DNA from: Burkholderiales bacterium
GTDB lineage: Bacteria > Pseudomonadota > Gammaproteobacteria > Burkholderiales > SG8-39
Reading direction: 5' to 3'
NCBI GenBank assembly: GCA_038904015.1
Contig: JBCKKZ010000001.1
Coordinates: 14,906-78,905 of the forward strand
Length of the DNA stretch: 64,000 nucleotides
Part shown: positions 1 to 64,000 of the stretch, piece after piece
How the letters are laid out: each line of letters begins with the position of its first letter
Position numbering within the stretch: position 1 is the stretch's first letter
Made by a program: the position numbers and the translations under genes
The notes under the pieces: model-generated
Told to the model about the DNA's origin: nothing
What the model saw: the letters and a program-made list of their open reading frames with translations, nothing else
The model's database searches: none

Positions 1-468
1 CGAGCCGGAGAAGAACGGCTCCGGAAAGCCGCCCAGTTGCAGCAGTTGGCGGAAATCCGCGCCGCCCTCGATGCCGAGTTCGGCGGCCGACAGCGGGTGC
101 AGCCGCAGCAGGTGGTAGCGGCCCTGCAGCGAATCGCCGCCATAACGGTACAGATCGAGCCGCGCGCTGCCGGTGACGAGGATGCGCTGGCCGCGCGCGC
201 GCCCGTCGAACGCCCCCTTGAGGAAGCCGCGCCAGGCGCGGTACTTGTGGATCTCGTCGAAGATCCACAGCTTGCCCGGCGGCAGCTCGCCGCGCAGGAT
301 GCGCTCGCGCTGCGCCGCGATGTCCCAGTTCAGGTAGCCTGCGGCCGCGCCGGGCAGGGCGCGCGCGAGCGTGGTCTTGCCGACCTGCCGGGGACCGGCG
401 ACGAACACCATCTTGCGGGCGAGATCGCGCCGCAGTTGCGGCAGCAGGTAGCGCGGCGGCCGGGCCAT
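1..468 (-). CDS. AAA+ ATPase, COG1373/DUF4143-type; C-terminus cut by window edge
   Basis: Minus-strand ATG is the reverse complement of 466-468. It reads MARPPRYLLPQLRRDLARKMVFVAGPRQVGKTTLAR..., with Walker A GPRQVGKTT and a Walker-B-like WIFDEIH. It is a paralog of 19810-21123. The listed + ORF 37-519 is its shadow. Confidence 0.7.
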   Translation of the reverse strand, partial: MARPPRYLLPQLRRDLARKMVFVAGPRQVGKTTLARALPGAAAGYLNWDIAAQRERILRGELPPGKLWIFDEIHKYRAWRGFLKGAFDGRARGQRILVTGSARLDLYRYGGDSLQGRYHLLRLHPLSAAELGIEGGADFRQLLQLGGFPEPFFSGS

Positions 469-683
469 GCGGCCAGTGTGCCATGCTTTTCGCCTCGAGG
501 CAAAAATCACCGTGAGTGATTTGTCCTGTAGGGAAAAACACCCGCGCGCGGCGCCTGGCAAAGCTGATCAAGACGCGGGGCATCACCGCGAATTGAGTCA
601 GTAGGCGCTATCGTGATCGAAATGAAGGGCGAGCAAGCACATGAACTCTCCGTCGCGGCTCACCACCGCACGGCACTGGCGGG

Positions 684-974
684 TCACCCGGATCGTAAAG
701 CGGCCTTTCGCTGACGCTTGATCTTGCGTTTGGCCGCACTCTTCACCAGCTCATCGAGCTTGGTTTCGGCTCGCGGGGTGCTTCTTACCCACGCGTCGGC
801 GCGGTGCAACTGGCCGCGCATCGCCGGTTCGTGAACCCAGGCCTCTGCATCCGGCACGACCTTCATCGGCCGCAGCAGCACCGCGCCGTCCGGCTGCTGT
901 TCCATCTCGAAGTACTTGCCCGCGTATTTCTTGCCGAGGGAAAGCTGGCCGCTATTGCCCACCATCTTGAGCAT
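684..974 (-). CDS. AbrB/SpoVT-like small DNA-binding protein (orphan antitoxin-like)
   Basis: Internal start MLKMVGNSGQLSLGKKYAGKYFEMEQQPDGAVLLRP resembles a swapped-hairpin AbrB/MazE N-domain. No toxin partner is adjacent. Confidence 0.45.
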   Translation of the reverse strand: MLKMVGNSGQLSLGKKYAGKYFEMEQQPDGAVLLRPMKVVPDAEAWVHEPAMRGQLHRADAWVRSTPRAETKLDELVKSAAKRKIKRQRKAALRSG

Positions 975-1043
975 GAGGCCGCCAGATCTATGAACTCTCG
1001 AATTCATGCCGCATGATAGCATGAATAGCATCCGGCGCTCCGG

Positions 1044-2468
1044 CTATTCGTGCTCGAGATAAAAAGCAATCCAGGCGTAGGCGAGCAGCACCATGAAGGC
1101 AAAGGCGTTGGCCGGGATCTGCAGGTTGAAATCCACCGTGCTGTGGATCGCGATGGACGACACGCCCATCACCACCGCGAAGGCGAAGCCGCGCGCGAGC
1201 GGATCGCGGCGGCGTGACAGCGCCAGCACCGCGAGCACCAGCGCCATCAGCGGCAGGCTGCCGGCGAGTGCCGCGCCGAGCGCGCCCGTTTCGACGAAAA
1301 ACTGCGTGTAGTCGTTGTGCGCGTGGTCGAAGAACGGCTGGATGTCGGAGCCGCGGTAGCGCGTGAACGCGGTATGGAAGGTGCCCGGCCCGGCGCCGAA
1401 GAGCGGGTAGTCGCGCGCGATTTCCAGCGCGTACACGGTGGGGTCCTGGCGCTCCTCGATGTTGCCCACCGTGGTCTGCTCGATGCGCTGGATGGTTTTC
1501 TCGACCCCGAACCACGAGCCGACGATGAAGATGTCGATCGCCACCAGGCTCGCGATCAGGATCACGGTGCTGCGCGTGGCATGTCGGGAGAGCGCCAGTG
1601 CTACCCCGCCCGCGATCAGCAGGCTGGCGAAAAATGCCGTGTTGCCCATGCGCGAGCGCGTCATCACCAGCGCGAGCACCATCGCCACGAGAACGAGGCG
1701 CAGCGGCGCCCGCGGACTGAGCAAGAGCGCCGCCATGTCGCGCCAGAACTGGCGCCAGCTGCGCCGCCCGGTCTCGCGCAGGCTGCCCACCATCAGGCCG
1801 ATGCCCAGCGCGAGAGTGATCTCCAGAAAGCCCGCGAGGTGGTTGCGGTTGACGAAGCCGCCGCTCGCCTGCGAGGCGTGCGAAATCGTGATGCCGAAAA
1901 TCTCCAGGTTGGTGCCCGACAGGTGCATCAGGCCGCCATACACCGCCTGCGCGAGGCCGGAGAGCACTAGAACCAGCGCGATCAGGCGCGCGCGCTCCCG
2001 CGTGTTGGCGAGCGCGAGCGTGAGGAAAAACGCGACGGCGTAGGCGCAGCTCTTCAGCCAGAAGACGAAACTTGCGTTGGGATCGAGCGACAGCGTGATC
2101 CACGCGCCGGCGGCATGAAGGTTGCCATACGGGTCGCCATACGGCGCGGCGAGCGCGTGCACCGCCGCCGCCTGCGGCGAGAGCGCGCGCACCAGATCCA
2201 CCGGCAGCGGCGTCCAGTGCAACGCGAGGTAGGCGAGCCAGACGCCGAGCAGCGCGAACGCCGGCCAGGCCGCGCGTACCACCGCGAGCGAGCCGTGGCG
2301 CCGTTGCAGCCAGCCGATCACCCAGAGCGCGGCGGCGAGAAACAAGCCTGCTTCCAGGATCGTCCACGCCCACGCCCGGTTGCTGCCGAGGGGAAACGGC
2401 GCCCAGACGAGCAGCGCGAGAAACACTCCCAGCGAACCGCGTTCGGCCCCCCCGGAAGCGGCCGTCAT
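1044..2468 (-). CDS. O-antigen ligase / Wzy_C-family polytopic membrane protein
   Basis: 474 aa with many hydrophobic helices and a large loop segment (RSRMGNTAFF...). It sits in an EPS export operon. Confidence 0.65.
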   Translation of the reverse strand: MTAASGGAERGSLGVFLALLVWAPFPLGSNRAWAWTILEAGLFLAAALWVIGWLQRRHGSLAVVRAAWPAFALLGVWLAYLALHWTPLPVDLVRALSPQAAAVHALAAPYGDPYGNLHAAGAWITLSLDPNASFVFWLKSCAYAVAFFLTLALANTRERARLIALVLVLSGLAQAVYGGLMHLSGTNLEIFGITISHASQASGGFVNRNHLAGFLEITLALGIGLMVGSLRETGRRSWRQFWRDMAALLLSPRAPLRLVLVAMVLALVMTRSRMGNTAFFASLLIAGGVALALSRHATRSTVILIASLVAIDIFIVGSWFGVEKTIQRIEQTTVGNIEERQDPTVYALEIARDYPLFGAGPGTFHTAFTRYRGSDIQPFFDHAHNDYTQFFVETGALGAALAGSLPLMALVLAVLALSRRRDPLARGFAFAVVMGVSSIAIHSTVDFNLQIPANAFAFMVLLAYAWIAFYLEHE

Positions 2469-2477
2469 GCGCCCCGC

Positions 2478-3197
2478 TCAGGTTCCGCGCACGATGCGAA
2501 GCGGAGTGCCGTGCGTCAGGCGCAGTGCTTCCTCCTCGCCGACGATCTTCGCCGCGGCGTCGCGGCCGGGCGCGATGCGCGGCGGGCGGTCCACGGTGTC
2601 GTGGGCATCGGAGGCGATCACGCTGACCCAGCCGCGCTCGAGGAACTCGCGCGCGCGCAGCGCGCACAGTTCGCCGAAGCCGCCGCTCACCGCGTCCGCC
2701 GTCACCTGCACGAGGCAACCTTCCTTCACGAACGGCTCCAGCCTGGCCGGGTCGCGCATCAGGTCCTTGTTGCGCTCCGGGTGCGCGATCAGCGGGCGGA
2801 TGTTGCGCGCCAGCAGCCAGGCGACGAACTTGTCCGCGCCCACCGGCACGTGGCTGTGCGGAAATTCGAGCAACATGATGTGATATCCCTCGAGCATGCC
2901 GAGAAACGGCACCCGGCCCGCCTCGATGAGCGGCAGGATTTCGTAGTCGAGCCGCACTTCCGCGGCGAAACCGACCTCCAGCGGGATGCCCGCGGCCGCG
3001 AGCGCCGCGCGGTAAACCTCCACCGCGGCGGTGATCTTCGGCAGATCGTTGTCCCAGCGCCCGGGCTGCAGGTGGGGCGTGACGTGCGCGGCCTCGATGC
3101 CGTTCGCCACCGCGATGCGCGCCATTTCGAGCGCCTCGTCGAGTGACTCCGGCCCGTCGTCAATTCCCGGCAGCAGGTGGCAGTGAATGTCGATCAC
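2478..3197 (-). CDS. CpsB/CapC-family (PHP-fold) protein-tyrosine phosphatase
   Basis: N-terminus MIDIHCHLLPGIDDGP and later HPERN and SDAH motifs. It lies directly downstream of the tyrosine autokinase. Confidence 0.85.
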   Translation of the reverse strand: MIDIHCHLLPGIDDGPESLDEALEMARIAVANGIEAAHVTPHLQPGRWDNDLPKITAAVEVYRAALAAAGIPLEVGFAAEVRLDYEILPLIEAGRVPFLGMLEGYHIMLLEFPHSHVPVGADKFVAWLLARNIRPLIAHPERNKDLMRDPARLEPFVKEGCLVQVTADAVSGGFGELCALRAREFLERGWVSVIASDAHDTVDRPPRIAPGRDAAAKIVGEEEALRLTHGTPLRIVRGT

Positions 3198-3202
3198 GGT
3201 GC

Positions 3203-3310
3203 AAAATAAATGGGGTCAGAGAAAATAAATGGGGTCAGAGCAACATTTCCGCTACGACCGCTGAAGATCTTCTCCGGTCATGGAAATGTTGCTCTGACCC
3301 CATTTATTTT
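3203..3310. repeat. 29-bp perfect inverted repeat (3222-3250 / 3282-3310) plus a tandem extra half-site (3203-3221)
   Basis: aaaataaatggggtcagagcaacatttcc, a 31-nt loop, then ggaaatgttgctctgaccccatttatttt. It fills the kinase-phosphatase intercistronic gap. Confidence 0.9.
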
Positions 3311-5553
3311 CAACCCTTGTTCGGGGTGTAGCCGTAGCCGTACTTCTTGTTGTAGTAGCGCCGGCCGTAGCCGCTGTATTCGCCGTAGTAGCGGTCGGCC
3401 CGCAGCGCGTCGAGCTGGTTGAGCACCACGCCGAGGATCGGCGCGTTCACGCGCCGCAGCCGCCGGATGCCCAGGCGCGCGAGCGGGTAGGGCGTGTCGT
3501 CGGCCTTGACCACGAACACCACGTCGGTCGCGATGTTGGAGAGCACCAGCGCGTCGCTCACCAGCTGCACCGGCGGGCTGTCGATCACGATCACCTCGAA
3601 ATTCGCGGCGAGGCGCTCCATCGCGTCGGTGAAGCGGTGCGAGGCGAGCAGATCGAGCGGATTGGGCGGGATCCGGCCCGCGGGCAGCACCGAGAGCTGC
3701 ATGCCCTGCTCCACCGGGTAGACGCAGCGCTCGAGCGTCGCCTCGCCGCTGACCAGCTGCGACAGCCCGAGCAGGTTGCTGTTCGCCCCGCCCAGCAGGC
3801 GGCCGATCTTCGGGCGGCGCATGTCGGCGTCGATCAAGAGCGTCTTTTTCACTTGTCCAAACGCGAACGCGAGGTTCGCGGCCACCGTGGTCTTGCCCTC
3901 CTCGGGCACCGAGGAGGTCACCAGCACGATCTTCCTCGGCGAGTCGATGGAGGACAGCATCACACCGCTGCGGATGGTACGGATCGCCTCCGCGAACGAG
4001 GTCTGCGGATCATCGAGGAACACACGCTCGAGCTGCTGGCCGCTCTTCACTTTCGTGATGTTGAGCACGCCCAGCACCGGCACGCCAAGACGTGTCTCGA
4101 CCTCGTGCGTCGTCTTGATGGTGTTGTCGAGGCGCTCGAGCAGAATCGCGAGCGCGATCGCGACCAGCAGCGCGGCGAGCAGCGACAACCCCACGATCAG
4201 GCGCTTGTTCGGGCCGGAAGGGTCCGCGGGCACGATCGCGGGATCAACCACGCGCGCGATCGGGCTGTGCATCTCGCCGGAGATGTTGGTCTCCTTGTAG
4301 CGCTGCATGAACATGTCGTAGAACTGGCGGCTGGTGGCCACCTCGCGCTCCAGCGCCGCGAGCTGGAACTCCTTTCGATTGAGATTCTGTATGTCGCCCT
4401 TGGCGGCGTTCAGGCTGCGCTCGATCGCGGCCTCGTTGGCGCGCGCCGACTCGAATTCGCGCGTCACCGTCTGCACCGCGCCGGCGAGGCCGCGGCGCGC
4501 GTTGTCGCGCGCCGATTTCAGCTCGGACTCGGCGGCGACCATGCGCGGGTGCTCGGCGCCGTAGCGCTTGGAGGCGTCGGTGTAGCGCCGCTCGGCCTCG
4601 GCCTCGGCTTCCCGCTGCTTGAGCACCAGCGGGTGCTTCTGGATCGCGGGCTGGCTCTCGAGCGATTCCTGCGATTTGCCCTGCGCCAGCGCGCTGACCT
4701 GCTGCCAGGCGTACTCGGCCTCGCTGCGGCGCCGGCGCGCATCGATCAGCGAGGAGCTCAGCTCTTCCACCTGCCGCGTCACGCCCGACTGCGACAGCGT
4801 CTTGGTGTCGATGATTTTCTCGCGCTCGCGGAACGACTGCAGCGCCTGCTCGGCCTCGGCGACCTTCTGCTTCAGCCCCACGGTCTGGCCGGTGAGGAAG
4901 GCGCTCGCCTTGCGCGTCATCTGCATGCGCGACTCCAGGTCGGCCTCGATGTAGATCTCGGCGAGCGCGTTGGGCACCGCGGCGGCGAGTTCCGGGTCGT
5001 GCGAATCGAAGCTGATGCGCATCAGCTGGCTGTTGCGCACCAGTTGCAGGCTGATGCCGCGCTGCACCGCGCCGATCACGCGGCGCTCGATCTGCTCCGC
5101 CGGGGCCGCGGCGCCGTCGTCGCCCACGAAGCCCTTGGGCAGCCATTTTTCGTAGAACGCCGGCGGCTGCGCGCCGGGCCTGTATTGGGGATGCGCGGCG
5201 AGTTTGATCTGGCGCACCAGCCTTGCCGCCAGCTCGCGCGATTTGAGGATCTCGAGCTGCGTCTGGTAGTACTGCAGCGTGTTGGTGCTGAGGGAGCTGT
5301 AGACCTCCTCGATCGAGACGATCTTGGGTTTGCTTGCCTCCACCAGGATCGTGGCGGTGGCGCGGTACACCGGCGGCAGGCCCGAGGCGAACAACTGCGC
5401 GAGGATGCCCACCGCGGCCACCAGCGCGAGGATGCGCCACTTGTTGCGGTTGATGGCGCGCCAGTAGCGCACCAGATCCAACGTGTCGTGCTCGTCCTCC
5501 CGGTTGCCCAGCAGAGGCTCCAAGGGCAGTTCGCGCTCGGCGGCGATGTTCAC
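3310..5553 (-). CDS. Polysaccharide co-polymerase / tyrosine autokinase (Wzc / EpsG-like)
   Basis: 747 aa. N-terminal Wzz-type domain with a coiled coil. Walker A SSVPEEGKTT, LLIDADMRRP and VVIDSPP motifs. C-terminal Tyr cluster YYGEYSGYGRRYYNKKYGYGY. Confidence 0.9.
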   Translation of the reverse strand: MNIAAERELPLEPLLGNREDEHDTLDLVRYWRAINRNKWRILALVAAVGILAQLFASGLPPVYRATATILVEASKPKIVSIEEVYSSLSTNTLQYYQTQLEILKSRELAARLVRQIKLAAHPQYRPGAQPPAFYEKWLPKGFVGDDGAAAPAEQIERRVIGAVQRGISLQLVRNSQLMRISFDSHDPELAAAVPNALAEIYIEADLESRMQMTRKASAFLTGQTVGLKQKVAEAEQALQSFREREKIIDTKTLSQSGVTRQVEELSSSLIDARRRRSEAEYAWQQVSALAQGKSQESLESQPAIQKHPLVLKQREAEAEAERRYTDASKRYGAEHPRMVAAESELKSARDNARRGLAGAVQTVTREFESARANEAAIERSLNAAKGDIQNLNRKEFQLAALEREVATSRQFYDMFMQRYKETNISGEMHSPIARVVDPAIVPADPSGPNKRLIVGLSLLAALLVAIALAILLERLDNTIKTTHEVETRLGVPVLGVLNITKVKSGQQLERVFLDDPQTSFAEAIRTIRSGVMLSSIDSPRKIVLVTSSVPEEGKTTVAANLAFAFGQVKKTLLIDADMRRPKIGRLLGGANSNLLGLSQLVSGEATLERCVYPVEQGMQLSVLPAGRIPPNPLDLLASHRFTDAMERLAANFEVIVIDSPPVQLVSDALVLSNIATDVVFVVKADDTPYPLARLGIRRLRRVNAPILGVVLNQLDALRADRYYGEYSGYGRRYYNKKYGYGYTPNKG

Positions 5554-5566
5554 GGCGCTCGCTCGC

Positions 5567-6130
5567 TCAGAAGAAGCTTTCTTCCACGGTGATGATGTCG
5601 CCCGGGCGCACCGCCTCGTCCTGGCTCACGCGCCTGGAAGTCTGGCTGCGGTCGTCGTCGCGGATCACGAAAATTTTCTCCTTCGAGGCGCGCTCCTTGA
5701 AGCCGCCGGCAAGCGAGATCGCCTTCCTCACCGTGAGGCCCGGGATGAACGGGTAGCCGCCGGGCTTTTCCACCTGGCCGTTGATGTAGAAACTGCGGTA
5801 TTCGTTGATCGTCACCGTGACCTGCGGATTGACGAGGTAACGGCCCGTCAGGCCCTCCCGAATCAGCGCCTCCAGTTCCGCCACCGTCTTGCCGAAGAGC
5901 TTGATCTCGCCCAGGATCGGGTAGGAAATGGTGGCCGCGTCCGACAGGCGGATTTTCTCGCGCTTGAGGTCTTCCTCGCCCAGCACCTGGACCGAGATCA
6001 CGTCGCCCGAGCCGAGCCGGTAATTCGAGATGGCGTCGCCCTGCGCGAGCGCCGTGGCGGCAGCCGCCAGCGCAAAGGCGAAGGCGCCGATGAGGCGGGC
6101 GAAGGCGGGCGAGGAAATCCAGGAAGGCAT
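5567..6130 (-). CDS. Polysaccharide export protein (Wza/EpsE-like, Poly_export + SLBB)
   Basis: Signal peptide ...AAAATALAQGD, then YRLGSGDVISVQV and a PGDIITV-type SLBB ending. Confidence 0.8.
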   Translation of the reverse strand: MPSWISSPAFARLIGAFAFALAAAATALAQGDAISNYRLGSGDVISVQVLGEEDLKREKIRLSDAATISYPILGEIKLFGKTVAELEALIREGLTGRYLVNPQVTVTINEYRSFYINGQVEKPGGYPFIPGLTVRKAISLAGGFKERASKEKIFVIRDDDRSQTSRRVSQDEAVRPGDIITVEESFF

Positions 6131-6205
6131 CCGGCAACCGCTGGAATAAGGGCTTGAAAGTATAGCAACAACGCCCGGCCAGGGGCCTCCCGCGCCGCGG
6201 GCGCG

Positions 6206-7402
6206 CTAAAGCGTCGCGCCTACCGTGAAGAGCAGCAGGTTGCGCTTGTAGTTCAGGGTGCTGTCGTTCGAATCGCGCTCGAAGTGCGTGACCTCGGCGC
6301 CCAGGCGCAGCCAGCGGCGGAAATCGTAGGCCACCTTGAGGCCGAAGGTGGTGGTGTCATCCTTGCGGCTCACGCCGGCGCCGGTGAAGGCGTCGTTGCG
6401 CAAGCTGGCAAGCGCCTGGGTGCGCAGGCGCGAACTCCAGGCGTGGCTCCAGGTGACGCCGTAGTTCGCGCCCACCACGGTGTCGCCGACGCCGGTGGAT
6501 TCGCCGGTCTGCTTGGCGCTGGTGAAGTCGAACACCGAGTAAGTGAGCGGGCTCCAGCGCACCCCAACGTCCCAACTGCTGCCGGAAAAATCCTGCCGTG
6601 CCCCCGCGTCGAACTTCTTGTTCATGCGGCCGAACTTGGCGGTGCCGGTGGTGGCCGCGGTCGCTTCCCACTTCACACCGGCGAGAAAACGGGTTTCGGT
6701 CGAATCCTGCGTCGAGCTGGCGAGCGAGTAATCGATGTTGCGATGGCCCACCTGAGCGAGCAATTCGGTGCGCGGCATCACGCGCCAGAAGAACGTGCCG
6801 CCGAGTTGCGCGGTGTCGCGGTCGGCGTCGACCGTGGTGGCGCGGTTGTTGGTATAGCGGCGCGCGAAGGCGCCGGCGTCGACTTCAATGCGGCCGCGCG
6901 CGCCGGGCGCGCCGTAGCGGAACACGCCGTCAATGCCGGTGTTGTCGTATTCGTCCGGCGTGGCCGAGACGCCACGGTCGCTGGACCCGCGCCCATCGTG
7001 GCCGTGGCGGTGCTCGGCGCGCAGCTTCAGGCCCGCGCGCCCGGAGAACACCAGGTCGCCATTGCCGATGAGGGCGTAGTCGGTGTACTTGTCCGCGGTG
7101 CTCGAGTGATAGCGGCCATGGTCGATGCGCAGACCGATATCGTATTTGTGCGGGCCCGTCTTCGCCTCGGCGCGGACGTAGGGGCTGACGACGGTGTAGC
7201 TCGATGAGGTGCGCGCCGTCGGGCGCAGGAACAGGTTGTCGTCATACCCGTGCGCGAGATCGATGCCCGGAAAGACCGTCAGCGGCCCCACCGGAATACC
7301 GCCCGGCGGCGACGCCGGGGCATCCGACTGGCCCTGCGCGAACGCCGGCCCCGCCGCAAGAATCGCGACGGCGCCAAGGGCAGCAAGGGCCTTGCGCGTC
7401 AT
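6206..7402 (-). CDS. Outer-membrane beta-barrel protein of EPS operon (EpsL-like)
   Basis: Signal peptide MTRKALAALGAVAILAAGPAFAQ. Alternating beta-strand-like composition rich in Y, G, R and D. It is the first gene of the minus-strand export operon. Confidence 0.55.
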   Translation of the reverse strand: MTRKALAALGAVAILAAGPAFAQGQSDAPASPPGGIPVGPLTVFPGIDLAHGYDDNLFLRPTARTSSSYTVVSPYVRAEAKTGPHKYDIGLRIDHGRYHSSTADKYTDYALIGNGDLVFSGRAGLKLRAEHRHGHDGRGSSDRGVSATPDEYDNTGIDGVFRYGAPGARGRIEVDAGAFARRYTNNRATTVDADRDTAQLGGTFFWRVMPRTELLAQVGHRNIDYSLASSTQDSTETRFLAGVKWEATAATTGTAKFGRMNKKFDAGARQDFSGSSWDVGVRWSPLTYSVFDFTSAKQTGESTGVGDTVVGANYGVTWSHAWSSRLRTQALASLRNDAFTGAGVSRKDDTTTFGLKVAYDFRRWLRLGAEVTHFERDSNDSTLNYKRNLLLFTVGATL

Positions 7403-7570
7403 GAATGGAACGTATCTCGAAATTACTTAGTGCTTGTTTTACACTAACTTAGGACAGATACGAAAGAAATCGCTTTAGCAACTGGCCCGGACGTTGCTCA
7501 CGCACAACATTGTTGCATAGCAACAAAATACCGCTATTAGTGAAACGATCAGAGGTTACTGCGAAAAATT

Positions 7571-8629
7571 TCACTTGACGACATTTTCTTTTTCCATCCA
7601 GTCCATGAGCTGGCGTGCAGCCGCAATGCCGCCACGCTCGGCCTTTTCCAGCCATTTGCGCGCCTCGGCGAAGTCCCGCGGCACTCCCGTTCCCGCGGCG
7701 TAGAGCCGCCCCAGGTTGAACTGCGCGGGGGCGAAGCCCGTCTCGGTCGCCTTGCGGTACCAGTCCAGGGCCTGTTTCGGGTCGGGCTTCACGCCGCGGC
7801 CGGTCTCAAAAAGCTCCCCGACATTGTTCTGCGCCGTCGCGTCGCCCGCGCGTGCCGCCTGCAGGTAGAGCCTGGCGGCGCGCGCGGGGTCCGCCTTGCC
7901 GCCCACGCCCTGCGCGTACATCCACGCGAGCACGCTCTGCGCCGAGGGGCGGCCGGCGGCCGCGGCGCCGGTGAGCCGCTCCCAGGCGCAGGGCGCCTGC
8001 GGGGGCCTGGCTTCGAGGCAGGCGCGCCCGAGCAGCTCCGCCGCCGCCGGGTGGCCGCTGTCCGCCGCCTCGCGCATCAGCGCCGCGGCGCGCGCGGGAT
8101 CGTCCTTTTCCAGACATTGCGCAACGCGGAACTTCGCGCCGGCGTAGCCCCTGGCCAGCGCGGCGCCGAAATGGCGGCACGCGGCCTCGACCCCTGGCGG
8201 CTCGACATAGCCGTGCAGCGCGAGCACGCCTTCAGCGTACTCGGCCGCGCCGCTGCCCTGCCTGGCCATGCGGCCGAGGCGCCAGTGCGTGTCGCCGAAC
8301 TGCTCGCGGAACTGCCGGCGGTAGGAGTCGAACAGGTTAGCGTCGCCGATCGCGAGCGCGCGCTCGGCGCCCACCGCGGAGCGCAGCGCGAGATCGGCGA
8401 TCTGCTGGCGGATCGCCTCGGGCTTGCGCGCCTTCTTCAGCCTGGCGCGTGCCTCCATCGCCGCGCCGTTGACCAGCTCCCACTCGGTGAGCGGGTCGTG
8501 CTCGGCCGGCGCCGCGGCCGCTCCGGCGGCAAGAGCCAGAGTCCAATACAATCCCATATGTAACAGGGAGATCGGCCGCGCCGCCCGACGTTCAAGCGAC
8601 CGCGACCCGATCCGTCTGATCGCAAACAT
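7571..8629 (-). CDS. Sel1-repeat (TPR-like) protein
   Basis: Repeated A..WY.KAA..G...AQ..LG..Y..G.GV motifs. A likelier start is MGLYWTLALAAGAAAAP (about 8557), which gives a signal peptide. Confidence 0.7.
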   Translation of the reverse strand: MFAIRRIGSRSLERRAARPISLLHMGLYWTLALAAGAAAAPAEHDPLTEWELVNGAAMEARARLKKARKPEAIRQQIADLALRSAVGAERALAIGDANLFDSYRRQFREQFGDTHWRLGRMARQGSGAAEYAEGVLALHGYVEPPGVEAACRHFGAALARGYAGAKFRVAQCLEKDDPARAAALMREAADSGHPAAAELLGRACLEARPPQAPCAWERLTGAAAAGRPSAQSVLAWMYAQGVGGKADPARAARLYLQAARAGDATAQNNVGELFETGRGVKPDPKQALDWYRKATETGFAPAQFNLGRLYAAGTGVPRDFAEARKWLEKAERGGIAAARQLMDWMEKENVVK

Positions 8630-8969
8630 CGATGTCGACCGTCAACCGGTGAATCGCCACTTCCGGCACTTTCGTCCTGCCGGCGCCGGGCTTGAGCCGA
8701 ACGAAGCCCGCGGCGACGAGTTTGCCCAGAGTGCGGCTGACGTTCGGTTCGGCCCGCCGCAGCAGCCGCGCCAGGTCGGCGACTGAAGCCGGCTTCTGTT
8801 GCTCGATCACTGCCAGCAATTGACGATTCTCCGGGGTCAGTAGCCGCATCACAGCTTCGACCGACTCGAACGAAACCCGCCCCGCATCGGCAGGCGCCTT
8901 GCGCCCGCCCCGCGCCACCGAAAGCATTTGCGCTTTGAACGCTTTCATCGATTGAATTTTCAGTCTCAT
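8592..8969 (-). CDS. wHTH/MarR-like small regulator of the TA-antitoxin type
   Basis: ...ARGGRKAPADAGRVSFESVEAVMRLLTPENRQLLAVIEQQKPASVADLARLLRRAEPNVSRTLGKLVAAGFVRL. The start may be the internal MKAFKAQ at 8948. Confidence 0.5.
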   Translation of the reverse strand: MRLKIQSMKAFKAQMLSVARGGRKAPADAGRVSFESVEAVMRLLTPENRQLLAVIEQQKPASVADLARLLRRAEPNVSRTLGKLVAAGFVRLKPGAGRTKVPEVAIHRLTVDIDVCDQTDRVAVA

Positions 8970-9033
8970 TAATGCAGCCTTCCGTCATAGGCGAGGAGCA
9001 GCTCGAGCGCGTACTCGGGAACATCCACGCCGT

Positions 9034-9056
9034 ATCCTATCACATCATGATAGGAT
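9034..9056. promoter_or_regulatory. Palindrome ATCCTATCA-N5-TGATAGGAT in a divergent intergenic region
   Basis: Perfect 9-bp arms at 9034-9042 and 9048-9056, between the 8592-8969 (-) and 9213-9467 (+) genes. Confidence 0.4.
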
Positions 9057-9212
9057 CATGAAGGCTGGAGCGGCAGCCGCGGAGATTTCGCCCGCCGCCG
9101 TGGCTGCACCGGGACGAATTCGTACGGCCGGCGCTTGCCGCCGTTCGTGCGGCGCCTGTGGCCGGCTTCCGGCCTTCGGATACAATCCGCGCATCGATCA
9201 CGGAGAACCGAC

Positions 9213-9467
9213 ATGCCGGAACTGCGAATTTCGACCACCGTGGCGCGGCGCATCGCCCGCATCGCGGCGCGCAACAGGCGCCCTCGGCAGCGCGTGCTGG
9301 AAGACGCCCTCAAGGCCGGGCTCGACTACGAGGGCTGGTTCCGGCGGGCGGTGGCGAAGGGGCTGGCGGACCTGGACGCGGGCCTGACGCTCTCGCATCG
9401 GCAAGTCCTGGAAAATCTCGCGCGCAGGAAAGCCGCGCTTGCCCGCACGCTCAAGAAAGCGGCTTGA
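9213..9467 (+). CDS. Ribbon-helix-helix (CopG/ParD-like) antitoxin-type protein, no toxin partner
   Basis: GGAGA RBS 7 nt upstream. MPELRISTTVARRIARIAARNRRPRQRVLEDALKAGL..., then GLADLDAGLTLSHRQVLENL. Confidence 0.5.
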   Translation: MPELRISTTVARRIARIAARNRRPRQRVLEDALKAGLDYEGWFRRAVAKGLADLDAGLTLSHRQVLENLARRKAALARTLKKAA

Positions 9468-9507
9468 GGTGCACATGTTGGTCAGGTAAGATGGTCACAT
9501 ACAAAAG

Positions 9508-9744
9508 GTGTCCGCCATGTCCCAATTCAATATCGCCGAAGCCAAGATGCATTTCTCGGAACTGGTGCAAAAAGCCATGCTGGGGGAAGAGGTGATCATC
9601 GCCAGGGACAACAAGCCCGTGCTCAAGCTGGTGGCGCTGAACAAGCCTCGACAGCCGCGCAAACCGGGCTCCGGCAAAGGGCAGATCCTGCATATCGCGC
9701 CTGATTTCGATGCCATCCCGGAAGGCTTCGACGCTTATATCTGA
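9508..9744 (+). CDS. Phd/YefM-family antitoxin
   Basis: SQFNIAEAKMHFSELVQKAMLGEEVIIARDNKPVLKLV. Its stop is immediately adjacent to the start of the PIN gene. Confidence 0.8.
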   Translation: MSAMSQFNIAEAKMHFSELVQKAMLGEEVIIARDNKPVLKLVALNKPRQPRKPGSGKGQILHIAPDFDAIPEGFDAYI

Positions 9745-10130
9745 TGCGCGTTCTCATCGACACGCACGTGTTCTTGTGGTGGGTGGAAGGGGACAGACAG
9801 CTGCCCGCCAAAGCGCGCGCGGCGCTCTCGGACCCGGATAACGAGTGCCTGTTCAGCCTGGCGAGCGTATGGGAGCTCGCGATCAAGGCGGGTCTGGGCA
9901 AGCTCAGGCTTGCGCTTCCGGTGCAGCGTTACGTTGTCGAGCACATGGCGGCCAACGGCTTCCGGCTGCTGGATATCCGCGTCCCGCATCTCGGCCGTGT
10001 TGAATCGCTCGCCAAACACCATCGCGACCCGTTTGACCGGTTGCTTATCGCGCAAGCAATGGAAGAGAAATTGCCGGTGGTTACCTCAGACCCATGGTTC
10101 GCGAAATATGGCGTAAGGCGAATCTGGTAG
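9744..10130 (+). CDS. vapC: PIN-domain toxin VapC
   Basis: MRVLIDTHVFLWW...SVWELAIK...HHRDPFDRLLIAQA, the acidic PIN signature. Confidence 0.85.
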   Translation: MRVLIDTHVFLWWVEGDRQLPAKARAALSDPDNECLFSLASVWELAIKAGLGKLRLALPVQRYVVEHMAANGFRLLDIRVPHLGRVESLAKHHRDPFDRLLIAQAMEEKLPVVTSDPWFAKYGVRRIW

Positions 10131-10200
10131 GACAAGTGCGCGCTGTAGCCGCGCCGGCATGAGGAAGCGAAGTATACGCAAGCATCAACACAGGCATGTA

Positions 10201-10239
10201 TCAACAATGTTGACACGTACGGGGGTTGCCCGCTAGCAT
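10201..10239 (+). promoter_or_regulatory. Putative mazEF promoter with overlapping palindrome
   Basis: TCAACAATGTTGA palindrome (10201-10213) overlaps TTGACA (10210-10215). An 18-nt spacer precedes TAGCAT (10234-10239). The ATG is at 10246. Confidence 0.4.
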
Positions 10240-10245
10240 ATCGCT

Positions 10246-10488
10246 ATGGAAGTTCTGGTGAAAAAATGGGGCAACAGCGCTGCGGTCCGCATCCCGGCTG
10301 CGATCGTGGCGGCGGCGCATCTGACGCTTGACCAGCTCGTGGACGTCAGGGAAGAGCAGGGTCGAATCGTGATCGAACCCAGGCGGGGCAGGGTTTTTGC
10401 GCTGGCCGACCTCGTGGGCCGCATATCGCGAGACAATCTGCACGATTCCATCGATACCGGGGCGGCGGTTGGCCGCGAGATCTGGTGA
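10246..10488 (+). CDS. mazE: MazE (AbrB/SpoVT-type) antitoxin
   Basis: MEVLVKKWGNSAAVRIPAAIVAAAHL...; 4-nt overlap with the toxin gene. Confidence 0.85.
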   Translation: MEVLVKKWGNSAAVRIPAAIVAAAHLTLDQLVDVREEQGRIVIEPRRGRVFALADLVGRISRDNLHDSIDTGAAVGREIW

Positions 10489-10820
10489 TGGCGCGTGCCT
10501 ATGTTCCGCACACGGGCGACATCGTCTGGCTGGCATTTTCCCCGCAGGCAGGCCGCGAACAAGCCGGGCATCGGCCGGCGCTGGTTCTCAGCCCGGCGAG
10601 CTACAACGGCAAGACAGGCATGATGATCTGCTGCCCCATGACCACGCAGGTCAAAGGCTATCCATTCGAGGTGGTGGTCGGCAATCCCCCAAGCGCGATA
10701 CTTTCGGACCAGGTAAAGAGCCTGGATTGGCGGGCACGCCGTGCGAAGCGCAAGGGAACGGTCGCTGCCGATGCGCTCGGTGAAGTGCGAGGCAAGATCA
10801 AGGCGCTCATCGGAACATGA
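10485..10820 (+). CDS. mazF: MazF/PemK endoribonuclease toxin
   Basis: [32 protein letters not shown]...[14 protein letters not shown]...[11 protein letters not shown]. Confidence 0.85.
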
Positions 10821-10827
10821 TGCAAGC

Positions 10828-11207
10828 ATGAGTTCGAAAGGCCCGCGCAGGACGGTACTGGTGACCGGCGGCGCCGGCTTCATCGGCTCGCACCTGTGCG
10901 ATCGCCTGATCGCCGATGGGCACGACGTGCTGTGCGTTGGTGGAGGCGCTGGTGCGCCTGATGGCGACGGCGGATTCCTTGACCGGCCCCGTGAACCTCG
11001 GCAACCCGGCCGAATTCACCATCCTCGAGCTCGCCGAGAAGGTCATTTCGCTCATCAAGTCGAAATCAAAGCTGGTGCGCCGCCCGCGGCCGAGCGACGA
11101 TCCGATGCAGCGCAAGCCCGATATCGCGCTCCCGAAGAAGCGGTTGCATTGGATGCCGCGGACGCAGATCGATGCCGGGCTTCTAGCGACCATCCGTTAC
11201 TTCGGTA
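10828..11207 (+). pseudogene. Chimeric stump: galE codons 1-15 fused to uxs codons 16-37, joined to a divergent uxs 3' end after an internal deletion
   Basis: [15 protein letters not shown] matches the galE start at 21769. [22 protein letters not shown] is nearly identical at nucleotide level to uxs at 29440-29505. A frame jump then leads to [35 protein letters not shown]...[12 protein letters not shown]...TIRYF. Confidence 0.8.
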
Positions 11208-11214
11208 GATCTTC

Positions 11215-11440
11215 TTTGCTAAGGGCGCCACTGGCGCTGATTCCAAAATCTGCGGTGGTAACGGTCCGCTCCGGCATCAATCGGGGTCGTAAGTGGATCG
11301 TTGGCTCGAATACGCATGGCTGCTGGCTCGGACACTACGAAAGGCAGAAGCAGGAGTTGATTGGGCGACTAGTGAAACCAGGCATGACCGTGTTCGATGT
11401 GGGCGCAAACGCTGGCTTCTACACCCTGGCTTTATCTTCG
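11215..11440 (+). pseudogene. FkbM-family methyltransferase 5' fragment
   Basis: ...WLGHYERQKQELIGRLVKPGMTVFDVGANAGFYTLALS, read in frame out of the uxs stump, then breaks off. Confidence 0.5.
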
Positions 11441-11554
11441 ACTCGTGCGCTGGCGTGCGCCGGCGTGGATGATCACCACTGGTGGCCAGGCGTCACCTCG
11501 CCCGCAATGACGGTGCGATCGCGCGTGCCACGCGTGACCCAGCTGCATTTGTGG

Positions 11555-11737
11555 CTACTGACCGGACAGATAACCGAGCACCGCGTGCAGTGCGGCCCGC
11601 GTCTCGGCGAGCTTCTGCGCGCTCGGTACAAATGAGCCGGGTGTTCTCAACCTGACGTCGGCAAAGCGCGTCGGGGCCGGCACTACGTCGAAGCCAGCCT
11701 GCGCGAATAGCGGGACGGCGCGCAGCAAGTGCACCAC
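11555..11737 (-). pseudogene. DUF218 (YdcF/ElyC-like) 3' fragment
   Basis: ...LRAVPLFAQAGFDVVPAPTRF...FVPSAQKLAETRAALHAVLGYL resembles the C-terminus of that family. No N-terminal part is present. Confidence 0.35.
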
Positions 11738-11761
11738 GTCGACGCCGATCCAGCAGCGCGC

Positions 11762-12049
11762 CTACGACCTGCTCGGCGTTCGCCACATCCTGTAGCCAGA
11801 ACGGCGCAGGCGATTCGTCCCTAACCCGCGGTCCTTCGGCAATCCGGTCAAGCGCCCCGCGAGCAGCACGTTACCGGGCGCATTGGCCCATCGGAGATTG
11901 CTGGTGAGCGGAACGCAGACGAGCGTCGCAATTCGGCTCCGATTCAGCGCGTCACCCTGAACCACCACGACGGGTCGCCGCAGTCCGGGACCCGAGCCGG
12001 CGGGTTCGGGCAGATCGGCCCACCAGATCTCGCCCTGCGAGATCACCAT
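11762..12049 (-). pseudogene. MazF/PemK-type toxin with disrupted C-terminus
   Basis: MVISQGEIWWADLPEPAGSGPGLRRPVVVVQGDALNRSRIATLVCVPLTSNLRWANAPGNVLL...GLPKD, then unrelated residues. It is shorter than typical family members. Confidence 0.55.
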
Positions 12050-12279
12050 TCAATGCGCTTGAGGGCGCGGTGCGAAGCGGCAGCGACAAACCGATCCGGC
12101 TTGCCCCCGATCTCGGCACAGACACGGTCCATGGCATCGGTGACATCGTCAGGCGCGTGGCGCGCGACGTACTCCTTCAACGCGTCGCTGAAGACGCGGC
12201 TGCGTGACCTCCGCGTCCGCTGCGCGAGCTTCTGCGCGGCCGCCAAGAGGTCGTCCGGGATCGAAACGGCGGTTTTCAT
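12043..12279 (-). CDS. Ribbon-helix-helix (CopG) antitoxin of the adjacent MazF-type gene
   Basis: MKTAVSIPDDLLAAAQKLAQRTRRSRSRVFSDALKEYV... It overlaps the toxin start by 7 nt. Confidence 0.7.
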   Translation of the reverse strand: MKTAVSIPDDLLAAAQKLAQRTRRSRSRVFSDALKEYVARHAPDDVTDAMDRVCAEIGGKPDRFVAAASHRALKRIEW

Positions 12280-12403
12280 ACTGTCAGTATAACCCGGCGC
12301 CGCCACGCTCTGCCGGCCAGGATAAAGAGAGCGGGTCTTGCCCGGCGGCCGCGACAAATTCAGCCAGGCCCTTGTCGGACCGGGCGTTGCGCGATAGGAG
12401 TGC

Positions 12404-12441
12404 TTGACACATGTCAGACTGGTCTATACGCTAGTCTGACA
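12404..12441 (+). promoter_or_regulatory. Promoter and operator of phd-vapC (12461)
   Basis: TTGACA at 12404-12409. Perfect 9-bp inverted repeat TGTCAGACT (12412-12420) / AGTCTGACA (12433-12441) brackets a TATACG/TACGCT -10 region. AGGAG RBS at 12447. Confidence 0.55.
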
Positions 12442-12460
12442 GTTTCAGGAGTCAATCCGC

Positions 12461-12706
12461 ATGAAAACCGAAATCGGCGCCTATGAGGCCAAGACCAGAC
12501 TGCCCGAGCTGCTGCGGCAAGTAAAGGCGGGCAAGCGCTTTACGATCACCAATCGCGGCGAGGCGATGGCCGACCTCGTTCCCAGCGAGAGCGTGCAGCC
12601 GAAAGACAAGTCCGCCGCGGTTGAAAAGTTCAAAGCGTTCATGCGGAAAAACCCGGTGCGCGGCGTCGTGAACGTCAAGGATCTCATCGCAGAAGGCCGC
12701 GCGTGA
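12461..12706 (+). CDS. Phd/YefM-family antitoxin
   Basis: MKTEIGAYEAKTRLPELLRQVKAGKRFTITNRGEAMADLVP; 4-nt overlap with the PIN gene. Confidence 0.8.
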   Translation: MKTEIGAYEAKTRLPELLRQVKAGKRFTITNRGEAMADLVPSESVQPKDKSAAVEKFKAFMRKNPVRGVVNVKDLIAEGRA

Positions 12707-13134
12707 ACTTCGTCCTCGACGCCTCGGTGACGATATGCTGGCTGTTCCTCGACGGCAAGCCCGCCGCACGCGCCTATGCACTGAAAGTTCTGGATGCCAT
12801 GAAGCAAGCGCAGACAAGCGCGCTGGTGCCGGTGACGTGGGGGCTTGAAGTGTCCAACGTTATTGCCAAAGCGGAAGCGAAAGGTTTGGTCAGGGAGGCG
12901 CAAGGCGAAGCCTTCCTCGAAATGCTGCAGGGCGTGGACATCGGTTCGGACTCGGCAACGTTTTCCAGGGCGCTGTCGGATACGCTTCAGGTCGCACGCC
13001 GCCACCGACTCTCAGCCTACGATGCTTCGTATCTGGAGCTTGCCATGCGGGAGGGGTTGCCGCTGGCAACGCTCGATGAAGATTTGCAGAAAGCCGCCAA
13101 TAAGGCAGGTGTGAAGCGATTTGCAGTCAGATAA
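12703..13134 (+). CDS. vapC: PIN-domain toxin VapC
   Basis: MNFVLDASVTICWLF...SAYDASYLELA...LATLDEDL. Confidence 0.8.
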   Translation: MNFVLDASVTICWLFLDGKPAARAYALKVLDAMKQAQTSALVPVTWGLEVSNVIAKAEAKGLVREAQGEAFLEMLQGVDIGSDSATFSRALSDTLQVARRHRLSAYDASYLELAMREGLPLATLDEDLQKAANKAGVKRFAVR

Positions 13135-13142
13135 GCGCTCCA

Positions 13143-13280
13143 TCATGTTCGTTTCATAGAAACGCGCAGACGCAGGCCGCACAAACAATCCAGACCACGC
13201 CCATAGAACTGTACTGGTTTCAGGTAGCGCAACGTGTGCCAGTAGCGGGCCAGCGGCGCGAGAGTCTTGCCGCTCAACAT
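13143..13280 (-). pseudogene. Heparinase II/III-like protein 5' fragment
   Basis: The minus strand reads MLSGKTLAPLARYWHTLRYLKPVQFYGRGL..., the characteristic N-terminus of EPS-locus heparinase II/III-family proteins. It stops after about 45 codons. Confidence 0.4.
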
Positions 13281-13290
13281 TGCCCTCTGG

Positions 13291-13713
13291 CTACTTTTCG
13301 ACGCCAAGAGACGAGAATGGATTCCTGATCAGGAGCCCATCAATCCGCTGCCCGTCCTGCAGGTCCTCCGAGTACAGGGTATCGCACCCAGCCAACAGGG
13401 CAGCGGCGACGATCATCGAGTCATAGATAGACAAGCCGCGACGCTCGGCGACATCGAGTCCGCGCGCATGGGTCTCAACGGTGACCGGCTCGACGGCGCA
13501 AATCGACCGAATCGGTTCCAGGCACTCGCGGATCTCCGCAAGCGGCATGCGCAGTTTCCGCGACGCCACCGACGCGAACTCGTTCAACACCTGGACGCTG
13601 ACCCGGCCCCCCTCTGCGACCAACTCTTCCGCCCGTTGCGCCTTTGCAGAGTCCGCGGACAGCAGATAAAGCAGAATGTTGGTATCGAAAAACTTCTTAC
13701 TTCCCGCGCTCAT
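13291..13713 (-). CDS. vapC: PIN-domain toxin VapC
   Basis: MSAGSKKFFDTNILLYLL...VLNEF...SIYDSMIVAAALLAGCDTLYSEDL. Confidence 0.8.
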   Translation of the reverse strand: MSAGSKKFFDTNILLYLLSADSAKAQRAEELVAEGGRVSVQVLNEFASVASRKLRMPLAEIRECLEPIRSICAVEPVTVETHARGLDVAERRGLSIYDSMIVAAALLAGCDTLYSEDLQDGQRIDGLLIRNPFSSLGVEK

Positions 13714-13933
13714 GCGCTTCGAGGCGATCAAACCTGAAATCGGCCGGGAGACGCCCACGGTATTTTCTCAGCCGCGCCAGGAGTTCTCGCGCACCCGGTT
13801 TCCTCCTCACTTCCAGGGAACGGGCGCCGGCAACGCCAATCTCGATGTCGTCGCCCTCCTTGAGGTCCAGGGCCTCCACCACCGCAGCCGGCAAACGCAG
13901 CGCCAGGCTATTTCCCCACTTTGCCACATGCAT
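13697..13933 (-). CDS. vapB: AbrB/SpoVT-type antitoxin VapB
   Basis: MHVAKWGNSLALRLPAAVVEALDLKEGDDIEI. It overlaps the vapC start. Confidence 0.8.
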   Translation of the reverse strand: MHVAKWGNSLALRLPAAVVEALDLKEGDDIEIGVAGARSLEVRRKPGARELLARLRKYRGRLPADFRFDRLEAHERGK

Positions 13934-13952
13934 GGCATCCTCCGCCTAAGAA

Positions 13953-13977
13953 GATATACATTTTTGGATTGTATATC
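13953..13977. promoter_or_regulatory. Inverted repeat GATATACA-N9-TGTATATC upstream of vapB (13933)
   Basis: Perfect 8-bp arms at 13953-13960 and 13970-13977 in an AT-rich patch 20-45 nt upstream of the vapB start. Confidence 0.4.
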
Positions 13978-14049
13978 ATAGCCTGGCGCCAAAAATTCAA
14001 TGAGCTAAACCCGGGTTGGGCGCTCGGCGGCGAACCCCGGACATTCAGC

Positions 14050-14436
14050 CTAGATGTGAATGACCGAATCCGAGTAGCGCGCGACGATTGGATCATGCGT
14101 CATCAGCCTCAGCGGCTCAACAATGGCTTGGGCGACGAGAATACGGTCGAACGGATCCTGATGATGTGGTGGCAGCGTCTCGACCGCGGCCGCGTGAGCT
14201 GCGGTCACGGGGAGCAGCTGGTAGCCTGCGCCGTCAAAGAAATTCAGCGCTTCACGTGCCGAGACAGGCATTTCGCCGCGTCCGAGTGAATGCTTGATGG
14301 CGATTTCCCAAATGCTCGCAGCGCTGATCCAGATATTGTTTTGAGTCGAGGCGATTTGCGCCCGCGCTTCCGTCGGCAGCCGCGGGCTATCCACGATCGC
14401 CCACAACGCAACGTGCGTATCCAGCAGCAGATTCAA
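14050..14436 (-). CDS. vapC: PIN-domain toxin VapC
   Basis: MNLLLDTHVALWAI...SIWEIAIK...HHQDPFDRILVAQA. It belongs to the same subfamily as 9744-10130. Confidence 0.85.
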   Translation of the reverse strand: MNLLLDTHVALWAIVDSPRLPTEARAQIASTQNNIWISAASIWEIAIKHSLGRGEMPVSAREALNFFDGAGYQLLPVTAAHAAAVETLPPHHQDPFDRILVAQAIVEPLRLMTHDPIVARYSDSVIHI

Positions 14437-14681
14437 GGCGCTGCGCCACCTTGAAACAAACGGGCGACTGCATCATTGTTCGCGTCGATGGTGTCGGGCA
14501 CCTCGAAGGAACCCTTCGCGATACCCAAACGCAGACCCGCCTTGGTGGCGCCGATGGGAACCAATTTCGCCGCAGGCCGGCCATTGCGGGCAATGATGAT
14601 TTCTTGCTCGCGCCCTTGCTCAATAGCAGCTACCAGGCGGGATAACGTGGATTTGGCTTCCAACATATTGACAGATTGCAT
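14433..14681 (-). CDS. Phd/YefM-family antitoxin
   Basis: MQSVNMLEAKSTLSRLVAAIEQGREQEIIIARNGRPAAKLVP; 4-nt overlap with vapC. Confidence 0.8.
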   Translation of the reverse strand: MQSVNMLEAKSTLSRLVAAIEQGREQEIIIARNGRPAAKLVPIGATKAGLRLGIAKGSFEVPDTIDANNDAVARLFQGGAAP

Positions 14682-14989
14682 CGCAACCTCCTTCTGTGAT
14701 GCTTAGTCTAGTCTGGCTAAGTTATGGCGTCAAGTTTACTGATCGTGGTCAATCTACGAAGGGCGGCGGCGAAGCAAAGCAGTTTGCTTCGCCGAAACCC
14801 CACCTCCCGTGTCCCCGACCAGATCGGGGATCCAGCGGCGTTCCTGTACTCACATACCACCGGGAATAAGACCCTACGCCTTCGGCTTCGACGCCACCTG
14901 CCCAAGCATCGACGTCGTCTCCGGCATCACACTGAACTGCGGCATGCTCTTGAACGCGCGGCACCTGCCGTGGCCCCCACCAATGCCAA

Positions 14990-15184
14990 CAAAATCTTGT
15001 ACTGATCCCACATACCGCTTTCACGCGCCACATAGGCAAAGGCAGCGAAGGCAACGAGCGCAACACCGCCAGAATTACCGTCGATGCCATCGATCATGTT
15101 GATGGCATTGATGACACCGATCACAGCGGACACGGACATCGGCACCACAAATATCCACATGCTGATCGACCGCCATCCAAGCAA
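14990..15184 (-). pseudogene. Fragment of a WecA/MraY-type (GT4 polyprenyl-phosphate sugar-phosphate transferase) gene
   Basis: ...VIGVINAINMIDGIDGNSGGVALVAFAAF... is the signature NxxNxxDGIDGL loop. Only about 65 residues remain. Confidence 0.5.
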
Positions 15185-15248
15185 CTCGCCGACAGTATTC
15201 AGTTGGACATCCGCGAGATAAGAAGTGGCTCCGACCGACCGCCGTAGA

Positions 15249-15734
15249 CTACTCTTTCCGGTTCCGCGTACCGGACCCGAGCGTTTTCACCAGCCGCATA
15301 TCGAAGGGAAACTTGGCAACGCCCACGATAGCGAGCCGTGCCGCATCGCGATGCGTCGGATTGATGAGCCAGTTCCTGGAATTCGGCACGATGGCGCTCG
15401 GCACGCTCAGCAACGCGGCCCTGCCCTGGCGCAGCCATGCATCGCCGATGGCTCTGGTCATCGCGATATCCTGGAACCATTCCCCGACGAGAAGCGAGTC
15501 GCTTACCGTCTCGCGGAGAATTCGGTCCCGCACCTCGATTTCCAGCAGTTGATAGCGGCTTGGCATTCCACCCCAAAATTCGATTTCGAGATGCACGAGC
15601 GCTTCCAACAACGCAAGTGCAGGATGCTCAGCCGTGTAAACGATTGCGTGGCCCGGCGAGTGCCATCGCCCGCCCGCCCGTAGTCCTCCTCCGCCGGACA
15701 ACTCGGCGTGATTGCTGATGCGCCAGAGCTTCAA
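15249..15734 (-). CDS. RES-domain toxin (NAD+-targeting family)
   Basis: MKLWRISNH...GGRWHSPGHAIVYTAEHPALALLEALVHLE...LSVPSAIVP...NWLINP. Confidence 0.8.
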   Translation of the reverse strand: MKLWRISNHAELSGGGGLRAGGRWHSPGHAIVYTAEHPALALLEALVHLEIEFWGGMPSRYQLLEIEVRDRILRETVSDSLLVGEWFQDIAMTRAIGDAWLRQGRAALLSVPSAIVPNSRNWLINPTHRDAARLAIVGVAKFPFDMRLVKTLGSGTRNRKE

Positions 15735-15749
15735 GGCCGCAACGGATTG

Positions 15750-16214
15750 CTAGGCAAAGTAGCCTTCGTCAACGCGAGTCAGAAGTTCCTCGACCAAGCG
15801 CGCGCCGGCCTCCGTCCGAACCATCTCGAGCGCACACATGCCTTTGAACTGCTTCTTCGGGACGCGCAGCCAATCGAGCGCCTTGGCATGCTCGCCGAAA
15901 ACAATGTCCGCCAAGGCGACAATCCGTGCCAGACGCAACGCCCGATCGGACTCTTCGACGCTCAGCCGCTCGTTCCTGGCGATGCGGTGAGACAGCGTAC
16001 GGGGGGGAATGATGAATGCCAGATCCTCGCCGCGCATCCCTGCCGCGGCGAGGTGTCTCAATACCTGCGGCGCCAGGCCATTGCGGGCCATCGCTGCCAC
16101 CGCAAGCTCCGATTTTGGAAACGTACGCAGCCCGAGCACCTCGGCGATTCGCGTCAACAGTGAAGACCCGAATGCCGATGCCGGCTCAGGAGAGAATTCC
16201 AAGACTGCAGACAT
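15750..16214 (-). CDS. Xre/MbcA/ParS-type antitoxin (DUF2384) of the RES toxin
   Basis: Start is the ATG that is the reverse complement of 16212-16214, preceded by GAGG. The C-terminus ...WLRVPKKQFKGMCALEMVRTEAGARLVEELLTRVDEGYFA is typical of the family. Confidence 0.75.
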   Translation of the reverse strand: MSAVLEFSPEPASAFGSSLLTRIAEVLGLRTFPKSELAVAAMARNGLAPQVLRHLAAAGMRGEDLAFIIPPRTLSHRIARNERLSVEESDRALRLARIVALADIVFGEHAKALDWLRVPKKQFKGMCALEMVRTEAGARLVEELLTRVDEGYFA

Positions 16215-16304
16215 GGAGTACCTCGCAGTAGATAGCAATTTGCCTTAATCATACCGGCATCTTGCTACCACGGCAATTCGAGACAAAGCTCGAGACAAAG
16301 CGCA

Positions 16305-16700
16305 TCACGTAGTAGCAGGCGCGTGTAAGCTTGTGAGCGACCGCTTTGATCGCCGCCGGCTGTCCACGCAGCGGCTGTAGGAGGCAAATTGCCCGGCCTG
16401 GGCAAAACGCTCACTTCGACTTCGAGTCTCCCGCCGCGTTGTTCCGCGTGCTGACGCCCCCAAGCGCTGGGAAGCGAGTCTGGAACCCGCCAAGTCCGCA
16501 GGATGAACTTCCGGCGCCGGTGCCGGCGGCACGACCTCGGTGTCCCAGACCTGGGCAAACGGATCGGCTCGCGAGCGCCAATAGCGCCGAGGGTTCTGTG
16601 AGGGCAGCGTCACCGAGCTCTCGATGCGGCGCGCGGCTCGCGCTCACCGATGCCGGCCTTGGCCGCGGCCAGTTCTTGTGATCTGAGCCCGCCATCTTGA
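16305..16700 (-). pseudogene. Frameshifted 5' remnant of a DDE (integrase-core) transposase
   Basis: Two minus-strand frames give ...ELAAAKAGIGERE... and ...PRRYWRSRADPFAQVWDTEVVP.... These resemble the HTH and RxWRTRxDPF N-terminal region of a transposase family I recognise but cannot name with certainty. Confidence 0.3.
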
Positions 16701-16776
16701 ACCCCACCAACCCGGCACCGCCGGTGGCTCGTCGTCTACGGCGGTTACGCCGCCTTCGACTCCTCACCACCGGCCA

Positions 16777-16980
16777 TCATGGTTGTCGTTCGACCGGACA
16801 AGATGATTGTCGCGCCCCAGGACGGCCCATCCCGGGATGCCGTTGCAGGGCCTTCACGCCCCGCCGGATTGCCCGCACAGCCCGTCGTGCGGCGTCAGGG
16901 TTCTTGGGTGCCAGGAAAGCATGCAGTCGCGCTACATCGACATCGGCTAACCCCGGCGGCGGCCATCTCAGCCGTGGCAT
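16777..16980 (-). pseudogene. parE (RelE/ParE toxin) 5' fragment, copy C
   Basis: MPRLRWPPPGLADV..RLHAFLAPKNPDAARRAVRAIRRGVKALQRHPGMGRP, then unrelated residues. Homologous to 28798-29034. Confidence 0.6.
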
Positions 16981-17165
16981 TCAGGCGCTTGCGCATCCTC
17001 GCCCGCTTCCAGCCGTGCCAGCCAGGCGTCGGCCTCCTCGGCCGTGACGTGCAGGCCGCTCGCCTGGTAGCTCGCCCAGGCATCGAGCGCGGCCTGACGC
17101 AATGCTTCGCGCTTCTCTTCACGATCAACGTACTGCTACGGACCGGGCGGCTCGCCGCCTGTCAT
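16968..17165 (-). pseudogene. parD remnant, copy C (RHH domain deleted, in-frame TAG)
   Basis: Reverse complement reads ATG ACA GGC GGC GAG CCG CCC GGT CCG TAG, then QYVDREEKREALRQAALDAWASYQASGLHVTAEEADAWL... Confidence 0.65.
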
Positions 17166-17213
17166 CTGTCACGTGAAATACAATCCCCACCGTGGAAGGG
17201 GAGCCCGGGGGCC

Positions 17214-17862
<649 letters not shown>

Positions 17863-18109
17863 GCGGCGTGCTTGGTGATCATTTTCCGATCGCGTGTTGT
17901 AAGAGTGGCGCCCTCGCCGCAATCGGCCGTGGGGCGGCAATCCTCTAGTGCCGGCATTGGGTTCTATGGCATTGCCGCCATTACGTTCCGGGCACCCATA
18001 GCCAGAATGAGCGACAATCAGGCTTTCCTCCCCAGGGCTTCAACCATGGAACTGGCCGTGGTACTCAGCCCCGCCGAATTAGGCTAGATCTGCTCGCACG
18101 ACTGAAAAG

Positions 18110-18400
18110 ATGCGTCTCGACGAGAAAACACGCGAAGAAATCCGCCGGGCGGCATGGCGTTTCTTTGGCGCTGACGTCTACCTTTTTGGCTCGCGTGCGG
18201 ACGATGCCCGTCGCGGCGGCGATATCGATCTGTACATTGAAGCCGGGCTCTCGCCCGAGCAGGCAGTGCGCGCGCGCCTGGCAATGCTCGCGCACCTGTC
18301 CCGGCGCATCGGCGAGCGCAGAATCGACCTCGTGCTGAACACCCGCGGGCGCGACGATGGAATCTATCAGGTGGCCCGGCGCGAGGGCATCAAACTGTGA
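18110..18400 (+). CDS. Minimal nucleotidyltransferase (MntA-like antitoxin)
   Basis: YLFGSRADDARRGGDIDLYI is the GSx(n)DxD motif. 96 aa; 4-nt overlap with the HEPN gene. Confidence 0.75.
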   Translation: MRLDEKTREEIRRAAWRFFGADVYLFGSRADDARRGGDIDLYIEAGLSPEQAVRARLAMLAHLSRRIGERRIDLVLNTRGRDDGIYQVARREGIKL

Positions 18401-18849
18401 CCGCCGCCCGGCTCGGCGCGATCCTTGAGAACTGCGCACGGCACCTGCGCTACCTCAGGGCAGCACGCGCAAGGCTTCCCAGCCCGCTCGCCGCCGGGCA
18501 CCTTGCCGGGGAATCCGATGCGCTGATGGCCGCGCTTGACCAGTTCGCGTTCAGGTTCGTTCGGCTGCAGGACACCATGGGCGGAAAGCTTTTTCGCGCA
18601 TTTCTGGTTGAGGGGCTGAAGGAGCCGTACGAGGATGCGCCGTTGCGCGATGTGCTCGATCGCCTCGAGGCGCTGCGTGTGCTCGAATCGGCCGACACCT
18701 GGGAGCGGATTCGGGTCATGCGCAATGCGCTTGCGCACGACTACCCCGAATCGGCGGACGAGAAAGCGGCGGCGCTGAATCTTGCGATCGAGATGGCCGG
18801 CCAGATGGAGGCTGTCCTGCTCCGCATACGTGACGAAGCAGGGAAGTAA
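18397..18849 (+). CDS. HEPN-domain protein (HepT-like toxin)
   Basis: [11 protein letters not shown] is the Rx4H HEPN motif. 150 aa, translationally coupled to the MNT gene. Confidence 0.65.
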
Positions 18850-18867
18850 GCTCCGATTGGCTGGGGC

Positions 18868-19124
18868 GCGCCGGCGAGGCCGTGCTTACCGCGAACCTCG
18901 GCACCGGCCAGGGCTACAGCGTGCTCGAAGTGGTGCATGCGTTCGAGCGCGCCACAGGCAAGAAGGTGCCCTACCGGATCGTGGAGCGGCGGCCCGGCGA
19001 CGTCGCCATCTGCTACGCCGATCCCCGCCTCGCCCATGCCGCGCTCAACTGGCGCGCGGCCTGTTCGCTCGAGGATATGTGCCGCGACGCCTGGAACTGG
19101 CAGCAGTCAAGTGCGGGCGCCTGA
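18868..19124 (+). pseudogene. galE 3' stump, copy 1
   Basis: [74 protein letters not shown]. Nearly identical to 21985-22225 and 28592-28795. Confidence 0.85.
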
Positions 19125-19161
19125 ATTAACTGGTAGTGTTGAACATGAGACCTGGCTTGGG

Positions 19162-19509
19162 CTAGTCATCCTCAAAAACAGCGATAAGGCAGTCCGAAAC
19201 CTGTTGCAATATAACGTCTGGAACTTTCTCAACAAAGGCGGCTTGCCTTGCCGTCCAGTCCAACGATTTGAGCTGGTGTGCGTGAATCGAACCATCTGTT
19301 CGCAGCCCTGAGCCCATCAACGAAATAAGGAAGCCGCTGTTGCGAGCAACTTCACCGACTCCTCCGGAGATAGGGCAAGCCATGGCTAATCGGAATCGAG
19401 CATTGAAGGAACGCGGAGAGACTACCAGGCAGAGGTGCTTCCCCAGGATTTCTCCACCAGATGCCGGGTCGAACTGGATATGGAGAATGTCGCCGCGTTC
19501 GGGAATCAC
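19162..19509 (-). CDS. MazF/ChpB-like toxin
   Basis: From a GTG start: (M)IPERGDILHIQFDPASGGEILGKHLCLVVSP...CPISGG...HQLKSLDWTARQAAFVEKVP. It appears intact. Confidence 0.75.
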   Translation of the reverse strand: MIPERGDILHIQFDPASGGEILGKHLCLVVSPRSFNARFRLAMACPISGGVGEVARNSGFLISLMGSGLRTDGSIHAHQLKSLDWTARQAAFVEKVPDVILQQVSDCLIAVFEDD

Positions 19510-19739
19510 AACTCGCCCCCAACGCAAGGCAGGTCATCCCATCCTTCGGCGCGGAATAAACCTTCTGGTGTTGCGGCTAACAAGTCAGCTAATTTAGGCC
19601 GTTGGCGCCCTGGCTTTACTTTCAATTCAGCGCCGTTGATTTCAACTGACACTTATAGGGGACTTTCCCGTCGAGCGGGATCGAGACCTTCGGGGTGGCC
19701 ACCCCGGCCTGCCCACGATGCTGGATTTACTCCTGTCAC
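19506..19739 (-). pseudogene. MazE/PemI-like antitoxin region interrupted by in-frame TAA (19653-19655)
   Basis: C-terminal 48 codons VSVEINGAELKVKPGRQRPKLADLLAATPEGLFRAEGWDDLPCVGGEL end in a GTGA overlap with the toxin start. No frame gives a convincing intact AbrB N-domain. Confidence 0.4.
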
Positions 19740-19809
19740 CGCGAAGAATCCGACGCCAATGGCCACGTTGTCCTTTTAAAAAGGATAAATGTTAGCTAAA
19801 GTGGTCCTA

Positions 19810-21123
19810 ATGGAAAGCCAATTCCGTCAAATCATCCGGCAAAAAATAGTCGATGCCGTGGCTGCGCCGCTGCTTGCGCTGACGCGGCGTGACGTCTGGC
19901 TGCCCAGCGTGCCTGGCAAAGCCTGTGTGGTCATCGGGATGCGTCGGGCCGGCAAAACCAGCCTGCTGTGGCAGATTCTCGGCCGGCGCCATGCCCAGGG
20001 CGTGGCGCGTGAAGGGCTGCTGTATTTCAGCTTCGAAGATGAGCGGCTGGCCGGCATGCGGGTGGAGCACCTCGATCTGTTGCTGCAAGAGTATTACCGT
20101 CTGTATCCGCGGTGGCGAGACCGGCAGCGTGCCACCTTCTTCCTCGACGAAATTCAGTTGGTGCCGGGTTGGGAGGCTTTTGCCCGACGCCTGCTCGATA
20201 GCGAAAAAATCGATCTCTTTCTCTCTGGTTCCTCGGCACGACTGCTCTCGCGCGAAGTAGCCACCAGCATGCGCGGACGTGCCCTGGAGGCGGTGGTATT
20301 TCCGTTCAGCTTTCGTGAAACCCTGCGCCATGCCGGTCGCGAGCCCCAAAAAGCCAGCCGGCACTTCACCAAGGCCGAGCGCTCCCAACTCGACAGCGAC
20401 TTGCTCGCGTATGTCGGCCAGGGCGGCTTCCCCGAGGCGCAAGGGCTCGACGTGCGCAACCGTCATGAGCTGTTGCGCAGCTATGTCGATGTCGTATTGC
20501 TGCGTGACGTGATTGAGCGCTACGCCGTTTCCCAGCCGGTGGTGCTGCGCTGGATGGTGCGCCAACTGCTGGGCAACGCCTCCGGCACCTTCAGCATCAA
20601 CAAGTTTTTCGCCGACCTCAAATCGCAGGGCATTGCCGTTGGCAAAGACACCCTGCACAGCTATCTGGCGCATCTGGAAGACGCTTTTTTGTTGCGCAGC
20701 ATCACCATTCACACCGACTCCGAACGCCGCCGCCAAGTCAACCCGCGCAAGGTTTATCCCATCGACACCGGCTTGATTCCCGTTTTTGACCGCTCGGGCA
20801 AAGCCAATCTGGGTCATGCCCTTGAAGCCGCCGTATTGCTGGAGCTGCAGCGCCGTGGCGCCGAGCTGGCCTATGTGCGCACCGCCGGCGGCTTTGAAGT
20901 GGATTTTCACGCGCGCCATGCCGATGGCCCGGAGTCGCTCATCCAGGTCTGTGTCAGCCTCGATGCCGCCGCCACCCTGGCGCGTGAAACCCGTGCCCTG
21001 CAAGACGCCGCTGCCCACTATCCGCGTGCCGAGCGACTCATCATCACCTTCGACCAACCGGCCAGGCTGGCCGTTAGCGACGGCATCAACGTGCGCAGTG
21101 CGCACGAGTGGTTTTTGGAATGA
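19810..21123 (+). CDS. AAA+ ATPase, COG1373/DUF4143-type
   Basis: Walker A GMRRAGKTS, Walker B FFLDEIQ, then a long C-terminal domain. Paralog of the gene at 1-468. Confidence 0.75.
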   Translation: MESQFRQIIRQKIVDAVAAPLLALTRRDVWLPSVPGKACVVIGMRRAGKTSLLWQILGRRHAQGVAREGLLYFSFEDERLAGMRVEHLDLLLQEYYRLYPRWRDRQRATFFLDEIQLVPGWEAFARRLLDSEKIDLFLSGSSARLLSREVATSMRGRALEAVVFPFSFRETLRHAGREPQKASRHFTKAERSQLDSDLLAYVGQGGFPEAQGLDVRNRHELLRSYVDVVLLRDVIERYAVSQPVVLRWMVRQLLGNASGTFSINKFFADLKSQGIAVGKDTLHSYLAHLEDAFLLRSITIHTDSERRRQVNPRKVYPIDTGLIPVFDRSGKANLGHALEAAVLLELQRRGAELAYVRTAGGFEVDFHARHADGPESLIQVCVSLDAAATLARETRALQDAAAHYPRAERLIITFDQPARLAVSDGINVRSAHEWFLE

Positions 21124-21214
21124 GCTGGAATGCCGATACCGCGGGTGGCTAGCGACTCCCAAAATATGCAACCCGCAAGTTCGAAGCCAAAAAAAACTCA
21201 TAAAGGATAGGTTC

Positions 21215-21541
21215 ATGGGACGACTGACGACAAATTCCTCCGAAACGGTGCAAGCGCGGATCAAGACCGATCCAGAGTTTGCGGAAGCGCTGCTAAGAGA
21301 GGCAACCGATATGTTCCTCAACGGTGAGGCGCAAGCGGCCCGTTTGCTATTGCGCGATGTGGTCAATGCGACGGTAGGCTTCGAGCAGATAGCAGCGGCG
21401 ACTCGCCGTCCTAGCAAGAGCGCCCATCGCATGCTCTCTGCGCGTGGCAACCCGACAATGGAAAGCCTCTCTGCTGTCTTCGCGGCGATACGCAAGGTCC
21501 TCAACATAAGCTTCGAGACGCATACAGTGCACCGTGCTTGA
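21215..21541 (+). CDS. Addiction-module antidote protein (COG3636 / HigA-like HTH), orphan
   Basis: ...DPEFAEALLREATDMFLNGEAQAARLLLRDVVNATVGFEQIAAATRRPSKSAHRMLSARGNPTMESLSAVFAAI. No killer gene lies in the 90 nt upstream. Confidence 0.55.
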   Translation: MGRLTTNSSETVQARIKTDPEFAEALLREATDMFLNGEAQAARLLLRDVVNATVGFEQIAAATRRPSKSAHRMLSARGNPTMESLSAVFAAIRKVLNISFETHTVHRA

Positions 21542-21768
21542 CCGGGTCCGCGGGTGTCGCGTCACTAACAACAGTCTTACCACCCCTCCATTTTCAAGCG
21601 ATCCTTCGCCCAGTTCGTCAAGAAGGCGCTAAGGAAAGTGAAGGGCTGAATATCGGGCCCCTTCAGTGGGCATTTCACCATCATCGGGTTGAACGGCAGC
21701 AGCCCCCTTGGCGCCGCCCCTTTCGGCAAGATAGGAATCCCGCCCTGCAACTTCTACATGATGCAAGC

Positions 21769-22225
21769 ATGAGTTCGAAAAGCCCGCGCAGGACGGTGCT
21801 GGTGACCGGCGGCACGGGATACATCGGCTCGCACTGCGCCCTCGCGCTGCTCGAAGCGGGGCACGAGGTGCTGATCGCCGATAACCTGAGCAACAGCCGC
21901 GCGGATGTGCTCGACCGCATCGAGCGCCTGGCGGGCAGGCGGCCCGCCTTCGAGCGCATCGATCTGCGTGACGCGCCTGCTGTCACTGACCGCGAACCTC
22001 GGCACCGGCCAGGGCCACAGCGTGCTCGAAGTGGTGCATGCTTTCGAGCGCGCCACAGGCAAGAAGGTGCCCTACCGGATCGTGGAGCGGCGGCCCGGCG
22101 ACGTCGCCATCTGCTACGCCGATCCCGGCCTCGCCCATGCCGCGCTCAACTGGCGCGCGACCTGTTCGCTGGAGGACATGTGCCGCGACGCCTGGAACTG
22201 GCAGCAGTCAAGTGCGGGCGCCTGA
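21769..22225 (+). pseudogene. galE with large internal deletion (copy 2: 5' end plus 3' stump)
   Basis: [43 protein letters not shown]...IDLRDAPAV, then a frame change to [27 protein letters not shown]...[10 protein letters not shown]. Confidence 0.85.
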
Positions 22226-22227
22226 AG

Positions 22228-22418
22228 TGGCATTCAGGCGCTTGCGCATCCTCGCCCGCTTCCAGCCGTGCCAGCCAGGCGTCGGCCTCCTCGGCCGTGA
22301 CGTGCAGGCCGCTCGCCTGGTAGCTCGCCCAGGCATCGAGCGCGGCCTGACGCAATGCTTCGCGCTTCTCTTCACGCTCAACGTACTGCTACGGACCGAG
22401 CGGCTCGCCGCCTGTCAT
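22228..22418 (-). pseudogene. parD remnant, copy B (same lesion as copy C; parE absent)
   Basis: Reverse complement ATGACAGGCGGCGAGCCGCTCGGTCCGTAG..., then ...RQAALDAWASYQASGLHVTAEEADAWLARLEAGEDAQAPECH. It abuts the galE stop codon. Confidence 0.65.
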
Positions 22419-22465
22419 CTGTCACGTGAAATACAATCCCCACCGTAGAAGGGGAGCCCGGGGCC

Positions 22466-22729
22466 ATGAGGAACTACAGCATCCGCAAGCGCGTGCTCGT
22501 CACCGGCAGAGGTTACAGCGTGCTCGAAGTGGTCGATGCGTTCAAAAAAGTCTCGGGCCGGCCAGTCCTTTGCCAGATCACAACGCGGCGCCCAGGAGAC
22601 ATTTCGGCTTGCTATGCGGATGTCAGAAAATCAGGCAAATTATTAGGCTGGCGCGCTCGGCGCGGTCTGGAACAGATGTGCGTTGATGCTTGGCGTTGGC
22701 AATCTGCCGACCCTGATGGGCCTTCGTGA
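22466..22729 (+). pseudogene. Chimeric stump: uxs leader and codons 1-14 fused to a divergent galE 3' allele
   Basis: [14 protein letters not shown]|[66 protein letters not shown]. The junction is at the shared CACCGGC. Confidence 0.8.
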
Positions 22730-22739
22730 AGGAAGCGCT

Positions 22740-23024
22740 CGACCGGGCTCGCCAGAATCCGGAGCAATCGCGCCGGCAAAGATCGGAATCTTCGTACCGA
22801 GGTCAAACGGCAGCGTCGAATCCGCGACCTCGACCAGAAGCAGGACATCCGCAGCCGTCGGATGCGAGGTGGAATTACGGACTTCCGATCGGCGCCCTCT
22901 CGACGATCTCCCCTTCGATCAGCTCCAGGCGCGCCTCGGGGGCGAACACGCCCGCCTCGCCCATGCGCAAGTACTCCTGCGCGCTGACGGTGTGACGCTG
23001 CGGGTATTCGAGGACCGCGCTCAT
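22740..23024 (-). pseudogene. Uma2-family (DUF820) endonuclease, degenerate
   Basis: MSAVLEYPQRHTVSAQEYLRMGEAGVFAPEARLELIEGEIVERAPIGSP, then a stop. Another frame continues ...LLLVEVADSTLPFDLGTKIPIFAGA... Confidence 0.5.
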
Positions 23025-23313
23025 CGAAGTCTATGGCCTGTCGTTCGTCTCGATCGCGATCTTACCCCCCCCGGACGCATGGGCCAGCAGGCCACGGCCG
23101 TTTCGGGGTCACCGTTTCGGGGTCTTTAGTTTGCAGACGCGCTCCGGCTTTCCAGTGGCCGTCAATACAAGACCTGCAAACTCAAGCCCTGACCCCATCG
23201 CCGCACGCGGCGATCCCGGCACGCGTGTCTTGCCGCACTTGCGAAGAATCTTGAGCAGAAAAACTGTTACGGAAAAACCTGCCTGAATATACCTGTTCAT
23301 ATATAATTCAAGC

Positions 23314-23496
23314 ATGGGCGACAAAGAAAAACCGCTCGAATGGATAGCAAGCAGCCACAAAGACCTGATGGCATTCCAGAAGAAGAGCAAGCGCGGGATC
23401 GCCACGCCGACAGCGGACATGGACATCGTTCGCGCAAGGCTCAAAGTAGCCGAGGCAATTGCAAAGGAGTTACGAGATGAAAAAACGAGTCATTGA
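23314..23496 (+). pseudogene. HigB/Gp49-like (DUF891) toxin with internal deletion
   Basis: The 60-aa product joins the family N-terminus (KPLEWIASSHKDLMAF) directly to its C-terminus (QKKSKRGIATPTADMDIVRARL). The central core is missing. Confidence 0.55.
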
Positions 23497-23812
23497 CGGT
23501 GTTGAAGTGCGGCGCAGTTCGGGCAACGTGTATGCTGATCTTGGCGTGCCTGATGCGGAAAAACTCAAGATCAAGACCGGCCTGGTGATTGAGATCAGAA
23601 AAGCCATGCGTCGCCTTGGGCTGACTCAACAACAGGCAGCCAGGCGGATGAGGGTAACGCAGCCAAAGGTGTCCGACATGATGCGCGGCGACTTCTCCAA
23701 CTTGTCCGAACGCAAGCTGATGGACTGTTTGAATCGGCTTGGCTATGACATCGAAATAAAGGTGATGCTCGCCACAAAACCGGTCGGCCATATAATGCTG
23801 GCCGTCGCTTGA
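23477..23812 (+). CDS. XRE-family HTH antitoxin (HigA-like)
   Basis: ...SSGNVYADLGVPDAEKLKIKTGLVIEIRKAMRRLGLTQQQAARRMRVTQPKVSDMMRGDFSNLSERKLMDCLNRLGYDIEIKV. Confidence 0.7.
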   Translation: MKKRVIDGVEVRRSSGNVYADLGVPDAEKLKIKTGLVIEIRKAMRRLGLTQQQAARRMRVTQPKVSDMMRGDFSNLSERKLMDCLNRLGYDIEIKVMLATKPVGHIMLAVA

Positions 23813-23920
23813 CGAGGCTGATTTCTCCCGGGCCTGCCTGGTACTGGTCAGACCGCGTGGGGCACCATAACCAGAGCAGTCTGGAGTTGACCCGTTTCCG
23901 TGGACGGTTTGCCACTTGGG

Positions 23921-24140
23921 TCATAAGCGGTTATCCACAGGCTCGGGCGCGGGCGCCCAGTACGCCACCGCGCGCCCGGGCCTGTGGGTAACCGCGCGCT
24001 CGTGGTGCGTTGAATGACGGCGCTCGAACTCGACCGGCGAGATCCTGCCAAGGCTCGAATGACGCCGTGTGGGGTTGTACCAGCCTTCGATGAACTCGAA
24101 GATCGCCATGCGCGCAGCGGCCGGGGTCACGGTGCGCTTC
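23921..24140 (-). mobile_element. IS3-family transposase (OrfB) C-terminal fragment
   Basis: ...AAARMAIFEFIEGWYNPTRRHSSLGRISPVEFERRH. No upstream catalytic region is present. Confidence 0.55.
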
Positions 24141-24170
24141 GCGCGCTTCTTCGGCTTCGCGGTTTTCTTG

Positions 24171-24845
24171 TCACTGCGGCGGGAAACGCAGCCTCGAAAA
24201 CGCTCGCCCGGCCAGAATCGCACGGCGCTCGATCTCCGCCGCCGATTCGATCCAGCCCTTCTGCTCAAGGAAAATGAGGAACGCCCGCGTGCTGATCTTG
24301 CGGCAGTTGTCGGGCACCAGAAAACCGGCACGCGCAATCTTGTGGTCCTCGAACAGGAATACGCCGGTCGTTGGCGATTCCATGAGCGCGAATTGGCTCA
24401 TCGCCTCCTGGATCGCCAGCTCGCCGAGGCATGACCGACCAACCCGGCTTGAACAGCACGTCGAGGGCGTCGGCGTAGGCGAGCGTAATGAGCGGCCCGG
24501 CATCGGGCAGCAGAGCAACATCCTGAGGCGCCGACATCGCGTTCCCGGCTCAAAGCGTCGGCAGCGACCCCAGTTGATCGACCATTTCTTGAGTCGACGC
24601 CTCCGGCAGCCTCGGCAGCGGCAGATGCGCTTGCGCCATCAACAGGAACAGGTCTTCCTCGCTGTCGACACCCAGCGCGCGCATGGCCTCATCGCCCGAC
24701 AGCCGCCCCAGAGAGAAATCGAGCAGGACCGTGTAATTCTGGTTGCCGGAGGTTTCGGCGGCCTCGAAGGTCTCAACCAGAAACCGCGATCGCGGCCGCG
24801 AATTGCCTCAGGCCACTGCTGGCGGAGAACCGCCTGCACCATGTC
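24171..24845 (-). pseudogene. Decayed two-gene module of unknown family (both reading frames broken)
   Basis: Upstream gene: MVQAVLRQQWPEAIRG... shifts frame into ...NYTVLLDFSLGRLSGDEAMRALGVDSEEDLFLLMAQAHLPLPRLPE. Downstream gene: MSAPQDVALLPDAGPLITLAYADALDVLFKPGW shifts into ...GELAIQEAMSQFALMESPTTGVFLFEDHKIARAGFLV... Confidence 0.25.
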
Positions 24846-24858
24846 CGTGACATCCCGA

Positions 24859-25905
24859 TCAGCGCAGTTCGTACCAGACGCCCCGACCGCTACCGTGCTG
24901 GTTCAGGTATCCGCGCTTGACCAGCGCACGGAAGTGCTGCTTGAGCGTGTTGCGGCTGGCGCCGGTCAGCTTGACGGCCTCACCGATTGTGACGCGGCCA
25001 TGCTCCCGGGCAAACTCGACAATCCGCAACGAGAGACCGGGCAGCGAGGCCAGCACCAGCTTTTCCCGCTCGACCTTCTTCTCCAGCCGGCGAACCTGCT
25101 CTGCCAGGGAACGCAGGAAGAACGCGAGCCAGGGCTGCCAGTCGGGCGCCTCGGTGCGGATCGTGCCCTGGGTCTGCCTCAGCGCCAGGTAGTAGGCTTC
25201 CTTGTTCTGCTCGATCACACTCTCCAGCGAGCTGTACGGCACGTAGGCATAGCCCGCCCGCATGAGCAACAGCGTCGTCAGCACGCGGCTGAGCCGGCCG
25301 TTGCCATCCTGGAACGGGTGGATCTCCAGAAACACCACGACGCACAGGGCAACGATCAGCAGCGGATGCAGGCGGCCCGCCGCGAGCTGTTCCTGTACCC
25401 AGGCGACCAGTTCGGTCATCAGACGCGGGGTGTCGAAAGGCGTGGCTGTCTGGAACACGATGCCGATCTGCACGTCGTTCTCGTCGAAGGCGGCGACGCT
25501 GTTCGAATGGGTCTTGTAGTTGCCGCGATGCCAGGTGTCCTTCTCGCTGTAGCGGAGCAGGATCTGGTGCAACTGCTTGATGTAGTTCTCGGTGAAGGGA
25601 ATGTCCTGCCATGAGGTGAACGCCAGATCCATCAGCTCGGCATAACCGGCCACCTCCTGCTCGTCGCGGGTGGCGAAGGACTTGATCTCCAGATTCGACA
25701 GCAACTGCTCCACCTCGCGGTCGGACAGCTTGCTGCCCTCGATGCGGGTGGAGGAACCAATGCTTTCGATGGTGGCGACGCGGCGCAGGGCCGACAACCG
25801 ATCGGGCGCAAGCGTACCCAAGGCTCGCCAGGCGCCTTTGAACTCGTCGATCCTGGCGATCAGGCTCAGGATCTCCGGGGTGATCTGGATGGTGTCGGAC
25901 CGGAG
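24859..25905 (-). CDS. Fic-family protein (AMPylase-type) with C-terminal wHTH
   Basis: Canonical Fic motif HPFQDGNGRLSR. Fic_N-like N-terminus (IARIDEFKGAW). C-terminus ...IGEAVKLTGASRNTLKQHFRALVKRGYL. Confidence 0.85.
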   Translation of the reverse strand, partial: LRSDTIQITPEILSLIARIDEFKGAWRALGTLAPDRLSALRRVATIESIGSSTRIEGSKLSDREVEQLLSNLEIKSFATRDEQEVAGYAELMDLAFTSWQDIPFTENYIKQLHQILLRYSEKDTWHRGNYKTHSNSVAAFDENDVQIGIVFQTATPFDTPRLMTELVAWVQEQLAAGRLHPLLIVALCVVVFLEIHPFQDGNGRLSRVLTTLLLMRAGYAYVPYSSLESVIEQNKEAYYLALRQTQGTIRTEAPDWQPWLAFFLRSLAEQVRRLEKKVEREKLVLASLPGLSLRIVEFAREHGRVTIGEAVKLTGASRNTLKQHFRALVKRGYLNQHGSGRGVWYELR

Positions 25906-26063
25906 CATGCAACCAATAATACGCCCAATTACACCCAAAACTACGCCGCCGAATTGGCGCGGGAGCCGTCGCGCCACACGGTCGGCATCGCCGGCGGTCA
26001 CCCTCGTGATTACCCCGAGCGGGGTGGTGCGGAAGAGCGTGTCTGCGCCGGCTCGCGGGCGCG

Positions 26064-26993
26064 GTGTGGTCGGCGGGGTATACCGGCAAGGGCATCACCG
26101 TGGCGGTGGTGGATACCGGGGTGGATCGAGGGCATCCGGACCTGAAAGGAGCGGTCCTCGCCTCCAGGAACTTCACGGAGGAATCGGCCAAGGACATGGT
26201 GGGCCACGGGACCCACGTCGCCGGCGCCATCGCCGGCCGCGGCAACCTCTATCGCGGTGTGGCGCCTGATGCCAAGGTGCTTGCAGCCAAAGTGCTGGGC
26301 GTCAACGGCGGGACCGACACCGATGTCGTCGCGGGTTTGAGCTGGGCGGCGGCGCAGGGGGCGCAGGTCATCAATCTCAGTCTTGGCGGTCGCGGCACGC
26401 CGGACGATATCCTGAGCCGTGAATGCGATGCGTTGATGCGTGAAGGGATCGTGGTGTGCGTGGCGGCCGGCAACGAAGGCCCCGGCAAGGGGACCATTGG
26501 CTCACCGGGCATGGCCCGCGAGGTCATCACGGTGGGGGCGGTGGACAAACAGAAGGCCGTAGCCTTTTATTCCTCGCGCGGCCCCGTCCGCTACAAGGGA
26601 AAAACGATTCGCAAGCCGGACCTGCTCGCCGTGGGCGGTGGCATCGCGCGGCGCGCCGCGTGTCCCTACGAGCCGGGCATCGGATCAGCCCGCAGCCGTG
26701 TCCTGTCAACTTCCGCCTGTGACCTGACGGCTCCGGCTCGCCGGTCTCGACCGGCCAGGCCAAAGTATCTCCGCATGTCCGGCACCTCCATGGCCACGCC
26801 CCAGGTGGCGGGCGCCTGCGCGTTGCTCCTGGAGGCGGTTGGCGTGAAGCCGGGTGCGCCGGACCCGACGCTGGCCGGCACGATCAAACGGGTGCTCACG
26901 CAGACCGCCGAGAGCTTGGGGCTACCCCGTGATGCGCAGGGCGCCGGCCTCCTCAACGCCCGGAAAGCTCTGGCGGCTCTCAGGAAAACGTGA
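26064..26993 (+). CDS. S8 (subtilisin-like) serine peptidase, lacking signal peptide and propeptide (probably 5'-truncated)
   Basis: Catalytic triad contexts VAVVDTGVD, GHGTHVAG and SGTSMATP. An in-frame stop at 26007 leaves no room for a leader or prodomain. Confidence 0.7.
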   Translation: MWSAGYTGKGITVAVVDTGVDRGHPDLKGAVLASRNFTEESAKDMVGHGTHVAGAIAGRGNLYRGVAPDAKVLAAKVLGVNGGTDTDVVAGLSWAAAQGAQVINLSLGGRGTPDDILSRECDALMREGIVVCVAAGNEGPGKGTIGSPGMAREVITVGAVDKQKAVAFYSSRGPVRYKGKTIRKPDLLAVGGGIARRAACPYEPGIGSARSRVLSTSACDLTAPARRSRPARPKYLRMSGTSMATPQVAGACALLLEAVGVKPGAPDPTLAGTIKRVLTQTAESLGLPRDAQGAGLLNARKALAALRKT

Positions 26994-27122
26994 CCTCCAT
27001 TTTGATGATAAGCGAGGCGGTGAAGCGCGCCGTCACGCCCCGCTGAGCGATGCGCTGAGTGGATCGGGGGGTTCAGTGATTGACTGCCGCCGCAGGCGGC
27101 GCGGTGGTGGCTTCTTGCCCAG

Positions 27123-27497
27123 CTACTTCCGCTTGATCAAGAACTCCTCCCGCTTCGCCCCCGCCTTTTCCCTTTCCTTAAGCCACTTCGGCGTCAGGCC
27201 GCGCCCCGACCATGTCGCCGCGGACTGGGGATCGCGGTATTTCGGCGCAACCTTGCGCTTCGCGCGGCCCTTCGCGTTCGCGCCTTTCTTGCCCGCGGGT
27301 CGGCCCGGTCCCGGCCTGGCATTACCGCCCGCCGCGCGTTTGCGCGAGGGCTTCTGCAATTCCTCGAGCGTAATGCCGTAGTCGGCCATTTTCTGGCGAA
27401 TATCGGCGATCACTGCCCGGGCCTCCTTGCTGCGGCGTTTCGCGGCGAGGCGCTGCAGGCGTTGGATTTCACCGAGCAGGTTCTTGTAGCTTTTCAT
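27123..27497 (-). CDS. H-NS-family nucleoid-associated protein
   Basis: N-terminal coiled coil, a basic linker, and C-terminus KYRDPQSAATWSGRGLTPKWL (the TWSGRG motif). Confidence 0.8.
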   Translation of the reverse strand: MKSYKNLLGEIQRLQRLAAKRRSKEARAVIADIRQKMADYGITLEELQKPSRKRAAGGNARPGPGRPAGKKGANAKGRAKRKVAPKYRDPQSAATWSGRGLTPKWLKEREKAGAKREEFLIKRK

Positions 27498-27653
27498 ATT
27501 TCACTCCCCTGATTTCGACTTTACAGCGTCGACCTGCGAAATTCTACCGTGCGTCCGTTCCTTCAAGAGCGCCCAATTCGCTCCTTGCTCTTAGCTACTG
27601 CAATCGCTAATATCCGCCGTTCATCGTTTGAACAGCCCCCCCCGACCCGCATG

Positions 27654-27989
27654 TCCTCCCACGAAGAAGCCCATCTCCGCATCCTCAAAATCGTCAGCGG
27701 GGAACCGGATGTCAGCCAGCGTCAATTAGCCGCAAAGCTTGGCGTCAGCCTGGGCAAGACCAATTTTCTGATCAAGGCCCTGCTCGAGAAAGGCTTGCTC
27801 AAGGCCGGCAACTTCCGGCGCGCGGAGAACAAGTTCAAGTACGTCTACCTCCTCACCCCCAAGGGTTTCGGAGAACGAGTCCGCCTCACCCGCGCCTATC
27901 TCGCGCGCAAGGAGGCGGAGTACGGGGCGCTGCAGTCCGAGATCCAGGCGCTGCGACAGGAAGTAAAGACCACCCATGAAGCCCGCTGA
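27654..27989 (+). CDS. MarR-family EPS-associated transcriptional regulator
   Basis: MSSHEEAHLRILKIVSGEPDVSQRQLAAKLGVSLGKTNFLIKALLEKGLLKAGNFRRAENKFKYVYLLTPKGFGERVRLTRAYLARKEAEY. Confidence 0.8.
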   Translation, partial: SSHEEAHLRILKIVSGEPDVSQRQLAAKLGVSLGKTNFLIKALLEKGLLKAGNFRRAENKFKYVYLLTPKGFGERVRLTRAYLARKEAEYGALQSEIQALRQEVKTTHEAR

Positions 27990-28479
27990 TCTTCCGGCGC
28001 CGCAGACCTGGTACGTGGTGCAGGCGAAGCCCCGGCAGGAGGCGATCGCATGCGAGCACCTCTCCCGGCAGGGCTTTCGCTGCATCCTGCCGCTGCTCAA
28101 GGTCGAGAAGATCCGCCGTGGTCGGCGGCTGTGGGCGGAGGAGCCGCTCTTCGCGCGCTACCTTTTCATGACTCCGGCTCACGCGCAGGCGCGCTGGGGT
28201 GCGGTGCGCAGCACCCGGGGCGTATCGAGATTGGTCGAATTCGGCGGTCTGCCCGCGCGCCTGCCGGCGCACTGGATGGAAGCGTTTCAGGAGCGCGAGC
28301 ACGCGCTGCGGCGCCTGTTCGCGCCCGGGGAGCACGTGGTCGTGACGCGGGGTCCGTTCGCCGGAATGCAAGGGGTGTACAAATTGCCCGACGGCGAGGA
28401 GCGCGCCGTCGTGATGCTGGAGCTGCTGGGCAGGGAGTGCAGGGCGAAGTTCGGACTGGAAGCGCTTCGGGCGGCGTAG
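27976..28479 (+). CDS. rfaH: RfaH/NusG-paralog transcription antiterminator
   Basis: NGN domain WYVVQAKPRQEAIACEHLSRQGFRCILPL...EPLFARYLFM, and KOW-like GEHVVVTRGPFAGMQGVY. Confidence 0.8.
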   Translation: MKPADLPAPQTWYVVQAKPRQEAIACEHLSRQGFRCILPLLKVEKIRRGRRLWAEEPLFARYLFMTPAHAQARWGAVRSTRGVSRLVEFGGLPARLPAHWMEAFQEREHALRRLFAPGEHVVVTRGPFAGMQGVYKLPDGEERAVVMLELLGRECRAKFGLEALRAA

Positions 28480-28539
28480 GCGGGAGGCGTGGAAGTTTGG
28501 GCAGGAAGCGTTTTTTTGGAATCCGACGCGTAATCCAAG

Positions 28540-28551
28540 GGCGGTAGCGTG
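28540..28551 (+). promoter_or_regulatory. ops element (JUMPStart core) GGCGGTAGCGTG
   Basis: Exact match to the GGCGGTAGnnTG consensus. It is intergenic, in sense orientation, 60 nt after rfaH and upstream of the glycan operon. Confidence 0.75.
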
Positions 28552-28591
28552 CCCGGAGGGGATTGATTCTCTTGAATCTGGATCACTACTG

Positions 28592-28795
28592 TCCGGAGAA
28601 GTGGTGCATGCTTTCGAGCGCGCCACAGGCAAGAAGGTGCCCTACCGGATCGTGGAGCGGCGGCCCGGCGACGTCGCCATCTGCTACGCCGATCCCGGCC
28701 TCGCCCATGCCGCGCTTAACTGGCGGGCGACCTGTTCGCTCGAGGACATGTGCCGCGACGCCTGGAACTGGCAGCAGTCAAGTGCGGGCGCCTGA
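28592..28795 (+). pseudogene. galE 3' stump, copy 3
   Basis: (E)[64 protein letters not shown]. Homology starts abruptly about 40 nt after ops. Confidence 0.85.
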
Positions 28796-28797
28796 AT

Positions 28798-29034
28798 TTA
28801 CGCCGCGATGACGTCAGAGCGTTGCCTCAATAGCCGGCTTCCCGGGTATCTCGCACAGCGAGAATCACGGCCTCGCACCGGACGGCCCATCCCGGGATGC
28901 CGTTGCAGGGCCTTCACGCCCTGCCGGATTGCCCGCACAGCCCGTCGTGCGGCGTCACGGTTCTTGGGTGCCAGGAAAGCATGCAGCCGGACTACATCGG
29001 CTAACGCCGGCGGCGGCCATCTCAGCCGTGGCAT
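28798..29034 (-). pseudogene. parE (RelE/ParE toxin), copy A; C-terminal core apparently replaced
   Basis: MPRLRWPPPALADVVRLHAFLAPKNRDAARRAVRAIRQGVKALQRHPGMGRPV, then RGRDSRCARYPGSRLL... This tail does not look like the ParE beta-sheet core. 78 aa is short for the family. Confidence 0.5.
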
Positions 29035-29306
29035 TCAGGCGCTTGCGCCTCCTCGCCCGCTTCCAGCTGTGCCAGCCAGGCGTCGGCCTCCTCGGCCGTG
29101 ACGTGCAGGCCGCTCGCCTGGTAGCTCGCCCAGGCATCGAGCGCGGCCTGACGCAATGCTTCGCGCTTCTCTTCACGATCGACGTACTGCTGAATCGCCT
29201 CACGCATGAGCCAATGTGCCGAGCGCTGACGCGCGGCGGCGAGACGCTGCACGCGCTCTTTGATTTCGGTGTCGAGCTTCAAGCTGGTAGTGGATGGCGA
29301 TGTCAT
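29022..29306 (-). CDS. ParD-like ribbon-helix-helix antitoxin (intact copy A)
   Basis: SLKLDTEIKERVQRLAAARQRSAHWLMREAIQQYVDREEKREALRQAALDAW... It overlaps the parE start by 13 nt. Confidence 0.7.
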   Translation of the reverse strand: MTSPSTTSLKLDTEIKERVQRLAAARQRSAHWLMREAIQQYVDREEKREALRQAALDAWASYQASGLHVTAEEADAWLAQLEAGEEAQAPECHG

Positions 29307-29396
29307 CGCTGTGCCGCTGGTGTTACCTATTGCTACTTTAACTCACATCTGTCACATGAAATACAATCCCCACCGTAGAAGGGGAGCCCGGGAGCC

Positions 29397-30359
29397 ATGA
29401 GGAACTACAGCATCCGCAAGCGCGTGCTCGTCACCGGCGGCGCCGGCTTCATCGGCTCGCACCTGTGCGATCGCCTGATCGCCGACGGGCACGACGTGCT
29501 GTGCGTGGACAACTTCTTCACCGGCACCAAGGACAACATCGCGCAGCTGATCGGTAATCCGCATTTCGAACTGATGCGCCACGACGTGACGTTTCCGCTG
29601 TTCGTTGAAGTGGACGAGATCTACAACCTCGCCTGCCCGGCGGCGCCGATCCACTACCAGTACGACCCGGTGCAGACCACCAAGACGAGCGTGCACGGCG
29701 CTATCAACATGCTGGGGCTTGCCAAGCGCGTGAAGGCGAAGATCCTGCAGGCCTCCACCAGCGAGGTCTACGGCGACCCCAAGGTGCACCCCCAGCGCGA
29801 GGACTACTGGGGCAACGTGAACCCGATCGGCCTGCGCGCCTGCTATGACGAAGGCAAGCGCTGCGCGGAGACGCTCTTCTTCGACTACCACCGCCAGCAC
29901 AAGCTGCGAATCAAGGTGGCACGTATCTTTAACACCTACGGCCCGCGCATGCACCCGAACGACGGGCGCGTGGTGTCGAACTTCATCGTCCAGGCGCTCA
30001 AGGGCGAGCCGATCACCGTCTACGGCGACGGCGGCCAGACACGCTCGTTCTGTTACGTGGACGATCTGGTCGAGGCGCTGATCCGCTTGATGGCAACAAA
30101 GGATAGCGTCGCCGGGCCGGTCAATCTGGGCAATCCGGGTGAATTCACCATTCTCGAGCTGGCGCAAAAGGTGATTGCCCTGACGCGCTCGAAATCCAGG
30201 ATCGTGAAGAAGAAATTGCCCAGGGACGACCCGCGGCAGCGCAAACCGGACATCGCCCTCGCCAAGCGCCACCTGTCGTGGCAACCCACGGTCGGGCTGG
30301 AAGCGGGTCTGAAGAAGACCATCGCCTACTTCCGCGCCGGCAAGACCAGCACGGCCTGA
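29397..30359 (+). CDS. uxs: UDP-glucuronate decarboxylase (UDP-xylose synthase, SDR family)
   Basis: [18 protein letters not shown]...STSEVYGDP...[11 protein letters not shown]...NTYGPRM...[14 protein letters not shown]. Full-length, 320 aa. Confidence 0.9.
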
Positions 30360-30362
30360 GCG

Positions 30363-33335
30363 ATGTGCGGCATCAACGGCATCTTCGCCTACGGGGCTTC
30401 CGCGCCGCCGGTTGACGAAGCGGAGCTGTTGCGCACGCGCGAGCATATGCTGAAGCGCGGACCTGACGGTGCGGGGCTATGGGTCTCGCCCGACCGGAAA
30501 GTGGGCCTCGCGCACCGGCGCCTCGCGATCATCGACCTCTCCGAAACCGGCGCGCAACCTATGACGACCGCCGACGGACGGCTGACGATCACCTTCAATG
30601 GCGAGATCTACAACTACCGCGCGCTGCGGCGCGAGTTGGAAGCCAAGGGCTACGCGTTCCGCTCGCAATCGGATACCGAAGTGCTGCTGCACCTCTATGC
30701 CGACCGCGGTGCGGAAATGGTCCACGCGCTGCGCGGCATGTACGCGTTCGCGCTGTGGGACGAACGCAGGAAAGGCCTGTTCCTCGTCCGCGACCCCTTC
30801 GGCATCAAGCCGCTCTACTACGCCGACGGCGGGAGCACGATCCGCGTCGCCTCCCAGGTCAAGGCGCTGTTGAAGGGCGGTGCCATCGACACCACTGCCG
30901 AGCCCGCCGGCCACGTCGGCTTCTTCCTCTGGGGCCACGTGCCGGAACCTTACACGCTTTACAAGGGCATCCGTGCACTTGAGGCGGGAACCAGCCTGTG
31001 GATAACCGCAGCAGGCCGAAAGGAAAAGAGGCAATTCTTTAACATCACCGACGAGCTTGCGAAAGCGAGTGCAACGCAGCTTTCCATCACGCGTGAGGAG
31101 ATGCACGAGCGCTTGCACGCCGCTCTCCTCGATAGCGTGCGCCACCACATGATCGCCGACGTGCCGGTCGGTATTTTCCTTTCCTCAGGGCTGGATTCGT
31201 CCACTCTCACAGCCCTCGCCAGGGAAGCGCAAACTCCCCCACAAAAAAGCCGTCATCCCCGCGAAGGCGGGGATCCAGCGGTTTTATTAGACAGGGGGGT
31301 GGCGAATAACCTTCGCACCATTACCCTGGGCTTCAGGGAATTCCAGGGCACCCGCAACGACGAGGTACCGCTCGCCGAACAGGTCGCACAACACTACGGC
31401 ACGCACCACCAGACCCGCTGGGTAACAAAGGAAGACTTTCACGATGCGCGCCAGCATCTGCTGGAGGTCATGGACCAGCCTTCGACAGACGCCGTGAACA
31501 GCTATTTCGTCAGCAAAGCGGCAGCGGATGCCGGTCTCAAAGTCGCTTTATCTGGCCTCGGCGGGGACGAGTTATTCGGGGGCTATCCCTCATTTCGTCA
31601 GATTCCGGCCATCGTCAGAGCTCTTGGCTCTTTTCAATCTGTTCCGTTCATTGGAAAAGGATTTCGAACTGTCTCAGCCGCGATCCTGAAGCACTTTACG
31701 TCTCCAAAATATGCCGGCCTTCTGGAATATGGCGGTACCTATGGTGGCGCGTACCTGCTGCGGCGTGGCATGTTCATGCCCTGGGAACTGCCTGACGTGC
31801 TGGACGGCGAGATGGTCCGCCAGGGCTGGCAAGAACTGCAAACGCTCTCGCACCTGCACCAAACAACCCGCGGCATAGACAACGCGCATCTCAAGGTCAC
31901 AGCACTGGAATCCACCTGGTACATGCGCAACCAACTATTGCGCGACGCTGACTGGGCGAGCATGGCGCACTCACTGGAGATACGGGTGCCGCTGGTGGAC
32001 ATCGAACTGTTCCGGGCGACGGCGCCTTTGTTAAGTTCGACCAATGTTCCGGGAAAACGGGCAATGGCAGCAACGCCGCTCAAGCCGCTGCCGGTCCAGG
32101 TAATGCAGCGGGAAAAAACCGGGTTTGTGGTTCCTGTAAGAGAGTGGCTACTTGGGCGAAATCGGTGGTTCTGGGAAGAAAGGGGACTTAGAGGGCGGGC
32201 AAAATATGTACATGCGCTGACGAGTAAACAATGTTCAAGAATACTAGTTCTGCTAACTGACGCTTTCGGTGGACATGGTGGTATCGGAAAATTCAACCGC
32301 GATTTGCTCACAGCTCTTGCCAATGATCCCAGCGTATCTCAAGTTGTTGCACTGCCAAGGCTGATGCCAGACTCTCCAGGTGCAATTCCAGATAAGGTCG
32401 TCTACCTGACCAATTCGCTTGGCGGCAAGCTAAGTTTTCTCAGAGCGGTGTTTGGGTTGCTTCGAGACCGCAGGGGATTTGATCTGATTGTCTGCGGCCA
32501 CATAAACTTAATGCCAATTGCCTACTTGGCAAGAATGATAATGCGCGCACCGCTTCTTCTTATCACCCATGGCATTGACGTGTGGCGACCAACACGCAGT
32601 ACTTTGGTGAATTACTTAGTGAGAAAGGTTGATGCATTTATCTCAGTAAGCGAGTTGACCAAGCGCCGCTTCATCTCTTGGTCAGGTATATCGCCAAGTA
32701 AAGGGCGGATTCTCCCCAATTGTTTTGATCCCTCTTCATTTACCCCCGGCACGAAAAATCCGGATCTTCTTAGGCATTATGGGCTTGAAGGTAAGACGGT
32801 CCTGTTGACCACCGGCAGACTGGCATCCGAAGAAAGAGCCAAAGGCTTTGATGAAATCATCGAGCTTCTACCCGAACTCAGGAAACAGATTCCAAATATT
32901 GCATACTTGATCATTGGCGATGGCAATGACAAAGCGCGATTGGAAGAGAAAGTGCGGCAACTCAAAGTCCGGGACCTGGTCGTTTTTACGGGTTACGTGA
33001 ACGAATCAGAAAAAACGGCTCACTATCGGTTGGCAGATGCTTATGTTATGCCGAGCCGAGGTGAAGGTTTTGGTATTGTTTACCTTGAGGCCATGGCTTG
33101 TGGAATTCCGGCTGTAGGCAGCGCGGTTGACGGGAGCAAAGAAGCTTTACGAGGGGGCGCATTGGGGATACTTGTGGACCCAAACGATCCCTCCTCTATC
33201 ATGCGTGGCATTCTTGAGGCGCTAGCGCGCCCAAAGTGTGTTCCAGTAGGTTTGGACTATTTCAGTTTTGCCAATTATGAAAAGCGGTTGCATGCGATTA
33301 CGAGCGAGATTCACCAAATGCTGTACGTTGGCTAG
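30363..33335 (+). CDS. Fusion protein: glutamine-hydrolysing asparagine synthetase (AsnB-type amidotransferase) plus C-terminal GT4 glycosyltransferase
   Basis: MCGINGIF (Cys2 nucleophile), then SGLDSS for the PP-loop. The C-terminal roughly 360 aa carries SRGEGFGIVYLEAMACGIPAV (the GT4 EX7E region). Confidence 0.8.
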   Translation: MCGINGIFAYGASAPPVDEAELLRTREHMLKRGPDGAGLWVSPDRKVGLAHRRLAIIDLSETGAQPMTTADGRLTITFNGEIYNYRALRRELEAKGYAFRSQSDTEVLLHLYADRGAEMVHALRGMYAFALWDERRKGLFLVRDPFGIKPLYYADGGSTIRVASQVKALLKGGAIDTTAEPAGHVGFFLWGHVPEPYTLYKGIRALEAGTSLWITAAGRKEKRQFFNITDELAKASATQLSITREEMHERLHAALLDSVRHHMIADVPVGIFLSSGLDSSTLTALAREAQTPPQKSRHPREGGDPAVLLDRGVANNLRTITLGFREFQGTRNDEVPLAEQVAQHYGTHHQTRWVTKEDFHDARQHLLEVMDQPSTDAVNSYFVSKAAADAGLKVALSGLGGDELFGGYPSFRQIPAIVRALGSFQSVPFIGKGFRTVSAAILKHFTSPKYAGLLEYGGTYGGAYLLRRGMFMPWELPDVLDGEMVRQGWQELQTLSHLHQTTRGIDNAHLKVTALESTWYMRNQLLRDADWASMAHSLEIRVPLVDIELFRATAPLLSSTNVPGKRAMAATPLKPLPVQVMQREKTGFVVPVREWLLGRNRWFWEERGLRGRAKYVHALTSKQCSRILVLLTDAFGGHGGIGKFNRDLLTALANDPSVSQVVALPRLMPDSPGAIPDKVVYLTNSLGGKLSFLRAVFGLLRDRRGFDLIVCGHINLMPIAYLARMIMRAPLLLITHGIDVWRPTRSTLVNYLVRKVDAFISVSELTKRRFISWSGISPSKGRILPNCFDPSSFTPGTKNPDLLRHYGLEGKTVLLTTGRLASEERAKGFDEIIELLPELRKQIPNIAYLIIGDGNDKARLEEKVRQLKVRDLVVFTGYVNESEKTAHYRLADAYVMPSRGEGFGIVYLEAMACGIPAVGSAVDGSKEALRGGALGILVDPNDPSSIMRGILEALARPKCVPVGLDYFSFANYEKRLHAITSEIHQMLYVG
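31252..31276. repeat. Small palindromic repeat unit inside the asnB-GT ORF
   Basis: gtcATCCCCGCgaagGCGGGGATcc, translated in frame as SRHPREGGDPA. Same architecture as 39624-39652. Confidence 0.6.
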
Positions 33336-33389
33336 CCTGGATTTCCACGCCGCATAATTGACCTAACACCCGGCCCGTTTTTCCCATTG

Positions 33390-35084
33390 CTACGCGCTCA
33401 TGCGCAGGGTGCGATTGTGCCACCAAGGGATCTTCACGGGCGAATCCAGAATTCTCGAGGCGATGATGATGGGCAGGTGGGCGCGGCGATGGAAGTGCAC
33501 GTGCACCTCGCGCTCGGAGACGCTCACATCGGCGGGGGTGTCGATGAGATCGCGGAAGATGTGACGCGCCTGCGCCTCGCCGTAGCCGCGCATGCGCCGA
33601 GCGAGCAGGCGATACAGTCCGCTGGCGATTACCAAGAGCGCCATGTCGAAGTCCACTTTGAGGCCGACCGCCGAGGACAGGGCGTCCATATGGAAGAAGC
33701 GCACCGCGTCCGATAGCGCGTTCTCGATGAGCATGCGCTGGGCGTAGCGGGTGATGAGCTTGGCGTGGGTGGTGTGGCGCGCGTTGGTGATGAGGATCGT
33801 CGGTTCCTCGTGGCCCAGGTCCGTGACAAAGAGCTGGCGGAAGGTGGCCCCGGCGAGTGCCACGGGTTGCTCGAACACGCGCGGGGTCTTGAACTTGCGC
33901 CCCGGCACATCGAGTGTCACTCGGCGCCAGGCCGAGGGGGCCAGATGCTCGATTTCGGTGAGCAGTGCGGCCGATCTCCGCCTGAGCGTGATGAAGGCGA
34001 TGCCCATGCGATCCAGGCGCGCGAGGTGGGCATAGGTGGTGAGGCGCGAATCGAACACCAGGTGGCGGGGGTTCTCCCCGTGGTGTTTCTTCCAGAAGGC
34101 GACGAAGCGGAAGATCTCTTCGGCTTCCTCGCCCTTGCGCAGATCGGCATTGGAGTAGCAGAACGCCCGTCCCTGGGCGTCCTGGGCCAGAAAGGCGAGC
34201 ACCGAGGGCTGCCGCCGGCTGCGCATCGAGACGTAGTGGCGTTCCACCTGCGGGTCCTCTCCATAGTAGGGCACCGAATGGAAATCAAGATTGAAGGACT
34301 CTGCGGCGAACAACTGATCTTGGGCGACCGCGCGGTGCCAGGCCCCGAGCACGCTGGTGGTGCGGGCGTGGTCCAGGCGCGAGGAATACTCCGAGAGGTA
34401 GCTCTTCTTCGGAATCGCGTTGAGCCCGCAAAAGAGCGCCAAGCCCGGGTCGGCCACCAGCGCCATCACATGGCTCTTGCGCTCGATCGACCAGAGCTTG
34501 AGCGCCAGCGCCGCGCGTAGCGCGTGCCCGGCCGGGATCATCACCGAGCCGGGCAGTTTGGCCGCCTCGGCCAAGCCCTGCACCTGAAGGCGCACCAGCT
34601 CAGGCAGGAACAGGAACAGCCCGCCGCAGCGGGTCACGAACTGCGTCCCAGGGACAAGCGCAAACTCGCGCTCCTCGTCCAAGCGCCGCGGCAAGGGCGC
34701 AAAGCCTTCGGCGCGCAGCACCTCCCTGACCGCGGTGGGGCTGAGCACCATGCCCTGCTCCTTGAGCGCCTCACTGATCTCGTAGACCGAATGGTTTTGT
34801 TTGCGTAGCGCCAGCGCCAGCTCGCGTGCCTTGGACTTCTTGGGCTGCGTGCGCGGGCCGCGCGCCGTGGAGACAAAGAACTGAGGGTCCAGGTCGCGGC
34901 GGAACTGATGGCACAGCACCCGGAACGCCCCTGGGCTGTAGCCGAAGGCACGGGCGGCCTCCTCGGAGGGATGGCCTTCGAGGAAGTAGGCGCGCAAGGC
35001 CTCGTACATGCGTTGGCGCGGGCTTGAGGGTTCCGCGAAGAAGCGGCGGCATTCTGTTATGTCTTTAGGTGCGCCTATACCCAT
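33390..35084 (-). CDS. DDE transposase of the outer IS
   Basis: 564-aa ORF with an N-terminal HTH-like region and a long catalytic region (...NLDFHSVPYYG..., ...FITLRRRS..., ...YAQRMLIENALSD...). Bounded by the IRs. Confidence 0.7.
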   Translation of the reverse strand: MGIGAPKDITECRRFFAEPSSPRQRMYEALRAYFLEGHPSEEAARAFGYSPGAFRVLCHQFRRDLDPQFFVSTARGPRTQPKKSKARELALALRKQNHSVYEISEALKEQGMVLSPTAVREVLRAEGFAPLPRRLDEEREFALVPGTQFVTRCGGLFLFLPELVRLQVQGLAEAAKLPGSVMIPAGHALRAALALKLWSIERKSHVMALVADPGLALFCGLNAIPKKSYLSEYSSRLDHARTTSVLGAWHRAVAQDQLFAAESFNLDFHSVPYYGEDPQVERHYVSMRSRRQPSVLAFLAQDAQGRAFCYSNADLRKGEEAEEIFRFVAFWKKHHGENPRHLVFDSRLTTYAHLARLDRMGIAFITLRRRSAALLTEIEHLAPSAWRRVTLDVPGRKFKTPRVFEQPVALAGATFRQLFVTDLGHEEPTILITNARHTTHAKLITRYAQRMLIENALSDAVRFFHMDALSSAVGLKVDFDMALLVIASGLYRLLARRMRGYGEAQARHIFRDLIDTPADVSVSEREVHVHFHRRAHLPIIIASRILDSPVKIPWWHNRTLRMSA

Positions 35085-35339
35085 ACAGCATATTGCTACA
35101 TACTAGCCATGGTTGTCAAGCACGCCGTGGGCACAACCCCTTGTGGGGCTCCACGCTCTATGAAAACCGAATGATCGCTGCCGCGAGCGGCGGACCTGAA
35201 GACCCGGCCCGTCCACCAAAACGACCCGCCAGTGCCCGGCCGTGGGCGCGTACTTGGGCTAACGAAGCCAGCCCGAACCTTGATTCGGGCGCAGGGGAGA
35301 ATCAGAAATCGGAGCGGCCTGTGCTGCAGGCCGCGTTAG

Positions 35340-37343
35340 CCCGTCTTTCTCAACTCGCCGTTGAATTTGAGCGAAATCGGGCGAGCGCGTGAGGCAAGTG
35401 TTTGATTCAAATCGACCCGGTTCGCAGCAATGCTTGTGGTGGAGACCTTGGTCCTTGGCGAGGTGGTTTTGCGTTCGTAGAATTCGCGCATGTTCCTGCG
35501 CTGCAACCGACGCCTGAAGGACGGCAAGGCCCACGAGTACTGGAGCGTTGTCGAGAACCGGCGCCTGAGCGACGGGCGCATCGTGCAGCGCCAGGTACTG
35601 TACCTGGGCGAGATCAACGCCAGCCAGCGCGAGGCCTGGCGCAAGACCATCGAGGTGCATGACGAGGGCAGGCGTCGGCAGGTTGCACTGTTTCCCGCCG
35701 GCTCGATGCCCGCGGACGACGTCGATGCGATCGGTGTGCGCCTAAGCGAACTGCGGCTCGAACGCCCGCGGCAATGGGGCGCTTGCTGGCTGGCGATGCA
35801 GCTGTGGCAGGAACTCGATCTGGAGGGCTTCTGGCGGCCACGGCTTGCACCCTCACGCGAAGGCACGCCGTGGCTGAAGGTGCTGCAGACGCTCGTGGCG
35901 TATCGACTCATCGATCCGGGCTCGGAGTGGCAGTTGCATCGACAGTGGTTCGATGCCAGCGCGATGGCTGATCTGCTCAACGCCGATTTCGCGCTGGCCG
36001 AGAAGAATACTCTGTATCGGTGCCTGGACCGACTCGTTGAGCACAAGGACGAACTGTTCAAATTCCTGTGCTGTCGGTGGGGAGAGCTGTTCGGCGCGAA
36101 GTTCGACGTGCTGCTGTACGACCTGACCAGCACGTACTTCGAGACTGACACCGAACGCAGCCCCGAGGACCTGCGCCAGTACGGCTACAGCCGCGACAAG
36201 CGAGGCGATTGCCGCCAAGTCGTCATCGCGTTGATCGTCACGCCCGAGGGTTTCCCGCTGAGCTACGAGGTACTGGCTGGTAACACCGCCGATTGCACCA
36301 CTTTGAGCGGTTTCCTGGATCGTATCGAGCAGCGCTATGGGCGGGCCAACCGCATCTGGGTGATGGACCGGGGCATCCCCACTGAGGAAAGTCTGGCCAA
36401 GATGCGTGGCATGGGCGCCTCCTACCTGGTGGGCACGCCCAAGGGCAGACTGTCCAAGCTCGAGCAGGACTTCCTCGGTCAGCCCTGGGTGCGTGTGCGC
36501 GAGGGCGTTCAGGTCAAGCGACTGGCCACCGAGGAGGACATCTACGTACTGGCGCAAAGCGATGCACGCATCGACAAGGAGCGCGGCATGCGCCGCAAGC
36601 GCCTGCGCCGCTATGTCGATCGGCTGCAGGCCTTGCGCAGCCAGCGGCTCACACGCGATCAGCTGCTGATGAAACTTGGCGCGGCCAGGCACGAAGCCGG
36701 GCGCGCAGCGAATCTGATCAAAGTCGAGATTCCAAAGGACAGTGCCACCGCGGCAAGCTTGGAGTTCAGGCTTCAGCGGGACAAGCTGCGCCAAGTGCGC
36801 CGACGCGAAGGCCGCTACCTGCTGCGTACCAACCTCGCGGCGCAAGAGCCCGAGCGGCTGTGGACGTTCTACATTCAGCTCACCGAGGTCGAGCAGGCCT
36901 TTAAAGAACTCAAGCACGACCTGGCAGTGCGGCCGATCTTCCATCGGAGGCAAGATCGCATCGATGCGCACATCTTTGTGGCGTTCCTCGCCTACTGCCT
37001 GCAGGTCACACTCAAGGCGAGGCTGCGCCCTGTGGCTGGTGGCATCACCCCGCGCGAGGTGCTTGCCAAATTCAAGACGATGCAGATGGTGGACGTGTGT
37101 ATCCCCACCACCGACGGGCGCGAACTCGTGCTCTCGCGCTACACCCAGCCCGAGACCGAGCACCGCATGCTGCTGGAGCAACTGCGACTGACGCTGCCCC
37201 AGCAGCCGCCGCCGAAAATCACGGCTAAGCAAGTTCGAGAAACGACTCCGGAACCCGCCACCGCGTAGTGGAGACCTTCCGCACCGTGCCACGCACAATC
37301 AGCTACTTAGCAGCAGCTTCGGCACCCAGTTGAGAAAGACGGG
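35340..37343 (+). mobile_element. IS1634-family (IS4 superfamily) element inserted in the outer IS
   Basis: Perfect 16-bp IRs CCCGTCTTTCTCAACT (35340-35355) and AGTTGAGAAAGACGGG (37328-37343). TTAG direct repeats at 35336-35339 and 37344-37347. Confidence 0.75.
35490..37268 (+). CDS. IS1634-family transposase
   Basis: 592 aa: MFLRCNRRLKDGKAHEYWSVVENRR..., YDLTSTYFE, VMDRGI, YIQLTEVEQAFKELKHDLAVRPIFH. Confidence 0.8.
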   Translation: MFLRCNRRLKDGKAHEYWSVVENRRLSDGRIVQRQVLYLGEINASQREAWRKTIEVHDEGRRRQVALFPAGSMPADDVDAIGVRLSELRLERPRQWGACWLAMQLWQELDLEGFWRPRLAPSREGTPWLKVLQTLVAYRLIDPGSEWQLHRQWFDASAMADLLNADFALAEKNTLYRCLDRLVEHKDELFKFLCCRWGELFGAKFDVLLYDLTSTYFETDTERSPEDLRQYGYSRDKRGDCRQVVIALIVTPEGFPLSYEVLAGNTADCTTLSGFLDRIEQRYGRANRIWVMDRGIPTEESLAKMRGMGASYLVGTPKGRLSKLEQDFLGQPWVRVREGVQVKRLATEEDIYVLAQSDARIDKERGMRRKRLRRYVDRLQALRSQRLTRDQLLMKLGAARHEAGRAANLIKVEIPKDSATAASLEFRLQRDKLRQVRRREGRYLLRTNLAAQEPERLWTFYIQLTEVEQAFKELKHDLAVRPIFHRRQDRIDAHIFVAFLAYCLQVTLKARLRPVAGGITPREVLAKFKTMQMVDVCIPTTDGRELVLSRYTQPETEHRMLLEQLRLTLPQQPPPKITAKQVRETTPEPATA

Positions 37344-37381
37344 TTAGGTCAACCTTGGGCCGTGGAAATCCAGGCTAGTCA

Positions 37382-38578
37382 GTGAACCCCACCATCGCCC
37401 TCCCAAATTTGCTAGCCCGCCTATGGCATCACCTCAGCCAGCGCCGTCGGCGTCAATTCGGGCTGTTAATGGGCTTGATGCTGGTCAGTGCGTTCGCGGA
37501 AGTGGTTAGCTTGGGCGCCGTGTTGCCCTTCCTCGGCATACTCACTGCGCCCGATCGGGTGTTCAGCCACCCTATCGTCGCGGATGTGGCGCAGGCATGG
37601 GGCATCACCTCGGCCGATCAATTGGTGTTGCCCCTCACCGTCGCGTTTGTCACCGCAGCCCTGATAGCGGGAGCAATCCGCATCCTTTTATTGTGGGCCA
37701 GCACCCGGCTCGCGGTTGCCAGCGGTGCGGATCTCAGCATCGAGGTGTATCGCCGCACCCTCTACCAGCCCTACCGGGTGCATGTGGCCCGTAATAGCAG
37801 CGAGGTGATCAGCGGCATCACCAACAAGGTCAACGGCGTGGTGTTCGGGGTGCTGTTGCCATTGCTGACGTTGGCCAGTTCAATCGTATTGCTGGTGGCT
37901 ATCATGCTCGCCTTGATCGCCATCAATCCGGTGGTAGCCTCGGTGGCGGCTGTCGGTTTCGGTGCCAGTTACGCGTTGATCACGTGGATGTCCCGCCGAC
38001 GGCTGCATCGCAACAGCCAGCGCATCGCCCGCGAACAAACTCAAGTGGTCAAGGCCCTGCAAGAAGGCTTGGGCGGCATTCGCGATGTGCTGCTGGATGG
38101 GACGCAGCCAGTTTACTGCGACATCTACCGCCAGGCCGACCACCCATTGCGGCGAGCGCAGGGCAACAACTCCTTCATTGGCGGAAGCCCCCGTTACATC
38201 ATGGAAGCCCTGGGAATGGTGCTGATCGCCGCCTTGGCCTATGCCATTAGCCGTCAGGCCGGGGGCATCGCCACAGCCCTGCCAGTGCTCGGCGCGCAAC
38301 GCCTGCTACCGGCCCTGCAGCAGAGCTATAGCGCTTGGGCGAGCATTGCCGGCAGCCATGCCTCACTGGCCGATACCATCGCACTGCTCGATCAGCCTCT
38401 GCCGGCGGAGCTACTGCAACCCGCTCCCGCGCCGCTGCTCTTTCAGGACGCCATCCGCTTCGACGCCGTGCGCTTCCGCTACACCGGCGACGGCCCTTGG
38501 GTGCTGGATGGTCTCAATCTGACCATCCCCAAGGGCGCCCGTGTCGGCTTTGTCGGCAGAATGGCCAGGGCGATATGA
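37382..38578 (+). pseudogene. ABC exporter (MsbA-like TMD-NBD) truncated at the Walker A loop
   Basis: Six-helix TMD, then the start of the NBD: LNLTIPKGARVGFVG. The expected RSGSGKST is replaced by RMARAI and a stop. Confidence 0.7.
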
Positions 38579-38715
38579 AAAAGCTATTTATCTACCGTGA
38601 GTTACGCTACCGTGAGTCGGGCAGTGAAACAGGCGGAAAAGAGGGGGGTGTGAAAATGTCAAACGTAAGGCCTGACCCTGAGATTCGCTACATTCCCCAT
38701 GAACGACTTCACCCT

Positions 38716-38766
38716 AACCGTACAGCCCTCATCTGCGGCATCTCTGGCCAAGACGGGGCCTATTTG
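38716..38766 (+). pseudogene. GDP-mannose 4,6-dehydratase (gmd) 5' micro-fragment
   Basis: NRTALICGISGQDGAYL resembles the gmd Rossmann start (ALITGxTGQDGSYL). It terminates 6 codons later. Confidence 0.35.
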
Positions 38767-38791
38767 GACGCCGCCAAAAATTGATTTTGCC

Positions 38792-39622
38792 ATGACCCAC
38801 CCCCACACCCTCATCATCGAACCCGGCATGGCCGACCGCCATTACTGGCGCGACCTTTGGCGCTACCGCGAGCTGTTCTTTGTGCTGGCCTGGCGTGACA
38901 TTTCGGTGCGCTACAAGCAGACCATCATCGGCTTGGCCTGGGCGCTGATTCAACCCTTGTTAACCCTAGTGGTCCTCACCGTCATCTTCAGCAAAGTGGC
39001 CAAATTGCCCACCGAAGGCGCAGCGCCTTATGCGCTGCTGGTGTTTGCTGGCCTGCTGCCATGGCAACTGTTTGCCACATCACTCTCCGGCGCATCCGGT
39101 AGCCTGGTCGGCAATGCCAACCTCATTAGCAAGGTGTATTTCCCTCGGCTCATTGTGCCCACTGCTGCGGTGGTGGTGTCGTTTGTCGACTTTCTGGTCA
39201 GCTTTGTCATTTTGCTTGGGCTGATGCTGTGGTACCAGTTTTTGCCCGGCTGGCAAATCCTTACCCTGCCGCTGTTTGTGGCCATGGCCTTCTTGGCCAG
39301 CCTGGGACCGGGGCTTTGGATTACCGCGCTTAACGTCAAATACCGCGACTTCAGATACGTCATACCCTTCATCGTGCAGTTTGGCCTGTATGTGTCGCCG
39401 GTAGGTTTTAGCTCGTCGGTGGTGCCACCAGAGTGGCGACTGCTGTATTCACTTAACCCGGTGGTCGGCGTCATAGACGGCTTTCGCTGGGCCATCTTGG
39501 GTGGTGAATCCAACCTGTACATCCCCGGCTTCCTGCTAAGCTGGGCCGTCATCGCCTTCTTTTTGTGGCTAGGCATCCGCCAGTTCCGCAAGATGGAGAA
39601 AAGCTTCGCCGACCTGATCTAG
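38792..39622 (+). CDS. wzm: ABC-2 type polysaccharide export permease (Wzm)
   Basis: YWRDLWRYRELFFVLAWRDISVRYKQTIIGLAWALIQPLL, followed by 6 TM segments. Confidence 0.85.
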   Translation: MTHPHTLIIEPGMADRHYWRDLWRYRELFFVLAWRDISVRYKQTIIGLAWALIQPLLTLVVLTVIFSKVAKLPTEGAAPYALLVFAGLLPWQLFATSLSGASGSLVGNANLISKVYFPRLIVPTAAVVVSFVDFLVSFVILLGLMLWYQFLPGWQILTLPLFVAMAFLASLGPGLWITALNVKYRDFRYVIPFIVQFGLYVSPVGFSSSVVPPEWRLLYSLNPVVGVIDGFRWAILGGESNLYIPGFLLSWAVIAFFLWLGIRQFRKMEKSFADLI

Positions 39623-39623
39623 T

Positions 39624-39652
39624 CCGTCATTGCGAGCGAAGCGCGGCAATCC
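39624..39652. repeat. Small palindromic repeat unit in the wzm-wzt spacer
   Basis: ccgtcATTGCgagcgaagcgcgGCAATcc, a common bacterial intergenic repeat architecture related in layout to 31252-31276. Confidence 0.5.
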
Positions 39653-39676
39653 ATGCCCCCATGAACCCCTGACCCC

Positions 39677-41011
39677 ATGTCCAATATAGCCATCTCCGTA
39701 GAAAACCTAAGCAAGTCGTACCTCATTGGCCACAACGCCGCCCAGTCCGAGCGTTACACCTCTCTGCGTGACGTTGTAGCCCGCAACGCCCGCAACCTGG
39801 CGCGCAAAACCCGCGATATGTTTAGTGGCCGAGCCATCGTGCAAGGTGATGAGGTTGAAGAATTCTGGGCGCTGAAGGATGTTTCTTTCGAAATCAAGCA
39901 GGGTGATCGCGTTGGCATCATCGGTCGCAATGGGGCGGGCAAATCCACGCTGCTGAAAATACTGAGCCGCATTACAGAACCCACATCGGGAAAGGTTTCC
40001 ATCAAGGGGCGCGTAGCAAGTCTGCTGGAAGTCGGTACGGGCTTCCACCCCGAGCTGACCGGACGGGAGAATATTTTTCTCAACGGCGCTATTCTCGGCA
40101 TGAGCAGGGCAGAAATAAAAAGCAAGTTCGATGAAATCGTCGCGTTTTCCGAAGTGGAAAAATTTCTCGACACCCCAGTTAAACGTTATTCCAGTGGAAT
40201 GTATGTGCGGCTGGCTTTTGCCGTGGCGGCACATCTGCAGCCTGAGATTCTCATCGTGGATGAGGTTCTTGCAGTGGGTGATGCGCAATTCCAAAAAAAA
40301 TGCATCGGAAAGATGGAAGATGTTAGCAAAGATGGTCGCACAGTATTGTTTGTAAGTCACAACATGGATGCTGTAAATAATCTATGCCATTCCGCTCTCA
40401 TGTTGGAGGGAGGGGTGATAACAAGAAAAGGGACTAGCTTTGACGTTACTAGGCAATACTTAAGTAGCGGACGCAGAGCGACTAACAATCTAAATTGGAT
40501 TAAACCGAATAATTTTAAAAATGATTTTGCTGATATCGTTGACATAATTGGATACTCTGTGCTGTCAGATTCTGGTCAAAATGACTCAATTATATTTAAA
40601 TCAAGAATATATTCAGTTGAAATCGATGCAAATATTAAATTAAGAAATCAAAACATTGTATTTTTCTTAAGCTATTTTTCAAGTTCCGGTGAGTTGCTTT
40701 TTGTTTCGGACTGTTATGACTGTCCGGAAAATTATGATGATTTGGGGGTTGGACGTATAACACTAAGTGTCAAGGTACCGGTTGAACTTTTTAATACAGG
40801 AAGCTATCACATGGAGCTTTCATGTGTTATTCATCACATGGGATGGCCGATGATGGGTGGTAAAGGGCAAATGATGGCCTTTGAGTTCGTAGATGACTCT
40901 CCGGCTACCAAAATGCAATTTACTGCAAATCACCCCTTTACGGGTTCGTCTAAGCCTGGCCTACTATCAGTCAAATTGCCATGGAGCATAAGGCAGTTTG
41001 CTCAGAGTTAA
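39677..41011 (+). CDS. wzt: ABC transporter ATP-binding protein Wzt with about 190-aa C-terminal extension
   Basis: Walker A GRNGAGKST, signature YSSGM, Walker B ILIVDE. The NBD ends near residue 250 and an extra C-terminal domain follows. Confidence 0.85.
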   Translation: MSNIAISVENLSKSYLIGHNAAQSERYTSLRDVVARNARNLARKTRDMFSGRAIVQGDEVEEFWALKDVSFEIKQGDRVGIIGRNGAGKSTLLKILSRITEPTSGKVSIKGRVASLLEVGTGFHPELTGRENIFLNGAILGMSRAEIKSKFDEIVAFSEVEKFLDTPVKRYSSGMYVRLAFAVAAHLQPEILIVDEVLAVGDAQFQKKCIGKMEDVSKDGRTVLFVSHNMDAVNNLCHSALMLEGGVITRKGTSFDVTRQYLSSGRRATNNLNWIKPNNFKNDFADIVDIIGYSVLSDSGQNDSIIFKSRIYSVEIDANIKLRNQNIVFFLSYFSSSGELLFVSDCYDCPENYDDLGVGRITLSVKVPVELFNTGSYHMELSCVIHHMGWPMMGGKGQMMAFEFVDDSPATKMQFTANHPFTGSSKPGLLSVKLPWSIRQFAQS

Positions 41012-41024
41012 AGGCTCAATTTAA

Positions 41025-42038
41025 ATGTCGATTAATGTAAAAATATCTTCCGGCTCGCCGGAGCTGTCATCGATTTTCCTTAGGCAAACACCCTCTGGTT
41101 CAGGGATTTGGGCAGATCATAAGTTCTTTGTAAACGAACATGTTGAACGCTGTGACTGGTGGATTATTTGTCACCAGTCCGCAGTCCAAAAACATGAAGT
41201 GACTATTTGCGACCCGGGGCATATTGTTTTTATCTCTATGGAGCCAACAGAAGGCTCAACCCCACATATTTTTTACAAGCAGTTCTCGAAATTACTGTTG
41301 TGCGATAGAAGCATACAACACCCTGATATCCAGTATGTTAATGGCACCACTTGGTGGACCGGAATTCAAGTTAAGTTTGAGGAATGTCACAAATTTCTAC
41401 CGACAGTATCTCAAGACTACGATACCTTTAAGAAAATGAGTTTGCCAATTAAGCAAAATCGTATTTCCGTTATTTGTTCAAATAACAAAGGGTTGCCTGG
41501 TCATAGGAAGCGACTTGAGTTTTTGGACAAGTTGCGATTGCATCCGATAGCTCGACATATCGATTTTTATGGCGGTGGGCATAACCATGTCTTCGACAAG
41601 CTGGATGCGATAGCACCTTATAAGTATCATTTGGTTCTTGAGAATAGTGTTGTTCCAGATTACTGGTCGGAAAAACTGGGCGATCCATTGTTAGGGTTTG
41701 CGCTCCCAATTTATTACGGCTGTCCGAATATTGAAAAGTATTTTTCAAAGAAATCACTAATACAAATAGATATTGATGATTTTGAAAAAACCGTTGCGAC
41801 TATGGAGCGCATAATAAAAGACGATATTTACGAAAGTTATCTTCCAGCAATTATCGAAGCAAGAAATCTGATTCTCGACCGCTACAACATATTCCAATTA
41901 ATGGCCGATGTCTGCAATGCACCAGCCACGAGATTTGTACAGTGCAGTGTCAGACCTGCGGGGCATCTAGTGCGGTCCTGGCCACGACGGCTTGCGCGTA
42001 AGTGGATCCACCGCTTGCGCGGAATTCAGTCCGATTAA
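41025..42038 (+). CDS. GT10-like (fucosyltransferase-type) glycosyltransferase
   Basis: [25 protein letters not shown] resembles the GT10 motif (FENS...YxTEKL). The ORF is AT-rich. Confidence 0.5.
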
Positions 42039-42058
42039 TCTATCAGGGCAACATTGAC

Positions 42059-42835
42059 ATGAAAGCAGTGATTCTTGCCGGTGGCCTGGGCACGCGCATC
42101 AGCGAAGAAACCCACATCAAGCCCAAACCCATGATCGAGATCGGCAGCAAGCCCATCTTGTGGCACATCCTGAAGACCTACTCCCACCACGGCATCAATG
42201 ACTTCATCATTTGTTGTGGCTACAAGGGCTACATCATTAAAGAATACTTTGCCAACTATTTTTTGCACATGTCGGATGTCACCTTCGACATGAGCAAGAA
42301 CAGCATGGAGGTGCATCAGCAAAGCGCCGAGCCTTGGCGCGTAACGTTGGTGGACACGGGTGACGACACCATGACCGGTGGCCGCCTCAAGCGCGTCGCC
42401 TCCTACCTGCAAGGTGAAGAGGCCTTCTGCCTTACCTACGGCGATGGCGTGAGCGATGTCAACATCACCCAGCTCATAGCGTTTCACCGCGCCCACGGCC
42501 TGCAAGCCACACTCACCGCCACTTACCCGCCCAGTCGCTTTGGTGCGCTAGACATTCATGCAGACCAGCGCATCACCGCCTTCAAAGAAAAGCCTAAGGG
42601 CGACGGCGGCATGATCAACGGTGGCTTCTTCGTGCTCTCGCCCAAGGTGATCGACCTGATTGGCAACGACCAAGTCATTTGGGAGCGTGAGCCCCTCCAA
42701 ACGCTGGCCGCATCCAACCAACTCAAAGCCTTCCAGCATGAAGGCTTCTGGCAACCTATGGACACGTTGCGCGACAAGAATTACCTGGAAGAGCTTTGGC
42801 AATCCGGCAAAGCGCCGTGGAAGGTATGGGCATGA
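42059..42835 (+). CDS. rfbF: Glucose-1-phosphate cytidylyltransferase
   Basis: [37 protein letters not shown]...[12 protein letters not shown]. Confidence 0.9.
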
Positions 42836-43905
42836 ACCCATCATTCTGGAGCGGCAAAAAAGTATTTGTCACCGGCCACACCGGCTTCAAAGGGAGTTGG
42901 CTAAGCCTGTGGTTGCAGCAGCTAGATGCCCAGGTCACCGGCTACGCCCTCCAGCCGCCGACTAACCCCAGCCTGTTCGAAGTAGCGCAGGTGGCGCAGG
43001 GCATGAAATCCATCATTGGCGACATCCGCGATGGCACCATGTTGACCAATGCTATGCGACAGGCCGCGCCTGACATCGTCATCCACATGGCCGCCCAGCC
43101 GCTGGTGCGGCGCTCGTATGTTGACCCGGTCGAGACCTATTCCACCAACGTTATGGGCACCGCGCACCTGTTGGAAGCGGTACGGGAAACACCATCCGTG
43201 TGTGCCGTGGTCAACGTGACCACCGACAAGTGCTACGAAAACAAGGAATGGGTGTGGGGCTACCGTGAGAGCGAGCCTATGGGCGGCTTCGACCCCTACA
43301 GCAGCAGCAAAGGCTGCGCCGAATTGGTCACGGCAGCCTATCGCAACTCGTTCTTCAATGCAGCGAAACACAGCGAGCACCAAGTCGCCTTGGCAACGGC
43401 TAGAGCAGGCAACGTTATCGGTGGCGGCGACTGGGCCGAGGATCGGCTTATTCCAGACATCCTGCGGGCCATCGAAGCAGGCCAGAGCGTCAACATCCGC
43501 AACCCCCACGCCACCCGCCCCTGGCAGCATGTGCTAGAACCCCTCTCGGGCTACCTCGTACTCGCCGAAAAACTGAGTAGTGAGGCGGGGCAACAATACG
43601 CCGAAGGTTGGAATTTTGGGCCTCGCGATGAAGACGCACGCCCAGTGCAATGGATCGTCGAGCAGCTCACGCAGCAATGGGGCGATGGCGCAGCCTGGCA
43701 CCTTGACGGTGGCACGCACCCACACGAAGCCCATTGCCTCAAGCTAGACTGCTCGAAGGCACGCGCCTTGCTGGGCTGGAGCCCCCGTTGGCATTTGGGC
43801 CAAGCCCTGCAATCCATCATCGCCTGGCACAAGGCGCACCATCGCAACCAAGACATGCGGACTTTATGCTTGCAGCAAATCAACGACTACTCGACAGCCA
43901 CCTAA
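42832..43905 (+). CDS. rfbG: CDP-glucose 4,6-dehydratase
   Basis: [24 protein letters not shown]...[12 protein letters not shown]...[16 protein letters not shown] overlap with rfbF. Confidence 0.9.
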
Positions 43906-43926
43906 TTTTCATTTATTTCTCAATCC

Positions 43927-45249
43927 ATGCAAAACGCCAAAACCCAAGCCATCCGCGAGCAAATCGCCAAGCTGGTCGAAGAGTACGCCGCCATCGCCCT
44001 GGCCCCCGATCCATTCTTGCCCGGTGCCACCATGGTTCCCCCTTCGGGCAAGCTGCTAGACGCAGCCGAGCTCAAGAACATGGTCGAAGCCTCGCTTGAC
44101 GGCTGGCTAACCACAGGCCGTTTCAATGCTGAATTCGAGAAAAAGCTGGCAGCCTTCATCGGCGTCAAGCACCTGATCACCGTCAACTCGGGCTCGTCGG
44201 CCAACCTCGTCGCGTTCAGCACATTGACATCGCCCAAACTGGGCGAGCGGGCCATCAAACCAGGCGATGAAGTCATCGGTGTGGCGGCAGGTTTCCCCAC
44301 CACCGTCAACCCCATTCTTCAGTTTGGCGCCGTGCCGGTGTTTGTGGATGTGGACCGCCTCACCCACAACATTGACGCCAGCAAGATCGAAGCGGCCATC
44401 AGCCCCAAGACCAAGGCCATCATGCTGGCGCACTCGCTGGGCAACACCTTCAACCTGGATGTGGTCACGGCCCTGTGCAAAAAATACAACTTATGGCTGG
44501 TAGAAGACTGCTGTGATGCGCTGGGTAGCACCTACCGCGGCCAGATGGTCGGCACCTTTGGCGACATTGCCACTCTGAGCTTTTACCCGGCGCACCACAT
44601 CACCATGGGCGAGGGTGGGGCAGTATTTACCAAGCACGACGAACTTAAAGTTATTGCCGAGAGCTTCCGCGACTGGGGGCGGGATTGCTACTGCGCGCCC
44701 GGCAAAGACAACACTTGTGGTAAACGCTTTTGTTGGAAGCTGGGCGACCTGCCCGAGGGTTACGACCACAAATACACCTACAGCCACCTGGGCTACAACC
44801 TTAAAATCACCGATATGCAGGCGGCCTGTGGGCTGGCCCAGTTGGGCAAAGCCGCACAGTTTATCCAGGCCCGCAAGGACAACTTTGCCTTTCTGAAAGA
44901 ACGCCTGAAGGACTGCGAAGAGTTTGTGAATCTGCCCGAGCCGACCGAACACTCCGACCCCTCGTGGTTCGGATTTCCGATCACGCTAAAAGAAAACTGC
45001 CCGGTGACCCGGCTGGACTTGCTCACTTACCTGGATCAAAACAAGGTCGGCACTCGCCTGCTGTTTGCCGGCAACGTGACGCGCCAGCCCTACATGATCG
45101 GCGCCAACTACCGCATCAGCGGTGACCTGACCAATACCGACAACGTGATGAACAACACCTTCTGGATCGGTCTGCATCCTTCGCTGACACGTGAGATGAT
45201 GGAGTTTGCAGCGCGCAAGATTGAGACTTATCTTGGCGTGAATTTCTGA
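43927..45249 (+). CDS. rfbH: CDP-6-deoxy-D-xylo-4-hexulose 3-dehydrase (E1, RfbH/DdhC-type)
   Basis: ...[37 protein letters not shown]...[17 protein letters not shown]...RDWGRDCYC. 440 aa. Confidence 0.85.
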
Positions 45250-45387
45250 TTCTTGTATTTCCGAAAGTAAGACTTTTCCGAAATCCAGATATCCAAAACG
45301 CAAATGTAGAATTAGCCAACCAATGCCCATTAATTTATTAACCTCTGATTAGATCTCAAGAGTGCCGAGTTTGGCCCGGGTCTGGCC

Positions 45388-46832
45388 TCATGCGGCCAAG
45401 CGAAACATCTCCATTTTACGAGGGTCTTGCCTTTCGACGATGAATTTCGCGAGGAAATTGCGTTGGACGGCAGTCAAGAGAAATTCGGGCAGGCTCTGGC
45501 GTAGTGCATTGGCAACAACGAACTCAGATGGGGGAATGCCGGGGCGGATGGTTCGGAGCCAGGAGCCGAAGGACTCCCAGACGAGCTTGGGAAAGGCGAC
45601 CGCCAGGTACTGAAGCAATCCCTGACAGACGACACCGGCCTGGATGAAGACATGATAGGCGTGGATCTTGCGTTTGATGGCGTTGCGGTAGTCGAGGGAC
45701 TCACGATGAAGATATTGATTACCGTTGCGGCGGTGAAGCGGCTTCATGTCTTGCATCCAGAAATGGTAGGCGAATGAACCGATCAGACGAACAGCCTGTT
45801 TGAAGCTGTGTTCGATCTTGAAGCGCAGCCCATAGAGGCGAATGATCTCGATGGCACTCAAGGAGAGGTCCGTGCACATCAACAGGCAGGAACCTCTGGA
45901 AGGATGAATGACGGCCACGAAGCGCACGAGCCGGCCGACCGGACGCCACAGCAAATCGCAGACCCGATACTGGATCGTGACGTTGTGCTCGCCATAGACG
46001 GGGCTCGCGGCCGAGTGCGTGGGCTTGGGATCGTTGAGCAATGATTTGAGCTTGACCTTCGTACCGTAGAACCGGGGGCGGCCTCTTGTGCGGGGGCCAC
46101 TGTGCAAGTACGGAGCATAGGCGACCGCATTGGATCTCACCCGGGAGATCAGGTGGTTGTTCTGATCGAGCAAACCGTTGATGATTTTGCGAGCAGCGTA
46201 GTATGCATCGGCCACGAAGTAGAACGGCTCCTTGATCGCGACGATCTCGATCAGCGCGAGCATTTTGTCGAGCAAGGTACGCTCGAATCGCGATTGGACC
46301 ACACCAGACCTTCGTGAATGCGCACCGCCAGCGGTACCGCGAAGACGCTCTGAGCGGCCTGTACGAGCACGCTGACCGCCTGCAAGGAGTGCCCCATGAT
46401 GTATTCGGGTTTGGTGTTCGAATCCGACTGCTGATGCAGCAGCTTCACGCCCGGCATTTTCTTGCCGCACTTGGGTACTTTGATGCCATCCCCGACCAGG
46501 ACCCGCCGGCCATTGACGCGCAGCGGCTCAGGGAACAGCCGCAGCACCGCCTGTGTCCACAGCCCCGAGAGGCGATCGAGCTTCACGGCACCGCTATGAA
46601 AGCTATCGTGCAGCTTGTTGTAGAGGCGAGCCCGTAGTTTCAGTGCCCGCACGATGCTGGTTACGCCCAGCAGCTCCGTGCGCACCGTCAAGCCCACCAC
46701 GGCCGTGGCGAACCACATGAAGCTGCGCAGGCGTGAGAACGCCGGGCGCAGCAACCAGATCGCATTCCACCAGGCAATCCACAGCGACATCGCGCCCTCC
46801 GGTTCGTTGTTGTTGTCAATATAGTATAGCAT
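45388..46832 (-). pseudogene. DDE transposase split by a frameshift near 46260-46290
   Basis: ORF 46251-46832 (...RIHEGLVWSN) continues in another frame as ...RFERTLLDKMLALIEIV...FVADAYY... (45388-46470). Confidence 0.65.
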
Positions 46833-46847
46833 GTGTATGCTATATCA

Positions 46848-47165
46848 ATGACAAGCAAACGCCTCGATGAAATCCGAAAACGCATTGACAGGATCAAGGC
46901 AGAACTGGCCGCAATCGATGAAATGCGGCCCGGGTCGCTAACCCGCCAGTACAAAGACCCCCAGAACCAAAGCGGGGCCTACTACCAGCTCAGCTATACG
47001 CGGGAGATGAAGAGCCGAACCGACTACATTGCACGCGACTGCCTGCGCGATGTACGCCGCCAGATCGGCAACTACAAGCGCTTCAAAACCTTGAGCACAC
47101 AATGGATCGCCTTGAGCATTGAGCACAGTCGCCTCAAGATGAAACTGGCTCGCAGACCTCCTTGA
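46848..47165 (+). CDS. Small IS-borne protein (DUF6788-like)
   Basis: MTSKRLDEIRKRIDRIKAELAAIDEMRPGSLTRQYKDPQNQSGAYYQLSYTREMKSRTDYI. It lies inside the IRs. Confidence 0.4.
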   Translation: MTSKRLDEIRKRIDRIKAELAAIDEMRPGSLTRQYKDPQNQSGAYYQLSYTREMKSRTDYIARDCLRDVRRQIGNYKRFKTLSTQWIALSIEHSRLKMKLARRPP

Positions 47166-47188
47166 ACCGGCAGTGCTATGCTCACCTC

Positions 47189-47596
47189 ATGGGCAAACGG
47201 CAGGAGCAACATCCCTTCGAGGACAATCCCTTCCTCGAAGATTTTTTCGACTGGATGGGCTCTCCTGAAGGCGAGCTTTCCGGTGTGGTGTCCGATGCTG
47301 TTTGGATGTTGCTAGAAAAGGCCGATGTCGACGCCAAGAATCGAAAGATCATTTGGGAAGATGGGAAAGGGCTTTCGATTACTGAGTCCGTGCAGCGCAT
47401 TCACGCAGACCGCCCGGACTTTCCGCTCGAGCTGATCGAAACGCATCTGATCGGATGGCTCGAAATGGAATTCGCCCCACCAACCTATTCTCAGAAGCAA
47501 TTAGACGAGCTAGATCGGCTCACCGAAAAGTGGATCGAGGATCACGAGCGGCAAGCCGAGACCCCTCCAAAACGGGGGAGAACTCGGCACTCTTGA
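47189..47596 (+). CDS. Hypothetical IS-borne protein
   Basis: Acidic ORF of about 135 aa ending inside the right IR. I recognise no family. Confidence 0.3.
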   Translation: MGKRQEQHPFEDNPFLEDFFDWMGSPEGELSGVVSDAVWMLLEKADVDAKNRKIIWEDGKGLSITESVQRIHADRPDFPLELIETHLIGWLEMEFAPPTYSQKQLDELDRLTEKWIEDHERQAETPPKRGRTRHS

Positions 47597-47611
47597 GATT
47601 AGATAAATCCA

Positions 47612-49390
47612 ATGAAAAATAAGTCACTAGATGTTTACAAAAAAGCTTTCACCTCAAATTTTTTGTTCTTAAAGGGGGCAAACAACATTCAGGAAGCCTT
47701 CCTTCGTGCGATCCCAATCCCTGGATACGGATTCTTAGTGCCAGTAAGCAAAGCACACGAGGCCGATAACGAACTTCATGAAAAACTAACGGATTGGCGA
47801 AATGAAAATGTTAATGTCTATCCAACCCAATTCGTTGCAACTGTCGAAAGCACGAAAGCCTGGCTGAAAGATCGATTGCTTGCCGTAGATGACAGGATGT
47901 TATTTTTGATCGTTGATAATCAAGGTAAGGTTGCGGGACATATGGGGTTTAATGGATGTAATAACGATGATTTTCTTTTTGAAATAGACAATGTTGTTAG
48001 AGGTGAGCAAGCTGCTGTTAAAGGTTTTTTTTCTGCAGGCATGTTTGCCTTAATGGAATGGGCGAGAAAAACATTGAATGTGGAAGGGTTTTTTCTCCGA
48101 GTGATGGATGATAACCCTCATGCAATTGAATTTTATAAACGCAATGGATTTATAGAAGATTGCAGAATTCCTCTTTTTAGAGAAGAAAAAACTGGAGTGG
48201 TTTCCTATAGGGAAGCCAATAAAGATGAACAAGCATCTAAAACCTTCGTTCGCATGGTGTGGCAACCGGTTAGAGATACTATAGGAAAGTCATTAATTCT
48301 GACGGCTGGCCCATCAATTTCTGGTAGAGAGGCGGTATATTCGTTTGACGCAGCTGTAAATGGATGGAACAGTAACTGGTCAAAGTATCTAACATCTTTT
48401 GAAAAGCAATTTGCTGAATATGTTGGCGTAAAGTATGCCATGGCCACATCCAGTTGCACCGGTGCCTTACAAATCGCGTTGATGGCGCTTGATGTTGGTC
48501 CTGGGGACGAGGTTATCGTTCCAGATCAAACTTGGGTGGCTACTGCAAATGCTGTACGCTATGTTGGTGCAATACCCGTATTCGCAGATATCGAATTAGA
48601 TACCTGGAATATCGATGTGAGGTCTATTGAGTCACTTATTACCAGCAAAACTAAAGCTATCATGCCAGTGCACATGTACGGACACCCTGCCCGTATGACA
48701 GCAATAGTTGAATTGGCTAAGAAATATGGACTGAAAATTGTAGAAGACGCGGCACCTGCTATAGGTGCAGAGTGGGAAGGTAAACGTTGCGGCTCTTTCG
48801 GGGACTTTGGTGCATTTAGTTTTCAGGGCGCCAAACTGATGGTAACGGGCGAAGGTGGTATGTTGGTTACCAATGATGAGGCACTTTACCAAAAAGCATA
48901 CAAGATATGGGACCAAGGTCGTAACCCCTCCCGGGCTTTCTGGATTGATGTAGATGGTGTGAAATTCAAAATGTCCAATATTCAGGCAGCACTTGGTTTG
49001 GGTCAATTAGAACGAGTAGATGAACTCATTGAAATGAAACGTCGCTTGTTCTCTTGGTATCAAGAGGGACTTGATGGTGTTCCATTTATTACGATGAATA
49101 AAGAGGTTGAAGGCGCACGTAGTATCTACTGGATGAGCAGTTTGTTTATTGATGAAGCCGCGCCTGTTAGCCGCGACGAATTAATAAAGTTGCTAAAAAG
49201 TAAAAACGTTGATACCCGTCCTGTCTTCCCTGCTATCAGTCAATATCCGATTTGGCCACGCCAACAGCAGCCTCAACCAACAGCGATGCGCGTAGGTCTT
49301 GGTGCAATGAATCTGCCTAGTGGTGTTTGCTTAACAAAAGATGAGGTAATGTATGTTTCAGCGCAAATTCGGCAGATTTTGAGCGTCTAA
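47612..49390 (+). CDS. Fusion: GNAT N-acetyltransferase plus DegT/DnrJ/EryC1-type sugar aminotransferase
   Basis: The N-terminal roughly 210 aa is GNAT-like (...RVMDDNPHAIEFYKRNGF). The C-terminus carries ...ATSSCTGALQIAL..., ...IVEDAAPAIGA... and FSFQGAKLMVTGEGG (PLP lysine). Confidence 0.75.
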   Translation: MKNKSLDVYKKAFTSNFLFLKGANNIQEAFLRAIPIPGYGFLVPVSKAHEADNELHEKLTDWRNENVNVYPTQFVATVESTKAWLKDRLLAVDDRMLFLIVDNQGKVAGHMGFNGCNNDDFLFEIDNVVRGEQAAVKGFFSAGMFALMEWARKTLNVEGFFLRVMDDNPHAIEFYKRNGFIEDCRIPLFREEKTGVVSYREANKDEQASKTFVRMVWQPVRDTIGKSLILTAGPSISGREAVYSFDAAVNGWNSNWSKYLTSFEKQFAEYVGVKYAMATSSCTGALQIALMALDVGPGDEVIVPDQTWVATANAVRYVGAIPVFADIELDTWNIDVRSIESLITSKTKAIMPVHMYGHPARMTAIVELAKKYGLKIVEDAAPAIGAEWEGKRCGSFGDFGAFSFQGAKLMVTGEGGMLVTNDEALYQKAYKIWDQGRNPSRAFWIDVDGVKFKMSNIQAALGLGQLERVDELIEMKRRLFSWYQEGLDGVPFITMNKEVEGARSIYWMSSLFIDEAAPVSRDELIKLLKSKNVDTRPVFPAISQYPIWPRQQQPQPTAMRVGLGAMNLPSGVCLTKDEVMYVSAQIRQILSV

Positions 49391-49392
49391 TT

Positions 49393-50208
49393 ATGGTTGA
49401 AACAACAGTTTTGGCGAGAGCGATCCGTCGCAATGCAGTGCAAATGGTTCGTCGTGCAAAGGCCTCGCACATTGCAAGTGCCTTGTCAATTTGCGACATC
49501 GTGGCTGTCCTTTACGGGCGGGTACTCACAATAAATCCGGCGATGCCAAAAGCAGCCGATCGAGACCGATTTATACTAAGTAAGGGTCACGGTTGCGTGG
49601 CCGTGTATGCAGCCCTGGCCGAATGTGGTTTTATCGCGAAAGAAGACTTACTTACCTACGGCCAAGATCACTCTCCACTGATGAACCACATCAGTCACAA
49701 GGTGCCCGGCGTAGAGTTTTCCACAGGATCGCTAGGGCATGGCCTACCGTTTGGCACTGGCAAGGCACTGGCAGCCAAGCGAATGAAGGCTGCTTGGAAA
49801 ACCTATGTGCTGCTAAGTGACGGCGAACTCGGTGAAGGCAGTAACTGGGAGGCGATGATGTTTGCATCTCATCATGGGCTCGATAACCTCGTCGCCATCG
49901 TCGATTACAACAAACTTCAAAGTTTGACGACCGTGGACAAAACACTGCGCATCGAGCCCCTAGCGGCAAAATTTTCTGCATTCGGATGGAGCGTACAGGA
50001 GGTCGACGGACACGATCACGCGGCCTTGGCCACTGCATTGGGCTCAGCCCCGTGGGCGCCCGGTCGGCCATCCATTCTGATCGCCCACACAACAAAAGGT
50101 AAAGGCGTTAGTTTCATGGAAAACCGCGTCGAGTGGCACTATCGCACCCCAAGTACAGAGCAACTGGCCCAGGCACTCAACGAACTTCAAGAGCAAAGTC
50201 ATGCGTAA
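49393..50208 (+). CDS. Transketolase, N-terminal (ThDP-binding) subunit
   Basis: SHIASALSICDIVAVLY...DRFILSKGHGCVAVYAAL...GSLGHGLPFGTGKALA...LLSDGELGEGSNWEA...VDYNKLQ. Confidence 0.85.
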   Translation: MVETTVLARAIRRNAVQMVRRAKASHIASALSICDIVAVLYGRVLTINPAMPKAADRDRFILSKGHGCVAVYAALAECGFIAKEDLLTYGQDHSPLMNHISHKVPGVEFSTGSLGHGLPFGTGKALAAKRMKAAWKTYVLLSDGELGEGSNWEAMMFASHHGLDNLVAIVDYNKLQSLTTVDKTLRIEPLAAKFSAFGWSVQEVDGHDHAALATALGSAPWAPGRPSILIAHTTKGKGVSFMENRVEWHYRTPSTEQLAQALNELQEQSHA

Positions 50209-51097
50209 CGCATTTGTAGAAGAGCTGGTCGAACTAGCTGCGATTCATGATCACATTGCATTGGTGGTGGGTGATCTCGGATATTCCGTGGTTGAACCGT
50301 TTGCCGACCGCTTCCCTGATCGGTTCATTAATGCCGGTGTGGCGGAACAAAATATGACCGGACTGGCTGCTGGCATGGCATCCGAGGGCTATCACATCTT
50401 CACGTACTCGATTGCCAACTTTCCGACTTTTAGATGTGCCGAGCAGATTCGCAACGACGTGGATTACCACCAGCTGCCGGTTACCGTGGTGGCAGTTGGT
50501 GGCGGTTTGGCCTACGGAGCGCTAGGGTATTCACACCATGCGGTGCAGGACTACGCACTCATGCGTTCTTTCCCAAATATGCTGATAGCAGCCCCGGGTG
50601 ACCCGATGGAGGTGCGAGCGTGCATGCGCTATCTGGTGGCCCACCCGCAACCGTCGTATTTGCGTCTCGGCAAGGCGGGTGAGCCTAATTTTCACAGCGC
50701 AGTGCCTGAAGTCCAACCAGGCAGGTGGCTGAAGGTTGCAGACAGTCAACATAGTGCGGACGGGAAACGAACACTCTTGTCGACGGGCGCGACACTGGGC
50801 ATTGCGATGGACTGGCGTAATGCGCCAGAGTACGAGCAACACAGCGTCTATTCGCTACCGCTATGGAGCATGGCCAGCAAAGCAGAGCAGGTCGCCGCCG
50901 CCAAAAAATTCGACGAAATCGTTACGTTAGAGGACCACCTTGTCGACGGTGGATTTGGTTCATGGATGATGGAAGCTATTGTTGGCAAGCCAGGAGTAGG
51001 CGCGAGGATCGTAGTTCATGCTCTAAAGTCGGATGTCTGTGGAACGGTGGGCTCGCAGAGCACGCTGAACACACTGGGTGGGCTTGGCATGTCTTGA
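50201..51097 (+). CDS. Transketolase, C-terminal (pyrimidine-binding) subunit
   Basis: RFINAGVAEQNMTGLAAGMASEGYHIFTYSIANF...RNDVDYHQLPVTVVAVGGG...GYSHH. 8-nt overlap with the N-terminal subunit gene. Confidence 0.85.
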   Translation: MRNAFVEELVELAAIHDHIALVVGDLGYSVVEPFADRFPDRFINAGVAEQNMTGLAAGMASEGYHIFTYSIANFPTFRCAEQIRNDVDYHQLPVTVVAVGGGLAYGALGYSHHAVQDYALMRSFPNMLIAAPGDPMEVRACMRYLVAHPQPSYLRLGKAGEPNFHSAVPEVQPGRWLKVADSQHSADGKRTLLSTGATLGIAMDWRNAPEYEQHSVYSLPLWSMASKAEQVAAAKKFDEIVTLEDHLVDGGFGSWMMEAIVGKPGVGARIVVHALKSDVCGTVGSQSTLNTLGGLGMS

Positions 51098-51205
51098 TGT
51101 GGCGAGTGACTTGGATGGGCAACTTCACAAGATATTACGCAAATATTTAAGTTATTCTGGACGGAAAATCGATGAGCGAATTTATGATCACGAATTCAAG
51201 CATAT

Positions 51206-52153
51206 ATGAAAAAAATACAAATAATTATATTATCTAGAGATAGAGTTAATTACCTTCGTGAGTGTATAAAATCCGTCACAGAACAAAAAATAGAAAACTT
51301 TGAGCTTGAAATATTAATATCTGACAGCTCAGAAACAGATACTGTAGAAACATTTATTAAAAATTCATATCCTTCTCTAAGATATATTCGAAGAGCGCCA
51401 TCAAGATCGGTATGGGATCATTTCAGACTTGCGATTAAAGATGCTTCGGGTGATTATATCGTTATATTTCACGATGATGATATCCTCTATCAGAATTATT
51501 GTTTAGAAATGCTTGCCGCATTTGAACGATATCCTGACGCATCGGCAATCGGATGCAATGCAATTACAATTGATAAGCAAGGACGAGAAGCTGGGCTTCA
51601 TTTCACACGCCAACAAAATAAGATTATCATTGACGAGAAGTGGTTTTTAAGTCAATACATTCCCAACCGCCCTGCTACCACAGGGCATCCCCCATTTCCT
51701 TCTTATTGTTATCGATTTTCAGCATTGGATATTAATCACGTTAATGAAAACGATGGAGGTGCCTGTGCGGATGTGACTTTCATCTCGAAGAAAGTTCAGT
51801 ATGGACCAATAATATGGTTGGTAGAGCCTCTTATGAAATACAGAGTCCACAATCAATCTGGTACAGCAGGGCTTACGCTTAATGATTATAGAAAATTATG
51901 GCGCTATATGGAATTGACTGGACTTAATAAACATGAGAATCCATTTCTTGATTGGCGATATAGTGTATGGTATTCATTATATTTCAAAAAAAAGTGCGGA
52001 AATAAAAAATACAAATTGATCATTCCATCAACGTCGCTAGATGCACTAATTCACAAATCATACCTGATGCGAAGAATATTTTGGCCACGCCTTACATACA
52101 TGCGAATGTTGCTCGGATATATTTGGTGGTTTATTTTTGTTCGAAAAACTTAA
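51206..52153 (+). CDS. GT2-family glycosyltransferase
   Basis: IQIIILSRDRVNYLRECIKSV...ILISDSSETD...FHDDDILY. Very AT-rich. Confidence 0.7.
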   Translation: MKKIQIIILSRDRVNYLRECIKSVTEQKIENFELEILISDSSETDTVETFIKNSYPSLRYIRRAPSRSVWDHFRLAIKDASGDYIVIFHDDDILYQNYCLEMLAAFERYPDASAIGCNAITIDKQGREAGLHFTRQQNKIIIDEKWFLSQYIPNRPATTGHPPFPSYCYRFSALDINHVNENDGGACADVTFISKKVQYGPIIWLVEPLMKYRVHNQSGTAGLTLNDYRKLWRYMELTGLNKHENPFLDWRYSVWYSLYFKKKCGNKKYKLIIPSTSLDALIHKSYLMRRIFWPRLTYMRMLLGYIWWFIFVRKT

Positions 52154-52166
52154 AGAAGTTGGTTCG

Positions 52167-53414
52167 TCAGTAGAAATCGTGGGCGAGTTTTGGCTCTGGT
52201 AGTTTGCCAAGTGCATGATAGAGCGCGATTTCTGTGATGCGGAAGGTTCTGAAGCCGTAAGATTTTCTCATAGTGACTTTGGCTTTGTTGTTCAGTCCCT
52301 CGATGACGCCGCTTGAGAACGCCTTGCGGGCACGGAAATAGTTGAGTAACAGTTCGCGGTGCGCACGCAGGGTGCGGGCGAACTTCTTCATCGGCTCGAT
52401 GCGCGAGCGCATCACCTGCGTGGTCCACTGGTCGAGGAATTTGCCTGCCCAGGTGGGCGAATCGTAATCCCAGAAGTTCTGGAAGGATTCCTTGAGCAGG
52501 TATGCGCGCACGCTCGCCAGGTTGTAGCGCAGGACATCGCGTAGCTTGACGCGCTGGTGGTCAGTGAGGTTCTCGGGGCGTTTGAGCAGGCACCAGCGCG
52601 ACTTCTTGAGTACCGGCTCATAGCCATCCTGGACCATGCGCCGGGCTTCGGCGGCCCGCACGTCATCAAGGGCGAGGTTCATCTTGGCCACGACGTGGAA
52701 GCGATCCAGGATGTTGAGCGCATTGGTGCAGTGCCTGGCGATCAGTTTCAGGTAGGGCTTCCACATGTCCGAGCAGACGAACTCGATCTTCTGGGCAAGC
52801 TCCTGGCCGATCAGGGCGAAGAACTTCTCGAAGCTCTCGACGGTACGCTCCTGGCCGATCCAGAGCAGGCGCACGCAACCGGCCTCGATCTGATAAACCA
52901 GCGTCAGGTACGTGTGGCCGCGACCATACTGGATTTCGTCCACGCCGATGGCGCGGATCGGTCCGAGCGCGCGGTGCGCCAGTCCCCACTGCACGACATA
53001 CTCGACGGCCTGGCAGACCTTCTCCCAACTGGTGTGGAAGCTTTGCGCCGTCTCCTTCCACGACAGCTTGCGCGCCCAGTGCGCCAAGTACAGCATGTAG
53101 GCGCGCGTCAGTGTGTGCTTGCCCATGGCCCACGGTACTTCCTCGACCTTCACCCCACAGGCGCGGCACTGCACCCGCCGCATGCCGTACAGTAACCGCA
53201 CCGCGAAGCCCCACATCGGAATGAACTCGAAGCCCCGTTCGGGGAGCCGGTCGTAGCCGGCGGCGGGCCGGGTGCAACCCGAGCAGCGTGGTCTCGAGCC
53301 GCGGCGCGGCCGCACCTGGACCTCGATGGTCTTCGCCGATACGTTGAGTTTGGCGCCGTCGTAGACGAAGCCGGGGAAGTGATGACAGGCATTGAGCAAA
53401 CGGGTCAACAGCAT
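52167..53414 (-). CDS. ISL3-family transposase
   Basis: MLLTRLLNACHHFPGFVYDG...CSGCTRPAAGYD...GVDEIQYGRGHTYLTLVY...ILDRFHVV...SGVIEGLNNKAKV. Confidence 0.85.
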   Translation of the reverse strand: MLLTRLLNACHHFPGFVYDGAKLNVSAKTIEVQVRPRRGSRPRCSGCTRPAAGYDRLPERGFEFIPMWGFAVRLLYGMRRVQCRACGVKVEEVPWAMGKHTLTRAYMLYLAHWARKLSWKETAQSFHTSWEKVCQAVEYVVQWGLAHRALGPIRAIGVDEIQYGRGHTYLTLVYQIEAGCVRLLWIGQERTVESFEKFFALIGQELAQKIEFVCSDMWKPYLKLIARHCTNALNILDRFHVVAKMNLALDDVRAAEARRMVQDGYEPVLKKSRWCLLKRPENLTDHQRVKLRDVLRYNLASVRAYLLKESFQNFWDYDSPTWAGKFLDQWTTQVMRSRIEPMKKFARTLRAHRELLLNYFRARKAFSSGVIEGLNNKAKVTMRKSYGFRTFRITEIALYHALGKLPEPKLAHDFY

Positions 53415-53838
53415 GGCAGCAAAGCGTCGCGTAGTTGATAACACGACGATTATCCCAGCCAAGGCCACTGCCCTCGACCGGCTCTGCCCCGACCTGTCGA
53501 GCTGGCCCGAATTGTGGAAGATCGAGCAGGCTGATGTTGCCATCGGAGAACGCATCGTCGAGATCATCCAACCCTTCCTGCTCGATCTGCTGCGCCATGG
53601 GCTTGCCGACAAGACGCTGGCTCGCCACCGCGATCACATCCAGATGCTCGGTGGAGAACTCATCCGCCGTCACCACGACGATCCTTCCCTTGCCAAGCGC
53701 GCTGTCCGCGACGTGATGCTCGATCTCGTCGACGAGGAGAGCGGTCCGCTCATCTGGCCGCGCATAACCGAGTCAGCGCAGAACTCATTCGACGCTACTT
53801 GCCGACGACTGTACCGGTTCCTACAGCAAAGCGTCTGA
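53413..53838 (+). CDS. Hypothetical protein carried inside the ISL3 element
   Basis: The 141-aa ORF fills the otherwise unexplained 460 bp between the transposase start and the right IR. Protein-like composition, no family recognised. Confidence 0.35.
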   Translation: MAAKRRVVDNTTIIPAKATALDRLCPDLSSWPELWKIEQADVAIGERIVEIIQPFLLDLLRHGLADKTLARHRDHIQMLGGELIRRHHDDPSLAKRAVRDVMLDLVDEESGPLIWPRITESAQNSFDATCRRLYRFLQQSV

Positions 53839-54001
53839 AAGTAAGTCATGATCTACCCACGAATTCCCCCGACGAACCAAGAAGTTGTCATGGCCAGGGC
53901 GAGTTTACCTCTTTAAATTGATTTAGAAAAATTAATCACGTCCAACGATCCGGATTATTTTTGTCTGAGTACCAAATCAAAATTGTAGATATGGAACTAT
54001 A

Positions 54002-55255
54002 TTGATGCATAAATTTTTTATGGCACACATGGGTGTCCCGCCCTTCGTGCAACATGCTGCGGCGGCTCTGCATGAAGCTGATCTACTTGGTGGGTTCGGG
54101 ACTACATTGATTGACCATCCTGGTAGTCGTTGGCAATTTCTGTCGAAAAGATTGGCTGCATCGCTTGGATACGATTTAGCTAAGCAACTGCAACGCAGGC
54201 AGGTGACTGACTTTCCTTTTGAAGTTGTGCGCCATTACCCGTGGCGCGAAATAGTGCGGATGCTGCAGGTCAAACTTTATGGTGATCCCGTGCTTGGTGA
54301 CAAGATATTTCACTGGACTCGGGACGGTTTCGATTCTTGGTCTGCACGACAGTTGGACGAGTTCGGTGGATTTTATGGTTACGAGTACACCGCACGAGCA
54401 TCACTCAAACGCGCTCGCACCTTGGGTATACCTGGAGTGCTAGATCTTCCTTCTCCCGAGCACGACTTTTCAGAAGCGGTGATAGCAGCTGAAATTGATC
54501 GGTTTCCAAGTATGCGATCGGAATATCGCGAGTACGTAGGGGCGCATCAAAATGTCCGTACTGAATATCGACAATCTGAATGGGAGGCCGCCACCCACAT
54601 AGTGACAGCTTCGAATCTAACTCGTGATACCTGGTGTGCTAAAAAATGGTCGCCACGTCCTACTGTTGTTATTCCCTATGGCGCACCACCAGTGCGAGAA
54701 TCGTTATTATGCGAGGTACCCGCAAGCAAACCATTTCGCTTCGTTTGGGCAGGAACTTTCAGCGTCCGTAAGGGTGCTCACTTGCTACTGGATGCATGGA
54801 CAAGTTGGACTGTCGCCAATCCAGGTGTCGAATTGCACATCTATGGTGCCGTAACCCTGCCGAAAAGCGTATTGACCAATTTGCCCAGAAGTGTTGTATT
54901 TTTCGGAAGTGTTTCGCAGGCGCAATTATTTGAAGCCCTTGCGAGCAGTGTTGCTCTTGTCTTCCCCACATTGTGCGATGGTTTTGGCCTGGTTGTAACT
55001 GAAGCCTTTTCGCTAGGCGTGCCTGTCATTACGACTGATCGTGCCGGCGCTGTCGATCTGATCAGTCATGGCGATAACGGCCTGCGCATTGCTGTAGGCT
55101 CTGCTTCCGCAATCAGTCACGCACTGACAGAATTAATGGACTCGCGCCCAACATGGCCGGATATGCGTCGAAAAGCCGCGGAAACGGCACGTGCCTGGCA
55201 ATGGGCTGATTACCGTCGTGAGATGTCGGCCTTTCTAAAGACGGTAACGGTTTGA
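54002..55255 (+). CDS. GT4-family glycosyltransferase
   Basis: ...FPTLCDGFGLVVTEAFSLGVPVITTDRAGAVDLISHGDNGL. Confidence 0.7.
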   Translation: MMHKFFMAHMGVPPFVQHAAAALHEADLLGGFGTTLIDHPGSRWQFLSKRLAASLGYDLAKQLQRRQVTDFPFEVVRHYPWREIVRMLQVKLYGDPVLGDKIFHWTRDGFDSWSARQLDEFGGFYGYEYTARASLKRARTLGIPGVLDLPSPEHDFSEAVIAAEIDRFPSMRSEYREYVGAHQNVRTEYRQSEWEAATHIVTASNLTRDTWCAKKWSPRPTVVIPYGAPPVRESLLCEVPASKPFRFVWAGTFSVRKGAHLLLDAWTSWTVANPGVELHIYGAVTLPKSVLTNLPRSVVFFGSVSQAQLFEALASSVALVFPTLCDGFGLVVTEAFSLGVPVITTDRAGAVDLISHGDNGLRIAVGSASAISHALTELMDSRPTWPDMRRKAAETARAWQWADYRREMSAFLKTVTV

Positions 55256-55324
55256 CCGGTGCATTGAGTCAAGATATTCGGCAACAGAGCGTATCCGGCA
55301 TGAGTCAAATCCAATAAGTTGGGC

Positions 55325-56356
55325 ATGAAGAAATATCTAAAAATAGCCGTTACAGCTGATCCCGAATTACCCGTTCCGCCAAAACTCTACGGAGGCATCG
55401 AACGTGTCATTGACTTGTTGATCAGGGGGCTGACAGACCGTGGTCACGATGTCACTGTTTTCGCCCATTCCGATTCCGAGGTGTCGTGTCGTCTTGTTCC
55501 GTATCCGGGCAGCAGCAGCCAATCCAAGCTCGACACCTTACGCAATATGTTCGCCATCTCACGCACCGTGATCGGAGGCGGGTTCGACTTGGTACACAGC
55601 TTCGGGCGCATTGCCTACATGCTGCCGTTGCTGCCGTTACCTATTCCCAAGCTCATGACTTATCAACGCGAGGTTACTCCGCATTCTGTGAAGTGGGGTC
55701 ACAAGTTGTCTCGTGGCACGCTGCATTTCTCTGCCATTAGCAAGTGGATGATGAAGGACGTGAAGCACTTGGCCAACTGGCACCTGGTCTACAACGGCGT
55801 GCCAATGGATGTATACGACTTTTCGCCAACGGTGGCCAGTGATGCGCCACTGGTATTCCTGGGGCGCATCGAGCACATCAAGGGTACTCATCTCGCCATT
55901 GAAATTGCACACAAGACCGGGCGCAATCTGGTCATCGCGGGAAACATCCCGGCCAGGTACCAGAACTACTTCGACGAACAGGTGAAACCGCATCTTGATG
56001 GCGATCAGATCCGCTACATCGGGCCGGTGGACGATGAGCAGAAGAACATATTGCTGGGCCATGCAGCAGCCTTCCTCATGCCGATACTTTGGGAAGAACC
56101 CTTTGGCATTGTTATGGCTGAGGCACTAGCTTGTGGCACTCCTGTACTTGGCCTGATGCATGGCGCGGTGCCTGAAGTGGTCCAGGATGGCGTAACCGGT
56201 TTCGTGCGCGATGAAGTGGACGAATTGGCCAAGACAGTGGCTCGCCTTGGCGAGATCGACCGTCGGGCCTGTCGCGAGCGGGCGGAGCGGATGTTCTCTG
56301 GCGAGGCTATCGTTGATTCCTATATGGACGTGTATCGCCAAATGGGCGCGGGCTGA
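55325..56356 (+). CDS. GT4-family glycosyltransferase
   Basis: YGGIERVIDLLIRGLTDRGHDVTVFA...EEPFGIVMAEALACGTPVLG. Confidence 0.75.
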   Translation: MKKYLKIAVTADPELPVPPKLYGGIERVIDLLIRGLTDRGHDVTVFAHSDSEVSCRLVPYPGSSSQSKLDTLRNMFAISRTVIGGGFDLVHSFGRIAYMLPLLPLPIPKLMTYQREVTPHSVKWGHKLSRGTLHFSAISKWMMKDVKHLANWHLVYNGVPMDVYDFSPTVASDAPLVFLGRIEHIKGTHLAIEIAHKTGRNLVIAGNIPARYQNYFDEQVKPHLDGDQIRYIGPVDDEQKNILLGHAAAFLMPILWEEPFGIVMAEALACGTPVLGLMHGAVPEVVQDGVTGFVRDEVDELAKTVARLGEIDRRACRERAERMFSGEAIVDSYMDVYRQMGAG

Positions 56357-56359
56357 ATA

Positions 56360-57610
56360 ATGTCAATGCACATCTGTCTGGTCACACCGGGGCATCTGTC
56401 GACCAACCCCCGACTGGTCAAGGAAGCTGATGCACTAGCCGCAGCCGGTTACCGTGTGAGTGTGGTTTCCTCGCGCCATTTCAGACCGGCAGACGAAGCT
56501 GACCGCGAATTCGAGTCGCGGCCCTGGGCCAGGTACATGACTGCGTACGGTCCATTGGCGGGGCGCTGGCGGCATTTAGCGGGCAGCGCGGATCGCCGGG
56601 TAAGTCAGATGATTTATAGGCTTACAGGGCTATGCGCCGATCGTGCTTACCATCCTGTCACTCCTAGTCTCACCCGGGAAGTGTGTTCCATTCGGGCAGA
56701 CCTGTATATCGCCCACAATCTAGCTGCCTTGCCAGCTGCCTACGCAGCGGCTAAGCAGCGTGGCGCAAAGCTTGGGTTTGACGCGGAAGACTTTCACCGA
56801 GGTGAACTGTCGGCGGCACCGGGGCACGCCTTGGCGTTACGATTGACGCGCGAAATTGAGAACACATACATCCCACGGTGTGACTATCTCACAGCAGCGT
56901 CTCCTGGCATCGCTAGGGCCTACGCTCTGGCTTGCGACATCAAGCAGCCGACTGTGATACTGAATGTATTCCCCAAGTCTGACGCGCCAACCTCTTTTAC
57001 TGACAAGGGTGAGGCGTCGCCGTGTCCAAGTCTTTATTGGTTCTCGCAGACGATTGGAGCCAATCGGGGCCTGGAAGCGGTGATAGAAGCTATCGGAAAG
57101 TCACGGACCCGACCGATGCTATATCTGCGGGGCACTCCCGCACTGGGTTACCTTGACTCATTAAATGCGCTCGCACAGCGGCATGATGTGACAGACTGTT
57201 TGCACATTTTACCGCCTGCCGCACCGAGTGACATGGCCAGACTTGCAGCCCAATACAGCATTGGGATCGCCAGCGAACCGGGGCACACACAAAATAATCG
57301 GATAGCTCTTTCCAACAAGTTGTTCACCTTCTTGCTCGCAGGGGTTCCGATTCTAGCGTCGGCCACCACTGCACAAGCCGATATCGCATCAGCGATGCCG
57401 GGCGCGCTCTTCCTTTATCCGCAGCACGATGCTCAAGCGTTGGCGCGGCACATCGACGACCTGTGTCAATCTCCAGAGCGCTTGGCTCGGGCGCGTCAAG
57501 CGGCGTGGCAACTTGGGCAGACTCGTTTCAATTGGGACATGGAGAGCGCACGCTTTTTGGAGGTCGTGCAGCGCTGTCTGGATTGCATGAGCGAAAAGGC
57601 GCCAACGTAG
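56360..57610 (+). CDS. GT-B-fold glycosyltransferase (GT4-like)
   Basis: MSMHICLVTPGHLSTNPRLVKEADALAAAGYRVSVV, with a C-terminal Rossmann-like half. Confidence 0.5.
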   Translation: MSMHICLVTPGHLSTNPRLVKEADALAAAGYRVSVVSSRHFRPADEADREFESRPWARYMTAYGPLAGRWRHLAGSADRRVSQMIYRLTGLCADRAYHPVTPSLTREVCSIRADLYIAHNLAALPAAYAAAKQRGAKLGFDAEDFHRGELSAAPGHALALRLTREIENTYIPRCDYLTAASPGIARAYALACDIKQPTVILNVFPKSDAPTSFTDKGEASPCPSLYWFSQTIGANRGLEAVIEAIGKSRTRPMLYLRGTPALGYLDSLNALAQRHDVTDCLHILPPAAPSDMARLAAQYSIGIASEPGHTQNNRIALSNKLFTFLLAGVPILASATTAQADIASAMPGALFLYPQHDAQALARHIDDLCQSPERLARARQAAWQLGQTRFNWDMESARFLEVVQRCLDCMSEKAPT

Positions 57611-57650
57611 TGCCCATCGTTAGTAGTCAAGCCGGGAAATTCGAATCTTC

Positions 57651-58379
57651 ATGGAACGCAATGGAATGCTGAAATTTATCAAACGGAGTCTGCCTGAAGG
57701 TTTCAAACGGCGTGTTAAACATTCAATGGGTTTCCAGGACATGGAAACGCGATTGCGCAATTTGCGTCGAGCGGGCTTTGTCTGCGCGGGGGCGGTGGAT
57801 GTGGGTGCTTTCGCGGGCGAATGGGCGCTGCTCGCCAATAATGAGTTTGCATGCCCCGTCATTGTGGTCGAACCGCAGCCAGGGCAGCAATCGACTCTGC
57901 GGCAGTTGGCAGCAAGCCGGCCGTTCAAGCTTGAGCCCATTGCTCTGGCTGCCGAGCCGGCTACATTGAGTTTTCAGCTTCAGCAGACCAACAGTCGGCT
58001 GCTTTCGGATGCCGAGGTGCTAAGCGATCTGCCAAGCATCATGGTGCCAGTGGACCGCCTCGATTTGATGCTGACGCGGCATCCCGAGCTTCACCACAAT
58101 CTGCTGAAGGTCGACGTACAGGGCTTTGAACTTGCAGTGCTGGACGGGGCGGGCGATGCTTTGATGCAGTTTGAAATCGTGATTCTTGAAGTGTCGATCA
58201 TTCGCATCGGCCCGGTGCCGGTGTTCACCGAAGTCCTCGACTACATGGCTTTACGGAGCTACCGGCTGTACGACTTTTTACCTATGTACTATCGGCCGCT
58301 GGATGGCGCTCTATGGCAGGGCGACGCGTTCTTCGTCCGCAACGATTCAGCGTTAGTGGCCAGTGAAAGGTGGGTTTGA
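57651..58379 (+). CDS. FkbM-family methyltransferase
   Basis: GAVDVGAFAGEWA...VVEPQP...LLKVDVQGFELAVLDGAG. Confidence 0.7.
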   Translation: MERNGMLKFIKRSLPEGFKRRVKHSMGFQDMETRLRNLRRAGFVCAGAVDVGAFAGEWALLANNEFACPVIVVEPQPGQQSTLRQLAASRPFKLEPIALAAEPATLSFQLQQTNSRLLSDAEVLSDLPSIMVPVDRLDLMLTRHPELHHNLLKVDVQGFELAVLDGAGDALMQFEIVILEVSIIRIGPVPVFTEVLDYMALRSYRLYDFLPMYYRPLDGALWQGDAFFVRNDSALVASERWV

Positions 58380-59668
58380 GAGTCCTCTGCATTTCTCCCC
58401 GCTTCGCGCCGTCCAACGCGGCAGATAGTCACCGTCTGCGTCTGCTGCTGCCGCATCTGGCAGCGCAGGGCTGTGAGGTAGAGGTTCTGGCGGTGGCTGC
58501 GACTGATGTATCAGGGCCGCAAGACCCTTGGCTTGTTGAGCGGCTACCTGCAACGGTGCCTGTGCATCACGTGCGGGCTTGGTCGCTGTCGGGGTGGGGC
58601 ATGAATGGGTTGGCGCAACGCAGCTTCGTGCCCCTGTACAAGAAAGGCAGTGAGTTGCTGGCCAGCGGTCGGTTCGATCTGGTGTTCTTTTCCACCACTG
58701 AGTTTTTGTTGCATGGGCTTGGGCCGCTGTGGCTGCGGCGCTGGGGTGTGCCGTTTTGCATAGACTTCCAGGATCCCTGGGTGAATGACTACTACCGCCA
58801 GAACCCCCATATCGTGCCACCGGGCGGGCGCTTCAAATATGCGGTGATAGACAAGTTGCATCGCCTAGCCGAACCGGCCGTGGTGCGCCGCTGTAGCGGG
58901 TTTCTTTCCGTATCGCCGGCCTACATTCCCATGCTGCAGCAGCGTTACGGGGATTCAGTTGCGCACCAGCCTCAGTTGGTGGCTGGCTTTCCCGGTGAGC
59001 CTGATGAAATGACGGGCCTGGCTCGGCCCCAGCCACAAGTCGAGACAGCAAACGCCATCAAGACATGGCGCTATATCGGCCGTGGTGGGCCCGATATGGC
59101 TTTTGCGGCAAGCGCATTTTTTGGCGCGTGGCGTATGGCAATAGCGCAAGGTTTGCTATTGCCGGAGACGGTACGATTTGAAGCCATTGGTACCAGTTAT
59201 GCCATAGGCGGTCGCGGAGAAAAAACGCTGGCGCCGCTGGCCGTGCAGGCAGGCTTGCAGGCTTGCGTGGCCGAGACGCCAGAACGCTTGGGGTACAGTG
59301 ACATGCTGCGTGCACTGCTGGTCAGTGACGCGCTGGTGGTGTTCGGTTCAGACGACCCGGCCTACACTGCATCCAAAATTTATCCTTATCTGCTGGCAGG
59401 CAGGCCGCTACTTGCGATCTTTCATGAGGACAGTTCCGTCGTGCAGTTGATTCGCGATGTGGGTGGCGCCGTTTGTGTATCGTTCAATGAGAAAACCACT
59501 CAAGACGCTCTTGCAACCGCTATAAATGATGCGTGGTTTACGCGGGTTGGGTACGGCCACACAATGCCGATGGACTATGTAGCATTTGAGCCATATACAG
59601 CGAGATCGCAGGCACTTGTTGTCGAAAATTGGTTCCGCCAAATTATCAAGGGTAGGCTTGCCACATGA
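58370..59668 (+). CDS. Putative glycosyltransferase (GT-B-like)
   Basis: LRVLCISPRFAPSNAADSHRLRLLLPHLAAQGCEVEVLAV. 432 aa, translationally coupled to its neighbours. Confidence 0.4.
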   Translation: MGLRVLCISPRFAPSNAADSHRLRLLLPHLAAQGCEVEVLAVAATDVSGPQDPWLVERLPATVPVHHVRAWSLSGWGMNGLAQRSFVPLYKKGSELLASGRFDLVFFSTTEFLLHGLGPLWLRRWGVPFCIDFQDPWVNDYYRQNPHIVPPGGRFKYAVIDKLHRLAEPAVVRRCSGFLSVSPAYIPMLQQRYGDSVAHQPQLVAGFPGEPDEMTGLARPQPQVETANAIKTWRYIGRGGPDMAFAASAFFGAWRMAIAQGLLLPETVRFEAIGTSYAIGGRGEKTLAPLAVQAGLQACVAETPERLGYSDMLRALLVSDALVVFGSDDPAYTASKIYPYLLAGRPLLAIFHEDSSVVQLIRDVGGAVCVSFNEKTTQDALATAINDAWFTRVGYGHTMPMDYVAFEPYTARSQALVVENWFRQIIKGRLAT

Positions 59669-60417
59669 AATTGAATCCGACCAACAAGCAACCAATGACA
59701 TTCAAACAAAAATTTGGCGTTTATCTTTATAGGTGGCTGCCGTTAAGTCGTCGCTCGATCAATATTATCCGCTATGAGTTGGCCTGTTGGGTTCAAAGGC
59801 TCGTTAATATGGCTAACCTGGGTTACCAATTGAGAATAAGGAAGATCAGGAAGCAGAAGAATTTAATGATCAATCTGGGCTCGGGTGGGAAGGGTAAGCA
59901 TGGCTGGATCAATACCGACATGGCTTCACATACCGCGGATGATGGTTTAGCTCTTGACATTAGAAAGAAACTACCATTTTCTGACGAGTCTGCTCGTTAC
60001 ATCATGGTCGAACATGTTATTGAGCATCTCGACGTGTTTGACGATGTACCCGCTCTTTTGCGCGAGTGCTATAGAGTCCTAGCGCCCGGTGGTGTGTTGA
60101 GGTTAGTAGTACCGGATTGTGAACGGTATTGTGCAGCCTACGCCCTGGGGACGCGTTCTTCTTTTCTGGAACTAGGGTGGGATTTGGACGCTATGCCATC
60201 TGATATTCACACCAAAATGCATATTTTGAATCACCAATTTCATCAGGGTGGTGAACACATGTTTGGGTGGGATTTTGAGACCATGAGTTTTTTTCTTGGT
60301 CGGTCAGGGTTTAATCAAGTAACCAAAATGAGTTATGGCAAATCAATAATCCAGACAGGCGCTATCGATCAGGCGAACCATCGCTTGTACTCGCTTTATG
60401 TGGACGCGGTCAAGTAA
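59665..60417 (+). CDS. Class I SAM-dependent methyltransferase
   Basis: MINLGSGGKGKHGWINTDM...IMVEHVIEHL...VLAPGGVLRLVVPD. Confidence 0.65.
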   Translation: MKLNPTNKQPMTFKQKFGVYLYRWLPLSRRSINIIRYELACWVQRLVNMANLGYQLRIRKIRKQKNLMINLGSGGKGKHGWINTDMASHTADDGLALDIRKKLPFSDESARYIMVEHVIEHLDVFDDVPALLRECYRVLAPGGVLRLVVPDCERYCAAYALGTRSSFLELGWDLDAMPSDIHTKMHILNHQFHQGGEHMFGWDFETMSFFLGRSGFNQVTKMSYGKSIIQTGAIDQANHRLYSLYVDAVK

Positions 60418-61614
60418 ATGACCGCTATTGCAATGCGCCCCTGCAAGCTTGGAGTCCTGGCCAGCCACCCCATTCAATACCAGGCGCCGCTGTTCCGTGA
60501 ACTGGCGCAGCGCTGCGATCTGAAGGTGTTTTTCGCCCACCGCCAAACGCCGCAGGCGCAAGCTGCTGCCGGCTTTGGCGTAGCGTTTGAATGGGATGTG
60601 GATTTGCTGTCAGGCTATGCGCACACGTTTTTACCCAATGTGGCCAAGCGGCCAGACACGGGCGCATTCCGGGGTTGCGACACGCCGGCCGTTGCGGCCG
60701 AGATCGAGTCTGGTGGGTTTGATGCCTTTCTGGTGATGGGCTGGCACCTCAAGTGTTACTGGCAGGCTATTCGTGCTTGCCGTCGGCGGGGCGTGCCGGT
60801 GATGGTGCGTGGTGATTCGCAGTTGCTCACGCCGCGCAGCCCGCTCAAGCAGGCGGTCAAGGCGGTGCTTTACCCGTGGGTCATCCGCCAGTTTGATGCC
60901 TGTTTGTATGTGGGCCAGCGCAACCGTGAGTATCTGCAACATTACGGCGCGCGAGAAGATCGGCTGTTTTTTGCACCGCATTGTGTGGACACGCTGGCTT
61001 TTGCCTCTGTCGCCGCCGGGGTAGACCGTGATGCCATGCGCGCGGGTTGGGGGCTGACCCCGCAGGATAAGGCGGTGTTGTTCGCCGGGAAACTGGTCGG
61101 GCGCAAGCGGCCAGCGGATCTGGTCCTGGCGGTGGCCCAGCTTCGCGGGCAAGGTGAGCCTGCCGTGCTGGTTTGGGCCGGCGACGGGCCGGACCGGAAG
61201 GCGCTGCAACTGCTGGGTGAATCACTCGGGGTGCCGATGGTGTTTCTCGGCTTTTGCAACCAGAGCCAGTTACCTGCGGTCTACCGGTCGGCAGACGTGT
61301 TGGCATTGCCTTCCGAAAGCAGCGAAACCTGGGGATTGGTGGTCAATGAAGCCATGGCCTGCGGCACGCCCTGTGTGGTGTCGGATGCGTGCGGATGTGC
61401 ACCAGACATGATTGTTCCGGGTGTTAGTGGTGCGGTATTCGAGGCGGGCAATGTGGAGGCACTCGCTAGTGCGATTCAAGGGGTGTTGGATGCGGCCCTG
61501 CCTAGGCAACCAGTCCAGGACAAAGCAGCCGCCTATTCCGTAGCGGCGGCGGCGACCGGTGTGCTGGCGGCAGCAACTTGGTGCGTGGCTCATAGTGAGG
61601 AACAAAAGCTGTGA
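60418..61614 (+). CDS. GT4-family glycosyltransferase
   Basis: ...LPSESSETWGLVVNEAMACGTPCVVSDACGCAPDMIVPGVSG. Confidence 0.75.
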   Translation: MTAIAMRPCKLGVLASHPIQYQAPLFRELAQRCDLKVFFAHRQTPQAQAAAGFGVAFEWDVDLLSGYAHTFLPNVAKRPDTGAFRGCDTPAVAAEIESGGFDAFLVMGWHLKCYWQAIRACRRRGVPVMVRGDSQLLTPRSPLKQAVKAVLYPWVIRQFDACLYVGQRNREYLQHYGAREDRLFFAPHCVDTLAFASVAAGVDRDAMRAGWGLTPQDKAVLFAGKLVGRKRPADLVLAVAQLRGQGEPAVLVWAGDGPDRKALQLLGESLGVPMVFLGFCNQSQLPAVYRSADVLALPSESSETWGLVVNEAMACGTPCVVSDACGCAPDMIVPGVSGAVFEAGNVEALASAIQGVLDAALPRQPVQDKAAAYSVAAAATGVLAAATWCVAHSEEQKL

Positions 61615-62795
61615 GCACTACGCCGCGCATTCTGGTGCTGTTTGGTAATGTGCCGTTGTTGGGGCAGGAGCGGGCAAACATTGAGACTCTTGCCACGCTG
61701 CAGGACACCGGCTGCGCCGTCCGCTTCCTGATTCGCGCTGAATACACCCGTGACTCGATACAGGCTGAATTGAAACGGCGTGGCATCGAGTTTGTGATGG
61801 TGCCGTACTTCGAGAAAGTTCGTTACGGTGCGACGACGCGCGTTTGGTGGCGAAACATCAAGGGCATCTTGGGCGGATCGTGGCAATTGTTGCGCCAGAT
61901 TCGGGAATTCGGCGCAACGCACATTCATGTGGGCAGCACTACCTGGGTATTGAACTTTCTGCCGGCGTTGTTGGTGACGCGCCTTCCGCTGGTATTTCGC
62001 GCAGGAGATATCCCTCCGGCACATCATGCTTTGTGGCGATGGGTCTGGCACTTCACTCGGCGCCGGGCCGCGCACTTTGTGTGTGATTCCCGGTTCATTC
62101 AGTCGAAGTTGATCGAGTTGGGTGTGCGTGAGGATTTGACCAGCGTGATCTATGCGCCAGCGCCTCGTCGTGCTGCCTTCGCTAAGCATGAACCGGCGTA
62201 TCCCAAGTCCAGTGCGGACTTTGTGGTGCTTTACGTGGGGCAGATTACGCACCATAAAGGCGTACATCTTTTGGTCGAGGTGGCAATAGATCTGTGTCGC
62301 GCACGGTTAGATATTCGTTTCTTGCTGGCAGGCAATTATGACTGGAACAATCCGTTTGCCGAGAATTTGATCGCGCGCATCAGTGAGGCTGGCTTGGCTG
62401 AACGCATCTGTTTTACCGGTTTTGTAGAAGACATAGGCGGGCTCTACGAACAGGCTCAACTGCATGTGTGCCCCTCACTTTTGGAGGAGTCATATGGATT
62501 GACGGTGCTGGAAGCTAAGGAACGTGGGGTGCCTTCAGTGGTATTTGCCTCTGGTGGTTTGACCGAACTTGTTACGAATGGCGTCGATGGACTGGTATGC
62601 GCTGAAAAGTCAGCGGCCGCACTACGCCACGCTATAGAGACATACGCTGACCAACCCTCGCTGGTTAGCATGCATGGTCAGGCGGCGATAGCGTCGATGA
62701 GTAGCCTGGGCCTTGACCGGTTTCCCCAAGCGTGGAGAGATGTTTACGAACGTGTTGGAACAACTGCCGGCACTGTGACAGGGATAAACCGATGA
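61611..62795 (+). CDS. GT4-family glycosyltransferase
   Basis: ...CPSLLEESYGLTVLEAKERGVPSVVFASGGLTELVTNGVDG. Confidence 0.75.
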   Translation: MSTTPRILVLFGNVPLLGQERANIETLATLQDTGCAVRFLIRAEYTRDSIQAELKRRGIEFVMVPYFEKVRYGATTRVWWRNIKGILGGSWQLLRQIREFGATHIHVGSTTWVLNFLPALLVTRLPLVFRAGDIPPAHHALWRWVWHFTRRRAAHFVCDSRFIQSKLIELGVREDLTSVIYAPAPRRAAFAKHEPAYPKSSADFVVLYVGQITHHKGVHLLVEVAIDLCRARLDIRFLLAGNYDWNNPFAENLIARISEAGLAERICFTGFVEDIGGLYEQAQLHVCPSLLEESYGLTVLEAKERGVPSVVFASGGLTELVTNGVDGLVCAEKSAAALRHAIETYADQPSLVSMHGQAAIASMSSLGLDRFPQAWRDVYERVGTTAGTVTGINR

Positions 62796-64000
62796 AGATA
62801 CCCGCGCTAGTTCTACTAGCATCTTTGCCGTTGACCCTGGTCATTATGGTTAGCGCTAATAGTTTGCTGAGTTTTATGGCCATTGTGGTGTTGCTTTTAG
62901 GGCTCTGGCTTTTGTGGGTACCCGGGCAATCCCCAGTGTTCATCTTTATCTTCTGTTTTCAATGGCTGCAAGCCAGTAGTAATATTTTTCACAGTAATCT
63001 GCTTGGCGTGCCTGTGGACGAACTAAGCACTTTTGGCGGTGATGTGTCCTTGGCCATTGCCTTGTCGCTGGCAGGCTTGGCGGTGCTGGCTTTGGGCATA
63101 CGTTTGGGTGTCGGGCCAGCAACGCGAACGCAAGATAGTGAGGTTGTGACTGCATTAGCGGCGGTTTGGGATAAACCGCCAGGGTTCTGGTTGCGCTGCT
63201 ATGCGGTTGCATTCGTGGTGGCGTTGGCAGCGCAGTCAGTGGCTTATGTGGTACCCGCGTTGAGTCAGTCTTTTCTAGCGTTGGCAGGCCTAAAGTTTGC
63301 CTTTTACTGGATATTGACACATGTTGCGTTCAGCAGGCCGGGGCCAGAGCGCCAACTTTGGTTGCTGGTCTTTTTTGTCGAGCTGGGTCTTGGCTTTGGA
63401 TTCTTTTCCGGCTTCAAGACTGTGCTGTTCTTCACCGCATTTGGCATGCTGTCCGCGGGGGGCAAAATGACCGGGCAGCGCTTGCTTGGACTAGTGAGCA
63501 TTGTGGCGCTCACGCTTTTACTGGGATTGGGCTGGACAGCCATCAAGACTGAGCAACGGAGTTTTCTAAGTCGAGGATTTGAGACGCAGGAGGTATTAGT
63601 TAGCTACCAGGACGGACTCAAGAACATGGTGAATCTGGCCGGCAAACTGAATTCAACTGACTTGGCCGAGGCGGCGACTGACATGGCACAACGCATATCT
63701 TATGTTGATTTATTTTCACAGGCCTTGGCAACGGTGCCTGCCTACGTGCCCCATGAAAATGGGGCGATTTGGGCGGACGCGATTATCAGACCCTTTATGC
63801 CTCGCTTGCTTTTTTCCGACAAGGCCGCTATTCATGATTCGGAACGTACCAGCTACTACACTGGCCTGCGTGTGAGCGGTGTGGATGAGGGCACCTCCAT
63901 CAGCATCGGCTACATCGGCGAGAGCTACATTGATTTTGGCCCCTACCTGATGATGCTGCCGATTCTTATGTTGGGCTGGATGTACGGCCGCTATTACCGC
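62792..64000 (+). CDS. Polytopic membrane protein (possible polymerase-like), 3' end beyond window
   Basis: ATGA overlap with the previous gene. MKIPALVLLASLPLTLVIMV... An open frame with many hydrophobic segments runs to the window end. It is absent from the ORF track because no stop codon falls in the window. Confidence 0.45.
   Translation, partial: MKIPALVLLASLPLTLVIMVSANSLLSFMAIVVLLLGLWLLWVPGQSPVFIFIFCFQWLQASSNIFHSNLLGVPVDELSTFGGDVSLAIALSLAGLAVLALGIRLGVGPATRTQDSEVVTALAAVWDKPPGFWLRCYAVAFVVALAAQSVAYVVPALSQSFLALAGLKFAFYWILTHVAFSRPGPERQLWLLVFFVELGLGFGFFSGFKTVLFFTAFGMLSAGGKMTGQRLLGLVSIVALTLLLGLGWTAIKTEQRSFLSRGFETQEVLVSYQDGLKNMVNLAGKLNSTDLAEAATDMAQRISYVDLFSQALATVPAYVPHENGAIWADAIIRPFMPRLLFSDKAAIHDSERTSYYTGLRVSGVDEGTSISIGYIGESYIDFGPYLMMLPILMLGWMYGRYYR

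Follow-up and report, generated by a model that had tools for sequence, protein, structure and literature searches.

The question raised by this locus is why truncated copies of two sugar-nucleotide genes, galE and uxs, are interleaved with toxin-antitoxin (TA) genes where an exopolysaccharide (EPS) operon begins. The window analysed (W, the whole 64-kb stretch of DNA) was compared with itself, with five sibling assemblies (S1 to S5) and with the loci of relatives (L081 and L083-L090); all the genomes are draft assemblies. In W, TA and defence genes are piled up over approximately 21 kb at the first gene of the operon. An earlier note on this DNA had placed an island at 10815-29460 and attributed it to repeated, homology-driven insertion at a conserved galE-uxs junction.

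The island in fact occupies approximately 8593-29345 (20.8 kb) and is located at the start codon of uxs, in the gap between uxs and a divergent Sel1-repeat gene. These limits replace the earlier ones because the uxs leader motif, AATACAATCCC, occurs a fourth time at 8545-8555, at the true left border, and because TA cargo is present from 9508. In alignments, homology between W and the empty sites ends where the uxs ATG would be expected. The earlier note had proposed that relatives be compared for empty or differently filled sites. In six of them (L083, L084, L087-L090) the site is empty, with the Sel1 gene directly adjoining uxs and no galE, which removes the conserved galE-uxs junction as the insertion site; a seventh (L081) contains only an intact galE, with uxs 47 bp further on. 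The ancestral site is a very short divergent gap from the Sel1-repeat gene to uxs, and galE, intact in one relative only, is an accessory insertion. With the five differently filled siblings, the same flanks thus enclose an interval that is empty or variable, as in a hotspot flanked by core genes. The features are listed in the table.

Table. Conserved flanks, stumps and cargo of the island in W (positions in the window)
Feature	Position	Strand	Basis or remark
Sel1-repeat gene; the left (export) arm of the EPS locus has its last conserved gene here	7571-8629	-	Pfam Sel1; syntenic in L081, L083-L090
Left border: original uxs upstream region, empty-site type	8540-8592	+	Alignment, BLAST against L089 and L090
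HTH regulator	8592-8969	-	Pfam
Small ORF, RHH-like by eye	9135-9467		No Pfam match
Phd/PIN	9508-10130		Pfam
MazE/MazF	10246-10820		Pfam
Stump D: galE leader and ~15 codons, uxs codons ~10-37, foreign uxs 3' end	10815-11207	+	Self-alignment
Cargo I (11208-16819, five TA pairs): MazF-like/RHH	11762-12357	-	Pfam, S1 gene calls
Cargo I: Phd/PIN	12461-13134		Pfam, S1 gene calls
Cargo I: PIN/MazE-type	13291-13933	-	Pfam, S1 gene calls
Cargo I: PIN/Phd	14050-14681	-	Pfam, S1 gene calls
Cargo I: RES/Xre	15249-16238	-	Pfam, S1 gene calls
Stump A: toxin and RHH remnants, uxs leader and 17 codons, two internal uxs deletions, to uxs stop	16820-17862	+	
Cargo II: MNT/HEPN pair	18110-18849	+	Weak Pfam matches
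Stump C: last 90 codons of galE	18854-19124	+	Begins 4 nt past HEPN stop codon
Cargo III (19162-21755): MazF, with truncated antitoxin	19162-19527	-	
Cargo III: AAA_14/DUF4143 ATPase	19789-21123		PADLOC candidate PDC-S01
Cargo III: further small ORFs	within 19162-21755		
Composite stump B: galE leader and 72 codons, galE last 80 codons, truncated RHH antitoxin, uxs leader and 14 codons	21756-22729	+	
Cargo V (22730-27001): HigB-like/HigA	23314-23812		
Cargo V: IS3-type rve remnant	23921-24337	-	
Cargo V: Fic	24859-26001	-	PADLOC SoFic
Cargo V: truncated S8 subtilase	26064-26993		
H-NS	27123-27497	-	In segment 27002-28597, absent from S1
MarR_EPS	27549-27989		In segment 27002-28597, absent from S1
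RfaH	27976-28479		In segment 27002-28597, absent from S1
Stump M: last 65 codons of galE	28598-28795	+	
Junction TA: toxin-like ORF	28798-29034	-	No Pfam match
Junction TA: RHH/RelB-like antitoxin	29022-29306	-	
uxs leader and intact uxs (29397-30359); the right (biosynthesis) arm has its first conserved gene here	29346-30359	+	Full-length Pfam match

Self-BLASTN and a repeat search of W recovered every repeat that had been claimed, with E-values of 1e-8 to 1e-144. The galE and uxs fragments are collinear, lie on the + strand, are 95-98% identical over 100-320 nt and are interleaved with the TA and defence blocks. Three galE 3' ends (18854-19124, 21986-22225 and 28598-28795) have pairwise identities of 96.6-98.5% and, as described previously, run into different DNA, homology being lost 0-5 nt from the stop codon. 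The fourth (22508-22729) is indeed divergent, with approximately 52% amino acid identity to the others. The uxs leader recurs with 17 codons at 17163-17263 and with 14 codons at 22416-22507, both copies being 96-98% identical to 29346-29446. The downstream uxs had rightly been called intact; JGI gives the name UDP-glucuronate decarboxylase to members of its cluster at ≥90% identity.

As had been judged by eye, the uxs 3' ends (10938-11207 and 17263-17862) represent different alleles. What had been read as a galE 5' end at 10828 is a chimera: in stump D the galE leader is fused to uxs inside the Rossmann motif, and the uxs part (10855-10937, 95% identical to 29424-29506) is joined to a foreign uxs 3' end with approximately 64% amino acid identity to the resident gene. 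In stump A the middle of uxs is native (98-100% at the amino acid level) and the C-terminal third is foreign (73%) and equidistant from many proteobacterial uxs genes. This switch occurs at a conserved motif and gives a mosaic allele with a crossover in a locus-edge gene, as found where polysaccharide loci are exchanged. In stump B, codon 14 of uxs is fused in frame to the foreign galE 3' end (22508-22729). The foreign uxs and galE alleles show that imported DNA entered at the conserved sugar-nucleotide genes. The stumps themselves are scars of recombination and eroding pseudogenes. The similarity of the native-type stumps to the active copy climbs from left to right (uxs 5' ends, 95.2, 96.0 and 97.8%; galE 3' ends, 96.6 and 98.5%), a gradient that amounts to 2-10 substitutions per stump and that gene conversion could blur.

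Pairs of neighbouring small genes that encode toxin and antitoxin domains, typical of type II TA modules, occur throughout the cargo, several in truncated form: Phd/PIN (three times), MazE/MazF, RHH/MazF-like, MazE-type/PIN, Xre/RES, MNT/HEPN (weak) and HigA with a small upstream ORF. The first cargo block (8592-10820) is 99.7% identical in S1, S3 and S4, and higBA has 80.6% nucleotide identity to a Xylella plasmid TA. Both MNT/HEPN homologues looked up at 73-75% sit in EPS loci of the same type; a remoter one (61%) has a housekeeping context, so that the association with EPS loci is not general for that family. Interval V does not consist of conflict genes alone: 27549-28479 encodes the EPS-operon regulators MarR_EPS and RfaH. 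The TA pair reported between galE and uxs is present, with its strand corrected to minus.

The stump junctions coincide with GC-rich microhomologies of 4-18 nt (joins J1, J4, J5, J8 and J10; these are raw lengths). They comprise CCGGCGGCGCCG (12 nt) at the uxs deletion join, approximately 10 nt at the native-to-foreign switch of stump A, CTCG(T/G)CACCGGC where uxs codon 14 meets galE, approximately 18 nt of the Rossmann motif at the galE-uxs join and GCTC where stump C begins on the left. The joins at microhomologies are irregular and do not form a defined docking sequence, so that the earlier interpretation is upheld only in part. Homology-facilitated illegitimate recombination, known from natural transformation, combines a one-sided homologous anchor with a join at GC-rich microhomology. 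The term is used in PMC6382021. The locus resembles it in having foreign DNA beside a homologous anchor, joins at microhomologies of 4-12 nt and foreign pieces (52-86% identity) joined to native sequence. It differs in that the anchor is duplicated, which fits poorly with simple replacement, and in that several joins lie inside shared homology.

Machinery for mobility was sought by several routes. Among the ORFs scanned with Pfam there is no integrase domain, the sole related item being the rve remnant, and neither these ORFs nor the precomputed Pfam calls of the sibling loci include a tyrosine or serine recombinase. No tRNA or tmRNA was found, the Rfam search gave no matches and no long plasmid or phage match was found. 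A general inverted-repeat search, which is not a dedicated attC model and is limited to that extent, returned no recurring family of attC-like hairpins. An integron would have IntI beside its array and attC-bounded cassettes in one orientation; here the scanned ORFs include no IntI and the cargo occupies both strands. An integrase-driven island would have an integrase and identical att cores, usually at a tRNA or tmRNA gene; here the extents of the stumps vary. Both an integron and a tRNA-targeted island, already set aside in the earlier note, thus find no support in these searches.

The five siblings are approximately 99% identical in shared cargo and vary in indels, stump erosion and the downstream glycan cluster. 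Compared with W, S1 has three indels in cargo I, another arrangement of galE, RHH and uxs stumps and a different downstream glycan cluster. It is without the 1.6-kb segment 27002-28597, and its contig 45 is 99% identical to 22787-27001 of W. The left arms are 80-95% identical at 4000-8500 and at least 98.6% identical elsewhere. Together, the indels, the 1.6-kb segment, the glycan cluster and the left-arm alleles amount to rapid turnover among strains that are nearly identical. Other epimerase genes of S1 also have uxs 5' stumps directly upstream. S2 contains a collapsed version and an extra TA pair between uxs and asnB, S3 has a deletion derivative of stump D unlike that of W, and two siblings contain different deletion derivatives of one and the same stump. 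S5 includes a second stack, of TA pairs bounded by duplicated MarR_EPS; since the duplicated piece is here another gene, the hotspot property belongs to the operon head and not to galE and uxs specifically.

We consider it probable that the locus is a recombination hotspot at the EPS operon head that operates without a recombinase, with serial imports anchored in the conserved first genes, illegitimate closure and hitch-hiking of TA genes. From the repeats, empty sites, foreign alleles, microhomology junctions and sibling variation, and from ORFs and Pfam calls free of recombinases, we infer the order of events, their physical mechanism and the cause of TA accumulation as follows. DNA would have entered repeatedly from other strains and from more distant donors. 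Each import would be anchored by homologous or homeologous pairing in the conserved first genes (uxs and galE; MarR_EPS/rfaH in one sibling) and its other end joined illegitimately at a short, GC-rich stretch of microhomology. Because imports brought their own copies of the head genes, each event would leave a truncated resident copy as a stump. Older material would be displaced leftwards and stumps would erode by microhomology-mediated deletion. The passengers would be TA modules of type II together with a few candidate defence genes (SoFic and the PDC-S01 ATPase). Their persistence may be due to their addictive or selfish nature and to the transfer route that frequent EPS-locus exchange offers. 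Mechanistically, one-sided homology could be combined with an illegitimate join, or a circularised fragment could be integrated by a single crossover. Some events may need a circular intermediate or unequal sister exchange, since simple one-sided models place the illegitimate join beyond the shared homology and not in uxs codons 14-37.

A further reading, which we regard as rather unlikely, is that the stump-bounded blocks are themselves cassettes that move without a recombinase. RecA-mediated recombination between two stumps would loop out one stump and its cargo as a circle. Either this circle or the corresponding linear piece would then enter another strain, where one crossover in any EPS head-gene copy would suffice.

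It is quite unlikely that the galE-TA-uxs segment was instead duplicated in tandem in place, by unequal or microhomology-driven sister exchange, and then underwent divergence, deletions and independent TA insertions with no homologous import. The stumps are collinear throughout, similarity among native-type copies is highest between neighbours (A and B, 98.2%; B and M, 97.6-98.5%; A and M, 95-96%), stumps A and B have the same variant of the antitoxin-uxs spacer, and microhomology joins are typical end points of duplications and deletions. However, three stump pieces are foreign alleles (52-73% at the amino acid level), the blocks between stumps have no sequence in common, the antitoxin-uxs spacer of the active copy in W differs from that in S1 and S2, and S1 has its own downstream glycan cluster and a divergent left arm. 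Imported DNA is therefore required.

An assembly artefact, in which strain variants were threaded through the 100-320-nt repeats into a chimeric contig, is very improbable. In an independent S1 contig that covers 1-21496, cargo I-III and stumps D, A and C follow one another as in W. For stump D and the left border, confirmation comes from S3 and S4, and for cargo V from S1 contig 45. Joins with only 4-18 nt of microhomology are too short to mislead an assembler and the repeat copies can be told apart because they differ by 2-5%. In favour of an artefact, W comes from an 81-kb NCBI contig, the siblings are fragmented drafts, S1 breaks at the equivalents of 21496 and 22787 on either side of composite stump B, and this stump and its joins are seen only in the W contig.

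Scarcely credible is site-specific accretion of integrase islands or integron-like cassettes at the galE 3' end, each providing a replacement 3' end and leaving an att-type duplicate as at tRNA or tmRNA genes: the loss of homology at the stop codon of three galE copies resembles a fixed att boundary and cargo V contains an rve remnant, but the scans found no recombinase, the galE copies begin at different points of the gene (at 18854, 21986 and 28598), the uxs stumps stop at codons 14, 17 and 37, and a shared core is absent, as are an attC-like hairpin family, a tRNA and a single cargo orientation.

The serial imports that we favour have precedents, and the view that no comparable system had been described was too strong: flank-gene exchange, core-flanked defence hotspots, TA clustering and a capsule-locus TA pair are all on record. 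Surface-polysaccharide loci are exchanged through conserved flanks, such as galF/gnd in Klebsiella and dexB/aliA in pneumococcus (PMC6249986). As in those loci, conserved edge genes here give homology for import, crossovers inside them produce mosaic alleles, and close relatives (S1 and W) have different clusters. Unlike them, the locus has at least six truncated anchor copies in series and no clean replacement, the accumulated material is TA and defence genes and not glycan genes, and the anchors are the operon's own first genes and not housekeeping flanks.

Pseudomonas aeruginosa cDHS1 is a defence hotspot flanked by core genes without a dedicated mobile element (PMC10250203), and TA genes cluster in high-turnover spots (PMC13617665). 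The island has in common with these a fixed site between conserved genes that is empty or variably filled in relatives, rapid turnover in close strains, no single type of mobile element and eroding TA modules. Those studies infer scarless flank-mediated recombination, whereas here the scars are kept, with breakpoints at base-pair resolution, and the site is inside an EPS locus and not beside a tRNA or tmRNA gene. The ntaAB genes, a Fic/Doc-type TA at the capsule locus of non-encapsulated pneumococcus, lie beside glycan pseudogenes and have been suggested to aid persistence of the locus (PMC3541774). There too TA genes are found within a polysaccharide locus among glycan pseudogenes, but ntaAB is a single pair without serial stumps or stacking. 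Like a chromosomal integron (superintegron), the island is a long TA-rich array split by recurring short sequences, which TA addiction may stabilise; unlike one, it has no intI, attC or common promoter, its cargo is in both orientations and its recurring sequences are variable gene fragments.

Hotspots of this kind are known, and the locus is a well-documented instance and not a new system. Should the stump-bounded blocks nevertheless move as cassettes, the location of the nearest MNT/HEPN relatives within other EPS loci would be a footprint of such traffic, and the head genes of glycan operons would provide a shared address for TA and defence genes, a functional analogue of the integron without integrase or attC.

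Self-BLASTN of the window and a repeat search identify a series of + strand direct repeats in the interval from 10.8 to 30.3 kb. Over 100-320 nt the native-type copies share 95-98.5% identity (E-values as low as 1e-144), and chance repetition is excluded. Taking the copy that adjoins the intact uxs as a reference (M), four further truncated galE/uxs copies, or stumps, lie upstream (A, C, B and D). The earlier note had claimed such recurring pieces and asked for the self-comparison that confirms them. The 'galE 5' end' that it placed at 10828 does contain some 15 galE codons behind the galE leader but is not a plain 5' end: it belongs to a galE::uxs chimera (stump D) joined inside the Rossmann motif shared by the two genes (VLVTGG), with uxs codons 95% identical to those of the resident uxs. 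A homologue search with the 79-aa galE stump retrieves short proteins only (55-139 aa), and tblastn searches of the island with every ORF of the flanks and of the relatives detect pieces of galE and uxs but of no other glycan gene. A perfect hairpin at the galE stop codon (CCTGAA-GTGGCA-TTCAGG, 22215-22240) exists because the toxin gene has been lost in stump B.

Stumps, cargo blocks and flanking arms of the locus
Feature	Content	Coordinates	Strand
Left arm	Wzy-like, CpsB, Wzc, Wza, EpsL-like porin, Sel1-repeat protein		-
Left of stump D	HTH regulator, Phd/PIN, MazEF
Stump D	galE leader + ~15 codons, uxs codons ~10-37, divergent uxs 3' end	10815-11207	+
Cargo I	five TA pairs
Stump A	remnants of a toxin and an antitoxin; leader; uxs lacking two internal stretches	16820-17862	+
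Cargo II	MNT/HEPN
Stump C	galE last 90 codons	18854-19124	+
Cargo III	MazF and AAA_14/DUF4143 ATPase (PADLOC candidate PDC-S01)
Stump B	galE leader with 72 codons, galE 3' end (last 80 codons), remnant of an antitoxin	within 21756-22729	+
Stump B, right part	uxs leader with 14 codons, in-frame fusion to divergent galE 3' end	within 21756-22729	+
Cargo V	HigA-type pair, IS3-type rve remnant, Fic (SoFic), truncated S8 subtilase, H-NS, MarR_EPS (TIGR04176), RfaH (TIGR01955, above cut-off)
H-NS-family gene	part of cargo V	27123-27497	-
M	galE last 65 codons	28598-28795	+
M	toxin-like ORF	28798-29034	-
M	RHH antitoxin	29022-29306	-
M	uxs leader	from 29346	+
uxs	intact gene	29397-30359	+
Right arm	uxs, AsnB-GT4 fusion, ABC transporter genes, glycosyltransferases, sugar-modifying enzymes; broken up by IS elements		+

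Gene content was defined by Pfam, NCBIfam and PADLOC scans. The view that every interval between stumps carries conflict cargo fails for the TIGR04176 and TIGR01955 members in cargo V: MarR_EPS and RfaH are regulators of exopolysaccharide (EPS) operons. The H-NS-family gene adjoins them, in a segment absent from the sibling assembly S1, and could act at the operon head as a xenogeneic silencer, with an antiterminator as its partner.

Taken as a whole, the window is an EPS locus. Behind uxs, a 990-aa protein (30363-33335) fuses an AsnB-type amidotransferase (XrtA/PEP-CTERM amidotransferase-like) to a GT4 glycosyltransferase; this arrangement is kept in two relatives (L081 and L083), and the corresponding call in sibling S2 is the Asn-synthase part only (368 aa). 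The biosynthesis arm is interrupted by four transposase genes (three DDE_Tnp_1 and one ISL3; 33390-37268, 45388-46470 and 52167-53612) and by low-GC DNA (38-44%; 40-42, 48-49 and 51-52 kb), which indicates further mosaic acquisition downstream. An imperfect palindrome of about 91 nt (87% self-complementary, 3221-3311) lies between cpsB and wzc; in sibling S4 this stretch also matches reversed (L093 2927-3016).

The insertion site can be located by comparison with related genomes, as the earlier note had also proposed. Six relatives (L083, L084 and L087-L090; about 72-87% nucleotide identity) carry the Sel1-repeat gene and uxs back to back, with neither galE nor toxin-antitoxin (TA) genes, while a seventh (L081) has only a full-length galE followed 47 bp on by uxs. 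There is thus no conserved galE|uxs junction of the kind that had been supposed, and galE is an accessory arrival. Window homology to the empty site ends at 8592, where the uxs ATG is expected, so the island extends from about 8593 to 29345 (20.8 kb) and sits at the uxs start. The empty-site homology includes the leader motif AATACAATCCC, at 8545, as its fourth copy. On the points tested, the locus behaves as a core-gene-flanked hotspot.

Several alleles are foreign. The uxs middle of stump A is 98-100% identical (aa) to lineage alleles, and its C-terminal third is only 73% identical and equally far from the resident uxs and from unrelated Proteobacteria uxs. The uxs 3' end of stump D is about 64% identical (aa) to the resident gene, and the galE 3' end at 22508 about 52% to the other galE copies; the divergence of these ends had been recognised by eye. 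In addition, the antitoxin-uxs spacer of A and B differs from that of the window's active copy and matches the allele that precedes uxs in siblings S1 and S2. Together these alleles and the spacer argue against duplication in place as the sole history. The best uxs match among those listed is from a Usitatibacter MAG (83%); a scan of the genome collection listed at least 80 uxs loci, all at or below 83% identity, and among the loci listed there was no close galE match and no match to the junction TA or RfaH.

The joins are varied. The first uxs deletion of stump A is bounded by two copies of CCGGCGGCGCCG, and its switch from native to foreign sequence occurs at a match of about 10 nt in a conserved GPRMHP-coding motif. 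The join of uxs codon 14 to galE lies at CTCG(T/G)CACCGGC, the galE::uxs join falls within about 18 nt of Rossmann-motif sequence, and the left edge of stump C is GCTC, 4 nt past the HEPN stop codon. The joins of stump B are seen in this contig alone. The joins share no core sequence. They appear to be illegitimate joins at short GC-rich matches, together with crossovers placed where paralogous SDR genes are conserved.

Exact-protein look-ups identified five sibling assemblies, whose shared cargo is about 99% identical (all genomes compared are draft assemblies). As anticipated, their cargo varies, with differences in indels, stumps and glycan cluster. In S1 (GCA_038904115.1) one contig spans window 1-21496 with its order unchanged and three indels in cargo I. 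Its left arm is 80-95% identical at 4000-8500 (wzc-wza-porin-Sel1, L091), with flanking DNA at 98.6-100%; the export arm has undergone an allelic replacement. An extra 824 bp in cargo I of S1 (L082 3088-3911) holds second copies of 13053-13130 and 16748-16819 (98-99%), and short duplications within the island thus occur between cargo blocks as well. A Glycos_transf_4 fragment is present only in S1, in an extra 438 bp. The second S1 contig matches 22787-27001 and then takes a different course, with a galE stump of 209 aa, a further RHH allele, a pair of uxs 5' stumps that each precede another epimerase gene, and a glycan cluster unlike that of the window; it lacks H-NS, MarR_EPS and RfaH.

S2 (GCA_038903895.1) has a collapsed form, with a galE 5' stump immediately 5' of uxs, and, in the gap separating uxs from asnB, an additional ParE-like TA. 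Window 4317-8554 is missing from S3 and from S4. Stump D of S3 is another deletion derivative, which retains a uxs middle absent from the window and lacks codons that the window keeps; stumps therefore decay independently in near-identical strains. In S5 (GCA_038904415.1; L094 4-4834) two MarR_EPS copies, about 85% identical (nt) to the window gene, bracket two TA pairs (RHH/PemK and MazE/PemK) and ATPase fragments (DUF4143). The stump-and-stack pattern thus recurs with another head gene duplicated. Other AAA_14/DUF4143 ATPases (the Pfam families of PDC-S01) lie at varied positions in or beside the siblings' EPS loci (L085 2821-5292 and 14672-15823; L091 1-816; L092 3764-4891), as if inserted independently.

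Look-up of MNT/HEPN relatives at 73-75% places them in two other lineages, both within EPS loci of this type: in one lineage the pair is flanked by a Sel1-repeat gene and GT4-porin-Wza-Wzc genes, in the other it belongs to a TA stack beside MarR_EPS-RfaH. The link does not extend to the whole MNT/HEPN family, since a relative at 61% has a housekeeping context.

A plasmid or phage origin of the island was rejected: searches with the island gave no long match to either and no phage match at all, the only matches being 400 nt of higBA and weak uxs matches. The former (HigB-like/HigA, 23364-23763), the sole island segment to match a plasmid, has 80.6% nucleotide identity with a RelE/ParE-XRE module that Xylella fastidiosa plasmids carry. 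An integron, tRNA island or RNA element is likewise rejected, in line with the earlier note: the window contains no tRNA, Rfam match or recurring hairpin/inverted-repeat family, no ORF scanned has an integrase domain, and the locus resembles neither an integron nor an integrase-built island.

TA clustering in high-turnover spots (PMC13617665) and exchange of polysaccharide loci via conserved flank genes (PMC6249986) have been published, and the locus agrees with flank-mediated exchange on the points tested. Clean flank-mediated recombination is traceless, whereas here scars are kept as truncated anchor genes. What is new is the preserved scar series, anchoring in the first genes of the operon itself (with conserved Rossmann-motif sequence common to paralogous SDR genes among the anchors) and TA-dominated cargo at an EPS operon head in several lineages.

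The evidence is best explained by serial import at the operon head, in which each import would be anchored by homology and closed by an illegitimate join. Every such event would leave the resident head genes behind as a truncated copy, which would subsequently erode. The right end of every block consists of galE-TA-leader remnants followed by a uxs 5' piece, and stump similarity to the active copy increases from left to right; both features agree with stacking at the active copy of uxs. The sequence is compatible with two physical routes: one-sided homology with an illegitimate join, or a single crossover that integrates a fragment which an illegitimate join has made circular. The latter would account more naturally for the duplicated anchor. 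We infer that TA modules are kept by addiction and carried by frequent EPS-locus exchange, consistent with PMC13617665 and PMC6249986.

The construction of TA/defence islands at fixed spots with no visible mobile element has so far been mostly inferred. Here the building process can be read from truncated anchors, base-pair-resolved joins, foreign alleles and several near-identical siblings at different stages. The value of the locus is as a worked example with testable predictions rather than as a new molecular machine. It suggests that frequently exchanged EPS operon heads serve as routes for the spread of selfish TA modules.

Follow-up and report, generated by a model that had tools for sequence, protein, structure and literature searches.

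The locus raises the question of which sugar is made by a gene cluster in which rfbF, rfbG and rfbH are followed by a GNAT-aminotransferase fusion and a split transketolase. In the 64-kb stretch of DNA analysed here, referred to as the window, these genes and an IS were each found where the initial annotation had placed them (Table 1). Based on sequence comparisons, the most probable product that the cassette forms from CDP-glucose is a new dideoxy sugar that is branched and N-acetylated, with a transketolase-like enzyme in the role of YerE.

Table 1. Features of the polysaccharide cluster in the window
Feature	Position	Strand	Evidence or remark
Generic SDR, intact	29397-30359		12 kb upstream of cassette; 32% identical to a module SDR
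wzm	38699-39622	+	ABC2_membrane/ABC_tran matches for wzm-wzt pair
wzt	39677-41011	+	ABC2_membrane/ABC_tran matches for wzm-wzt pair
GT10-like glycosyltransferase	41025-42038	+	Glyco_transf_10; immediately upstream of rfbF
rfbF/ddhA, glucose-1-phosphate cytidylyltransferase	42059-42835	+	TIGR02623 equivalog, 478 bits (cut-off 300)
rfbG/ddhB, CDP-glucose 4,6-dehydratase	42832-43905	+	TIGR02622 equivalog, 528 bits (cut-off 278)
rfbH/ddhC, E1-type PMP/[2Fe-2S] CDP-4-keto-6-deoxyglucose 3-dehydrase	43927-45249	+	NF011936, 744 bits (cut-off 423)
IS701-family element, 2247 bp, in rfbH-fusion spacer	45353-47599		Transposase matches NF049999, DDE_Tnp_1, DDE_5
GNAT N-acetyltransferase fused to DegT-type sugar aminotransferase, 592 aa	47612-49390	+	Pfam Acetyltransf_1/3/4 and DegT_DnrJ_EryC1 (375 bits)
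Transketolase-like N subunit (ThDP/PP domain)	49393-50208	+	PF00456 (Transketolase_N), 151 bits
Transketolase-like C subunit (Pyr domain)	50201-51097	+	PF02779 (Transket_pyr), 101 bits
GT2 glycosyltransferase, directly downstream of cassette	51206-52153	+	PF00535, 59 bits
ISL3-family transposase, second IS in cluster	52167-53612	-	PF01610, 251 bits

The genes are tightly packed: the rfbF ATG is the same start as in the homolog on metagenome contig L001, the rfbG ORF is open from 42796 with a probable ATG overlapping the rfbF stop codon, the N-subunit gene starts 2 bp past the fusion stop codon, and the two subunit genes overlap by 8 bp. The wzm, wzt and GT10-like genes upstream point to a polysaccharide whose export would depend on an ABC transporter. 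SDR fragments and an ABC transporter ORF consisting of the membrane domain only also lie upstream of the cassette. Downstream, the GT2 is a candidate transferase for the cassette product; a GT2 lies directly behind the transketolase genes in L001 and L090 and one gene further on in L089, and the window GT2 is not homologous to that of L001.

A search for the same gene combination elsewhere showed that many genomes carry it as a conserved, contiguous cassette. It is IS-free in metagenome contigs L001-L004 (89-99% protein identity), in Crenobacter CP031337 and CP040966 and in further loci. Besides this Crenobacter, the carriers in culture include Chromobacterium subtsugae and sphagni and Paraburkholderia xenovorans RL17-329-BIC-A. 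Thus, the combination is a widely shared, uncharacterised family and not peculiar to the window. The import of this block, initially argued from its composition (G+C of 36-60% over the polysaccharide genes vs 67% in the first 10 kb of the window), is supported by 6.7 kb of DNA that is 87-95% identical to metagenomic contigs with unrelated flanks.

The IS701-family element has terminal inverted repeats of 33 nt (45353-45385 and 47567-47599; 82% complementary), both its ends are flanked by TAG/TTAG, and L001 has a 56-bp spacer in its place. Two ORFs that overlap on the minus strand (45388-46470 and 46251-46832) make up its split transposase, while the plus strand carries a DUF6788 ORF (46833-47165) and a 144-aa ORF (47162-47596). 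The operon had been read as continuing past this element; the same cassette does lie on either side of it, but, judged from the IS-free relatives, the element was inserted secondarily, interrupting the cassette, and is no part of the operon design. Because it ends 12 bp upstream of the fusion ATG, downstream expression is uncertain. It is possible, though doubtful, that the locus is decaying, i.e. that a once-functional cassette has been silenced here by IS insertions and the organism makes no such sugar; the position of the IS701-family element, the three transposase genes in the cluster (the third at 35490-37268) and the upstream SDR fragments and incomplete ABC transporter ORF fit this reading. 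All five cassette ORFs are, however, full length compared with the IS-free homologs (592, 271 and 298 aa for the fusion, N and C subunits vs 592, 271 and 306 aa), which suggests that the insertion is recent or tolerated. In total, all five cassette genes are intact, the last three may or may not be expressed here, and the IS may leave the cassette non-functional in the source organism. This concerns expression in the strain and not what the cassette encodes.

RfbH is 72% identical to the Yersinia E1 enzyme and matches the Y. pseudotuberculosis E1 structure (PDB 3bcx) at 686 bits; the catalytic His is conserved in it, as are the four Fe-S cysteines, including the Cys of DCCD. A ColD-type, E3-independent dehydratase was rejected on these grounds: RfbH is a genuine E1 enzyme of the Fe-S type and still requires electrons. 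As initially annotated, the window contains no E3 reductase: using the cluster-linked Fer2/FAD/NAD protein of Aquincola (L008) as query, tblastn over the 64 kb gave a best E-value of 1.8. The missing E3 had been taken as a distinguishing signal; however, it is not diagnostic, because E3 is also absent within 10 kb in 42 of 60 transketolase-linked rfbH loci. Similarly, neither an E1 reductase nor the short-chain reductase of sister cassettes (the module SDR) was found within 8-10 kb of any fusion-type locus.

The lack of a 4-reductase or epimerase holds for the cassette but, strictly, not for the window, which contains the generic SDR. A classical route, in which E3 and a 4-reductase come from genes elsewhere (outside the window, or this SDR gene), the product is an ordinary sugar of the abequose or paratose type and the fusion and transketolase serve another, unrelated sugar, is compatible with RfbH being a standard E1, with the presence of this SDR and with a cluster that runs past the 3' end of the window. 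We consider this route quite improbable, since the five genes move as one contiguous, tightly spaced cassette across unrelated genomic contexts, the fusion-type loci lack E3 and a module SDR within 8-10 kb, and the SDR of the window, for which no NCBIfam equivalog model reaches its cut-off, belongs to a different block, next to an AsnB-GT4 gene.

Both transketolase halves are named as such by Pfam and NCBIfam, and no ThDP or catalytic residue is missing: the equivalents of human His37, His77, His110, His258 and Asp155 do not vary among 70 N-subunit family members, and the C subunit keeps Glu366, Arg318 and the equivalent of yeast His481. That the pair is an ordinary central-metabolism enzyme, present by chance or boosting a sugar-phosphate precursor, is nevertheless hardly credible. 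The phosphate- and hydroxyl-binding residues of the substrate channel are replaced throughout the family (human numbering: His416 by Gly100 in 61/61, Asp424 by Leu108 in 60/61 and Arg474 by Lys158 in 61/61 members); among the best 150 50%-identity cluster representatives, Gly is present at the His416 site in all that cover it and Asp at the Asp424 site in one. In E. coli transketolase, R358, S385, D469 and R520 set acceptor specificity (PMC7661550). Moreover, all NCBIfam transketolase models score below cut-off (269 and 105 bits for the N and C subunits vs 488), and the characterised split transketolase of Carboxydothermus hydrogenoformans matches at just 246 (N subunit, 6yak) and 125 bits (C subunit, 6yaj). 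Finally, of the 80 genomic loci whose N subunit is most closely related to that of the window, 69 have rfbF/rfbG within 8 kb, the remainder being mostly short contigs, and pentose-phosphate genes were never found in these 80 neighbourhoods. An ordinary central-metabolism transketolase, which the initial annotation had named as the outcome that would overturn its reading, was rejected on these grounds.

In the fusion, GNAT matches at residues 50-180 and DegT at 247-586, dividing the protein into an acetyltransferase (about residues 1-225) and an aminotransferase (about residues 226-592); its length is conserved in every fusion-type locus (584-613 aa). The nearest solved relative of the aminotransferase domain is GDP-perosamine synthase (3bn1; 299 bits), which aminates at ring C-4; the domain retains the catalytic Lys, within FSFQGAKLMVTGEGG. 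Where aminotransferase homologs are at least 47% identical and the metagenome locus continues downstream of the match, the transketolase genes come next, in about 20 loci; L113 has the reverse order, with the transketolase genes ahead, and below about 46% identity the linkage is lost. Across loci, the transketolase is partnered by the module SDR in 52 and by the fusion or its aminotransferase in nine, but by both in none.

In locus L091, the order is rfbF-rfbG-rfbH-fusion, followed with a 4-bp overlap by a 571-aa TPP_enzyme_N/M/C protein and then a GT2. The L091 fusion is 73% identical to that of the window. The 571-aa protein scores 565 bits against PDB 5ahk, which we take to be Pseudomonas protegens YerE, while genuine acetolactate synthases score at most 248 bits and no NCBIfam AHAS model reaches its cut-off. 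Thus, in this single locus a YerE-like ThDP enzyme occupies exactly the slot of the transketolase behind the fusion, and no reductase was found near it. YerE has been demonstrated to add a C2 branch to CDP-3,6-dideoxy-4-keto-glucose (PMC12247030).

These observations bear on another route, modelled on SpnQ/SpnR in forosamine synthesis or on perosamine synthase with an N-acetyltransferase: the fusion would act directly on the ring ketone of CDP-4-keto-3,6-dideoxyglucose to give CDP-4-acetamido-3,4,6-trideoxyhexose, and the transketolase would do something else, e.g. form a second sugar or supply a donor of acyl or ketol units. Amination is chemically natural at C-4, the relationship to perosamine synthase and the retained Lys agree with it, the fusion suits amination followed by acetylation, and Burkholderia pseudomallei BPSS0419-0422 are listed as rfbF/rfbG/rfbH and an aminotransferase (PMC4275268). 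Yet this route would leave without a ketone a transketolase that is tied to CDP-4-keto-sugar genes and follows the aminotransferase, and it explains neither the C-4 branching enzyme in the same slot in L091, with no reductase nearby, nor the mutual exclusivity of SDR and fusion. We consider it rather unlikely.

Altogether, these observations favour C2 branching at C-4. By their equivalog-level homology, RfbF and RfbG produce CDP-4-keto-6-deoxyglucose, and RfbH would strip the 3-OH to give CDP-4-keto-3,6-dideoxyglucose, with electrons probably supplied by a reductase encoded elsewhere, i.e. a general ferredoxin/flavodoxin system as for SpnQ. The split transketolase would then attach a C2 unit, carried on ThDP, to the C-4 ketone, creating a tertiary alcohol and a new side-chain ketone; genomic context, the active-site signature and the displacement by a YerE-like enzyme argue for this step, although a ketone acceptor has yet to be demonstrated for any transketolase (PMC12247030). 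For the C2 unit, dihydroxyethyl is the likeliest identity and would yield a hydroxyacetyl branch, since the His of the donor site, which is Phe in DXP synthases (E. coli transketolase H100 position; PMC7661550), is kept as His99 of the window N subunit and in 70/70 members. The aminotransferase domain would aminate the side-chain ketone and the GNAT domain N-acetylate it; as SDR and fusion are mutually exclusive, the fusion would fill the place that the short-chain reductase holds, in the role of YerF, in sister cassettes. The product would be CDP-3,6-dideoxy-4-C-(1-acetamido-2-hydroxyethyl)hexose, which the adjacent GT2 would add to the Wzm/Wzt-exported polysaccharide. We found no paper describing this chemistry. 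The C2 branching and amination/acetylation proposed initially are thus supported by the conserved cassette, its CDP-glucose neighbours, the remodelled channel and the swap in L091. To the explanation as a whole, a horizontally exchanged rfbF-rfbG-rfbH-(GNAT-aminotransferase)-transketolase N/C cassette for a branched-chain CDP-octose, we give somewhat better than an even chance.

The closest known system is yersiniose A synthesis (Y. pseudotuberculosis O:6; DdhA-D, YerE, YerF), in which the first three enzymes are the same, a ThDP enzyme gene is adjacent and the chemistry is that predicted here, i.e. a C2 branch at C-4 of CDP-3,6-dideoxy-4-keto-glucose and subsequent processing of the branch ketone. 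By contrast, the ThDP enzyme here is a two-subunit transketolase-class protein and not an AHAS-like flavoprotein, a hydroxylated ketol or hydroxypyruvate probably replaces pyruvate as donor, the fusion probably aminates and N-acetylates the branch ketone where YerF reduces it, and ddhD is not linked. With the classical CDP-3,6-dideoxyhexoses (abequose, paratose, tyvelose, ascarylose), the cassette shares equivalog-level RfbF/G/H and the E1 His and Fe-S motif; unlike that route (RfbF/G/H/I with RfbJ, RfbS or RfbE), it has two extra enzyme types in place of E3, a terminal 4-reductase and an epimerase.

Split-gene transketolases have been proposed to add hydroxyacetyl branches to keto sugars in the miharamycin and amipurimycin clusters and 13 other Streptomyces clusters (PMC12247030). 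They resemble the window pair in two-gene architecture and in a proposed role on a keto-sugar acceptor, both being uncharacterised in vitro, but belong to secondary-metabolite clusters, whereas the window family is tied to CDP-sugars in Gram-negative cell-surface glycan and flagellar loci. The genuine C. hydrogenoformans transketolase is the best solved match and shares the two-subunit architecture and the cofactor and catalytic residues; however, it and the human enzyme have the substrate-binding His, Asp and Arg where the window C subunit has Gly, Leu and Lys. SpnQ of the TDP-forosamine pathway is likewise an E1-type Fe-S 3-dehydrase whose cluster lacks a dedicated E3; it is served by general ferredoxin/flavodoxin reductases (PMC8987622) and followed by a DegT aminotransferase, SpnR. 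There, the carrier is TDP and not CDP, the substrate is a 2,6-dideoxy sugar, amination is at ring C-4 and no ThDP enzyme takes part. Finally, GDP-perosamine synthase (Per) with a separate N-acetyltransferase also aminates and then N-acetylates a 6-deoxy sugar, while here the GNAT domain is fused N-terminally, the carrier is, by context, CDP and the ketone is proposed to be exocyclic.

The ORF map and profile searches confirmed each of the genes named in the initial annotation, and the features read from the sequence are listed in the table. The cassette lies in an ABC-transporter-dependent polysaccharide cluster, with wzm, wzt and the gene for a GT10-like transferase upstream, and a GT2 gene, an ISL3 transposase gene, six GT4 genes and two methyltransferase genes downstream; the G+C content of this cluster is 36-60% vs 67% for the backbone. 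The cluster extends beyond the window, as its 3' end cuts through a long ORF that encodes a multi-pass membrane protein. A tRNA scan found none. An exopolysaccharide assembly and export set is encoded separately from the cassette and, together with the asparagine synthase-GT4 fusion, indicates that the window spans at least two polysaccharide systems. The gene-poor, fragmented region at ~11600-29000 looks like decayed or mosaic DNA.

Features of the window (ORFs, domains and mobile elements), with profile scores for rfbF, rfbG and rfbH
Feature	Position	Strand	Remarks
Exopolysaccharide assembly/export set	1044-8629	-	next four rows
Wzy_C ligase-like protein	1044-2468	-	
Wzz/GNVR/P-loop tyrosine-kinase-like protein	3310-5553	-	
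BBP2_2 beta-barrel	6206-7402	-	
Sel1-repeat protein	7571-8629	-	
Gene-poor, fragmented region	~11600-29000		
SDR fragments	17263-17862 and 21538-22323		
AAA_14/DUF4143 ATPase	19789-21123		
Subtilase	26064-26993		
Generic SDR	29397-30359		intact; no equivalog assignment
Asparagine synthase-GT4 fusion	30363-33335		990 aa
DDE_Tnp_1 transposase	35490-37268		592 aa; inside polysaccharide cluster
398-aa ORF	37382-38578		ABC transporter membrane domain only; possibly a truncated gene
rfbF (glucose-1-phosphate cytidylyltransferase)	42059-42835	+	TIGR02623, 478 vs cut-off 300
rfbG (CDP-glucose 4,6-dehydratase)	42796-43905 (ORF); probable ATG 42832	+	TIGR02622, 528 vs cut-off 278
rfbH (E1)	43927-45249	+	NCBIfam equivalog, 744 vs cut-off 423
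IS701-like element	45353-47599		2247 bp; 33-nt inverted repeats 45353-45385 and 47567-47599; flanks TAG/TTAG
GNAT-DegT aminotransferase fusion	47612-49390	+	592 aa; GNAT domains N-terminal; profile search
Transketolase_N	49393-50208	+	2 bp after fusion
Transket_pyr	50201-51097	+	8-bp overlap with Transketolase_N gene
ISL3 transposase	52167-53612		inside polysaccharide cluster
Multi-pass membrane protein ORF	~62790-64000		exceeds 3' end of window

In the window, the IS701-like element takes the place of the spacer between rfbH and the fusion gene, ending 12 bp before the fusion ATG, and all cassette ORFs are full length despite it. The initial annotation had the operon continuing after an IS; this IS proved to be secondary, as rfbF, rfbG, rfbH, the fusion gene and the genes for transketolase N and C are contiguous in four IS-free metagenomic contigs (L001-L004), in which the gap between rfbH and the fusion gene is only ~70 bp. 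By blastn, the window matched L001 in two blocks, 42059-45252 at 87% and 47603-51092 at 95% identity, and nowhere outside them; thus, the five genes form a 6.7-kb cassette that has been placed in different clusters. The break between the two blocks falls in the rfbH-fusion spacer, the site of the IS, where a recombination joint is suggested.

At 2.25 kb, the IS701-like element is unusually long. Its IS701/IS4-type transposase is encoded on the minus strand in two overlapping ORFs; the plus strand carries a DUF6788 ORF and a 144-aa ORF without assigned function. The element had no match among PLSDB plasmids. Scanning for promoters and terminators around it returned weak consensus hits only, and an outward promoter in the right inverted repeat was rejected as an argument since the -10 partner of its -35-like hexamer coincides in part with the fusion ATG. 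Expression of the three genes distal to the IS is uncertain.

The window transketolase has very numerous close relatives; with each species represented by a single genome, 322 were returned. In 69 of the best 80 (60-83% identity), rfbF/rfbG lie no more than 8 kb away, and most of the others are on short contigs. The hosts are Burkholderiales, Neisseriales, sphingomonads, Magnetococcales, Bacteroidota and others. The best solved matches are the C. hydrogenoformans split transketolase (246 bits for the N and 125 bits for the C subunit) and human transketolase. We aligned 61-70 family members with these two enzymes. The equivalents of human His37, His77, His110, His258, Asp155, Glu366 and Arg318, and of yeast His481, are invariant in the aligned members, and the ThDP/Mg motif, the activating Glu and the catalytic His residues of transketolase (EC 2.2.1.1) are all present. 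In the C subunit, human His416 is replaced by Gly (61/61), Asp424 by Leu (60/61) and Arg474 by Lys (61/61). This subunit was also compared over its best 150 representatives of 50%-identity clusters (36-92% identity): every sequence covering the His416 site has Gly there, and Asp is retained at the Asp424 site in a single one. In E. coli numbering, H461, D469 and R520 are Gly, Leu and Lys family-wide, R358 is kept and S385 is variable; all five are sugar-phosphate binding residues in the E. coli enzyme. R358, S385, D469 and R520 of the E. coli enzyme are determinants of acceptor specificity (PMC7661550).

The N and C subunits score 269 and 105, respectively, against the cut-off of 488 of NF004559, a full-length model on which half-length subunits score low anyway. 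In combination with the CDP-sugar context (69/80) and the replacement of His416, Asp424 and Arg474, these scores rule out an ordinary central-metabolism transketolase, the alternative raised in the initial annotation. Judged by its sequences, the transketolase is a specialised clade. With respect to the donor, DXP synthase consistently has Phe at the position of E. coli H100, and the substitutions H100F/L raise pyruvate use (PMC7661550); the equivalent His is kept in 70/70 family members, which favours a hydroxylated donor and, hence, hydroxyacetyl over acetyl as the branch.

Clustering of the ORFs of the 80 transketolase loci gave five architectures, i.e. (E3)-F-G-H-SDR-transketolase; (E3)-F-G-H-SDR-FkbM methyltransferase-transketolase; F-G-H-transketolase-SDR; F-G-H-fusion-transketolase; and, in sphingomonads, transketolase-F-G. 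Of these loci, 52 have a module SDR, a short-chain reductase, and nine have the fusion or its aminotransferase; none combines the two. The fusion is kept at 584-613 aa in Paraburkholderia xenovorans, three Chromobacterium species, Crenobacter, a Rhodocyclaceae MAG, Sediminibacterium and others, under generic database names only. A metagenome scan returned 374 relatives. Where the aminotransferase is at least 47% identical and the locus extends downstream, transketolase genes adjoin, directly downstream in ~20 loci and upstream in L113; homologs below ~46% identity are generic, and only two of them have a weak N-subunit match (33-34% identity). The gene combination singled out in the initial annotation is found in other clusters, contiguously in L001-L004. 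In four loci (L106, L107, L109 and L116), the aminotransferase (54-75% identical) is encoded beside the transketolase genes with the GNAT not fused; in L116, the GNAT is a separate ORF. Fusion of the two is thus common without being required. Consecutive rfbF, rfbG, rfbH and aminotransferase genes (BPSS0419-BPSS0422) are listed in a capsule cluster of B. pseudomallei (PMC4275268, table).

Variant gene sets were found in six loci of sphingomonads and other Alphaproteobacteria (L038, L039, L043, L045, L048 and L056) and in L058 and L068. In some, the transketolase genes precede rfbF-rfbG with no adjacent rfbH; in others, a gene for a TylCIII-like C-methyltransferase with a Methyltransf_14 C-terminal domain lies beside the transketolase genes. 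CDP-4-keto-6-deoxyglucose or C-methylated intermediates may be further substrates of the transketolase. In a Rhodoferax MAG (JBKJOV010000017; L005/L009), rfbFGH-transketolase has flhDC/motAB on one side and two flagellin genes on the other and adjoins the gene for a 2263-aa TPR/GT41 protein, and in a Rhodocyclaceae MAG (L073) the fusion variant lies near a flagellin gene. Gene neighbourhood here suggests that sugars of the same class are used to glycosylate flagellin.

The DegT domain has, in FSFQGAKLMVTGEGG, a Lys that lines up with the catalytic PLP-binding Lys of perosamine synthase, the mark of an aminotransferase as opposed to a dehydratase. Among solved structures, none was informative for the GNAT domain (best 22 bits). 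Because the closest solved relative of the aminotransferase domain is GDP-perosamine synthase, direct amination at C-4 is a possible, though less likely, alternative to processing of a branch ketone. A metagenomic contig of 1.87 Mb (L091) bears on this choice. It encodes rfbF-rfbG-rfbH-fusion, then, in place of a transketolase, a 571-aa TPP_enzyme_N/M/C protein and then a GT2; the fusion is 73% identical to that in the window, and its gene overlaps the TPP_enzyme gene by 4 bp. The 571-aa protein scores 565 bits to PDB 5ahk, which we take to be the Pseudomonas protegens YerE structure, vs ≤248 bits to genuine acetolactate synthases, and is below every NCBIfam AHAS cut-off. A structure of PpYerE exists, and YerE moves activated acetaldehyde onto CDP-3,6-dideoxy-4-keto-glucose (PMC12247030). 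That one slot can be filled by either of two unrelated ThDP carboligases, a displacement seen in this one locus, implies that both do the same job, i.e. branching at C-4. L091 has no reductase, and the fusion and the SDRs are mutually exclusive. The most plausible task of the fusion is processing of the branch ketone, in which it would take the role of YerF but by amination and N-acetylation.

RfbH shares 72% identity with the crystallised Yersinia pseudotuberculosis E1 (3bcx; 686 bits, vs ~165 for ColD). Both E1 features reviewed in PMC8987622 are conserved, namely a catalytic His where other family members have Lys and the four Cys of the [2Fe-2S] motif. The comparison with ColD proposed in the initial annotation thus came out for the E1 type, and these features rule out an E3-independent, ColD-type enzyme; RfbH is an electron-requiring E1. 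As had been claimed, no E3 (Fer2, FAD_binding_6 and NAD_binding_1) matched in the 64-kb window by tblastn with the cluster-linked E3 of Aquincola as a query (best E-value 1.8), which rules out an E3 elsewhere in it. This absence is ordinary, since 42 of 60 transketolase-linked RfbH homologs, all with His and Cys kept, have no E3 within 10 kb, and none of the fusion-type loci has one within 8-10 kb. Among loci L009-L088, E3 (ddhD-like) genes occur with SDR-type architectures only, never with the fusion type; RfbH of SDR-type loci with E3 is 69-77% identical to that in the window, and RfbH of E3-less loci up to 90-95%. The E1-type enzyme SpnQ is served by general ferredoxin or flavodoxin reductases (PMC8987622), a precedent that makes an E1 without a cluster-linked E3 workable, and we infer that a reductase encoded elsewhere supplies the electrons. 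The claim that a terminal reductase or epimerase is lacking held for the cassette, in which profile searches found no 4-ketoreductase or epimerase of the Abe, Prt, Tyv or Asc type, but not strictly for the window, which has an intact generic SDR without equivalog assignment and, further upstream, SDR fragments. With this SDR upstream and a cluster open at its 3' end, a distant reductase may exist.

Genomic members of the transketolase-like family number in the hundreds and occur in Beta-, Gamma- and Alphaproteobacteria, Bacteroidota and other phyla. In the predicted pathway, the transketolase would accept a CDP-4-keto sugar, with the donor, amination site, product and expression here being likewise putative. 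We tentatively propose, with slightly less than even confidence, that this two-subunit family represents the first transketolases with a ketone as natural acceptor, branching C-4 of CDP-4-keto-deoxyhexoses in O-antigen, capsule and flagellin glycans as a non-orthologous replacement of YerE, and that in the window variant the side-chain ketone is transaminated and N-acetylated to give a 4-C-(1-acetamido-2-hydroxyethyl)-3,6-dideoxyhexose. We know of no description of amino-branched sugars of this type in any glycan. Under the proposal, hundreds of genes routinely annotated as 'transketolase' or 'perosamine synthetase' would be corrected, and O-antigens, capsules and flagellin glycans are predicted to contain new sugars; the Gly/Leu/Lys active-site signature is diagnostic for finding further members. 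Bacterial surfaces owe part of their antigenicity to branched-chain deoxysugars, and the ThDP enzymes that build these sugars are sought after as biocatalysts in making chiral tertiary alcohols. The cassette offers a soluble, two-gene, widespread candidate, whose predicted substrate, CDP-4-keto-3,6-dideoxyglucose, can be made with known enzymes, and occurs in cultured carriers open to genetics and glycan NMR.

Our literature search, of incomplete coverage and so absence of evidence only, found no description of a CDP-sugar-linked Gram-negative transketolase family or of this gene combination. According to a 2025 review, use of a ketone as acceptor has yet to be demonstrated for any transketolase; the only proposals that split-gene transketolases branch keto sugars concern nucleoside-antibiotic clusters of Streptomyces, and none of these enzymes is characterised (PMC12247030). 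The miharamycin/amipurimycin transketolases are likened to the window family on the basis of this literature (PMC12247030). The predicted working resembles that of the yersiniose pathway, and the transketolase, a candidate ThDP carboligase for the CDP-4-keto-3,6-dideoxyhexose, is encoded with rfbF/rfbG in 69/80 loci. However, both YerE and YerF are absent from the cassette: no TPP_enzyme-domain protein is encoded among the ORFs scanned at 35-63 kb, and neither the cassette nor the other fusion-type loci have a module SDR as a YerF-type reductase. Where yersiniose biosynthesis has YerE and YerF, the cassette has a transketolase-class enzyme and an aminotransferase-acetyltransferase. In total, we conclude from this comparison that the cassette, in its predicted working, is like the yersiniose pathway without being a member of it.
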